From positions 1 through 38,167 of the forward strand of contig CAYZWD010000001.1 in the NCBI GenBank assembly GCA_964482115.1: a stretch of 38,167 nt of DNA, read 5' to 3'. The DNA comes from an uncultured Acidiphilium sp. (GTDB lineage: Bacteria > Bacillota > Clostridia > Christensenellales > Borkfalkiaceae). Shown in pieces: positions 1 through 38,167 of the stretch. Made by a program: the position numbers and the translations under genes. The notes below the pieces were generated by a model that ran no database searches, had not been told where the DNA came from, and worked only from the letters and a program-made list of their open reading frames with translations. The number at the start of each line of letters is the position of its first letter. Within the stretch, counting starts at the first letter, position 1.

Positions 1-241
1 GAACGTTTTCGACCAGCCGCAAACTAACGCAACTTGCAAGGTCGCCCTCTACGCGCACGTAATTGCGCAAAAGCGAATAGGTTTCTTCGCTAGTGAAAAC
101 GAGCTGAAAATTGAGTTGCTCGTTTTTTAGCATTACGGCGGAATATTCTTCGTTTTTAAGCTCGCCGTCCGGCATTACTTTTTGCAAGCTAGAAATAATT
201 TTGCCGTTTACTTTGTGCGGCGATTTTTTAACCGTTTCCAT
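1..241 (-). CDS. N-terminal fragment (80 codons) of a protein whose gene runs off the left edge: METVKKSPHKVNGKIISSLQKVMPDGELKNEEYSAVMLKNEQLNFQLVFTSEETYSLLRNYVRVEGDLASCVSLRLVENV... It has no signal peptide. It may be a DUF4091-like glycoside-hydrolase-type protein, but that is a weak guess.
   Basis: Manual reverse-complement translation is open from the ATG (complement of 239-241) to the window edge. A GGAG lies at complement 250-253, 8 nt upstream of the ATG. This ORF is absent from the ORF track because it is truncated. The family guess rests only on an N-terminal pattern remembered from DUF4091 proteins. Confidence 0.5.
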   Translation of the reverse strand, partial: METVKKSPHKVNGKIISSLQKVMPDGELKNEEYSAVMLKNEQLNFQLVFTSEETYSLLRNYVRVEGDLASCVSLRLVENV

Positions 242-360
242 TTTTCATCTCCTGTTATAAACGTTTTTAAGACGTTTCGGGGCTAGCCCCGTCTAGTTTT
301 TATAAAGCAAATTTTGCAATAATAACGCGAGCTTGTTTTTCTTATCTCCGCGCAAAATTA

Positions 361-389
361 ATTATAAACTAAAACGGCTAAAAACGCAA
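361..389 (-). promoter_or_regulatory. Candidate sigma-A/sigma-70 promoter for the truncated gene at 1-241.
   Basis: Minus strand reads TTGCGT (complement of 384-389), a 17-nt spacer, then TATAAT (complement of 361-366). This implies a leader of about 110 nt that contains the palindrome cggggctagccccg (278-291). Confidence 0.45.
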
Positions 390-447
390 GCGAAAAACGA
401 AAAAAAACGCTAGCACAAAACCAAACAAACGCAAGCGAAAAACGAAA
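382..447. repeat. Perfect 21-nt direct repeat aaacgcaagcgaaaaacgaaa, at 382-402 and 427-447 (45 bp start to start).
   Basis: Read directly from the sequence. The first copy overlaps the -35 hexamer of the candidate promoter at 361-389. Confidence 0.85.
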
Positions 448-480
448 CGAAACAAAACCGATAAAACTTAAAACGATAAA

Positions 481-527
481 AACCCGCCAAAGTGCCGTTA
501 ATCGACCTATAGGCGGGTTTTTTTATT
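481..527 (-). terminator. Bidirectional rho-independent terminator downstream of the 492-aa gene.
   Basis: Stem aacccgcc (481-488) pairs with ggcgggtt (512-519). T-runs follow on both strands: ttttttt on plus, and UUUUAUCGUUUU on the minus transcript. The 23-nt loop is long, which lowers confidence. Confidence 0.55.
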
Positions 528-643
528 ATTTTAAGTGCACTCAAAAACTAAAAAGCTTTCTTCCGCATATCTTTGGGGAGGCAAGTTTTGCCGTAATTCT
601 AGCCGAGATTATACGAACGAAACGCTCCGTTTTATATAGAGTT

Positions 644-2122
644 TCAGCCGCGCGGGCGATGCTTTTTTTGCCTTAAAATCATAATCGGCACCACTATAAA
701 AACCGCTATCACGGCGACTGCGATTAAAGAAACAACTACGTAAACTACGGCAAAGGGCTTTGACGTGTGTTTTTTAGGGCGAACGGGGTTTTCGCTAGTG
801 GAAAGCAAAAACGTTAATTCCACGCTAGGCAAACCGCTAGCGCTAAACGAGTAGCCGCCTTCGGTTTTTTCAAAACCCGAAAGGCTGCATTCGGACATAT
901 AATACGGGGTGTTTACCACGACGTTCAGTTTGCCGAAACTCTTCCACTTGCTAGCGGGCGAAAGTAAATAAGTATAGCCGAAAACGGTGGGTTTGTAGGT
1001 CGCATCGATAAAGGGATAAATAGGTGCGGTTACCGTATTCGTTATCGTTTTGCCTGCCGCAACGTTAATTTTATATTCGTACCAGCGCATAAAGTTGGCA
1101 CGATAATTATTTAAATACGCGGGCGCTTCAACCACGGGGTAACCCTCTTTATATTTGCTTGGCAAAGTCAGTTCGCAAATAAGCGCGTTTACCCAATCGA
1201 CCTCGCTTACCTCGCAATTTTCAACGCGATTTTGCAACGCAAACTGCTTAAAATTAAAGGTTTGCTCGTACACAAGGCTAACCGCGCCGCCGCTTTTTAG
1301 CTCGTTTTTATCAGCCACGTCGCCGTTTTTGTAAAATTTAAACTGCGGCTTAAACTCGCCGTTGCCAAACTTGATTATTTGAAAAGAGGATTCTCTTTTA
1401 TTAACGAACGTGCTCAAGCGCATCGTTTCGCCTATCATAGACATGCCGCTCGCTTTGTTAAAAAGCAATTTATAATCCGAACCGCCGCGATAAACGTCTA
1501 CGCCTACGGTCGCCGCGGGATAAGTTTCGAAATCAACCCCGCTGACCGAGTATTTATATACCGTAACGGGCAAATCGAGCTTAAAAAAGTCGTCGTTTAT
1601 AAACCCGCTTGAAACACGCGAAAGGTCGGCTTCTAAATCGAAACTACCGCCGCTATACGAAATAGTGTGCCTAACCGTTTTTTCTATCGGCTCGCCGTCA
1701 ACTAATATTTCGTATTTTTCGCGATCGGGCGAATATATAAGGTTGCCGTCTTCATCATAAAAACTATCGTACGACAGTTCGCCGAACGGAAACAAAAGCG
1801 TTGCCTCTACGTTCATATCGGAGGGGTTGCTAAACGTATATTCGGCGGTAACTTTGCCGGAGTACGCCAAAAAATCGCTTAATTCGCTATAATAATTTTT
1901 AGGAAATTCTTGTAAATCGAAAGTTAAATTTTCGTTTTCAACTATTATAGGGCATTCGCCGCCCGTAACTATCGCGCCCGCGCGCGTTACCCCTCTCCAA
2001 TAGGTTTGCGCAGAATTTGCGCTTACCGATGGAACAGCCGCCACACCCAACGAGCAAGTTAACGAAATAGCAAGAGCACAAAAAGCTGTAAATAATTTTA
2101 ACGAATTTTTGTTTTTTTCCAT
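644..2122 (-). CDS. Secreted, membrane-anchored protein of unknown function (492 aa). It has an N-terminal signal peptide, a beta-rich ectodomain, a single C-terminal TM helix and a basic tail (RQKKHRPRG).
   Basis: Long ORF with GGAGGG RBS (complement of 2127-2132) 4-5 nt upstream of the ATG. The N-terminus MEKNKNSLKLFTAFCALAISLTCSLGVAAVPSVSANS looks like a Sec signal. The C-terminus FAVVYVVVSLIAVAVIAVFIVVPIMIL is a TM helix. I saw no LPXTG motif. Confidence 0.85.
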   Translation of the reverse strand: MEKNKNSLKLFTAFCALAISLTCSLGVAAVPSVSANSAQTYWRGVTRAGAIVTGGECPIIVENENLTFDLQEFPKNYYSELSDFLAYSGKVTAEYTFSNPSDMNVEATLLFPFGELSYDSFYDEDGNLIYSPDREKYEILVDGEPIEKTVRHTISYSGGSFDLEADLSRVSSGFINDDFFKLDLPVTVYKYSVSGVDFETYPAATVGVDVYRGGSDYKLLFNKASGMSMIGETMRLSTFVNKRESSFQIIKFGNGEFKPQFKFYKNGDVADKNELKSGGAVSLVYEQTFNFKQFALQNRVENCEVSEVDWVNALICELTLPSKYKEGYPVVEAPAYLNNYRANFMRWYEYKINVAAGKTITNTVTAPIYPFIDATYKPTVFGYTYLLSPASKWKSFGKLNVVVNTPYYMSECSLSGFEKTEGGYSFSASGLPSVELTFLLSTSENPVRPKKHTSKPFAVVYVVVSLIAVAVIAVFIVVPIMILRQKKHRPRG

Positions 2123-2305
2123 TTTGCCCTCCGCATAAAACTAATTTTAAAACTAATAAAACTATAAAAGCCGAGCGAATTCGTTTTAAATTGTTTTTCG
2201 TTCGCAAATATTATTGCTTCCGTTTGATTTTTGTCTGCTCTTTTTTGCTTTTTTTTCGACTTTTATTTGTTTCTTATTCGCCTTTCATTCGCCTTTTTCG
2301 AGGAT

Positions 2306-2335
2306 ATTATATCATGTAAAAACGCAAGTTGTCAA
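2306..2335 (-). promoter_or_regulatory. Strong sigma-A-type promoter for the 492-aa gene.
   Basis: Minus strand reads TTGACA (complement of 2330-2335), an 18-nt spacer ending in TGa (extended -10), then TATAAT (complement of 2306-2311). This predicts an A-rich leader of about 175 nt. Confidence 0.6.
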
Positions 2336-2469
2336 TTTTTTTGGCACTTTTTCACATTTTATTCACAAATCGACTGTTTGTAGCGCAGCGCGCCCTTTTA
2401 TTTAATAACCCGCTTTTTCAATCCGTGGCGGGCGCGCCTAAAAATCGGTGTTTTTAAAGCTGCTTACAA

Positions 2470-2499
2470 TTGACAAGGCAACGTTTTTACCTTTACAAT
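2470..2499 (+). promoter_or_regulatory. Candidate promoter for the histidine phosphatase gene, divergent from the promoter at 2306-2335.
   Basis: TTGACA at 2470-2475, an 18-nt spacer, then TACAAT at 2494-2499. Confidence 0.5.
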
Positions 2500-2576
2500 T
2501 ATGGCAAAAAATGATATACTGTTAGCACGAAAACTTATTTTAAAATATCGTTTTTTTACGAGTGCGAGGCGACTAT

Positions 2577-3305
2577 ATGAACGACTTTAATCGAGAAAAA
2601 TTAACTAATTTAAACGCAAAAAACGCAAAAAACGCAAAAACCGCAAAAAACGCAAAAGATTGCCCCGCTACCTTGATAATAGTGCGGCACGGTTATAGCC
2701 AAGCCAACGAAGCGGGGTATTTAACGGGGCAAAGCGACGTTCCGCTTGCCAAACTAGGCGAAATTCAAGCCGAAAAAACGGCGGCGGAAGTTTTTAAAAA
2801 ATATAAAATAGACGGGATTTATTCAAGCCCGCTAAAGCGCGCGCGGCAAACGGCAGAGCCGATTGCTAAGCTTTTTAAACTGCCCGTCGTTTTAGAAAAC
2901 GACTTGCAAGAAATTAACGCCGGCGAATGGGAGGGGCACACCCCCGACGAGCTTTTGGCTAAATATCCTAAAGAATTTTCGCTCTGGAAAAACGACGTTG
3001 GAAACGCGCGTTGCACGGGCGGCGAAAGCGTTTTAGAAGTTCAAAACCGCGCCGTTGCCGCGCTTAAAAAAATTGCCGAGGCGAACCTAGGAAAGACCGT
3101 TGCCGTAACCACTCATGCTTGTTTTATACGCACGGCTTTTTGCGCTTTTTACGGTTTAACGCTTGCGGATATGAAAAATTTGCAGTGGGAGCCTAACGCA
3201 TCTATCAGCGTGGTTAGCTATAAGTCGGGTGTTTTTACGATTGAAGAACGCGGGAAAGCCGACCACTTGGCGGGCATAACCACCACGTTGCCTACTAGCG
3301 TTTAG
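2577..3305 (+). CDS. Histidine phosphatase family protein (phosphoglycerate mutase-like, GpmB/CobC-type) with an unusual Lys/Asn-rich N-terminal extension of about 35 aa.
   Basis: The RHG motif (LIIVRHGYSQANE) is present. Other family motifs are SSPLKRARQTAEPIA, EINAGEWEGH, GGES and TTHACFIR. I prefer the ATG at 2577 (GAGG 7 nt upstream) over the GTG at 2562 given in the ORF track. Confidence 0.85.
   Translation: MNDFNREKLTNLNAKNAKNAKTAKNAKDCPATLIIVRHGYSQANEAGYLTGQSDVPLAKLGEIQAEKTAAEVFKKYKIDGIYSSPLKRARQTAEPIAKLFKLPVVLENDLQEINAGEWEGHTPDELLAKYPKEFSLWKNDVGNARCTGGESVLEVQNRAVAALKKIAEANLGKTVAVTTHACFIRTAFCAFYGLTLADMKNLQWEPNASISVVSYKSGVFTIEERGKADHLAGITTTLPTSV
2613..2657 (+). repeat. In-frame 9-bp microsatellite (aacgcaaaa), 5 copies, encoding (NAK)n in the phosphatase N-terminus.
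   Basis: Read directly: aacgcaaaa x3, accgcaaaa, aacgcaaaa. It translates to NAKNAKNAKTAKNAK. Confidence 0.9.
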
Positions 3306-3353
3306 TTGAGTTTTATTTTAAAAGTGCCGCTATAGGCGAGTTTTTTAAAATTT

Positions 3354-5459
3354 TTATTCTAAAACCAAAACCGTGGTTGCGTAGTATTCTATTTCGGTTT
3401 TTATCGTAACCACGCTATCGTTGCGCAAAAAGCGAACGGCTACGCGCTTGCCTGCGCGGGTTAAGCGGCTAACTCGTGAAAATTCAACCCCGCCCAAACG
3501 CAATGCGATAGAACTATACGACTCGCAATTGCCGTTAACAAGCATTAACACGTGCGAAGTTTCGGTTTTAAACAAATACGGGCTAACACCCTCTTTTTCG
3601 GCTATAGCGAAGTGCGGAGCGTGTTCGGCAATAAACTGCGTTATAAAATGTCTGCGCAAATCGCAAAACTGCGAATAGTGCAATTCTTGCAACGGATACG
3701 GCACGACGGCAAAGCCTTTTGATTTAGCCGCGCCAGAATTATTTTCCGCGCCAGAATTATTTTCCGCGCCCGAATTATTATCCGCGCCCGAATCAACGAC
3801 CGAATCAACGACCGAGCCCTCGACGAAACCGTTGGCAACCCGCGCGCACAAATGATTTTTGACTTCCGTGCGGACGGTAACGGGCGAATCGTAAACGACG
3901 TTTATAAAATCCCCGGCAGAGGCGCGGCACGACGCGCGCAGCCCGCGCACGCCCTCGATTATTAAATTTTGGTCGGAACATTCTTCGTAAGCGTGAAAAC
4001 CCGTACCGGGCAAAACCGTATTAGCGCTATGCGCGCCGATTAAAGAAAGTAACCCGCGGGCTTGCAGTTCGAGCACGGCGCCCCCATCTAAAATCACGTA
4101 GTTATTTTTAAAAAGGTCGCGCAGCTCGTCATCGGTAAAATAGTGCGAATTGTCTTTGCAAAGCAAAACGCACGCACCGCTCAGATTTTTTTGTTTTGTG
4201 TAAGCGTAGCTAACGCCTAGCGCCGAAATATAAGCCGCCAGCTTGCTTTCGTTGGCTTTTAAATCGGAAAATTCGCCGTTTTTGCTTATGGGCAAGCAAT
4301 ACGCCGCGCGGCAATCGATAGGCACAAGCACGCCGACAAGCGAATCAAACTGCAAATGCAAATCGAGCACGGCTTGTTGCAAGGGCAAAACTTCTTTTAC
4401 CACCTGCCCGTAACCGGACGATTCACGCACGCCGTTGCCGATAAAATCGTAAATAGAATACGTCATACCGGATAAAACCAGTGGCAAAGCCGCCTCTAAG
4501 GCGAAACGCAAATAACGCGGACTACGCGCGAATTGCGACGACGGACCGTGCTCCACCTCCGGCAAAACGACCACGTTTTTAGGCGACGCGGCGCGCACGG
4601 GCATACTTACCGAGTTTAAATACCAAAGGTTATCCTTACCCGAGGGCTCGCCGTAGCACATATGAATGCGGCTTATTTCGTTACCTTTGCAAGACAGCGT
4701 TTCGAATAACGCGCCCCAATCGCGAGCCTCTGCTAAGTGCGAATCGTAAGCAGAACTCATAAGCCCCACTTCGGTAGCGGGATTGCCCGCCTTTACAGCC
4801 GCAGTAATTTCAGCCGCAAGCGAAAGGATGCAATCGCGGCTGACGTTTAAAAACACGGCGCGTTCTTTAGTTGGTTCGCCCGCGGCAAAAACGCGTTCTA
4901 CAAACTGCTCGCGGGTGTAATCAGTGCCCAAGCGGCGGTTATATTCCGCCATATGCAACGGGCAAAAACAGCCGACGCCGTAAAGCGGCGCGTGGTTGTG
5001 TAAACGAAAATCGTCCTCTATCCAAAAAGTATCGGGCTTTAACTCTTTAACCAAAAAGGTTACGTAATTTTTATAATATTGCAGCCAATTTTTATCTAGC
5101 GGGCAAGTGCAAAACTCAGCCGAGCGCCCGTTCATATCCACTAGATAATTAAAGTTTTGCCCGACGTAAGGCTGCATTCCTCGGTCGGCATGCCCTAATT
5201 CGAGCCAATTGTTCAAACTGACCGAAATACCTGCGGCTTTTAACGCGTTAGCCGCACGGCGAAGCACTTCGAGCCAAGGTAAAGCTGCCTCGCAAGTAAT
5301 GTGCCCGCGATTAAAATCTTCGGCGTTAAACATAAGCATTACGTTATCGAATCCGTATTTAACGCAATGTTTAACCATATCGGAAATGCGCTCGTCTGCA
5401 CGACAGTCGTCGGTGATTTGTAAGCGTAAGCAGTTGTGATATTTGCGATTATATTCCAT
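3354..5459 (-). CDS. Cytoplasmic 701-aa protein, a putative TIM-barrel glycoside-hydrolase-like enzyme (distant GH42-like layout). The exact function is unknown.
   Basis: Long ORF with no signal peptide. RBS GGGGG is the complement of 5466-5470. The motif FWIEDDFR followed by GCFCPLHMAEYNRRLG, and FCTCP upstream, resembles the acid/base strand plus Cys-cluster arrangement of GH42 enzymes. This rests on memory of the family, not on a search. Confidence 0.8.
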   Translation of the reverse strand: MEYNRKYHNCLRLQITDDCRADERISDMVKHCVKYGFDNVMLMFNAEDFNRGHITCEAALPWLEVLRRAANALKAAGISVSLNNWLELGHADRGMQPYVGQNFNYLVDMNGRSAEFCTCPLDKNWLQYYKNYVTFLVKELKPDTFWIEDDFRLHNHAPLYGVGCFCPLHMAEYNRRLGTDYTREQFVERVFAAGEPTKERAVFLNVSRDCILSLAAEITAAVKAGNPATEVGLMSSAYDSHLAEARDWGALFETLSCKGNEISRIHMCYGEPSGKDNLWYLNSVSMPVRAASPKNVVVLPEVEHGPSSQFARSPRYLRFALEAALPLVLSGMTYSIYDFIGNGVRESSGYGQVVKEVLPLQQAVLDLHLQFDSLVGVLVPIDCRAAYCLPISKNGEFSDLKANESKLAAYISALGVSYAYTKQKNLSGACVLLCKDNSHYFTDDELRDLFKNNYVILDGGAVLELQARGLLSLIGAHSANTVLPGTGFHAYEECSDQNLIIEGVRGLRASCRASAGDFINVVYDSPVTVRTEVKNHLCARVANGFVEGSVVDSVVDSGADNNSGAENNSGAENNSGAAKSKGFAVVPYPLQELHYSQFCDLRRHFITQFIAEHAPHFAIAEKEGVSPYLFKTETSHVLMLVNGNCESYSSIALRLGGVEFSRVSRLTRAGKRVAVRFLRNDSVVTIKTEIEYYATTVLVLE
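3728..3811 (-). repeat. In-frame 18-bp and 12-bp tandem repeats inside the 701-aa gene.
   Basis: ccgcgccagaattatttt occurs twice, followed by two diverged copies, then ccgaatcaacga twice. The encoded linker is SVVDSVVDSGADNNSGAENNSGAENNSGAAKSKG. Confidence 0.9.
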
Positions 5460-5528
5460 TATAAGCCCCCTATTTTAGCTTTTGTGTTTTTTCTTTTTGC
5501 CGCAACTTTTACCTTTTGGCACATAGAA

Positions 5529-5557
5529 ATTTTAACATAATGCGGGCGTAATGTCAA
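5529..5557 (-). promoter_or_regulatory. Strong sigma-A-type promoter for the 701-aa gene.
   Basis: Minus strand reads TTGACA (complement of 5552-5557), a 17-nt spacer ending in TGt (extended -10), then TAAAAT (complement of 5529-5534). Confidence 0.65.
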
Positions 5558-5632
5558 TGAATTTTTTAGTGCCTTTGTTTATTGCGCAATCGGGAACGGA
5601 AAGACGTCTTTTCGTTTTTTTGCATATATAAC

Positions 5633-5725
5633 AAGCCGAGATCACGCCGCGGGGCGGCACTGCCAACGCAGTTCGGCTCGCGCTTTTCGCGCTCGCTCGG
5701 GGCAGCCGAGAGATATTATCCGCCC
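5633..5725. repeat. Copy A of a repeated intergenic element. It lies between the terminator of the 1785-aa gene and the promoter of the 701-aa gene.
   Basis: caagccgagatcacgccgcggggcggcactgccaacgcagttcggctcgcgcttttcgcgctcgctcgg aligns by eye at roughly 80% identity with 11614-11679. A second, degenerate agccgaga..atccgcc motif follows at 5703-5725. Confidence 0.75.
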
Positions 5726-5780
5726 TCTTCGGCAAGTTTTCCACCGACGATGGCAGAGTAACGTTCGGGTTTATACAAGC

Positions 5781-5811
5781 AAAAAAGCCTTCCGAGAGGA
5801 AGGCTTTTTTT
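5781..5811 (-). terminator. Bidirectional rho-independent terminator ending the long minus-strand gene run.
   Basis: aaaaaagccttcc - gaga - ggaaggctttttttt. The GC-containing stem is 8 bp, the loop is 4 nt, and there is an A-run upstream and a T-run downstream. It lies about 70 nt after the stop codon at 5882. Confidence 0.85.
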
Positions 5812-5881
5812 GTTGTTTCAATTGCTTGTTGTTGCAATTGCTTTTTCACTTTCTTTTGCTATTGTTTTGCCGCTTTTGAGC

Positions 5882-8800
5882 TTAGCCCTCTAGCGAGAAA
5901 CCTGCACAAGTAACGGAACCGTTGTTCGCGAACAAGTAAGCCCTGTTAGTTATAGTACAAGACGTAAAGGTTATCTTATCGCCCGAAATAGTACCAACTA
6001 AGGTTTTACCTTGGTCACCTGAAATCGTCCTTGTGAAAGTAAAGGTAATTTCGTTACCGTTTAACACGGCGGTAAAGTCAAAGTAATAAGACGTTCCACC
6101 GCCGTATAACGTACCGGTTATCTCACCGCTAACGGCAAACTCTATTCTAAGCGTTTGAACGGCGTTTTCACCGTCTTTGTAGCTACCGGTGAAAGTTTTT
6201 CCTGCGAAGATAGAAACTTCAGCAAAGGTTTTGCTTTCTACGTTGATGCCGTAAGTTACGGCTACGCCGCTTGCGGGGGTTAAGGTAATAGCGCTACCGT
6301 TTACGTTGTAAGTTCCGCTTTCTGTACCGTGAGTGTAAGCGCCCTTGCCGTCTAAAACGAAAGCAACGTCGTCACCCGCTAAGGTGTAAGAACCCTCAAA
6401 GCCGTCCGAAGTGGGGATAGTATCCGAAGTAACGCCGTTATCTACGGAGAATTTAGTTAATTCTACGCCGTCGCGGGTTACGGTTATTATTCTTGCGCTT
6501 TCAACTTCTACCGTGTTGCCGGCGAGATCGGTTGCGGTAACGGTTACGTTAGCGTAAAGCTTATCGTTGCGCATAACGATAACCATGGTTTGCGAACCGA
6601 AATCAACCGTCATAATGCGCGTTTTGTTACTATCGAAGTTAACCAAAGCCGTTTTAGCAACGGTTACGTCGGTGGTTGAAACAACGTATACGTAAGTATC
6701 GGTGCCAAGCCCGTTGCTTAAACCGCTATAGTAGTTGACGGCAAATGCTTTTGCCGATGCATCGTAATAACCGAAATATTCGTCAGAGCCGCTAGTGAAA
6801 GTAAACGTGCCGGTTTCCGCATTATAGTTAGTGATTTTACCCGTTTTAAAGCCCGAAACGGTGCCGTCTGCCGCTATCGTCGTAAAGTTCATCTTATACA
6901 AATTAGAAGCATAATATACTTCAAATCCGCTATAAGTGCCGCATAAAGGCGAAGGATCGATATATTTAGCTTTATAAATATAAATAGCGTTCGTAAGCTC
7001 TGTGCTGACGGAGGCTTTTGCATCCGTATAATCAAGGCCGTCCATTAAATACCAGTCGTCGAATACTTTTCCGTCGTCAAGAACTCTGGTAAGTTTGGCG
7101 GGTATCTCTGTATCCGTTAATTTTTCGCTTTGGAACTTGTTAACCGTTTTTATGGGATTTACACCATCGTAATCATAGAATTGAACGCTTACGGGATAAT
7201 TGTATTCAGCATAGAATTCTACAAGTTCGGCATTGAGTTTAGTGCTAGAAGTTACCTTATCGCCCCATTCGCCGAGTTCGCCGTGCGCAGTGTAAATGCC
7301 GGCAAATTTCTTTTGCGTCGCATCGTAACCGGTGGGCGCGTAATTGTAAACCTTATAAGGAGCGGATTTGTCATCGCCAACGTAGCAATCGAGATCTTTT
7401 CCGGCGAAGGTTGCAAGAAGAGTAGTGCCGTCTTCATCGTAAATTTTTACTACTACTTGGTTTTTCCATTTTGCGTAGAAAGTAAAGGCATCTGAAGTAA
7501 GTATAAACGAAGATTCTAGCTTAGTACCCCATTCTCCGTCCGTTCCGTCTGCCGTGCACCAAGCTTCTAACTTCTTAGTTTTTTCATCACCGTCATATGC
7601 GTTGGTGAGGTAATTGGCACGGTCAGCCCACACGCCTACTGTATCGCCTACGTAATAGGTTTTAGAAAGGGTTCTTTCAACTTCGGTAGCACCGTCCATC
7701 CAAGTAAAGGTTACTTGTTTAGACCATTTTGCATAGAAATTAGTATCAGTTTCGGTAAGAACGGTAGCAGAGGTAACCTTAGTGCCCCAATCGCCGTCCG
7801 TACCGTCTAAGGTATACCATCCGTCGAAACGGTAGCCGTCCTTAGTGAGGTTAGCTATATCCGCCGATTTAACGGTGTCGTTTACGAAATAATCGGTTTT
7901 AACGGTAGTAGATTCGCCGTCGTGCAAAGTAACGGTGACGGCAGCTTCCCACTTAGCGTAAAGTGTCGTATCTTCAGAAACGGTGATTGCCTCGGTAGAT
8001 ATTTTGTTAGTTAAATCTTCGTCCGTAAACCAACCGACGAAGCGGTAACCGTCTTCGGAGAGGGCGGGAAGAACTACCCTTGCGTTTTTGCGTTCGGTTA
8101 AGGTCGTATCGCTCAAAGAACCATGACCGTTCAACGTGTAAGTTACGGTTACTTCAGGCGTAACGTCCGTAAGGTCGGTTTCGCCTATAGTTGCCTCGGT
8201 ATAAACGTCGTTAATGGTGAAGGCTATCTTTTTATCGGCGAGGTCTAAAATAGTATAGGTAGAAGTGCCGGGGTTAAAGTCTCCCGCGACGGTGATTATT
8301 CCGTTACCGTTTAAAGTGGCGGTTTCTTCGCCTAAAGTATAAGTGCCTGCAAATTGATCGATAGGCGCGGCGTTGGTTATTACTCTACCGTTTATGGTGA
8401 GGTTTTTAATATAAGCTGCGTCTAACCCTTTATCGACACCAGAGTCCTTTTGATAAGTAATTCTTATTTCTTTGTAACTAAAATCCGGGTGAACGTAAGC
8501 GGTTAAACGTTGCCAGCCCCAGCTATCGGGATCGGAAGCGTTTGCGCTATGATTGCCGCCTGCGGTTATCGTAGTTTGCTTAACGCCTTCGGCGTTACTG
8601 TAATATATTGTTAAATAATCATAGCTAGTTGCACTTTCGGATTCGCAGAAATAATCGAACGAAATTTCGGTTAAGCCCGAAACCGCCTCAAGCCTCAAAA
8701 GTGCGGTGCTGCTTTTAACGTGATAGTTATTCGACTTAAACGCGCCGATAGTTTCGTCGTAAACGAAAGTGTAAGTATTGCCTAACTCAACGGAAACGTC

Positions 8801-11239
8801 GCCACCCCAGCTGTATTTTGCGTAAACGGTGGTAAAGCCTAAGTCTTCTTGAGCAACGGCGTTATCGCTAATTCTGTTTTCAAAATCGGCGTCCGTATAC
8901 CAGCCTTCGAACTTGTAACCGTCTACGTAAGCGCCGTGCGCGGGTAAGCTTTCAACTATATTGTCGGATTCGTTTAAAACAACGGTCGTGCCGACGTAAT
9001 ATTTATCTACTATACCGATAGTGTAATAATCTTTCCAAGCGACGTAAATGATAGCACCGTTATCGTCTGCGGAAATCAACAAGGATTCTTCGATAACGAC
9101 TTCTGCCCCGTCGACTTTAACGTGCCAATTTAATACTTCGTAAGTAAAGCCGTCCGTTACGTAGCTTAAGCCGTATTGATCTTTAAGCGCGGCAACGATA
9201 GAATCGCCGTCTAAAAGCGTAACGGTAACGTCTGCGCGAACGCCTTTTTCATCTTTAACGGTTAAGCTTAGTTGCGCCTTAAATGCGGCGGTAAGCGTTA
9301 CGTTTGCAACAGGGGTGATAGTATCGCCGTCTTCATAAAGCACGTCGCCGTTTGCCCAGTTAACGAAAACGTAAGTTAAGCCGTCCGCACCAACGTAGTT
9401 GGGCGCCGCGGTAAGCGTATGCGGTACGTTTTTGTTTACTTCGTCAGAGTAAGTTCTGCCGTTTACCGATAAAGTTAAGGTAACCATAGGTTTGGTGGTG
9501 ACCAAGTTGCCGTCTTCGTCAACGGTCATTTCATAGTAAACGGGGGTTCCGTCTAAAACGAGTTTTACGGCAAGAGTGTTGCCGTCGGCAAGAACGACGT
9601 AAGTGCCGTTTACGTCGCCGTAAACTATGCCGCCGTGCCCGTCTACGTTAACGATAACCGAATCGTTGGTCGCGGGATCGGTAGTGGTATAAGTATCGGC
9701 AAAGCTGTCTAATTCGATAACGTCGCCGTCGACTAAGCCGTAGCATGCAATTTGCGAGCCGTCCTTAATTACGCGGAACGCGCTTTCGGTTTTAATAGCA
9801 CTAGCAGAAACTAAATCGCCCGCGAAATTTTTAAATACGACGCCGACGTAAACCTCTTTAGCGTCAACGTCTACGAATACGTTTACGTTGTTAGCTACGG
9901 TTGAATCTACGGCGTAGCTGATAGGTCTTACGGATACCCCGTCTACCTCGCGCATAACTTCGGTAGAATCGAACTTAGTAAGGTCGGCAGCCGTTTCGGA
10001 GGGAACCATTATAGAGAACCAAGCGTAATTTAACTCCACGGCGCCCTTATCGAGCTTAGCTTGCGGGAATACTATAACGTTAGAAGCCGCGTCGTAATAA
10101 GCGACGAATTCGAGGCTTCTGTCTTCAGAAACGTCGTCCAAGCCGCAGTCGGCATACGGATCGTGCGTTTCTGCGTAATGATAGCTAGCGGTTACTTTTA
10201 ATAAACCTTTAGTTTTATCGTCAAACGCGAAAGTGAGCGTAGAGTTTGTTATTTCGGAAGTGCAGCCGTCGCGACACCAACCGCCAGTAGAGGCTTCGCC
10301 GTTTTTATTAATCACGGTATCTTCCGCGCTGCCGTCAGCCAAAGTTATAAGCCCTTTAGCTATTACGCCGTTTGACCAGCCCTTGGTTTCAACCAAAGCA
10401 AAGGAGGCGTTTGCAAATTTAGCGGCATCGCAAACTTTACATTCGCCGTAAACGTCGTAATCGTGAGCGGCGTAGGCGGTGCCGGTTATTTCGGTTAAAG
10501 TAACTTTTGTGCCGTCAACGAACAAATCGCCGCATACCGTGCATTTTTTGTGCGCGGCTACCGCGTAACTTTCGCACGTAGCGGGAACGGCGGTAACGTC
10601 AATTAAGCTGTGAGCTGCAGCGGCTACTACGTCGTCTTCTGAAACTTCAGCGCCGTCGATAAACAATTTTCCGCAAGCCGTGCACTCTTCGTGCGCTATA
10701 ACGCCGTCTTCGGTGCAAGTAGCGGGAACGGCGGTAACGGGCGTTAAATCGTGAGCTGCAGCGGCTACTACGTCGTCTGCTGAAACTTCAACGCCGTCGA
10801 TAAACAATTTTCCGCAAGCCGTGCACTTTTTGTGCGCTATAACGCCGTCTTCGGCGCAAGTAGCGGGAACGGCGGTAACGTCAGTTAAGCTGTGCGCATC
10901 TCCGTTAACGGGAATTTCAACCTTAACAGAGCCGAAAAGCGAAGTGTAAGTTTTTTCGCCTTTTAGCATACACGTTGCGGGAACGGTGTTAGTAAGCGTC
11001 CACACGCTCGTATCCGAAAGAGCGGGTACGGGTACGGTTATTTCGTTGCCGCATTCACATTTGCCTATTAGTTCGCCCGCAGCGTCTTCAGTGGGAGCGG
11101 TGCCTTGCGTTAAATCGTAAACGTAAGCGTGGGTATGGTCCGCGATATCGCTACTACCGGACGAGCCTTGCCCGCATGCCGCACACAAAGAAAGCGCAAA
11201 CGCGAGTATCGCTATAAGCAGCAATTTCTTCTTCGTCAT
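5882..11239 (-). CDS. Giant surface lipoprotein (1785 aa). From the N-terminus it has Cys/His-knuckle tandem repeats, a long beta-rich region, about 8 Listeria-Bacteroides (Flg_new / InlB B-repeat type) repeats, and several small modules that each begin with a GTY/GSY motif.
   Basis: I place the start at the ATG that is the complement of 11237-11239 (MTKKKLLLIAILAFALSLCAACGQGSSGSS, signal plus lipobox-like AAC). GGAGG lies 10 nt upstream. The 60-aa extension in the ORF track is a translation of the upstream tandem repeat array. Flg_new-type motifs include GYKFEGWYTDADF...TVYAKY, GYRFVGWFTDEDL...TLYAKW and GYRFDGWYTLDGTDGDWG...NFYAKW. Confidence 0.9.
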   Translation of the reverse strand: MTKKKLLLIAILAFALSLCAACGQGSSGSSDIADHTHAYVYDLTQGTAPTEDAAGELIGKCECGNEITVPVPALSDTSVWTLTNTVPATCMLKGEKTYTSLFGSVKVEIPVNGDAHSLTDVTAVPATCAEDGVIAHKKCTACGKLFIDGVEVSADDVVAAAAHDLTPVTAVPATCTEDGVIAHEECTACGKLFIDGAEVSEDDVVAAAAHSLIDVTAVPATCESYAVAAHKKCTVCGDLFVDGTKVTLTEITGTAYAAHDYDVYGECKVCDAAKFANASFALVETKGWSNGVIAKGLITLADGSAEDTVINKNGEASTGGWCRDGCTSEITNSTLTFAFDDKTKGLLKVTASYHYAETHDPYADCGLDDVSEDRSLEFVAYYDAASNVIVFPQAKLDKGAVELNYAWFSIMVPSETAADLTKFDSTEVMREVDGVSVRPISYAVDSTVANNVNVFVDVDAKEVYVGVVFKNFAGDLVSASAIKTESAFRVIKDGSQIACYGLVDGDVIELDSFADTYTTTDPATNDSVIVNVDGHGGIVYGDVNGTYVVLADGNTLAVKLVLDGTPVYYEMTVDEDGNLVTTKPMVTLTLSVNGRTYSDEVNKNVPHTLTAAPNYVGADGLTYVFVNWANGDVLYEDGDTITPVANVTLTAAFKAQLSLTVKDEKGVRADVTVTLLDGDSIVAALKDQYGLSYVTDGFTYEVLNWHVKVDGAEVVIEESLLISADDNGAIIYVAWKDYYTIGIVDKYYVGTTVVLNESDNIVESLPAHGAYVDGYKFEGWYTDADFENRISDNAVAQEDLGFTTVYAKYSWGGDVSVELGNTYTFVYDETIGAFKSNNYHVKSSTALLRLEAVSGLTEISFDYFCESESATSYDYLTIYYSNAEGVKQTTITAGGNHSANASDPDSWGWQRLTAYVHPDFSYKEIRITYQKDSGVDKGLDAAYIKNLTINGRVITNAAPIDQFAGTYTLGEETATLNGNGIITVAGDFNPGTSTYTILDLADKKIAFTINDVYTEATIGETDLTDVTPEVTVTYTLNGHGSLSDTTLTERKNARVVLPALSEDGYRFVGWFTDEDLTNKISTEAITVSEDTTLYAKWEAAVTVTLHDGESTTVKTDYFVNDTVKSADIANLTKDGYRFDGWYTLDGTDGDWGTKVTSATVLTETDTNFYAKWSKQVTFTWMDGATEVERTLSKTYYVGDTVGVWADRANYLTNAYDGDEKTKKLEAWCTADGTDGEWGTKLESSFILTSDAFTFYAKWKNQVVVKIYDEDGTTLLATFAGKDLDCYVGDDKSAPYKVYNYAPTGYDATQKKFAGIYTAHGELGEWGDKVTSSTKLNAELVEFYAEYNYPVSVQFYDYDGVNPIKTVNKFQSEKLTDTEIPAKLTRVLDDGKVFDDWYLMDGLDYTDAKASVSTELTNAIYIYKAKYIDPSPLCGTYSGFEVYYASNLYKMNFTTIAADGTVSGFKTGKITNYNAETGTFTFTSGSDEYFGYYDASAKAFAVNYYSGLSNGLGTDTYVYVVSTTDVTVAKTALVNFDSNKTRIMTVDFGSQTMVIVMRNDKLYANVTVTATDLAGNTVEVESARIITVTRDGVELTKFSVDNGVTSDTIPTSDGFEGSYTLAGDDVAFVLDGKGAYTHGTESGTYNVNGSAITLTPASGVAVTYGINVESKTFAEVSIFAGKTFTGSYKDGENAVQTLRIEFAVSGEITGTLYGGGTSYYFDFTAVLNGNEITFTFTRTISGDQGKTLVGTISGDKITFTSCTITNRAYLFANNGSVTCAGFSLEG
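10437..10900 (-). repeat. Tandem 141-bp (47-aa) coding repeats, about 3.3 copies. The two central copies are about 91% identical at the DNA level.
   Basis: The units at 10578-10718 and 10719-10859 differ at about 12 of 141 positions by manual alignment. The flanking copies are more diverged. The encoded unit is H-x-L-x-x-VTAVPATC-x-EDGVIAH-x-x-C-T-A-C-G-KLFIDG-x-EVS-x-DDVVAAAA. Confidence 0.9.
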
Positions 11240-11296
11240 GATAAAATGACCTCCATCTTTAAAATTTTCGGTTTTTTTGCCGATTTTTTTATTTTT

Positions 11297-11448
11297 AAGG
11301 TTTTTTGCGGGCGTTTTTGCGCCCCCAAAGGTTTTTTGCGGGCTTTTTGCGCCCCCAAAGGTTTTTTGCGGGCTTTTTGCGCCCCCAAAGGTTTTTTGCG
11401 GGCGTTTTTGCGCCCGCAAAGGTTTTTTGCGGGCGTTTTTGCGCCCGC
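11297..11448. repeat. Array of five tandem 30/31-bp units, each containing an inverted repeat. It lies between the promoter and the RBS of the 1785-aa gene.
   Basis: The units are 11297-11326, 11327-11356, 11357-11386, 11387-11417 and 11418-11448. Units 4 and 5 contain the perfect palindrome tttgcgggcg-tttttg-cgcccgcaaa (10-bp arms). Units 1-3 carry one or two substitutions or indels in the arms. Confidence 0.95.
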
Positions 11449-11478
11449 AAATAAAAACACTTATTTCTAGACTGTATA

Positions 11479-11507
11479 ATTATACAACAGTTTGGAATTT
11501 TTTGCAA
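11479..11507 (-). promoter_or_regulatory. Near-consensus sigma-A-type promoter driving the 1785-aa lipoprotein gene.
   Basis: Minus strand reads TTGCAA (11502-11507), a 17-nt spacer, then TATAAT (complement of 11479-11484). The predicted leader of about 230 nt contains the five-unit array. Confidence 0.7.
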
Positions 11508-11613
11508 TTAGCTAAATTGCTAAACGCAAATTGTTTTATTTTTAATCGTTATATTTGATATAATCCGCCGTTATAAAAAGCTTATTAACGGTTGAGTTTA
11601 GCCGCTTTTATAA

Positions 11614-11727
11614 CAAGACTAGATTACGCCGCGCGGCGGCGCTGCTACGCGGTTCGGCTCGTTTTTCGCGCTCGCTCAGAATGACGAAAAACGCAATTCA
11701 AGCCGAGATTCCGCCGCGGAGCGGGCG
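11614..11727. repeat. Copy B of the repeated intergenic element, immediately 3' of the 1355-aa gene stop codon.
   Basis: caagactagattacgccgcgcggcggcgctgctacgcggttcggctcgtttttcgcgctcgctcag (11614-11679) matches copy A. A second caagccgagattccgccgcgg motif lies at 11699-11719. Confidence 0.75.
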
Positions 11728-11728
11728 A

Positions 11729-14700
11729 TTAGCCTATTACGGTTAAGCCGCCGGTTTCGTTGCCGATTTCGTCTATTTTTACGGTTACTTGCCTGCCGGA
11801 GGCGTAAGTTATTTGAATTTTTGCACCGCTCGTAAACGAAGTGCCGCTTATATAGCTTACGGTTACGCTTTCGCCAAGCACCGTGCGCGACGACGACGCG
11901 TAATAATCGTAGCCGCTATCCGTTCTTACTGCGCGCAAGATTAATTCGCCGTTGCCGGCAAAATCGGTTGAACGAGCCGCAAAATATTCTGAAAATTTAA
12001 CTATGCCCGTGCCTTCCAGGTGCAATAAGCTGTTTTTCAAGCGACCGTTAAACGTGTACACCTCGCCCGCGTCGGTAGTTGCCGTGGCGCTGAACTGCGT
12101 GCCGTCGGCTGAAATAACCGCGTTGCCGCTGTATTTTACGCCGTTCGAGGTAAGCGTTAAATAGCCGTATTCGTCTATTACGAGCGTGCTGTTGCCCGAG
12201 AACGACCTTTCGAACGTGCGAACCACGGCTAAGCCCTCGTATTTTTTATCGATTACCTGAATTCCGTAATATAACTTTTTGTTAACCCCGCCTACGTTTA
12301 CGGTTACGTAGAACTGATAAAATCCGGGGGTCGAAAACGCTATTGCCGAAGTGTATACCGCGGTTTTTTTCTGCTCTGCGGTAAGTTCGCCGTCTTCGGT
12401 TATTACGGTTATGGTGCTTAAAAAGTCGCTAAGAGAAGTGCCTTTTTTAACGGTGTACGAGCTGACTTTTACGATTGCGCCGTTTAAACTTACGCTTTCG
12501 AAGCCCTCTCCTACGGTTAAGCCGCTTTCAGCCGTTAATACCGTTAGCGTGTTGCCGTCCGCATTGAGCGCTACGTCGGCGCCCGCGCCGTACGTAAGCG
12601 ATTCGCCTAAGTAGCTTATAATCGCGCTAGCCCCGCGCTTTTCGTATTCGAAAAGAACTTTTTCGTAAGAAGTGAGGTTGTAATTGGCTACACCCAAACC
12701 GTAGCCGTTAAAAAATACGTATTTGCTTGCGGTTTTGTTTGTGTATAGCCCGAAAAATTCGTCTTTGACTATAAGCTCGAAAGTTTTCGCTTGTACGTTT
12801 AACGCAAACTTATAACTGAACGGATAAATTTCTACCTTTTCTTCGTCCGTATCCTTAATAGCCTTTACCGCCGCGCGTAAATCGGTAGTGTAAGAAACGC
12901 TTTGCGTGTTTTTGGCTTTGTTTACGGTTACTATTTTTGCGCCGTGAACGGTAAAAGTGCCCTCGGCTACGTTGCTGGAATTGTAACCTAAACCCGAAAG
13001 GTCGTACATAGAAAAACTAAATAACGACTCAGTGCCCACCGTTAGCGACGCGGTTGGCGTTTGCGCTAGGTTAAGCGTTGCCGACACGCCGTTTATCGCA
13101 CCCCTAAAGCTACCGGAATACGCTTGCTCGGATTCGGAATCCACAACGCTCGCCTTGCTTTCCGAAGAAATCCTGAACCCGTAAGTTTCGCCAAGCAACG
13201 TTACCGCGGACGTTACGCCCACGGTTTTTTCAAAGCCGTCGGCAAAAACCGCCTCTCCAAAGGTTATTTTATAATCGTAATCGCTTGAAGCATGCGAATA
13301 TAAATACGTTTTTAAACCGTACCACTTATAGCCGCCGTCGATTAGATTTTTTACCTTGAAAAGGTCTATAGAATAGTTGGCGGTGTCGCCCTCTAAAACG
13401 TGCTTGCCCGACTTTGCGGAATTAATTGCGAACGAATCGACTATTTGCCACTGCGCCGCGTTAAAATATACTATCGGACGGGTAACGTTGGTTAGTTTCA
13501 TGCGCAAATAGTTATCGTAAACCAAAACGGCAACGCCGTTATCGTAACTTAAAATAAAGTTAGAGCGCTCTAACGTAAGGCGGAAATCGCCCGCCCCAAC
13601 GCCGCTAACGTCGCTTGCCGATTTGCCGTTTACCGTAATAGCCATATCCGAACTAATCGTCATGTCGCCGATTTGTTGCGATTTTACGGCGTCGTCAACG
13701 ACTAAGCCCTCGTCGTCGTAAGTGGCGGAAGAACCTATGGTTAAAAGCGAAGTTTTATACGTGCCTATCATGCCGCCGTCTATAACCGTTACGTTCGCCG
13801 TTTTTTGCCGTTCTTTATATTCTAACGTTAAATCGTAAGAGCCGAGGGCGAACGGATTGAACGAGCCGCTTATCATATCCGGCGTTACGGCTATGCGCAT
13901 GCCTTCGTCCGTAACGGTGAAAAGCTTCGTTATATCGAGCGAGTAGCCCACCGTTATTACCTTGTTTTGCGCGGTTATTTCGGTGTTGCCTATCACTACG
14001 GCGTCGTATTCGATATATACGGGATCTGCCGTTACGCCGTTTACGTATACCGCCACCCTTACGGTGGTTTTGCCCGTTTCGTTTACGTTTACGCCGTTTT
14101 TTACCTCCGCATAACAAGCCGTGTAGCCGTTTGCGTTGGATCTATCCGCGGTTAGGGTTTGCGGTAAGCCGTTTAAAACAAGCTTTATGTTGCTTAACGC
14201 GTTGAACGACGCGCCTTTTTTAATTTCTACGCGGCTTTGCTCGGTTGTGAGCGTATATTCGTTTCGTACTACTTGATACGTTACTGTTTTTTCGGGATAA
14301 GTGAATTTTACACCCGAAAGACCAAAGCTTTTTTCGTTATAGCTGAGCTTTAACGTTACGGAATAACTGCCGACTATGTCGAAATTTACGTCGTCTACCC
14401 CGATTAAATAAGAAGATAGGTCGCTGAACTCAACGCCGTTAACGCTTACTTTAAAGTCGGCTGAAAAATCGTACGTCGCCTTAGGCGTGCCGCTCTTTAT
14501 TATTACTTCGCTAGAACGCGCGTAATCGATTATTACGCCGTTTTTTACCGTTACCGTTGCGGTTGCCACGCGCCCTTCGTAATTGAGCGTTACCGTATAA
14601 TCGCCGCCAACCGAATAATCGACCTCTCCGCTGAGCATATCGTAAGTAACCGACACGGGCTTACCGTCACGCGTTATTTCAAACAGCGAAGTGGGTGCTA

Positions 14701-15796
14701 CGTTTGCGCCGTTAATAAACGCTTCCGCGTTGCGCGCGGTTATTATAACGTTATCTTCGATTATTTTAACGCGTAAGTTCGTAACCTCGCCGCCGACGGT
14801 TAGCTTTACTAGGCAAACGTCGCCTAGCTTTGCGTTCGTTACAGCCGAATCGTCTATCATGTCGGCGGTGACTTCTGCCGCCGCACCGTTTTTGTATAGA
14901 TAAAAATCGCTAACGTAATCGCGCGATTTTGCCTCTGCCTCGGGTAAAAGCAAGCAAGAATACGCAGCATGCGCGATATATACGTCCGCCGCGCTTACGG
15001 TAACGTTTAACGTAAGCGAAACGCCGCCCCTTGCAAAAGTTAACGCGTATTCGCCCGCCTCGGCTTTGACCTCGCCGCCGAGCATCGAGTTGGTTACCGT
15101 GAAAGGCTCGCCCTCGCGCGAGGCGGAAAATAACGAGCCGAAATCGTAATCCGCTACTTGCGAAACGTGAATTTTTACGCTATCTTGCGCAAGCGCCGCT
15201 TTGTAAACCGCCTCCGTTACGTTTATTCTTACCGTGGCGCGCTTGCCCTTATACGTGCAAGAAATTACGTACGTGCCGCGTTGGTTTTTTAGCCCGGTTA
15301 GGTCTATATCTTTATTTTCTAACTCTACGGTTTCGCCGCTTAACGAAACGCGGAACAGCGAAGCGAAGTTATAATCGGCAAGTTCGTCGTCTTTTAAATC
15401 GACTTCGTCTGAAAGCGCCGTTACCGAAACGGGTGCGGAAGAGTTTACGTGCACGGTTATTTCAGCCGTTTGGTCTTTTACGGTGCAATAAACTTTATAA
15501 GTACCTACCTCCGCTTTTACCGCGGAAGAATTTATATATTCCGCCTTGGTCGCATATCTGTTACCGTCACCGTATACGGTGAAAAATACGGTGTAGTCGT
15601 AACCCACGGCGTTTTCTTCAACCAGCGTTACGTCCGACGAGTTAACTGCTATTTCTATCATTTTGCAGTTTTCGACGCTAGGTAAGTCGGGTGACGGAGC
15701 GGGGTTTTCGGCGTTACTCTTTCCGCACGCCGCCGCCAAAGCCGAAAACGCAAGCGTTATTACCAGCAATATCGTAATTGCCCATCTTTTTTTCAT
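11729..15796 (-). CDS. Giant surface lipoprotein (1355 aa). It has about 8 tandem Ig-like repeats (DUF5011-like pattern) followed by about 670 aa of beta-rich sequence of unknown function.
   Basis: I place the start at the ATG that is the complement of 15794-15796 (MKKRWAITILLVITLAFSALAAACGKS, lipobox), with GGAGG 8 nt upstream. The ORF track start at 15811 is a TTG lying upstream of that RBS. Repeat ends recur every 75-85 aa: GTYKVYCTVKDQTAEITVHV, GTYVISCTYKGKRATVRINV, GEYALTFARGGVSLTLNVTV, GDYTVTLNYEGRVATATVTV and GSYDLTLEYKERQKTANVTV. Confidence 0.9.
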   Translation of the reverse strand: MKKRWAITILLVITLAFSALAAACGKSNAENPAPSPDLPSVENCKMIEIAVNSSDVTLVEENAVGYDYTVFFTVYGDGNRYATKAEYINSSAVKAEVGTYKVYCTVKDQTAEITVHVNSSAPVSVTALSDEVDLKDDELADYNFASLFRVSLSGETVELENKDIDLTGLKNQRGTYVISCTYKGKRATVRINVTEAVYKAALAQDSVKIHVSQVADYDFGSLFSASREGEPFTVTNSMLGGEVKAEAGEYALTFARGGVSLTLNVTVSAADVYIAHAAYSCLLLPEAEAKSRDYVSDFYLYKNGAAAEVTADMIDDSAVTNAKLGDVCLVKLTVGGEVTNLRVKIIEDNVIITARNAEAFINGANVAPTSLFEITRDGKPVSVTYDMLSGEVDYSVGGDYTVTLNYEGRVATATVTVKNGVIIDYARSSEVIIKSGTPKATYDFSADFKVSVNGVEFSDLSSYLIGVDDVNFDIVGSYSVTLKLSYNEKSFGLSGVKFTYPEKTVTYQVVRNEYTLTTEQSRVEIKKGASFNALSNIKLVLNGLPQTLTADRSNANGYTACYAEVKNGVNVNETGKTTVRVAVYVNGVTADPVYIEYDAVVIGNTEITAQNKVITVGYSLDITKLFTVTDEGMRIAVTPDMISGSFNPFALGSYDLTLEYKERQKTANVTVIDGGMIGTYKTSLLTIGSSATYDDEGLVVDDAVKSQQIGDMTISSDMAITVNGKSASDVSGVGAGDFRLTLERSNFILSYDNGVAVLVYDNYLRMKLTNVTRPIVYFNAAQWQIVDSFAINSAKSGKHVLEGDTANYSIDLFKVKNLIDGGYKWYGLKTYLYSHASSDYDYKITFGEAVFADGFEKTVGVTSAVTLLGETYGFRISSESKASVVDSESEQAYSGSFRGAINGVSATLNLAQTPTASLTVGTESLFSFSMYDLSGLGYNSSNVAEGTFTVHGAKIVTVNKAKNTQSVSYTTDLRAAVKAIKDTDEEKVEIYPFSYKFALNVQAKTFELIVKDEFFGLYTNKTASKYVFFNGYGLGVANYNLTSYEKVLFEYEKRGASAIISYLGESLTYGAGADVALNADGNTLTVLTAESGLTVGEGFESVSLNGAIVKVSSYTVKKGTSLSDFLSTITVITEDGELTAEQKKTAVYTSAIAFSTPGFYQFYVTVNVGGVNKKLYYGIQVIDKKYEGLAVVRTFERSFSGNSTLVIDEYGYLTLTSNGVKYSGNAVISADGTQFSATATTDAGEVYTFNGRLKNSLLHLEGTGIVKFSEYFAARSTDFAGNGELILRAVRTDSGYDYYASSSRTVLGESVTVSYISGTSFTSGAKIQITYASGRQVTVKIDEIGNETGGLTVIG

Positions 15797-15941
15797 ATTA
15801 AATTCCTCCAAAGCCCGCGGCTTTTTGCCGCTTAAGCCTTTGCGCGCCTACAAGCGAATTTTTATAGCTTTACGCTTTGTTCTTTTCGCTTAATTTTTTA
15901 AGCTTTATACGCGCGGGGTTATAGCAACTTAAAAGGCGAGC

Positions 15942-15967
15942 GGCGCGTGCGCGAATGCGCACGCGCC
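15942..15967 (-). promoter_or_regulatory. Very stable GC-rich intercistronic stem-loop between the 941-aa and 1355-aa genes. It could be an attenuator or an mRNA-stability element, and it is not a canonical terminator.
   Basis: ggcgcgtgcgc - gaat - gcgcacgcgcc forms a perfect 11-bp stem. On the minus transcript the nearest U-run (UUUU) is 7 nt away. I found no convincing promoter between this hairpin and the next start codon. Confidence 0.5.
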
Positions 15968-16046
15968 TAAGCCGTTTTGCGTTGTTTTTGCGTTTTTTTA
16001 TAAGTTTTTATTATTCTTTACTTATAATTTTTAAACGCGTTTTTTT

Positions 16047-18872
16047 TTAGCCGTTCAAGGTCCAGTTGTAAGCGGTGCTTTCAAGCTCTATCCAGAAAGT
16101 TCTGGTCATGTTGCTTTCAACCCTTATTCTTAAACCTAGCTCTTCGCTTACGTAGCAAGTGTATTGGCTGCTGCCGCGCTTACCGGTGTTAGCGCTGTCT
16201 AACGCAAAGCCGCATTTGCCTAGTTCGCTGGTTAAAAGCGCTATAATGTCTGCGTAGAACGGGGTGATTTTTAAGTTCTCGTCGCACAAATCGTAAGAAA
16301 CGGTGAACGAAAGACCTTCTAAATAAGTGGTTGCGCCGCTAGAATTTACGCCGTTTTCAACATATTCGTGCCAAGGCCCGTTAAGTCCGTCGCGGAAGGC
16401 TTTGCTTAATGCGGCGGGAATCTTGTTGAAGTTTTGGTTTTGAGCAATCGTCGTGCCGAAAATCTTTTCGACGGCGGCGTCGCCGCGTAAATATTCCATA
16501 GTGCCGATAGTAGAGTAATCGGCGTAATATTTTATCGAAGCAAAGTCTGCCCAAGTGGAGGGAACTACCCTTGCTACGTAATTATCCCAAATGCCTTCGG
16601 GCAATTCGGTAGAGTTAACGTTCGAATAAGTAGTGGTGTAATAACCGCCGTACATACCCGCTATATCGTAAGCGTAACCTACGGACCTTAATACGCCGTC
16701 GCTATCGACAGAGATAAGGAATGCGTTATCCGCGTTCATAGAAGATACCGCGTCAGACGCGTAATCCGCAAGAGTCATAGCGTAAGCTACTTCTCTAGTG
16801 ATTGCGGAATCTTTCAAAGCAAAGGTGTAAAGATATTTATCCGTGCCCTTAATAGACTCCATTTTTTGGAAATCGAAAACGTAAGGCGAAACTTTGAAGT
16901 CGGGAAGTAAATCCGCAAACTTACCGTCCTTTCTGCGGGTTCCGGTTAACGCCCTGTTATCGTATTTGTATTCAAATGTTTCGTAAGTGTTGTCTGCGTT
17001 TTGTTTATATCCGTACGCTTCGGTGTGATAGGTGTAATCGTCCAGCGTGTAAGAGTATTGCCCCGTTTCGTTGATGAGCGCACCCTCTTGGGTAACTACC
17101 CCGCGAACGCCTACCGTGCCGCTGGTAGAAAGATAGTTGCGGATCGAAATTTCGCTAGTATCGTTACGCTTGCCGTCGTCTTCGGCAGCGGCGGTAACGG
17201 AATAGCTAGAAACGCCGCTCATATCGTAATCGTTAGGATCGAGCGAGGGAGCGTATCTCTGGCTTTCAACCATACTAAAGGTATAGCTTTCAACCCGACC
17301 ACTCATGTTGGAGAGCGCGGTGCTTAAAGCGGCGAAATAAGTCTTAACGCCTTCGCCTACGGTTTCGGAATAAGGAGCGGGGCTAGCGACTACGGTGCTG
17401 CCGACGTCTTCAAAAGTAAAGGTACAAACGGTGTTTTGATAGCCTATTACCTCTTCGCCGCCTTCTTCGTCTACCTCGTAAAGGTTAATTTCTGCGGTGG
17501 TTGCCACGATTTGATCGATAACCTTGCCGCCCTTGCCGTCCGATTTTAAGAAAATACGGAATTCGTCGAATTGATCGCCCGAACCTAAAATCGGGGTAAA
17601 CGACCAAGCGATATAAGCCATTAACCATTCGTCTTCACTCGGAGTGTATTCGTAGGTTTGGAAAATCCAATCGTATTCGATCGTTCCGGGTTCGATATCG
17701 TAAGTGTAAATATCGTTTTCTTCTTCAACGAACTTGCCTAAAACCAAGCCGTCTAAGTGGTTCCAGAAGTGCCTGCCGTCGTGCGAGTTCTCGTCGGAAT
17801 CGTACCAAACGATGGGGTTGCTATTCGAATCTTTAAGCTGTTTTGCTACGCTTTCGTTATCCTTATTAACGTAAAGCTCGTTTACGTAATAGTTGCCGTT
17901 GCCGTCCGAATTGCCTTTAGCGTAAGTATTTGCGTTAACGGTGGGGTTTTTAACGCCCGCAACGCTCGATTCGCCGTACCAACGGTCGCCGTCCATTTTA
18001 ACTACGGTATTATATATCGTATCGCGGCTGTTGCCGTCCGACGAGCTGTTATATTTAACTACGTCTTTAATAACGGCGTTTACGGTTATTTTTTGGTTTG
18101 CAATATTATTGAGCATGTCTTGGGTAAGATCGCCGACGCTGCCCTCTTGAAGTTTGTTTTTAACGGTGATTTCGATTTCTTCAGACAAAGTGCTTAATGC
18201 GTTAGAGGTTACCGTTACCGTTACGGGCACGCCCGCTTTGGGAAGCTCCTTGTTTTCGTCTGCAACGACTAAAACGTTGTTAGCCGAATCGTATCTAACC
18301 AAACCTTCGTAACCCTCGGGTTCTTCGAAACTAACGCTGAAAGACGTATCGTCGTAAGGCAAGTTAGAAATGCTAACGTCTAAACGGATAGCGTTTTCCG
18401 TGCCGGGGCGAAGTACGGTTTTAGCGCTTTCTGAAGTTACGCTTTTAGCCGCAACGGTTAATACGGGTCTGGTTGCCGCACTGTTTTTTAATACCTTTAT
18501 GTTTTTGGTTTTGCTGATAGACGTATCGCGAACCAATTCGACGGTAATAGCAACGTCGGTATCAACCTCAACGCGGGCGGCGTCCGCCACCTTTAAGAAG
18601 AAGTTAACGCTGTCTGCGGAGGTTTCTGAAATTATCTCTACCAAAGAGGGGTTGCCCGAAACGATGTTATAAGCCGAATCGTCCGAGACTGCTACTACGA
18701 CGGGAAGTTTTTCGCCGTTTTTGATGGTGCTTGCAAAACTAACGCTGATAGTGGGCTTGTCGTTTGAGCCGCTGCCGTCGCCATTGTTTTTACAAGCGAC
18801 GAACGAAAATGCGGTTAACAGCGCAACTACCAATGCAGTTAAGCGTTTTGCGGTTAATGCAAATTTTTTCAT
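16047..18872 (-). CDS. Surface lipoprotein (941 aa). It has two N-terminal Ig-like modules plus a domain of about 700 aa of unknown function, and is a paralogue of the 819-aa gene upstream.
   Basis: MKKFALTAKRLTALVVALLTAFSFVACKNNGDGSGS carries the lipobox FVAC. GGAG lies 8 nt upstream of the ATG. Collinear motif matches to the 819-aa protein are listed in the findings. Confidence 0.9.
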   Translation of the reverse strand: MKKFALTAKRLTALVVALLTAFSFVACKNNGDGSGSNDKPTISVSFASTIKNGEKLPVVVAVSDDSAYNIVSGNPSLVEIISETSADSVNFFLKVADAARVEVDTDVAITVELVRDTSISKTKNIKVLKNSAATRPVLTVAAKSVTSESAKTVLRPGTENAIRLDVSISNLPYDDTSFSVSFEEPEGYEGLVRYDSANNVLVVADENKELPKAGVPVTVTVTSNALSTLSEEIEITVKNKLQEGSVGDLTQDMLNNIANQKITVNAVIKDVVKYNSSSDGNSRDTIYNTVVKMDGDRWYGESSVAGVKNPTVNANTYAKGNSDGNGNYYVNELYVNKDNESVAKQLKDSNSNPIVWYDSDENSHDGRHFWNHLDGLVLGKFVEEENDIYTYDIEPGTIEYDWIFQTYEYTPSEDEWLMAYIAWSFTPILGSGDQFDEFRIFLKSDGKGGKVIDQIVATTAEINLYEVDEEGGEEVIGYQNTVCTFTFEDVGSTVVASPAPYSETVGEGVKTYFAALSTALSNMSGRVESYTFSMVESQRYAPSLDPNDYDMSGVSSYSVTAAAEDDGKRNDTSEISIRNYLSTSGTVGVRGVVTQEGALINETGQYSYTLDDYTYHTEAYGYKQNADNTYETFEYKYDNRALTGTRRKDGKFADLLPDFKVSPYVFDFQKMESIKGTDKYLYTFALKDSAITREVAYAMTLADYASDAVSSMNADNAFLISVDSDGVLRSVGYAYDIAGMYGGYYTTTYSNVNSTELPEGIWDNYVARVVPSTWADFASIKYYADYSTIGTMEYLRGDAAVEKIFGTTIAQNQNFNKIPAALSKAFRDGLNGPWHEYVENGVNSSGATTYLEGLSFTVSYDLCDENLKITPFYADIIALLTSELGKCGFALDSANTGKRGSSQYTCYVSEELGLRIRVESNMTRTFWIELESTAYNWTLNG

Positions 18873-18924
18873 TTTTTTTACTCCTTTATGTAATAAAAAT
18901 TTTTTTTTCGTTTTTTATTTAGAA

Positions 18925-21384
18925 TTACTCTGCCCAAAGGTACACGAATAAATCTAAGCCTTCGTCGGCGGGCTTAATAACCAAGTTGCAGCCCGCTTTT
19001 CTGTATTCTCCGCTACCGTCCGCAGCTTTTGCGAACCCTTTAGCCTTTAAAAACGCGTCTATCTTGTCTAGCGAAGAATTAATCGTATAGTCCATATCCA
19101 GCGGAACGTCGTAATAAAGCTTAACGGTGCTTATAGCTTTATAAGAGTTGCCTACCGGTTTTTGATATATTTGAGGCATGCCTAAGCCGAAAGTATCGCC
19201 CAAAGCGTCCGCGTCGCTGAAGAAAGGTATTTCTTCGGCGGTTATGCCGCTAAGCGCGGGTATGCCGTTTTTACCGAAGAAATAGCTAGCAAAATAATCG
19301 CCCGCGGGAATTAAAGTTTCGGTTTCGTATTCGGCAATGATGGCCACGTCGTTCCATTTAGTGGGTAGCGGCTTAGAATCAAACGCGTTTATGCGCGCTA
19401 AGTCTTTATCCGCAACGGTTGCCGTGTTAAAATCGGAATAAGTAATATCTACCACGCCGTAAAAACCTTGGCTATCTATGCTGTAATAAAAGCCCGAACC
19501 TACTATATAATAATCGCCGTTAACGGCTTGAACGTCTACGTAAGTGGCGAACTCGGTAGTTCCGCTAACGCCTATAGCCGCAAATAAGCCGTAAAGGTTT
19601 ATATCGTTGCCTACGCCGCTATAAAACTCGGTTGCCACGGTAGACATTGCGTCGTCCGCGATAAAGCGGGTAAGCTCGGCTTCTTCGTCGTAATAACAGC
19701 CGCGGTTGAATATTTCCGCACAGAAATCGAAATCGGGAGTGGCGTCGCTAACGCTGCCGCGATAAGAACGCGTAGGCGCGTAAGTATAATCGCCGTCCGC
19801 AGTTTCGGTATAAAAGAAGGTGTTGTAAACGCCGAGATAATCGTCGCTGTTTCTGTACCCGTAAGAACCTTCGTCCGTAAAGATTTCGCTACTTGCGTAA
19901 GAAGAAGTGTACGGGCGGAAGTAACATACGTCTTGGGTTACTACTTCTTGATAACCGCTAACCGTGGTAGAGGCAAGCCCTTGCATTGCCGAAACGTTGA
20001 TAAGCTCGGTTTTGTAAGAGGTTAACGCTTGCATGTTGGCTATTGCGGTTTGAAGTTTGCGGTATTCCGCTTTGGTGGGCGCGTCTTCGTAATCGTCGAT
20101 TTTAACGTAGCCTCGCATTACGGGAACTTCGGCAGAATCGGACGCGTCTAGCGCGACGTAAAGCCTTTGTTTTGCCATATAGCCCGCTACTATAGAATAA
20201 TCTTTGCCCGAAGCGGCGCATATACCTATAATTTCGCCGTCGTCGATTATAAGCTCGAACGTGCCGTTATCGTCTACGAAAAAGTCGTAAGGATCGCACG
20301 AGGCGATCATGTTTTTAACGAGCTCGCTGCCCGCGTATTTGTATTGCCAACGCCAAGATTGTTCGTTGAACGTAAAGTCTGCCGCGGTTAAACCTTTAAA
20401 GCAGTTATAATAACCCGCTTCCGACCAAAGAACCTTTTCTCCGTTTGCGGTTTTTAAGGGATAACGGCTTAAACGGTTGTTAAAGTCTAACGTGGTTTCG
20501 CACGCGTAACCTTGGTCGTCGCACTCGAAAAAGATTTGTTGGCTTATACCTACGCTTGCGTTTTCATACTCGGCATACCACTTGCCCGTTTCCATAGCCG
20601 TGCGCATGGTTACCGTGTTAGACTGAACCAGCGTTTCGCGTACGCCGCCCGAGCCTAGGTCGGTTTCGGTGTAAATATCTATCATTATAAAGCCGTCGAA
20701 CGAGATGATTTCGTTTTCGCCGCAAAGTGCTTGAACCATTTCGTCGGTAAGCTCGGTTTTAGCAACCGAAGTTACGGCTTTGGTGGCTTTTACCGTGGGA
20801 TCGGCTTCGGAAACGGCAGTTACTTTTAAAATTTTATCGCCGGTAACGTCGCTACCCGTAAACTCTATTGAATTAGCGGTTTTAGCGCCCTCTATAGCCG
20901 CGCCGTCGTTTTCAACCTCGAACTTAATCTTTTTATCGGCTTCGGTTTGCGCGCCGCTTATTTGTGCGGTGAACTTAACCGTTTGCCCCGCTTTTACGGT
21001 GGCGGTTTGCTTGCCGTCTACCGTGCAGTCGAGCGAAATTTCGAGTTTTGCGGGCGTTTGAACGTTTGCCGTAAACGTAACCCGTTGCGACGCGGGCGAA
21101 ACCGAATAACCTTCCGCAAACGCTTTTACGTATATAACGCTATCTACCGTGGTATCGGCTAAGTTATAAGAAGTTTGCTCGGTTTGGTTTTGCGCCTCGT
21201 TTATAAATACGTAGTAGCCTTGCGCATTTTCAACCGCGCCCCACGTTATTAACCCGTCGTCGCTGACGGCAACGTTTTGGGGGGCGGAAAGCGCCTTAGG
21301 CTCGGTAGCAATTAAATCGCATGCCGCCGCGCTTACGCACAAGCAAGCCACTAGCAACAAACATATAAGTTTTTTTAGTTTCAT
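18925..21384 (-). CDS. Surface lipoprotein (819 aa). It has an Fn3-like module, an Ig-like module and a domain of about 600 aa of unknown function, and is a paralogue of the 941-aa gene.
   Basis: MKLKKLICLLLVACLCVSAAACDL is a signal peptide with a lipobox. APQNVAVSDDGLITWGAVENAQGYYVF is an Fn3-type motif. The GGAG RBS directly abuts the stop codon of the preceding gene (RBS 21392-21395, stop 21396-21398). Confidence 0.9.
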   Translation of the reverse strand: MKLKKLICLLLVACLCVSAAACDLIATEPKALSAPQNVAVSDDGLITWGAVENAQGYYVFINEAQNQTEQTSYNLADTTVDSVIYVKAFAEGYSVSPASQRVTFTANVQTPAKLEISLDCTVDGKQTATVKAGQTVKFTAQISGAQTEADKKIKFEVENDGAAIEGAKTANSIEFTGSDVTGDKILKVTAVSEADPTVKATKAVTSVAKTELTDEMVQALCGENEIISFDGFIMIDIYTETDLGSGGVRETLVQSNTVTMRTAMETGKWYAEYENASVGISQQIFFECDDQGYACETTLDFNNRLSRYPLKTANGEKVLWSEAGYYNCFKGLTAADFTFNEQSWRWQYKYAGSELVKNMIASCDPYDFFVDDNGTFELIIDDGEIIGICAASGKDYSIVAGYMAKQRLYVALDASDSAEVPVMRGYVKIDDYEDAPTKAEYRKLQTAIANMQALTSYKTELINVSAMQGLASTTVSGYQEVVTQDVCYFRPYTSSYASSEIFTDEGSYGYRNSDDYLGVYNTFFYTETADGDYTYAPTRSYRGSVSDATPDFDFCAEIFNRGCYYDEEAELTRFIADDAMSTVATEFYSGVGNDINLYGLFAAIGVSGTTEFATYVDVQAVNGDYYIVGSGFYYSIDSQGFYGVVDITYSDFNTATVADKDLARINAFDSKPLPTKWNDVAIIAEYETETLIPAGDYFASYFFGKNGIPALSGITAEEIPFFSDADALGDTFGLGMPQIYQKPVGNSYKAISTVKLYYDVPLDMDYTINSSLDKIDAFLKAKGFAKAADGSGEYRKAGCNLVIKPADEGLDLFVYLWAE

Positions 21385-21395
21385 TTGCGCTCTCC

Positions 21396-21974
21396 TTAAT
21401 ATCCGTAGGTTATTTTAACGACAGCCTCGCACATTTTTCCGGTTTTTTCGTCCACGATAAAATTGAACGAATATTGCGCGGTGCTAACGCGAACGCCATC
21501 GAAATTAACGCTGAACGAAACGCCGCCGAAACAGCCTAGTTCACCGATAAAATCTCCTACGTTATCATCGGAAACCTTGCCGCTGAGCACACCGCTAGAA
21601 CAATCGAAACTGTTAAAAAGCTTTTCTTTTAAATTAAAAACTACTAAATCCGCGCGGTCGATAGTTTCGGTTTTCGTATCCGTAACCGTAGTCCTTTCGA
21701 ACGTGGTGGGATCTATCGCGGTGGTTTGGGTTATTACCGTCGCTTCGTTGCCGCTTTCGAACGCTTGCGTTCTTTTAACGCTTTTTATAACGTAAGAACC
21801 GTCTTTATACTCTATTTCCGTAACGACGGTTTTTGCCGCCCTCACGGACGACGAGTACGCCTTTTTAGCGTCGGTAACGGTGTTTACGCTATTTGAACCG
21901 CCCGTTCCGCAACCCGCAAGCAACGTTGCCGCAACGACTAGCGCCGCGATTAAAGTTAACAATGTTTTTTTCAT
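21396..21974 (-). CDS. Small lipoprotein (192 aa) of unknown function, placed directly between the subtilase gene and the 819-aa lipoprotein gene.
   Basis: MKKTLLTLIAALVVAATLLAGCGTGGSNS carries the classical lipobox LLAGC. A weak AAGGG RBS lies 8 nt upstream. The mature part appears all-beta. Confidence 0.85.
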   Translation of the reverse strand: MKKTLLTLIAALVVAATLLAGCGTGGSNSVNTVTDAKKAYSSSVRAAKTVVTEIEYKDGSYVIKSVKRTQAFESGNEATVITQTTAIDPTTFERTTVTDTKTETIDRADLVVFNLKEKLFNSFDCSSGVLSGKVSDDNVGDFIGELGCFGGVSFSVNFDGVRVSTAQYSFNFIVDEKTGKMCEAVVKITYGY

Positions 21975-21994
21975 ATATTTTACCCTTTATTGCG

Positions 21995-22016
21995 CCCCGC
22001 CGCGTTTGCGGCGGGG
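21995..22016 (-). promoter_or_regulatory. GC-rich stem-loop between the subtilase stop codon and the start of the small lipoprotein gene.
   Basis: ccccgccgc - gttt - gcggcgggg forms a perfect 9-bp all-GC stem. No U-tract follows on either strand, so it is unlikely to be a full terminator. Confidence 0.55.
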
Positions 22017-22028
22017 GCTAATCGTTAA

Positions 22029-25000
22029 TTAGTCGCCTAATATCGAACTTTCGATATCGTTTATCGCGCCGTTTACCGAATTCATGTATTCGCCGAACGC
22101 CGCAACCAACGCGTTGTATTTATCGAGGTTTAACAGCGTGCGTTGCGAACCTTTAAGCTCGTCTATACGCGCGGTTAAATCGCAAAGCTTATCTATCAAG
22201 CCTAAATCGAATTCGCTAGGCAATGCGGTAAGCTCGGCGTCTAACGCCTTGATTTTTTCGCTTGCCTGTGCGATTTTAAGCTTTCTTACAGCCTCTTTGG
22301 CTTGCTCGGTAGCTAAGCGGTAACTTGCCCATTCTTGAGCGGTAAACGCACCTCCGAAGAATTTTTGCGCGTCGGAATCCTTAACCGCGGAATACGCCGC
22401 AACCGCTTTGGTAACCAAAGCCTCGTCGCTAAGCTCTATTTCACGCGAGTTCAATATCGCGATTATTTGCTTGGCGTAGGTAACGAAGTCGGACATGTCG
22501 CCGTCCATTGCCAAATACGATTTATCCGTGCGGGTGAATCTGCCGAAGTACGCTTTGTATACCACCGCGTCGTACCCTTCGGTCTTTTTGTTTACCGTAT
22601 CGGGTAAATACATGGGTATAGGCGCGTTTTTGCCAACTAAATCTACGAAGTTATAGTAGCAAAGTTCCAAGTTGAACAAGTTGAGGTATGCGTGGAGCTG
22701 ACCGTACGCGTATTCGTTATCTTTATTAAGGGTTACGGACGCGGTATAGTCGTAATCGCTCTCTAACGCGGGGGCAGCGTAAGACCTAAAGTATACGCCC
22801 CAACCTTCGTCGTATTTATCCTCTTTGAGTAGCCCCGTATAGCCGTAGAACGCGTAATTACCTATTTGCTTTAACGATTCGGGAAGAACTATTTTTACTA
22901 CGTTTTTGTTGGCGTTGCCCGCGTAGTATTCTACGCGAACCGTGCCCTCGGCAACGTAAAGTTCGGTAACCGTTTGTCCGCTTAACGTTTTGAGGTTTGC
23001 GGGAACGGATTTAAGCTGTAAATCGCCGTTTGCGGTTATATCGTAAAGCATACCGCTTTCGATCGCCACGAACGAGTTGATAAGTTTACTATCTACCTTG
23101 CCGCCGTTTTCGGTGTAAACGAAACGCTCTAACGCGTTGCAACCCGCGAATACGGACTTTCCTATTATTTGCAACGAAGAAGGTATTGCGAATTCTTTAA
23201 GGTTTTTATTGCCGCCGAGCGCGGTGCAATCGAACGCGCTGTCGCCCAAAACGATAAGCTTAGGCGCGTTGAACGACTTAACGGCAGTATCTTTAAACGC
23301 GTATGCCGAAACAAAAAGCAGTTCGGGCGCGTAAATATCGCACGAAAGTGCCTCGTTGTTGGCAAAAGCCGCCTCGCCGATATAAACGGCGCCGGTTAAA
23401 TCTACCGTTTTTAAAGTGCGCGGCGAGTCGCTTGCAATAGCTTGAGCAAACGCATAGTCGCCTATTTCTTCAACGTGAGAAAGGTTTACGTTTACCAAAG
23501 ACGAGCAGCTGCCGAACATATAGTCGCCAACGGTGGTTACGCTTTGCGGAAGCGTTACGTTTACTAAGTTAGCGCAACCGAAGAATACCGAGTTGCCGCC
23601 GAAGTGCATGGTTTTTGCGAGGCTTACAGCGGTGCTTTGCGCGCCCGCTTCGAAAGTAACTCCTTCCGGAATGGTTATTTCGGTAAGACCTAAGCAGTAC
23701 ATAAACGCTCCGTCGCCTATATATTCTAATGTAGACGGAAGTTTTACTTTTTGGAAGGAGGGCGAAACGCCCGCCGTGGTAAGCTTACCGAACGAGTAAT
23801 CGCCGATGGCAACGGTGGTCGCGCTGCCGCTGATTTCGTTGCCGTCCTCGTCGTATTCGGCAAAGCTTAAATTCATTAGCGAAGAACATTCCGCAAAAGC
23901 AGAGTTTTCAACGGTTATAACGCCCGAAAGGTTAACGCCGGAAACGGAACGGCAGTTATAGAACGCTTGAAGCGGTATAACTTCGGTTACGTTTTTGAAG
24001 TTGAGCGTGCCTTTTAACAATACGTCGTTGGCAAAGCATGCGTCGCCTAAAACTACGCCGCCCTTTTCGCCGTCGGCAACCTCGGGTAAAACGAGTTCGG
24101 TAAGCGCGCGCGCGTTTTGGAACGCGCCCATACCTATAACGGTATTTTTGCCTAAAACAACCTTTTTAACGCGGCTTTCGTAGAACGCGCCCTCTCCCAC
24201 GGTTGCGCCCGCGCCGATATCGGCTTGGGTTACGGCTGAACCCGCAAACGCGTATTCGCCTATCGTTGAAACTTTATTTAAGTTTTCAACCGTTAAATCG
24301 GTGTAAATAACTTTTTCGGCGCCGGTAGCGGGATCTATTTGAACGCTTTGACCGACGTATGCGAACGCGAACTCGCCTATTTGCGCTCCGCCCGCGGGTA
24401 AAACCACCCTTTCGAGCTTGCCGCTGTTGGCAAACGCGTAATCGCCTATTATAAAGCCGGTTTTGTTAATCGTTACCGAAGTTAGGTTGCTCCCCGCGAA
24501 CGCCGAAGCGCCTATCGAGTTATAAGAAGAATCGGCGCCGATAACGAGGTCCGTTTGTTTTGAGTTGGCGAACGCGAAGATTATTTCGCCGCCGTCTTTG
24601 CTTACCAAGAACGCGTCGCCCGCTTCGGGTGCGGCGTAGTGTGCGTTTTCGGGATCGATAACGAAAGTATCGACCGCGGTAGATTCGAATACCGTGCCGC
24701 CGATTGCGGTTATTGCGGTGTTTTTATTGAACTTAACCGTTTTTAGCGAACCGCACATATAGAAACAGTACGCGCCTAGCGAAACTTCGCAGTCCGGCAG
24801 TTCGAACGCGGTTAACGCAGAGTCGTTATAGAAAGCTTGATCGCCTATGCTACTAACTTTCGCGTCGGAATCTAAAACGAACGAAGTAAGCGCAGAACAA
24901 TCGCTGAACGCGCCCGTAGATATTTTTTCGAGCGAGTTTTTAAGCGTTACACTCTCTAACGAGGCGCATTTTGCAAAGCAATATTCGGGGATTTCTTTGG

Positions 25001-28000
25001 TTTCGTAAAGCGTTATGCTCTTTAAGCCCGACCGCGCGAACATTGCGTAAGAAAGCTTAGTGTGTTCGTTGGTTATAACTTCGGTAAGAGCGGTACAATC
25101 TTTAAACGCCTCGCGCCCGGTGTTGCGCAACGTTTCTAAGTTGACGGATTTAAGCGAAACGCAGCCGTCGAACGCGCGAACGCCTATCGAAGTTATTTTT
25201 TCAAGATTGATAACTTCTAGCTTTTTGCACGCCGCGAACGCTTGCGCGCCGATAACCAGCACGTCGCCGCCCAGCTCGCCCGATGCGCTTACGCTTTGAA
25301 CGCCGCCGTTTATTACGCGGGTGCGGATATCTTTGAGTTTAACGTCGCCGTAGAACGAATATTCGCGAATATATTTTAAGGTAGTGGGAAGAACCACGCT
25401 TTCGAGCTTAACGCAATTATAGAACGCGTATTTTTGAATTTCTTCAACGCCCTCGGGTATAATCACGCGGGTTACGAACGAGTTGCCGTCCGGAACTTTA
25501 TTCGCGTCGTAATCGTCGTCGTCTAAAATAACGTCTCTATCGGTGGTGTATAAGCAGAACGCGTAAGAACCGATATACAAAATACCCTCGTCGTCGGGAA
25601 TTTCTACCTCGCCGCCGATGCCTTTATAGGCTATAAGCGTTCTGTTTTCTATTACGAACGGATTTTTAACTTCTATACCTACCGTTGCCGATATGTAAGA
25701 AATAGCGCCCGTTTGCTTGTTTTTGGCTTTCAGCGTTACCGTTACGTAGCCCTCTGCCAAAGCGCGAACGTTACCCTTTGCGTCGACCGAAGCTACCGTG
25801 GGATCGGTAGTTTCGTAATACAATTCGTAATTAGAAGCGCAATGCCAAGGCGTAACCTCGTAATAAAGCGTAACGCGCTCGCCGGGGTACATTTTTATAG
25901 TGCCGTTAGAAGCGGAAATAAAGTTGACCGAACCGGTTGAACCTATCTCGCTGGTTTGCGCTGCCAAAGCGTGTGCGTAAGCCGTTTGGAAATGCGAAAA
26001 ACGAATTTCTTCAAGCCCGCCGTCGTTGTCGAACGGAGTTACTCCGACTTGCGCGGAATCGCTCGGGCGCGAACCCTTTTTAACGTTGATTATAACCACG
26101 GCTTGCAATCCGTCCATTCTCTCGCGAACGGTTACGGTTGCGCGCCCCGAAGTTAAGGTTTTAACCACACCTTTATCGACCTCTATAACGTTCTCGTTAG
26201 AACTTATCCAAGTGAGGTGGGATAAATAGTCTTCGTTTTCTCTGCTTTCGCCGATGGTTTCGTCTGCCGTGTAAAGATATTTTTTGAGGTCTATAAGCTC
26301 GTTTTCGTACGCGGTGAAAATAATTAAGTCTTCACCGTTGTTTTCGCCGTTTTTGGTGAACTTGAATTCGCCCGCCGTACCGGGAAGCTGACATACGAAA
26401 ATGTTAGTGTTCAACGCGTAGTCGTCGATAGAGAAACAAATCGCGTTGGGTATTAACGAATCGTTATAAATATCCTCTAAATAGTCGGTTATTTCAAAGG
26501 TGAGCGTGCAATCTTGCCCCTTTTGCCCGTTTACGGGAATGGGAACGTCGGTTAAGAACGTGTAGGTTGAGCTCGAAGTGAAAATAACCGGGTTAACGGA
26601 CATCGCGTAGTGATTATCGTATACGGTGAGCGTTATATAATAACGGTATTTTTTCTCCGTTTCGTCGTATTCGCGGGTGTATTCCGCGTTTTTGAGGATA
26701 GGCGCTTCGTTATCCATAGTGAATTCGAAGCTGAACGAATTGTTTTTGTTGGTATATAATCCGCCGGGATTTTCCGCGTCGTCTAAATTATAATCGAGCA
26801 AGCCCGTCATCGAGAACACGTATACGTGGTTGTTTATAAACCCTTGTTGCAACGAATAAAGCCTGAGCGATTCGTAATAAGGCATCGGTGCGCCCGAGGG
26901 TGCGTACGATTTGCTCGCGTTGTGGTCTATAAAGCTCCAAACCACTTCTCCCGTAACTTTGTCCGTTACGGTGTAATACATTTCCTTAGCGCCGCGCAGT
27001 AAGCCCGCGCCGATAGTGCTTATGCCGTCTATCGCGCCTAACGTGTCCGAAACGGAGGCGTGCTCTTCGGTCGCGGGGATAGCGTCGTAAGCGCCGGTAT
27101 CGTAAAGATACGTACCGAGCGGAATCATGTAGTTATAGAAATACGAACCGTAAGGCGTGGTTGCGTAATAATCCGCCTTAATTTTGTCGTCGTAATCGAT
27201 AGCGTCGTCGTGTGCGGTAGATTCAACCTCATAATAGGTTTTATCGAACATGGGCGCTTCGGTCCAATCGCCGTAGAAAGCAAGGAAAGGCGCGTTTAAG
27301 TCGACTTCGCCGTTGCCTATCGCCTTGAACTTTAAAAAGCCCTCTACGTACATGCCGTTTTCAAAATGCGAATCTATATACTTTTTATCCGCAGCGTCGA
27401 GCGTGTAAGTAACTTCTACCTTAACGGACTGCCCCGCCGGAACGGTTATTCTGCCGCTCGTAACTTCGGTAGCGGTAGTGCCGTTTACCGTTTTAACGAC
27501 GGTTGCCCCGCCGAGCATATACGGCGTTTCGGCTACGTGCTTATCGTCCGAAGTGGAAACGCTTTCGGTCATCGCTACGAGCGAACAATCGTAAGAAACG
27601 GCAGACGAAGATATGTTAACCACGTTCACGGTCATGGTGTAAACGCCGGTGCGGTTTTTATCGTCGCCGAGTTCGATTTTGCTGCGGTCTAAGCCGTCTA
27701 CCGTGATATAAGCTTTGGTTTTAACGGTGTTTGCAAAATTTGCAAGCCCCGCGCCTTGTTTACGCGGCGAATAGGGGTTGTTTTCTTCGTTTTTAACGAT
27801 ATCCGCGGTGGACATCATTAGTTGGTTAGCAAGGTTTTTAATATCCTTGTCGCTCAAATTAAGCGATTGCTTGTAGTTATCCTTTATGTATTGACGGATT
27901 AAAACCACTATACCGCAAAGGTTGGGCGTTGCCATCGACGTACCGGACATCTGGTCGTAGCGGTATTGAACATTTCCGTTATCGTCGGTATAGCTGCCGG

Positions 28001-38167: not shown

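Follow-up and report, generated by a model that had tools for sequence, protein, structure and literature searches.

Proteases of the cell-envelope-proteinase (CEP) type feed an Opp importer with peptides in lactic acid bacteria, and surface proteolysis feeding Opp is textbook knowledge in the dairy species, where the parts are genetically scattered. The locus described here resembles the PrtP (lactocepin) system of these bacteria in three respects: its S8 protease acts at the surface, belongs to that clade and has a PA insert and Fn3-like domains, a lipoprotein gene adjoins it, and there is a five-part Opp importer. In lactococci, however, prtP/prtM and opp lie at separate loci, whereas here importer and protease share one conserved array, in which the parts are fixed within about 34 kb, alongside at least three protein families without known relatives. 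The lactococcal protease is sortase-anchored (LPXTG), while the family found here is anchored by a lipobox and/or a C-terminal TM tail. Besides, the array contains no PrtM-like (rotamase) lipoprotein partner and adds an LRR region of 900 aa and about 5000 aa of lipoproteins.

ScpA/ScpB and SpyCEP share the combination of S8, PA and Fn3 domains and align over residues 224-928 of the protease (E 6e-57 to 1e-52), the alignment to ScpA extending over 224-918, but they are virulence factors that are anchored by LPXTG and act on a narrow range of host substrates, and they come without a co-encoded ABC importer or LRR_5. Dentilisin of Treponema denticola (PrtP, PrcA, PrcB) unites an S8 lipoprotein protease and accessory lipoproteins in one operon; it is, however, a diderm outer-membrane complex with a much smaller protease and an operon devoid of an importer, and the likeness drawn here is one of operon layout. 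Polysaccharide utilization loci (SusC/D in Bacteroidota; with ABC importers in Gram-positives) likewise gather binding lipoproteins, a surface enzyme and a transporter at one locus, the resemblance being functional only. The substrate proposed here is protein and not glycan, and Pfam detected no SusC/SusD homologues and no glycoside hydrolase domains in any of the products. The locus may be regarded as a Gram-positive counterpart to the transporter-centred utilization complexes of Bacteroidota. The first-pass annotation had taken the arrangement to be undescribed as a unit, and our full-text literature search found no description of the cluster.

The window, i.e. the whole stretch of 38,167 nucleotides analysed here, carries twelve minus-strand genes in an unbroken series from 38085 down to 5882, as had been annotated before and as the re-derived gene list confirmed; the Pfam assignments agreed with the gene identities proposed earlier. 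The genes follow one another in this order:

35338..38085, minus strand: family-5 substrate-binding lipoprotein (SBP), 915 aa, SBP_bac_5 at E 5e-25 in two stretches
33821..35191, minus strand: OppB-type permease, 456 aa, BPD_transp_1 at E 1e-31 over residues 243-453
32731..33828, minus strand: OppC-type permease, 365 aa, OppC_N and BPD_transp_1, overlapping OppB by 8 nt
31540..32709, minus strand: OppD-type ATPase, 389 aa, ABC_tran and oligo_HPY
30326..31540, minus strand: OppF-type ATPase, 404 aa, ABC_tran and oligo_HPY, TAATG-coupled to OppD
30091..30333, minus strand: S80, conserved 80-aa membrane protein, its start overlapping the OppF stop
22029..29960, minus strand: S8 serine protease, 2643 aa, Pfam Peptidase_S8, cell-envelope-proteinase / C5a-peptidase type
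21396..21974, minus strand: 192-aa lipoprotein, accessory member, lipobox LLAGC
18925..21384, minus strand: 819-aa lipoprotein, marker of the cluster, FN3 and Ig domains and three beta-rich domains without fold match
16047..18872, minus strand: 941-aa lipoprotein, remotely paralogous to the 819-aa protein over the full length
11729..15796, minus strand: 1355-aa lipoprotein, Big_3-type Ig repeats and, after them, about 650 aa without assigned domain
5882..11239, minus strand: 1785-aa lipoprotein, variable last gene, Flg_new at E 2e-25

The spacing departs from the small gaps described initially, since the intergenic distances from SBP to the 1785-aa gene are 146, -8, 21, -1, -8, 130, 54, 11, 52, 250 and 489 nt. 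OppD and OppF are indeed coupled by TAATG, as read directly at the junction. An overlap of 26 nt that had also been reported holds with ATG 30351 as the start of the small ORF, but shrinks to 8 nt with GTG 30333. The genes are placed as noted earlier, but the true start of the module lies beyond the window edge: relatives carry one further lipoprotein gene directly upstream of SBP (an Flg_new lipoprotein of about 390 aa in five SBP contexts, outside this window), so that the end of the window truncates the module. None of the products of the array showed an LPXTG-type C-terminal signal, and SLH, LysM and choline-binding domains were absent from them too, in agreement with the earlier inspection. 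Among the six proteins credited with a lipobox, four matched a PROSITE-style pattern, and SBP (FTGC) and the 1785-aa protein (CAAC) were near-matches only. The lipobox Cys is kept in the homologues checked, with a relaxed pattern matching 92 of 120 SBPs and 55-70 of the 64-81 sequences in the other families; the 1785-aa protein has no full-length homologues and hence stands outside this comparison. Conserved lipoboxes are thus a feature of the SBP and of the 819-, 941- and 1355-aa lipoprotein families.

As a dedicated unit had been proposed, we looked at gene order in relatives. A relative of the 819-aa protein is encoded in 106 GTDB species genomes, and the distinct species-level loci compared were collinear and on a single strand in 80 of 80 cases. 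The common order is OppD, OppF, S80, S8, (192-aa), 819-aa, 941-aa, 1355-aa, (variable giant), where brackets mark genes that are not always present, and 58 of the 80 loci hold the complete core from OppF to the 1355-aa gene. SBP, OppB, OppC, OppD, OppF, S80 and S8 were contiguous in all five SBP contexts examined (5/5), and median gaps in relatives are 51 nt between the 819- and 941-aa genes and 42 nt between the 941- and 1355-aa genes. Wide gaps, together with a promoter-like site, might suggest in the window a chance neighbourhood of unrelated units that share a strand in this genome, but we give this explanation next to no credence, as it is refuted by synteny across loci with GC contents of 28-60% and 819-aa identities as low as about 31%, and as the genes overlap or nearly abut in most relatives. 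With the linkage conserved and the lipoproteins outside any characterised family, neither of two refuting outcomes named beforehand came true, and the sequence comparisons give good support to the array as one real, dedicated and conserved unit. Median identities are graded from OppD (78%) and OppF (73%) through S8 (about 48%) to the lipoproteins (31-36%), with a variable last gene, a pattern in keeping with a core that is conserved and an exposed outer part that evolves fast.

The carrier species come from humans, chickens, goats, sheep, deer and rabbits according to record titles. Low-GC loci are labelled Bacilli/Mollicutes, but several record labels (Acidiphilium, Bacteroides, Staphylococcaceae) are plainly wrong, and clustering of the 819-aa proteins does not separate these loci cleanly. 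We propose that the carriers are uncultured gut Firmicutes with small genomes, belonging to Christensenellales (Borkfalkiaceae and CAG-314, for example). One carrier genus has genomes of 1.3-1.4 Mb (PMC8035907), of which the locus would make up about 2.5%, and reduced-genome Christensenellales are devoid of many biosynthetic pathways (PMC12306168). Some carriers keep genes for amino acid biosynthesis, thr genes adjoining the cluster in locus L091. The conservation of the locus suggests that it is central to the life of these common uncultured gut organisms.

The S8 protease consists of a catalytic domain with an inserted PA domain (PA 535-601 within Peptidase_S8 227-738), fn3_5 (763-884), Big_2, a long BspA-type LRR_5 region in which Pfam marks 8 LRR_5 stretches, and a C-terminal helical tail. 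D236, H320, N378 and S675 are invariant in 67/67 sequences, and at the level of sequence the catalytic apparatus is intact. Among the matches in PDB were C5a peptidase (E 6e-57), SpyCEP and entries named 'cell envelope proteinase'. The protease had been described as carrying a plain Sec signal and not a lipobox; the copy in the window has indeed no lipobox and no C-terminal membrane tail, but most relatives differ, with a lipobox in 56/67 and a C-terminal hydrophobic (TM) tail in 51/67. A C-terminal LPXTG is absent, and the sole internal LPGTA, at residue 1192, is no sorting signal. The lack of both membrane anchors from the window protease weighs against a nutritional reading of the locus, as do the cleavage of host immune mediators by ScpA and SpyCEP, the closest solved protease relatives, and the typical use of LRR_5, Flg_new and Big_3 as adhesin modules.

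An apparatus for colonisation or host interaction has to be considered here, in which adhesion would be the task of the LRR, Flg_new and Ig-repeat proteins, the protease would attack proteins of the host or of competitors in the manner of streptococcal C5a peptidase or SpyCEP, and the importer would be linked otherwise, e.g. through uptake of signalling peptides that the protease releases. It would agree with ScpA/ScpB and SpyCEP being the nearest solved protease structures, with the presence of BspA-type LRR_5, Flg_new, Big_2 and Big_3 modules and with a hypervariable last gene, as expected of an exposed adhesin or antigen. Nevertheless, the cluster is kept across species of varied hosts, which points to a core function independent of the host, the identity of about 48% extends over the whole 2500-aa protease including the LRR region, and the overlap of OppF with the next gene, followed by the protease after a median of 21 nt, is hard to explain without joint function. 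We consider such an apparatus unlikely.

The importer is a complete Opp/Dpp-type (PepT family) system, as Pfam identified all five parts. Its SBP scores 88.8 bits for SBP_bac_5 against a cut-off of 32.4 and is about 350 aa longer than the usual OppA, the extra length being an internal insertion. Its best PDB match is OppA at E 3e-6 and its NCBIfam Opp4A match is far below the cut-off (67.9 vs 650 bits); the protein is very divergent, too much so for its ligand to be read from the sequence. Nickel, opines and oligosaccharides are also among the ligands of family-5 SBPs, and peptides are the presumed cargo here. More than 3000 SBP homologues were found, the best 120 of which have 860-950 aa and 52-96% identity. 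OppB measures 455-457 aa in loci L087 and L091 as against 320-335 aa in L088-L090.

Between importer and protease lies S80, which is basic at its N-terminus, carries the motif Y[VI]DDGHT[VI]Y.M and a helix rich in K/R, closes with a single C-terminal TM whose last residues are LWL, and gave no match in Pfam or NCBIfam. It occupies the same position in 62 loci, with median gaps of -11 nt to OppF and 21 nt to S8. A start/stop overlap joins OppF and S80, and S8 comes next in strict synteny. S80 may link the importer to the surface components.

The first-pass annotation had reckoned with the lipoproteins turning out to be members of well-known unrelated families, yet they matched no characterised family in Pfam, NCBIfam, PDB sequence profiles or Foldseek. 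Pfam and NCBIfam returned Ig-type or Flg_new repeats at most, the Pfam matches among the lipoproteins of the array being Big_3 and Flg_new, and no credible match came from a PDB sequence-profile search in which the alignments of the 819-, 941- and 1355-aa families served as queries. The 192-aa protein shows no rotamase and no significant domain in Pfam and NCBIfam; its family is present in 50/76 loci and missing from 26/76, and in about 20 of them S8 directly adjoins the 819-aa gene. Big_3 was found in 25/28 members of the 1355-aa family, and the 1355-aa gene follows the 941-aa gene in 65 loci (>60% query coverage). The 1785-aa protein is laid out as Cys-containing 47-aa repeats, Flg_new (Listeria-Bacteroides) repeats and C-terminal domains without assignment. 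In relatives an Flg_new giant usually comes last, with BLAST coverage of mostly 4-15%, although some loci, L005 among them, lack it.

BLAST indicated no paralogy among the lipoproteins, and in profile comparisons the 819- and 941-aa families were the only ones to be linked, those of 192 and 1355 aa being unrelated to them; hhalign joined the two family alignments with a probability of 100% at E 5e-121 over 755 columns. The body of the 819-aa protein is spanned by about 70 representatives at 50% identity. AF2 models were obtained for both proteins (pLDDT 83 for the 819-aa and 72 for the 941-aa protein, with the same order of elements) and these two were compared with PDB by Foldseek. The 941-aa model matched only by its cadherin/Ig-like N-terminal domains, and the 819-aa model gave Ig/FN3 matches and weak LolA/DUF1329/TbpB-like ones, which are too weak for an assignment of its domains. 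The bodies of the 819-, 941- and 1355-aa proteins yield no functional clue, which also weighs against the nutritional reading.

The paralogue pair suggests a structural heteromer and could point to envelope building, with the giant lipoproteins as a surface coat, the protease as a maturation enzyme and the importer recycling fragments. The products are all membrane-anchored and very large, and the S-layer proteins SbsB and Sap are among the top Foldseek matches, through Ig-like arrays only. These fold matches are, however, weak (TM about 0.1) and based on generic Ig domains, Pfam found no S-layer or cell-wall-binding domain, and enzymes of the CEP type with PA and Fn3 are known to act on external substrates; we regard a role in envelope building as improbable. 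Much the same low probability is given to scavenging from other cells, whereby LolA-like half-barrels of the 819- and 941-aa proteins could bind lipids or hydrophobic molecules and the reduced-genome bacteria, living dependently, would attach to partner cells and strip them of material. Reduced-genome Christensenellales have been proposed to take metabolites from other cells (PMC12306168), and the weak matches to LolA (TM 0.36 on target), DUF1329 and TbpB would suit such a function. But these matches, obtained with a model of several domains, are marginal, the transporter belongs to the peptide/nickel (PepT) and not to a lipid type, and genes for amino acid biosynthesis (thr, L091) lie beside the cluster in some carriers.

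The best explanation, which we hold to be somewhat more probable than all others together, is one co-directional surface operon for surface proteolysis and peptide uptake. A membrane-tethered CEP-type S8 protease would cut extracellular proteins at the cell surface, the BspA-type LRR region and the Ig/FN3/Flg_new lipoproteins would hold the protease and/or the substrate, or a substrate-bearing surface, and the Opp-type importer with its enlarged lipoprotein SBP would import the peptides set free. We infer the protein substrate, the peptide cargo, the physical assembly and the joint action of the 819/941 pair. A bolder version appears rather doubtful to us, according to which the thirteen products would assemble as a membrane-anchored 'protein utilisome' of a single-membrane bacterium, the 819/941 pair and the 1355-aa protein forming a new capture platform around a doubly tethered giant protease and S80 with its DDGHT motif coupling this platform to the importer. 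The machine would be central to the nutrition of reduced-genome gut Christensenellales. Targets for biochemistry are at hand in the protease domain, the enlarged binding protein and the 819/941 pair, and the locus may hint at ways of cultivation, for instance by feeding protein or peptides.

As for regulation, the following elements were located in the window:

11479..11507, minus strand: promoter-like site, TTGCAA, 17 nt, TATAAT, by consensus match only, in the 489-nt gap upstream of the 1785-aa gene
11297..11451, no strand assigned: five tandem 31-nt hairpin units, between the promoter-like site and the ATG of the 1785-aa gene
5781..5810, minus strand: two-way intrinsic terminator closing the module, 13-bp stem set between an A run and a T run

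The 130-, 250- and 489-nt gaps with the promoter-like site and hairpins mean that the block may correspond to several transcripts in this window, which counts against the favoured explanation. The hairpin units (repeat family D1; period 31, 5.1 copies and 97% matches by TRF) score as terminator-like on the plus strand, and an 11-bp GC hairpin lies inside the 250-nt gap. TTG 11419 was rejected as start of the 1785-aa protein, as it would translate the hairpin repeats, the real start being ATG 11239. Terminator-like sites in the window were not more numerous than in shuffles, Rfam families were absent from the window and three related loci, no riboswitch was found and CodY boxes were not enriched above chance (5 found vs 3.3 expected); the last two results also count against the favoured explanation. 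The single canonical terminator annotated earlier is indeed the only strong one on the minus strand. A 105-aa ORF at 5532-5849 was rejected as a gene, as it spans this terminator and a REP-like repeat, and the gene beyond the terminator has its own promoter-like site at 5557-5529 with 11/12 matches.

The surface cluster occupies the minus strand from 38085 to 5882, where ORF listing, translation and Pfam searches recovered the same twelve consecutive genes that the first-pass annotation had placed in a row.

Genes of the surface cluster in the window (basis in brackets)
35338-38085, minus strand, family-5 substrate-binding protein (SBP), 915 aa (ORF listing and Pfam)
33821-35191, minus strand, OppB-type permease (ORF listing and Pfam)
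32731-33828, minus strand, OppC-type permease with OppC_N (ORF listing and Pfam)
31540-32709, minus strand, OppD-type ATPase with oligo_HPY (ORF listing and Pfam)
30326-31540, minus strand, OppF-type ATPase with oligo_HPY (ORF listing and Pfam)
30091-30333, minus strand, 80-aa ORF, S80 (ORF)
22029-29960, minus strand, S8 protease, 2643 aa (ORF listing and Pfam)
21396-21974, minus strand, 192-aa lipoprotein (ORF listing)
18925-21384, minus strand, 819-aa lipoprotein (ORF listing)
16047-18872, minus strand, 941-aa lipoprotein (ORF listing)
11729-15796, minus strand, 1355-aa lipoprotein with Big_3 (ORF listing and Pfam)
5882-11239, minus strand, 1785-aa lipoprotein with Flg_new (ORF listing and Pfam)

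A word-indexed protein search with the 819-aa lipoprotein returned only 13 close homologues, one of them named Candidatus Borkfalkiaceae. A scan of one genome for each GTDB species with their alignment found a relative encoded in 106 genomes. The best 80 of these 106 loci were retrieved with 10-kb flanks and their six-frame ORFs were compared with the window proteins by BLAST. All 80 records seem to be assemblies from metagenomes, most being titled MAG or uncultured, and the gut of humans, chickens, ruminants, deer and rabbits is their main source; the taxonomy in the titles is unreliable, and the carriers seen all appear uncultured. Conservation of gene order in relatives had been set beforehand as a check, and the matches were collinear and on one strand in 80/80 distinct loci, in the order OppD, OppF, S80, S8, (192-aa), 819-aa, 941-aa, 1355-aa, (Flg_new giant). 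A chance neighbourhood is refuted by this constancy, and the cluster is almost certainly one conserved functional unit. The whole core from OppF to the 1355-aa lipoprotein was present in 58 loci, many others lying on short contigs, and the GC of the loci ranged from 0.28 to 0.60. Median identity to the window was highest for OppD (78%) and OppF (73%), followed by S8 (48%), S80 (44%) and the 819-aa (36%), 1355-aa (32%) and 941-aa (31%) lipoproteins. The 192-aa family was found in 50/76 loci, and the S8 gene directly adjoins the 819-aa gene in ~20 others. The final gene varies: in most cases the match is confined to its Flg_new repeats, and in some loci, L005 among them, the cluster stops after the 1355-aa homologue.

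Homologues of the SBP of 860-950 aa are abundant, and in five SBP contexts from different lineages (L087-L091, one low-GC and one high-GC contig among them) the genes for SBP, OppB, OppC, OppD, OppF, S80 and S8 stood in order in every case. A lipoprotein of ~380-412 aa with one weak Flg_new repeat lies directly upstream of the SBP in 5/5 contexts (L087:8566-9804, L088:8834-9985, L089:8816-9997, L090:8836-9978 and L091:8793-9998), at 2-22 nt except in L087, where the distance is 196 nt, and the genes preceding it vary; the operon's first gene therefore falls just outside the window. On the upstream side the window reaches 82 nt past the SBP start and so cuts the module short. The extent first proposed, 5882-38085, thus stands for the twelve genes in it but not for the module, which goes on past the window end; the full module is thirteen genes long. 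Directly upstream of the main cluster, L089:1-8547 encodes another giant S8/LRR protease, of 2492 aa, together with a lipoprotein of 223 aa and the end of a Big_3 protein, an arrangement resembling a partial duplication of the surface part.

The gaps from the SBP to the 1785-aa gene are 146, -8, 21, -1, -8, 130, 54, 11, 52, 250 and 489 nt, the -1 junction being the TAATG of OppD/OppF. The small gaps and overlaps noted from the sequence are therefore true of most junctions but not of the last two. Junctions are tighter in the relatives than in the window, with median gaps of -11 nt (OppF to S80), 21 nt (S80 to S8), 51 nt (819-aa to 941-aa) and 42 nt (941-aa to 1355-aa). A two-way terminator of 13 bp (5781-5810) closes the module, and a separate promoter-like site with 11/12 matches belongs to the next gene (3354-5459). 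Terminator-like minus-strand matches within the block were weak, lay in coding sequence and were no more frequent than in shuffles, which bears out the claim of a single canonical terminator at the far end. In the 250-nt gap there is a GC hairpin of 11 bp that lacks a proper T tract. In the 489-nt gap a promoter-like site (11507-11479) is followed, ahead of the 1785-aa gene start, by five tandem 31-nt units (11297-11451), each a GCGGGCG/CGCCCGC hairpin between A/T runs, which score as plus-strand (antisense) terminators. These units cause a spurious 60-codon N-terminal extension of the ORF 5882-11419; the resulting 1845-aa ORF from TTG 11419 was rejected as an artefact, since its first 60 codons lie in the tandem hairpins; the real start codon is ATG 11239. 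The corresponding gap in L007, a 70%-identity relative, is ~100 nt and too short for them. A REP-like intergenic element of ~70 nt, GAGCGAGCGCGAAAA...GAGCCGAAC...GCCGCC.CGCGGCGT.ATCT, occurs in two copies (11625-11690 and 5650-5715, 79% identical), each just 3' of a giant lipoprotein gene, and at the corresponding place in the locus L003 a DUF559-like 96-aa ORF is called.

The importer carries all sequence-defined features of the Opp/Dpp family. Its SBP belongs to family 5 but diverges strongly and carries a large insertion; among solved proteins the closest are of OppA type, at no better than E 3e-6. OppB is 456 aa in the window, 455-457 aa in L087 and L091 and 320-335 aa in L088-L090, which suggests a lineage-specific insertion. 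Both ATPases (30326-32709) end in a cysteine-rich motif of the oligo_HPY region, C-x6-C-x2-C-x3-C with a later Cys, which calls to mind C-termini reported to bind iron-sulphur in certain Opp ATPases. The N-terminus of S80 is basic, and the protein carries a conserved Y[VI]DDGHT[VI]Y.M motif with invariant-looking DDGHT, a conserved K/R-rich stretch and one C-terminal transmembrane segment. It gave no family match in Pfam or NCBIfam, and in 62 related loci it always lies between the OppF gene, whose stop it overlaps, and the protease gene.

In the S8 protease a PA domain is inserted in the catalytic domain, followed by fn3_5, Big_2 and eight LRR_5 stretches in Pfam. Residues 224-928 align to structures of C5a peptidase, SpyCEP and a 'cell envelope proteinase' (CEP) with E values of 6e-57 to 1e-52, and Asp236, His320, Asn378 and Ser675 are invariant in 67/67 family members; the enzyme is expected to be active. 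With C5a peptidase among the matches, an apparatus for colonisation or host interaction was also considered and is held to be unlikely. Among the relatives an N-terminal lipobox was found in 56/67, a C-terminal hydrophobic segment with basic residues in 51/67 and both in 48/67, so that both ends of the protease would normally be fixed in the membrane. Neither anchor is present in the window protein or its nearest relatives; these have a signal peptide with an AXA-like site, in the window protein the plain Sec signal first described, and a helical C-terminus. In this lineage the protease would be retained only if the signal stayed uncleaved or partners bound it. The conserved joining of the Opp-type importer to a predicted active, membrane-tethered CEP-type protease, by genes that overlap or nearly abut, inclines us towards extracellular proteolysis linked to the import of peptides as the function. 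The protease would act outside the cell and the importer would take up the peptides, a reading that suits small-genome gut bacteria.

Within this proteolysis and import system, the repeat-bearing lipoproteins may serve as scaffold and/or capture elements, and the variable last protein may be the most exposed part. A lipobox had been assigned to all six proposed lipoproteins; four of the six fit the PROSITE-like pattern, but the SBP and the 1785-aa protein are only near-matches. A relaxed pattern, which also admits FTGC and CAAC, fits most homologues of the SBP and the 192-, 819-, 941- and 1355-aa proteins; this check covers five families, the 1785-aa protein having no full-length homologues. 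In agreement with the reading by eye, the window proteins showed no C-terminal LPXTG and, by Pfam, no SLH, LysM or choline-binding domain. The AF2 models of the 819-aa (pLDDT 83) and 941-aa (pLDDT 72) proteins were usable; in both, beta-sandwich domains at the N-terminus precede three beta-rich domains that have single helices. Compared by Foldseek as whole multi-domain models with the PDB only, they matched only in Ig/FN3/cadherin-like parts, and the C-terminal half of the 1355-aa family, after its Big_3 repeats, is without assignment, in line with the large unassigned domains remarked upon earlier. A surface-coat system in which the protease would be a processing enzyme appears very improbable. 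The 819-aa model also gave marginal matches to LolA, DUF1329 and TbpB, and little credence is given to a reading in which LolA-like domains would serve to scavenge hydrophobic material from partner cells. Profile-profile comparison (probability 100%, E 5e-121, 755 columns) shows full-length paralogy of the 819- and 941-aa families. In a profile search of 1.84 billion representatives the body of the 819-aa family was covered by ~70 proteins and the remaining strong matches fell only on FN3/Ig positions of unrelated repeat proteins; thus the body is a narrow, lineage-restricted family, and in the 80 genome loci examined it is always inside this cluster. The 1785-aa lipoprotein has, close to its N-terminus, a tandem repeat of 141 nt or 47 aa (10573-10897) with paired cysteines, …VPATC.EDGVIAH..CTACGKLFIDG….

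The lactococcal PrtP/Opp system is the established logic of a protease with an importer, and the logic proposed here would be the same; the protease here has no partner like the lactococcal PrtM. The S8 protease shows the catalytic and domain features of the CEP/C5a-peptidase clade but lacks its LPXTG anchor, and the cluster resembles dentilisin and polysaccharide utilisation loci in function and not by homology. Full-text searches of the literature turned up no published account of the cluster, in line with the first-pass annotation, which knew of no description of it as a unit. We rate it as a proteolysis-plus-Opp system, in itself already known, with a new genetically fused architecture and several new protein families.

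Among the flanking genes, the one at 644-2122 encodes a 492-aa secreted protein with only a weak domain match (DUF4424), whose C-terminal hydrophobic segment and basic tail (…RQKKHRPRG) form an anchor of the same kind as that of S8 in most relatives. Short in-frame tandem repeats were seen at 2612-2657, giving an N-terminal (NAK)n in a histidine phosphatase, and at 3728-3793, where an 18-nt repeat gives GAENNS units in an unassigned 701-aa protein.

Follow-up and report, generated by a model that had tools for sequence, protein, structure and literature searches.

A palindromic tandem array in the leader of a lipoprotein gene: a probable lineage-specific minisatellite with a candidate role in the mRNA

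Introduction

Why should five nearly identical palindromes stand head to tail in front of the gene for a large surface lipoprotein? The question is raised by a stretch of 38,167 nucleotides (referred to here as the window) from an organism that probably belongs to the Clostridia, in which such an array lies between a promoter-like site and the start codon of the gene. The original prediction had placed four readings side by side, namely an operator array for a dimeric repressor, stem-loops in the mRNA leader, a stack of terminators directed against antisense transcription and an element of variable copy number. The present work weighs these readings by examining the anatomy of the array, its predicted structure in RNA and DNA, the same locus in related lineages and the sequence databases. 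The best overall explanation, to which a probability of roughly 0.55 is assigned, is a lineage-specific minisatellite with a possible effect on the lipoprotein mRNA.

Results

Anatomy of the array

Tandem Repeats Finder delimits a tandem array of period 31 at 11297-11451 (5.1 copies, 97% matches, score 282), and a repeat search of the window recovers five copies with start-to-start spacings of 30, 30, 31 and 31, which bears out the original claim of five head-to-tail 30/31-bp units. The end coordinate first given, 11448, falls 3 nt short, as the last palindrome ends at 11451. The array and its units are the following:

11297..11451, minus strand: tandem array of five 30/31-bp units; the unit in gene sense is TTTGCGGGCGCAAAAACGCCCGCAAAAAACC
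11426..11451, minus strand: unit 5, the first in gene sense; perfect 26-nt palindrome with a 10-bp stem and a 6-nt loop
11395..11420, minus strand: unit 4; perfect 26-nt palindrome, same sequence as unit 5
11365..11389, minus strand: unit 3; palindrome of 25 nt, imperfect through a G.G mismatch (gene sense) and the loss of 1 nt
11335..11359, minus strand: unit 2; sequence identical to unit 3
11304..11329, minus strand: unit 1, proximal to the gene; 31-nt spacing as in units 4 and 5, stem mismatch as in units 2 and 3

The palindrome TTTGCGGGCG-N6-CGCCCGCAAA occurs without mismatch at 11395-11420 and 11426-11451, just as had been proposed for units 4 and 5, and with a single mismatch at 11304-11329, while no further site was found on either strand of the 38,167-base window. 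In shuffled sequence 0.02 matches are expected, and at least three were obtained in none of 100 shuffles. The units fall into two types, units 5 and 4 being identical to each other and units 3 and 2 likewise, with unit 1 as a hybrid of both. Units 1-3 share a C-for-G change in the arm, and units 2 and 3 carry in addition a 1-nt deletion at the border of arm and loop, so that the one or two arm changes originally ascribed to these three units can be specified as one substitution, accompanied by the deletion in two of them. The presence of the same stem-breaking change in units 1-3 implies copying after the mutation, and indicates that the single hairpins are not under strong selection.

Read along the plus strand, each hairpin of units 1-4 precedes AAAGG and T6, in agreement with the earlier description, whereas that of unit 5 precedes AAATAAAAACAC. 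In the gene sense, AAAAAACC follows each hairpin. Six ORFs of 20 aa or more are also opened by the repeat, among them a 1845-aa form of the lipoprotein. The 60-aa repeat-encoded extension of this form had already been called false, and this part of the original prediction stands; its count of four artefactual ORFs is raised to six, the extended form included. A protein-coding repeat was considered and rejected, since the six ORFs are by-products of a stop-free unit and the true start is provided with a Shine-Dalgarno sequence and a signal peptide. For annotation, the consequence of the repeat is a false N-terminal extension and several spurious ORFs.

The gene, its promoter-like site and its leader

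The array is embedded in the following arrangement:

5882..11239, minus strand: lipoprotein gene of 1785 aa with Listeria-Bacteroides (Flg_new) repeats (Pfam PF09479, E = 1.8e-25)
11240..11296, minus strand: proximal leader, with a small conserved hairpin TCGGCAAAAAAACCGA (11283..11268) and the Shine-Dalgarno sequence GGAGG (11254..11250)
11452..11583, minus strand: promoter block shared with the sister lineages, from TTTTATAACGGCGG to GTGTTTTTAT
11479..11507, minus strand: promoter-like site, TTGCAA (11507..11502), 17 nt, TATAAT (11484..11479), with 10/12 consensus matches

The start codon is the ATG at 11239, preceded by the GGAGG and followed by a lipoprotein-type signal peptide, MTKKKLLLIAILAFALSLCAAC, and the 1785-aa product has a counterpart of the same length (P0001) in the public protein collection. 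In the ortholog of a more distant relative (L029), LFAAC occupies the corresponding position, in keeping with the standard lipobox pattern. The upstream gene, a 1360-aa ORF that is represented in the public collection by a 1355-aa product, has its stop at 11729, and all long ORFs near the array lie on the minus strand.

The promoter TTGCAA-17-TATAAT of the original prediction is present on the minus strand and is the only good promoter-like site in the spacer; none was found by the promoter scan between the array and the ATG. The leader length of about 230 nt that had been derived from it is correct provided that this promoter is used, in which case about 20 nt would separate the predicted 5' end from the first hairpin. 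Promoter-like sites as such are not rare, the region having three against 1.5 +/- 1.0 in shuffles, and the site is a consensus match within AT-rich sequence, where such matches are common. Both hexamers are unchanged in the sister lineages L028 and L030 and both are altered in L011, which has TAGCAA and TATAGAT. A scan of the minus strand found no gene-sense terminator-like site in the intergenic region. Given that the array lies 3' of the only good promoter-like site and that no gene-sense terminator precedes it, it is probably transcribed, either as a 5' UTR or by intercistronic read-through.

The same locus in related lineages

A protein search with the lipoprotein returned one close ortholog (P0002, 81% identity) and more distant syntenic ones, and a search with the upstream gene returned a 90%-identity cluster of eight sequences as well as more distant clusters. 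The spacer is spanned in sister contigs of three lineages, L011 (SRR6824191), L028 (SRR26073956) and L030 (SRR22923249), the first of which is accompanied by a neighbouring contig from the same sample, L031. The flanking genes of L028, L030 and L011/L031 are 92.5-95% identical to those of the window. In the alignment of these loci (A1), the flanking sequence on either side corresponds position by position, and the array itself appears as a gap of about 121 columns in the sister lineages, i.e., as four additional units. The promoter block is 91.7-92.4% identical to L028, L030 and L011 over its 132 nt and contains an invariant stretch of 32 nt, and the proximal leader is 91-94% identical. The segment upstream of the promoter block, 11584-11728, has no counterpart in these three contigs.

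Between the conserved flanks, each sister lineage has one unit, ATTCGGGCGCAAAAAACGCTCGCAAAAACC in L028 and ATTCGGGCGCAAAACGCGCGCATAAAAACC in both L030 and L011, compared to five at the same locus in the window. The reading of the array as copy-number-variable is thereby supported in the form of a difference, five units versus one, between lineages that are about 93% identical.

Evidence for the repeat in an independent read set comes from L017 (SRR22923244), which is 99.9-100% identical to the window. Its contig, assembled with k=31, stops 30 nt inside the first unit, where a repeated 31-mer is expected to break a de Bruijn graph. Assemblies at k=31 are thus interrupted by the repeat; L017 indicates a repeated unit and not the number of copies, the figure of five being that of the window contig alone. 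At the more distant orthologous loci the unit is absent. L029, with an upstream gene that is 62% identical, has a 120-nt spacer with neither the unit nor the promoter block, and the spacer of L012 and L013, whose lipoproteins are about 40% identical, is unrelated, approximately 530 nt long and devoid of the unit. In a lineage that is 77% identical, all 11 contigs stop 66 nt past the upstream gene. L029 does, at 19854-19923, contain another intergenic repeat that is tandemly amplified, showing that the tandem amplification of intergenic repeats also takes place elsewhere in the clade.

Searches for further copies and known families

The unit was not found elsewhere in the 38-kb window. A fuzzy scan of about 100 kb of the loci of close relatives, which was permissive and noisy, recognised only the orthologous site. 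The whole-unit pattern gave no array in the GTDB representative genomes and only 10 isolated and unrelated hairpins (in Verrucomicrobiae, Chloroflexota, Phormidium and Bifidobacteriaceae MAGs), and in IMG/VR it gave three unrelated single hairpins. The JGI metagenomes contained no unit or array junction and no relative of the lipoprotein N-terminus. A blastn search of plasmid and phage records with 11240-11600, which comprises the array, the promoter block and the proximal leader, returned nothing. No Rfam 15 family matched at gathering thresholds, and in E-value mode the matches were generic hairpins, the best of which scored 31 bits against a threshold of 93. The generic, genome-wide REP-like element that the original prediction had named as an outcome against it did not appear in the sequence available, which is the 38-kb window.

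Several other classes of repeat were tried and rejected. The units abut without spacers, which argues against a CRISPR array, and the context is a chromosomal one of Opp and protease genes with no replication or partition genes nearby, which argues against an iteron or a partition site. A G-quadruplex would have only three G5 runs to draw on, spaced at about 30 nt.

Predicted structure in RNA and DNA

Folded in the gene sense, the leader is predicted to form five consecutive hairpins, separated by A-rich linkers, with a total of -93 kcal/mol (z = -7.0), and the minimum-free-energy structure leaves the Shine-Dalgarno sequence free. It is as a prediction, supported by this in silico fold, that the earlier reading of the array as stem-loops in the mRNA leader holds. 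The perfect unit reaches -18.1 kcal/mol (z = -4.4 for unit 5), and the hairpins of units 1-3 range from -12.9 to -14.7 kcal/mol, with unit 3 at the lower end of stability (z = -1.8) and unit 1 at the upper. The single-copy units of the relatives fold at -7.4 and -9.1 kcal/mol (z = -1.7) with imperfect stems of 6 bp or 4 bp, and the whole single-copy leader of L028, at z = -0.85, is no more structured than its shuffles. The weakness of these folds implies that the strong leader structure is new to the lineage of the window and is not a conserved feature of the gene.

The unit of the window and that of L028 differ by three changes in the arms (T for A at position 1, an inserted G and C for T), all of which add pairs in the window unit. 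The stem of L028 is kept by a G.U pair in the gene sense, which on the other strand is an A.C mismatch; as a single case, this weakly suggests that the relevant molecule is the gene-strand RNA. As single-stranded DNA, adjacent units pair out of register in the fold, forming the kind of structure that favours slippage.

Discussion

Origin of the array

The array is very probably a lineage-specific minisatellite, formed locally when a stretch of about 30 nt already present in the leader was amplified in tandem. It has the features by which minisatellites are recognised, a head-to-tail unit in the range of 10-100 bp and a copy number that differs among related genomes at the locus. On the comparative evidence it is not a conserved regulatory device, and, within the sequence available, neither is it a REP-like element of the dispersed kind. 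The additional units were probably produced by replication slippage or unequal recombination, and both are favoured by the GC-rich, palindromic nature of the units and by the capacity of neighbours to pair out of register. The better palindrome of the window may reflect either a "correction" by template switching before the amplification or decay in the relatives.

In two further readings the array would be a dispersed REP- or MITE-like copy, or an artefact of assembly, instead of a local amplification. A different dispersed repeat of about 85 nt does adjoin the array (11600-11690; second copy at 5620-5700), and five copies are seen in one contig only. The unit is, however, plainly a homologue of the one copy that the sister lineages have between these flanks, it has no other copy in the window, and nothing related was found in the approximately 100 kb of the relatives' loci; the matches in GTDB and IMG/VR are unrelated single hairpins, and JGI yielded no junction. 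The longest exact internal repeat is, by reading, shorter than about 60 nt, so that large-k assemblers can resolve the array, and an assembly artefact is made unlikely by the three unit variants and by the independent read set of L017, the contig of which breaks at the unit. Both readings are accordingly given very little credence.

Comparison with known systems

The array behaves like a bacterial intergenic minisatellite, which is a known kind of element, in a form that is palindromic, directly oriented, free of spacers and, as far as seen, confined to one locus. Among known repeats, the MIRU-VNTR loci of Mycobacterium tuberculosis resemble it in their head-to-tail units of tens of bp in the spacer between genes of the same strand, in a copy number that differs between related genomes (five versus one in the present case) and in the slight divergence between units. 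MIRUs are without palindromic symmetry and form a dispersed family with about 40 loci in each genome, whereas the present array has one known locus and each of its units is a hairpin. The REP and BIME units of the enterobacteria are likewise imperfect, GC-rich palindromes of about 30-35 bp that lie in transcribed intergenic regions and are sometimes clustered, and REP hairpins are known to stabilise upstream mRNA. REP sequences occur in hundreds of copies, and the units of BIME clusters alternate in orientation; here, in contrast, no second copy was found in the 38-kb window and all units have the direct orientation. Single stem-loops within a few nt of the 5' end are known as stabilisers from the ompA, ermC and aprE leaders. 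The present leader is comparable in that a stable hairpin would lie close to the 5' terminus of a transcript encoding a secreted or surface protein, yet it has five stems, the first of them about 20 nt from the predicted start.

The STAR elements of Staphylococcus aureus, also a Firmicute, are short, GC-rich intergenic repeats, interspersed direct repeats with spacers, whose loci expand and contract in a locus- and lineage-specific manner (PMC3532100). STAR elements occupy many loci, whereas the present array is spacer-free, palindromic and known from one locus. A precedent for an effect is the cip-cel operon of Ruminiclostridium cellulolyticum, in which GC-rich intergenic stem-loops govern the processing, cleavage and stability of the mRNA (PMC10311766). 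Both systems involve a same-strand row of genes whose products are large extracellular proteins, and R. cellulolyticum is a member of the Clostridia, as the present organism probably is, to judge from the Christensenellales match of its OppF. The cip-cel stem-loops are single, conserved and experimentally mapped, whereas the present ones constitute a recent five-fold repeat known from sequence alone.

Possible effects of the array

If the array acts at the level of the DNA, it could do so as the set of operators that the original prediction had put forward. Each 26-bp palindrome would then bind a dimeric protein, and five in-phase sites would serve as a roadblock or for cooperative repression. 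The two perfect 10-N6-10 palindromes and the location just 3' of the promoter-like site are in keeping with this, as is, by arithmetic, a 30/31-bp spacing close to three helical turns; constant phasing, however, is inherent to any tandem repeat and is thus no evidence. The palindrome is also degenerate in all three sister lineages and imperfect in three of the five units, and the G.U-compatible change of L028 keeps the pairing of the RNA and not the symmetry of the DNA. Cores of 7 bp that are rich in GC and flanked by runs of T and A resemble RNA hairpins rather than typical operators. With no second site in 38 kb and no window gene matching a DNA-binding family (some ORFs matched nothing), operators are an improbable explanation, and the original proposal is left without support.

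The next proposal, a stack of plus-strand intrinsic terminators that would stop antisense transcription leaving the lipoprotein gene toward the promoter, fares slightly worse still. The hairpins with AAAGG and T6 in units 1-4 have the appropriate appearance, and 11393-11422 passes the terminator scan with 13 pairs, but it is the only one of the five units to do so. The T-run is the head of the next unit, which makes the resemblance to a terminator a by-product of the tandem arrangement, and in the single-copy relatives it is absent, the plus-strand hairpin being followed by AATATAAAAACAC. The plus-strand hairpins of these relatives reach -6.9 and -7.7 kcal/mol with z about 0, and there is no plus-strand gene to the left of the array and only a weak promoter-like match on that strand (9/12, 11238-11265). 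The antisense reading of the original prediction is therefore not upheld, and is considered most unlikely.

A more serious contender is that the array is a neutral product of slippage, a tandem duplication of recent date that alters neither transcription nor the fate or translation of the mRNA to a measurable degree. Each sister lineage makes do with one weak unit, the stem mismatch in three of the five units is uncompensated, the array was found in one lineage only among the databases searched, and the amplified repeat of L029 shows that such events happen elsewhere in the clade. Against this, the amplification has added about 120 nt and four stable hairpins to the leader, and additions of this kind usually change the behaviour of an mRNA. 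All three of the arm differences from L028 raise the complementarity in the window, which hints at something beyond drift, although the direction of these changes is not polarised. Neutrality is thus rather unlikely, while deserving more weight than either the operators or the antisense terminators.

For the minisatellite with an effect on the lipoprotein mRNA, the preferred reading, the effect would be exerted in the RNA. Termination of sense transcription is not expected, as no U-tract follows the gene-sense hairpins, and in the gene sense the array does not register as an intrinsic terminator. In the Firmicutes, stable structures in leaders and intergenic regions either impede RNases J, Y and III or mark sites at which they cut. 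The stem-loops of the present leader may similarly be barriers to, or processing sites for, this decay machinery (RNase J, RNase Y, RNase III), and the altered half-life may in turn alter the expression of a fast-evolving surface protein. The behaviour of the Firmicute RNases, together with the cip-cel precedent, makes mRNA stability or processing the most likely point of action, and a change in either is tentatively proposed here, on the strength of the predicted folds, as the effect of the array. Against such an effect, classical 5' stabilisers lie at the very end of the mRNA, whereas the first hairpin here would begin about 20 nt inside it. Since the stems are mismatched in three of the five units and a weak hairpin suffices in the relatives, a strong structure is not required and the array may do nothing; any effect it has may be small or neutral.

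A more speculative extension, to which only a small probability is attached, is a contingency "rheostat", in which slippage driven by the hairpins would alter the number of stem-loops, with appreciable frequency, within populations of this gut or environmental lineage of Clostridia, each number of copies giving its own half-life or level of translation to the mRNA of the rapidly diversifying lipoprotein. If this were true, the dosage of a surface antigen would be heritable and reversible by way of RNA structure, rather than by promoter spacing or frameshifts. Were copy number found to modulate expression, the locus would provide a case of a surface protein tuned by the number of hairpins in its leader in an uncultured Firmicute, and stackable stem-loop modules of 31 nt could offer synthetic biology a handle on expression level. 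As a structural difference specific to one lineage, the array is also a possible strain marker.

Other features of the region

The dispersed repeat of about 85 nt that adjoins the array has its second copy after the lipoprotein gene and has relatives in L029. Also after this gene, at 5781-5810, lies a terminator-like hairpin with U-tracts on both sides. A 105-aa ORF is unlikely to be a gene, given that a strong promoter-like site and a terminator hairpin of bidirectional appearance fall within its span. Among the neighbouring Opp and protease genes, the product of oppF is 71% identical to a protein from a Christensenellales MAG.

Dispersed repeats and turnover of the distal spacer

Besides the array, the intergenic DNA around the lipoprotein gene carries a GC-rich dispersed repeat of about 85 nt, of which the window contains two copies on the minus strand:

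11600-11690, minus strand, copy following the 1360-aa gene
5620-5700, minus strand, copy following the lipoprotein gene

Their common pattern is …GAGCGAGCGCGAAAA..CGAGCCGAAC.GCGT.GCAG.GCCGCC.CGCGGCGT.ATCT…CTTGTTATA. A relative of this repeat lies downstream of the lipoprotein ortholog in L029, a more distant orthologous locus (sites 19730-19790 and 19854-19923), where a 27-nt motif (TCGTCATCTTGAGCGA…) is itself repeated in tandem in 2.5 copies; the motif resembles the TCGTCATTCTGAGCGAGCGC stretch immediately upstream of the window copy at 11600-11690. The REP-like element of this locus is the ~85-nt repeat and not the 31-bp unit of the array.

The distal spacer, which runs from the stop codon of the upstream gene to the promoter block (11584-11728), shows no detectable similarity to its counterparts in the sister-lineage contigs L028 (14069-14275) and L030 (14069-14255). 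It is flanked by genes and a promoter block that are 92-95% identical between the window lineage and the sister lineages; the distal spacer itself has been replaced, apparently by differing copies of dispersed repeats. In the 77%-identical lineage, 10 of the 11 contigs carrying P0122 are shown (L018-L027), and every one of these, from different samples, ends 66 nt past the stop codon of the 1355-aa gene; the two ends that were read both finish in …GAACCCATTAAGC. This common end point suggests that the spacer of the 77%-identical lineage holds another repeated or variable sequence.

Motifs in the promoter region

A perfect, AT-rich palindrome of 14 nt, TGTATAATTATACA, occupies 11473-11486 and overlaps the -10 hexamer. 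It is unchanged in L028 and L030, while in the third sister-lineage contig, L011, a 1-nt insertion (TGTATAGATTATACA) turns it into a 7-1-7 layout. This palindrome resembles a classical operator more closely than the GC-rich units of the array do, yet it may have arisen by chance, since TATAAT is nearly palindromic on its own.

On the plus strand, an extended -10-like sequence, TGATATAAT, is found at 11556-11564 within a 32-nt block that is invariant across all lineages. Its direction is toward the 3' end of the upstream gene, away from the array, and a weak terminator-like hairpin follows it at 11589-11604. The two together may mark a short transcript, divergent or antisense, or may be fortuitous.

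The lipoprotein gene and its downstream region

Near its 5' end (10573-10888) the lipoprotein gene contains an in-frame tandem repeat of 141 nt (47 codons), in 2.2 copies with 90% identity, and its counterpart in L029 (14550-14991) has a period of 138 nt and 3.2 copies. The Logan contigs L028 and L030 both end inside this repeat. The lipoprotein (gene at 5882-11239) shares 81% protein identity with that of L011, and the DNA is 86.6% identical over an aligned stretch of 4.8 kb. The three genes upstream show 92.5-95% DNA identity between lineages, and OppF shows 97% protein identity. The lipoprotein has diverged further between lineages than its neighbours, a difference that is consistent with a fast-evolving surface protein.

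Two regulatory-like features lie beyond the gene:

5781-5810, minus strand, terminator-like hairpin flanked on each side by a U-tract (AAAAAAGCCTTCC-GAGA-GGAAGGCTTTTTT), about 70 nt past the lipoprotein stop codon
5529-5557, minus strand, strong promoter-like site ahead of the 701-aa gene, TTGACA-17-TAAAAT (11/12), preceded by a TG

Both are covered by a 105-aa ORF (5532-5849), for whose product a lookup by exact protein returned no record, and which is probably not a gene.

Other repeats

Three further short tandem repeats occur in the window:

371-447, A-rich, period 22/23, 3 copies, downstream of the 492-aa gene
2612-2657, AAACGCAAA, period 9, 5.1 copies, at the start of the histidine-phosphatase ORF
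3728-3793, period 18, 3.7 copies, within the 701-aa ORF

Among the GTDB representative genomes, a Verrucomicrobiae MAG (CAWBIP010000002.1; matches L001, L004, L007 and L010) carries the stem of the array unit with the loop GGATATCC. There the stem is embedded in a sequence of at least 80 nt that recurs unchanged, in at least four copies, within one 4-Mb contig; this sequence is a dispersed repeat of that unrelated genome. Contigs of Phormidium lacuna present a similar case.

Follow-up and report, generated by a model that had tools for sequence, protein, structure and literature searches.

The window, the whole 38,167-nucleotide stretch analysed, encodes a 2643-aa subtilase that carries a long array of LRR_5 repeats next to the genes of an Opp-type importer. 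We read the enzyme as a peptide-foraging cell-envelope proteinase (CEP) from the same subtilase branch as lactocepin and C5a peptidase; it would feed Opp and, in this clade, would be either released or held by lipoproteins (probability about 0.55). The catalytic domain, the gene neighbourhood and the C-termini of a large family of relatives carry this reading, and the features on which it is based are collected in Table 1.

Table 1 Features of the protease locus (positions in the window).
Feature	Position	Strand	Evidence
OppA, oversized, SBP_bac_5, lipoprotein-like	35338-38085	-	Pfam; NCBIfam Opp4A weak
OppB	33821-35191	-
OppC	32731-33828	-
OppD	31540-32709	-
OppF	30326-31540	-
Opp-type ABC importer, whole	30326-38085	-	Pfam; order kept upstream of protease in 8/9 contexts
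Small ORF, 86 aa, basic N-terminus and C-terminal TM helix, between oppF and protease	30091-30351	-	Translation, tblastn, called genes
Protease gene, 2643-aa S8-PA-Fn3-Big_2-LRR_5-helical-tail proteinase	22029-29960	-	ORF list, translation, Pfam, full-length homologs at 47-100% identity
Signal peptide, aa 1-33, MRIK and 20-aa hydrophobic core	29862-29960	-	Hydropathy scan, N-terminal census
Probable I9-type prodomain, aa ~55-200	29361-29798	-	Weak Inhibitor_I9 match, PF05922 in relative P0007, conservation
Peptidase_S8 catalytic domain, aa 227-738	27747-29282	-	Pfam E 8e-47, invariant residues, PDB matches
D236 codon	29253-29255	-
H320 codon	29001-29003	-
N420 codon	28701-28703	-
S675 codon	27936-27938	-
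PA (protease-associated) domain within catalytic domain, aa 535-601	28158-28358	-	Pfam PF02225, E 2.9e-15
fn3_5 domain, aa 763-884, first of CEP 'A-region'	27309-27674	-	Pfam PF06280, E 4.8e-11; PDB CEP alignments reach aa ~918-928
Middle region without Pfam name, aa 885-1290	26091-27308	-	Conservation profile, Pfam at E ≤ 10
Big_2 domain core, aa 1375-1415	25716-25838	-	Pfam PF02368, E 1.3e-8
BspA-type LRR_5 array, aa ~1445-2385, ~40 units of 22-23 aa	22806-25628	-	Pfam LRR_5, unit spacing, PDB LRR_5 proteins
C-terminal helical domain, aa ~2487-2640, 8 helices, last one 28 aa	22041-22502	-	AF2 pLDDT 91.9, pTM 0.83
GC-rich hairpin just 3' of stop codon, no U-tract	21992-22018	-	RNA fold -25.1 kcal/mol, z -3.55; alignment with L001-L003
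192-aa lipoprotein, lipobox LLAGC, 54 nt downstream of protease	21396-21974	-	Translation; synteny 8/9 contexts
819-aa lipoprotein, Fn3/Ig and LolA/LppX-like half-barrel domains	18925-21384	-	Translation, AF2, Foldseek; synteny 9/9
941-aa lipoprotein, paralog of 819-aa lipoprotein	16047-18872	-	hhalign; synteny 9/9
1360-aa Big_3 lipoprotein	11729-15811	-	Pfam Big_3, translation; synteny 9/9, 1141-1680 aa

Domain layout and protease group

A subtilase of family S8 is expected to present Asp, His and Ser in that order together with an oxyanion Asn. This arrangement was found in the ATG-initiated ORF, with a PF00082 match of 160.4 bits against a cutoff of 21.8, and none of the four residues (D236, H320, N420 and S675) varies among 19 diverse relatives. 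The ORF, its translation and Pfam bear out the first-pass annotation of a 2643-aa subtilase with a PA insert, and the enzyme is apparently catalytically competent.

Members of the CEP / C5a-peptidase group are expected to carry the PA domain inside S8 and fn3_5 after it, and both are indeed placed in this way. The best PDB sequence matches, over aa 224-928, are C5a peptidase 7edd (6e-57), SpyCEP 5xya, 1xf1 and 'cell envelope proteinase A' (E 6e-57 to 1e-52), and the grouping of the N-terminal part with lactocepin and C5a peptidase, proposed before any database search, stands for the N-terminal ~900 aa. The closest solved relatives are the streptococcal C5a peptidase and SpyCEP, which cleave host factors, and not the nutritional lactocepins, a counterpoint to a foraging role. 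The top NCBIfam match is SGO_0316_fam, although the score against NF040553, the SGO_0316/SGO_0317 LPXTG-anchored serine peptidase, stays below cutoff (245.4 vs 1400 bits) and covers aa 150-914 only. ScpA/ScpB, SpyCEP and S. gordonii SGO_0316/0317 have the S8-PA-Fn3 core in common with the window protease, but they are LPXTG-anchored and cut specific host factors, whereas the window protease is without LPXTG, carries an LRR array and diverges from them in its C-terminal half.

On the N-terminal side of the catalytic domain, SPase I cleavage is possible after ASA and before Q, a site assigned without a predictor. The Inhibitor_I9 match that follows is weak (aa 143-186, E 0.02 in Pfam at E ≤ 10); PF05922 is on record for relative P0007, and identity of the prodomain region among relatives is 0.42-0.56. 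On the C-terminal side, the middle region is strongly conserved, with 0.85 identity at aa 901-950. Two Big_2-like domains had been proposed; one was recovered (aa 1375-1415, E 1e-8), and the second, at aa 1247-1278, stayed sub-threshold (E 0.28, Pfam at E ≤ 10). The BspA-type LRR estimate of ~935 aa was close to the ~940 aa found at aa 1445-2385 with a unit spacing of ~22-23 aa. The LRR_5 model (PF13306) matches in 8 stretches with 383.7 bits (cutoff 27.7, E 2e-116), the array matches 4fs7, 4gt6, PcpA 4cp6 and TpLRR 6mlx in the PDB, and it is the least conserved part of the protein (0.3-0.6 identity in the conservation profile). BspA-type LRR_5 surface proteins are adhesins or protein-binding modules. 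BspA, TpLRR, PcpA and GBS HupY/LrrG belong to the same repeat family but are stand-alone proteins of 200-1000 aa, whereas here the array is fused downstream of a protease. The match to the HupY/LrrG adhesin equivalog NF047961 remains far below cutoff (118.7 vs 1250 bits), with the repeats alone in common.

The tail had been described as helical and FIVAR-like. The AF2 model, with 8 helices, agrees with the first part of this description, and the second is not supported, nor is another known fold: neither FIVAR nor any other Pfam family was found on aa 2280-2643 even at E ≤ 10, and Foldseek gave no PDB match to the model below E 0.1. The query of a tail search against 1.84 billion representatives included the last LRR unit, and the resulting list was swamped by LRR_5 proteins; the informative matches are the ~25 that span the whole tail, each of which is either a short fragment or the C-terminus of a protein of 2000-2700 aa. 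The helical tail resembles the H-domain of CEPs from lactic acid bacteria in its position and number of helices.

The layout as a whole is close to that of the lactocepins (PrtP, PrtS, PrtB and PrtH), which likewise have a pre-pro-S8 part split by PA, Fn3-type and more beta domains, a helical H-type end and a pairing with Opp. It differs from them in the LRR_5 array, which is absent from the CEP domain list of PMC10535647, in the type of anchor found in the family (a simple TM helix at the C-terminus, followed by K/R and in many members combined with an N-terminal lipobox, instead of LPXTG/SlpA), and in the gene cluster, where opp is physically adjacent and no PrtM-like maturase (PPIase) gene is present by Pfam, which found no rotamase domain among neighbours some of which have no Pfam match.

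Gene neighbourhood and function

CEPs of lactic acid bacteria pair functionally with Opp, and variants of their H-domain and anchor exist (PMC10535647). In the window the genes of both are also neighbours. Directly upstream of the protease, oppABCDF and the small TM ORF were found in eight of nine contexts (the window, L001-L004 and L007-L009). The small ORF is itself conserved: tblastn recovers it in L001-L003, and in L004 and L007-L009 it is a called gene (79-87 aa). One lineage (L005/L006) has the lipoprotein linkage but no adjacent Opp; thus, the coupling of protease and Opp is frequent but not obligatory.

Downstream, the protease and the 192-, 819- and 941-aa lipoprotein genes follow one another at distances of just 11-54 nt. 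Promoter and terminator scans gave site counts no higher than in shuffled sequence, and the operon structure is therefore drawn from spacing alone. Among the nine contexts, the ~190-aa lipoprotein is absent from L004. The 819- and 941-aa lipoproteins align with each other over 757 columns (hhalign prob 100, E 1.9e-39). No Pfam, NCBIfam or PDB profile matched either of them, and fold search alone gave the LolA/LppX-like assignment (for the 819-aa protein, AF2 pLDDT 81.2; Foldseek LolA 2w7q and LppX 2byo, prob 1.0 with modest TM-scores). The 1360-aa Big_3 lipoprotein is listed with a TTG start; a few codons further on there is an MKKRW... start.

The sequences show the domain composition, the intact active site, the lack of an anchor in the window protein against its presence in relatives, and the conserved neighbourhood; the nutritional role, the LRR ligand, the mode of retention and the processing of the prodomain we infer. 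The protease would be exported by Sec, and its I9-like prodomain would, as subtilase biology suggests, be removed autocatalytically. The enzyme would then cleave extracellular proteins into oligopeptides, and the adjacent oversized OppA together with OppBCDF would take these up. The ~40-unit LRR_5 solenoid, placed roughly like the B-domain in CEPs of lactic acid bacteria, may serve as a protein-binding arm for substrates or partner proteins, and the ~155-aa helical end would match the CEP H-domain stalk in position.

The LRR array may target the host or a substrate. The enzyme could instead be a protease and adhesin directed at the host: its LRR_5 arm would bind a host protein (mucin, immunoglobulin, complement or chemokine), S8 would cleave it, and peptide uptake would be incidental. 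We consider this rather unlikely, since opp lies directly upstream of the protease in eight of nine contexts, in lineages down to 48% identity, which points to nutrition, and since the HupY and SGO_0316 model scores are far under their cutoffs. Nevertheless, the best solved homologs, C5a peptidase and SpyCEP, work in just this way, the LRR region partly matches HupY/LrrG and the pneumococcal adhesin PcpA, and the family comes from gut-associated MAGs, including one from a Hadza human gut sample. The low conservation of the LRR region is also compatible with adaptation to variable ligands. A connection with Tomasiella immunophila, an IgA-degrading gut bacterium that is Gram-negative and requires MurNAc, was considered and dropped.

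Anchors in the family and their loss in the window clade

The first-pass annotation recognised no cell-wall or membrane anchor, which holds for the window protein, for which an HMM search for a cryptic anchor was empty. The sole hydrophobic segment in a hydropathy scan is N-terminal (aa 4-25). The last residues are ...NDIESSILGD, and 17-aa hydropathy peaks at 0.89 within the final 110 aa, so that there is no terminal TM helix. No LPXTG with a hydrophobic tail was found, the lone LPxT[GAS] string (LPGTA, aa 1192) being internal; no sorting-signal family (PF00746, PF03217 or NCBIfam) matched the whole protein, its last 100 or its last 220 aa; and there is no lipobox, with no Cys in aa 1-176. A hidden anchor was thus rejected by hydropathy scan, LPXTG-type and lipobox regexes and NCBIfam.

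The same annotation asked how rare the architecture is. The S8+PA+LRR_5 combination is common, forming a large conserved family whose ~4,600 sequences, every one full length, fall into at least 120 clusters at 90% identity; its members are 47-100% identical to the window protease, 2450-2730 aa long and identical in their Pfam sets. Their sources are gut MAGs of uncultured Christensenellales/Borkfalkiaceae-like bacteria, and their sole annotation is 'leucine-rich repeat protein'. As to taxon labels, a relative at 74% identity carries 'Candidatus Borkfalkiaceae bacterium' and L002 'Christensenellaceae bacterium', and a homolog of the 819-aa lipoprotein is likewise labelled Borkfalkiaceae. Neither this family nor S8 + LRR_5 fusions nor Borkfalkiaceae proteases turned up in the literature, which also yielded no expression, localisation or substrate data for any family member.

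A C-terminal census showed a hydrophobic helix followed by a K/R tail in 112 of the 120 relatives listed, 102 of them above a strict hydropathy threshold and 10 more with a weaker helix followed by K/R. The eight without a helix are P0001-P0005 (the window clade), P0072, P0096 and P0112. By a loose regex, ~86 of the 120 relatives listed have an N-terminal lipobox-like Cys. When the last 70 and 220 aa of up to nine TM-bearing homologs were searched with NCBIfam, no curated sorting signal emerged, only sub-threshold noise (Loki-CTERM at 15 bits, and LAETG at 12 bits on one protein), and the C-terminus is therefore read as a plain stop-transfer helix. The lack of an LPXTG or S-layer anchor, first noted as a departure from the norm, is not unusual, as most relatives are anchored by a TM helix and anchor-less CEPs are known. 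Some lactocepin-type CEPs, described in lactobacilli, end without any attachment domain (PMC10535647), so that LPXTG/SlpA attachment is not universal in CEPs; for some CEPs of lactic acid bacteria, release into the medium is described (PMC8623714).

The sequences indicate that the family is ancestrally membrane-anchored and that the window clade (73-100% identity) has lost both TM helix and lipobox. The ancestral enzyme would have been tethered to the cytoplasmic membrane by its stop-transfer helix and K/R tail, with the zymogen mostly lipidated at the N-terminus too. The TM helix would have been lost independently several times, in the window clade, P0072, P0096 and P0112. Because the window clade lost both C-terminal helix and N-terminal lipid, its mature enzyme would be either released or held non-covalently by the putatively co-transcribed 192-, 819-, 941- and 1360-aa lipoproteins.

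Retention by neighbouring lipoproteins is suggested by analogy with dentilisin (Treponema denticola prcB-prcA-prtP), in which an acylated propeptide is cut off and PrtP is then held on the surface by PrcA and PrcB; a ~23-kDa partner lipoprotein interacts with this protease, to which a role in nutrient acquisition is ascribed (PMC8167434). Both systems combine a subtilisin-family protease with co-encoded lipoproteins, and the 192-aa lipoprotein is similar in size to the ~23-kDa partner. However, dentilisin belongs to another subtilase branch in a diderm spirochete and has no LRR array, and its partner lipoproteins show no sequence similarity to those of the window in PDB profile searches, Pfam and NCBIfam; the analogy is functional alone. 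For retention, the synteny of protease and lipoproteins in all nine contexts lends indirect support.

A tentative and rather doubtful extension of the foraging model is that these genes encode an undescribed Christensenellales surface 'peptide-harvesting machine', made up of the protease, the ~190-aa, LolA/LppX-like and Big_3 lipoproteins, the small TM protein, OppA and OppBCDF. The LRR array and tail would dock on the lipoproteins, and products would be channelled to the Opp binding protein. With such docking the TM anchor would be dispensable, which would account for its repeated independent loss.

Even where Opp is absent, the protease and the three large lipoproteins stay together as the invariant core of the cluster, and one could suppose that the protease matures these neighbours (819, 941 and 1360 aa) in a surface complex, like PrtP and PrcA, with the LRR arm as docking platform. 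Dentilisin provides a precedent, the tight intergenic gaps agree with it, and the independent TM losses suggest another retention mechanism. But broad-specificity proteinases typically have such a PA-plus-Fn3 CEP scaffold, and the 192-aa lipoprotein is missing in L004; we regard such self-directed maturation as quite improbable and retain peptide foraging as the preferred reading.

The anchor loss in the window clade is real, judging from two relatives: L001 and L002 are truncated at the same point and both have the conserved hairpin, followed by the lipo192 RBS and start, where TM-bearing L003 has its TM-coding segment. The hairpin stem is retained in L001 and L002 despite different sequences, and the hairpin could uncouple the expression of protease and lipoproteins. 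The absent anchor could alternatively reflect a 3' end that was truncated or wrongly assembled, or a sequencing frameshift, as the metagenome-type window and the TM helix of most relatives might suggest. This is very nearly excluded by five separate 90%-identity clusters (Logan, NCBI and ENA; 73-100% identity) that stop at one point, by the shared stop, hairpin and lipo192 RBS/start of L001 and L002, and by the 54 nt between protease and lipo192, in which no hidden exon fits.

Implications for Christensenellales

Christensenellales and Borkfalkiaceae are widespread gut bacteria, mostly uncultured, and their physiology is known almost solely from genomes. The finding is a variant of a known CEP system and not a new kind of system, in a family that is itself common but unstudied. 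The series from lipobox with TM, to TM alone, to neither is a natural comparison for the sortase-free retention of large exo-enzymes on monoderm surfaces. The family provides these bacteria with a conserved locus for extracellular proteolysis and peptide uptake, physically linked to opp. Under the host-targeting reading, host proteins would be the target of a very abundant commensal protease that carries its own ligand-binding arm. Under the nutritional reading, these organisms would be protein and peptide foragers, and the locus would be a marker for the trait.

Domain architecture and family of the protease

The predicted domains of the 2643-aa subtilase are listed in the table with the surrounding genes. 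Its active site is complete (Asp236, His320, Ser675 and the oxyanion Asn420) and is unchanged in 19/19 diverse relatives. By sequence, the closest solved structures to aa 224-928 are C5a peptidase (7edd, 6e-57), SpyCEP and 'cell envelope proteinase A', in agreement with the lactocepin/C5a-peptidase-like N-terminal part recognized in the first-pass annotation. The repeat region, with units spaced 22-23 residues from ~aa 1445 to 2385, is matched by LRR_5 crystal structures. An Inhibitor_I9-like prodomain (aa 143-186) gives only a sub-threshold Pfam match, as does the second of two Big_2 domains previously proposed (aa 1247-1278), leaving one that is significant. The 'FIVAR-like' label given to the tail falls below significance, and Pfam has no match to the tail.

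An AF2 model of the tail (aa 2330-2643; alignment of 46 sequences) is confident (pLDDT 91.9, pTM 0.83) and shows the last LRR turns, a cap and then eight helices (aa ~2487-2640), the final one of 28 residues, which in relatives runs into a TM segment. Foldseek comparison of the model with the PDB gave nothing better than E 0.13, and whole-tail matches in a library of 1.84 billion proteins were confined to the C-termini of family-sized proteins or fragments. In position and helix count, the tail is like the H-domain of cell-envelope proteinases (CEPs) of lactic acid bacteria, which comprises 82-220 aa and 3-9 helices ahead of a wall spacer and anchor (PMC10535647).

Features of the protease and its locus
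Feature	Position	Strand	Basis or remark
SBP_bac_5 protein, oversized, 915 aa	35338-38085	-	first in gene order
OppB, OppC, OppD, OppF	after SBP_bac_5 protein	-	Pfam
Small ORF, 86 aa	30091-30351	-	translation; between oppF and protease
Protease ORF, 2643 aa	22029..29960	-	ORF list and translation; uninterrupted, ATG start
Peptidase_S8	aa 227-738		Pfam, E 8e-47; split by PA insert
PA domain	aa 535-601		Pfam; within Peptidase_S8
fn3_5	aa 763-884		Pfam
Big_2	aa 1375-1415		Pfam; sole significant one
LRR_5, 8 stretches			Pfam, 383.7 bits, very strong
Stable GC-rich hairpin, no U-tract	21992-22018	-	-25.1 kcal/mol, z -3.55 (window)
Four lipobox-signal-peptide proteins, 192, 819, 941 and 1360 aa	after protease	-	translation
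819-aa lipoprotein	18925-21384	-	paralog of 941-aa
941-aa lipoprotein	16047-18872	-	paralog of 819-aa

Among 5.8 billion protein clusters searched, at least 120 (90% identity) span the entire query. These are 47-100% identical, 2450-2730 aa long, carry the same Pfam set and hold ~4,600 member sequences (summed over the member column of the match table). Names are few ('MAG: leucine-rich repeat protein' from Clostridia, Clostridiales or Bacilli bacteria); a 74%-identical relative, MDY4187264.1, is assigned to 'Candidatus Borkfalkiaceae bacterium' / 'Christensenellaceae bacterium'. Conservation is fairly even over the protein, with peaks in the catalytic core (0.7-0.88) and at aa 901-950 (0.85) and lower values in the LRR array (0.3-0.6) and tail (0.35-0.57). 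This even conservation, together with the number of full-length clusters sharing one Pfam set, indicates that the S8-PA-Fn3-LRR_5-tail architecture is common, not rare as had been thought possible, and evolves as a single unit. A literature search found no paper characterizing the S8 + LRR_5 architecture.

Gene neighborhood and proposed role

Genes from 38085 down to 5882 all lie on the minus strand, with only 11-54 nt separating the protease, 192-, 819- and 941-aa genes. A scan of a genome collection yielded three MAG loci (L001-L003): one labelled Christensenellaceae, one Hadza gut Clostridia MAG and one labelled 'Acidiphilium'. The order opp (importer genes), small ORF, protease, lipoproteins is found in L001-L003 and in L004 (48% identity), L007 (57%), L008 (52%) and L009 (50%). 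In L005/L006 (52%) the lipoproteins are kept and opp is not upstream, and the ~190-aa gene is missing from L004, which leaves the protease and three large lipoproteins as the invariant core. The record of L001 (CAYVKZ010000002.1, a 76 kb contig) is titled 'uncultured Acidiphilium sp.', i.e. an alphaproteobacterium. It carries a 79%-identical protease copy and the full opp-protease-lipoprotein synteny of Borkfalkiaceae/Christensenellaceae MAGs, and its taxonomic label is almost certainly mistaken.

At 915 aa (877-949 aa in relatives), the substrate-binding protein encoded here is longer than a typical OppA (about 540 aa). It resembles SBP_bac_5 in two separate parts, aa ~59-176 (weakly, by NCBIfam Opp4A) and aa 495-805 (by Pfam), which implies a putative ~300-aa insertion or added domain. 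The 86-aa ORF, which overlaps oppF at the end of that gene, encodes a protein whose N-terminal half is basic and which carries a TM helix at its C-terminus (...AIILAAYARYLPAAGIIACCFLAAALLLKLWLS); it has no family match. In L001-L004 and L007-L009 a counterpart of 79-87 aa likewise separates oppF from the protease. The 819- and 941-aa lipoproteins are paralogs (hhalign probability 100, E 1.9e-39) for which no sequence relatives were found in Pfam, NCBIfam or the PDB; only 13 clusters of homologs were found, from Borkfalkiaceae-type MAGs and all labelled 'hypothetical'. As modelled by AF2 (pLDDT 81.2), the 819-aa protein has Fn3/Ig domains followed by beta half-barrels, which match LolA (2w7q) and LppX (2byo) with Foldseek probability 1.0 and modest TM-scores (TMt 0.38-0.50). 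The 1360-aa Big_3 lipoprotein (11729-15811, minus strand) and a 1845-aa protein (5882-11419, minus strand; start listed as TTG) that carries Listeria-Bacteroides (Flg_new) repeats extend the same-strand run of giant surface proteins. In L004 and L009, smaller proteins of the Flg_new type are encoded upstream of oppA, so the locus may loosely include a Flg_new protein.

The best-supported reading is that the protease is a CEP whose oligopeptide products are taken up by the adjacent Opp importer, as in the lactococcal PrtP/Opp pairing. The enzyme would cut proteins into oligopeptides for import, the LRR arm would be a platform for binding proteins, and the helical domain would act as a stalk. 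Similarity to C5a peptidase and SpyCEP and the adhesin-type repeats would also suit a host-directed protease and adhesin, but this leaves unexplained the opp linkage (opp adjoins the protease in 8/9 contexts), and we consider it unlikely. Somewhat less probable still is that the main substrates are the enzyme's own lipoprotein neighbors, as would fit the invariant core.

Anchor loss and surface retention

In a hydropathy scan, the N-terminal signal sequence was the only segment of the window protein of membrane-helix length. An LPXTG-plus-tail, a lipobox and a C-terminal helix were looked for and not found, and NCBIfam gave no sorting domain. The reported fusion of S8, PA and LRR_5 domains without an anchor is thus confirmed, and no cryptic anchor emerged. 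The absence is not shared by the family: among 120 members (last 110 residues), 102 have a strongly hydrophobic 17-aa stretch followed by K/R-rich residues (e.g. ...LLGLLSVAIKKRLF), and 10 more have a weaker helix and K/R-type tail. Only 8/120 lack the helix, namely the window clade (clusters P0001-P0005, 73-100% identity) and P0072, P0096 and P0112. Since the relatives' C-termini match no curated sorting-signal model and no conserved motif precedes the helix, it is read as a probable plain stop-transfer helix and not as a signal for sortase or exosortase. A lipobox-like Cys ends the signal peptide in about 86/120 members; neither the window clade nor its relatives at 49-59% identity have one.

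The protease ends at the same position in L001 and L002 as in the window, and an assembly artefact behind the missing anchor is highly improbable given the same end in five independent clusters and three loci. Anchor loss in the window clade is real: the family is ancestrally membrane-anchored, and this lineage shed its anchor. P0072, P0096 and P0112 are scattered outside that clade and retain the lipobox without the TM helix; P0112 keeps a short basic terminus (...NKFNKGGK). These cases suggest repeated, independent losses, and either some further way of holding the enzyme besides the helix or a tolerance of its release.

Between the protease stop codon and the ribosome-binding site of the 192-aa lipoprotein gene lies the hairpin, at the site where TM-bearing L003 encodes its helix. 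It follows the stop in the window, L001 and L002, with the stem maintained through different sequences in the latter two. L003 lacks it, and there the TM-coding segment extends to the next gene. The next gene's ribosome-binding site and start lie at most 54 nt after the protease stop. The hairpin may be a partial terminator or an mRNA-stabilizing element setting the protease-to-lipoprotein ratio.

Autocatalytic prodomain removal is established for subtilases with I9 prodomains generally. By analogy it would occur in the window protein, so that once matured the enzyme would not be retained by a signal sequence or lipid at its N-terminus. Most relatives would rely on the C-terminal helix instead; in the window clade, with no covalent or integral tether, the mature protein of roughly 265 kDa would either be released or stay attached by non-covalent contacts. 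A direct precedent for the latter is dentilisin, a subtilisin-family protease encoded together with two lipoproteins; after cleavage of its acylated propeptide, the mature enzyme is kept on the surface via partner lipoproteins, one of 23 kDa (PMC8167434). Both CEPs without any attachment domain (PMC10535647) and released CEPs (PMC8623714) are known.

The initial interpretation holds in part: the CEP-type protease without an anchor stands, but most of its relatives are anchored and its architecture is common. The window protein is a CEP with an LRR_5 arm, from a family with TM/lipobox anchoring and a conserved opp-protease-lipoprotein locus, whose anchor was secondarily lost in one clade. No new category is needed for it; all of its elements have known counterparts, and secondary loss accounts for the missing anchor in an ordinary way. 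The family is abundant and uncharacterized, and it can serve as a neat natural experiment in how enzymes are kept at the surface.
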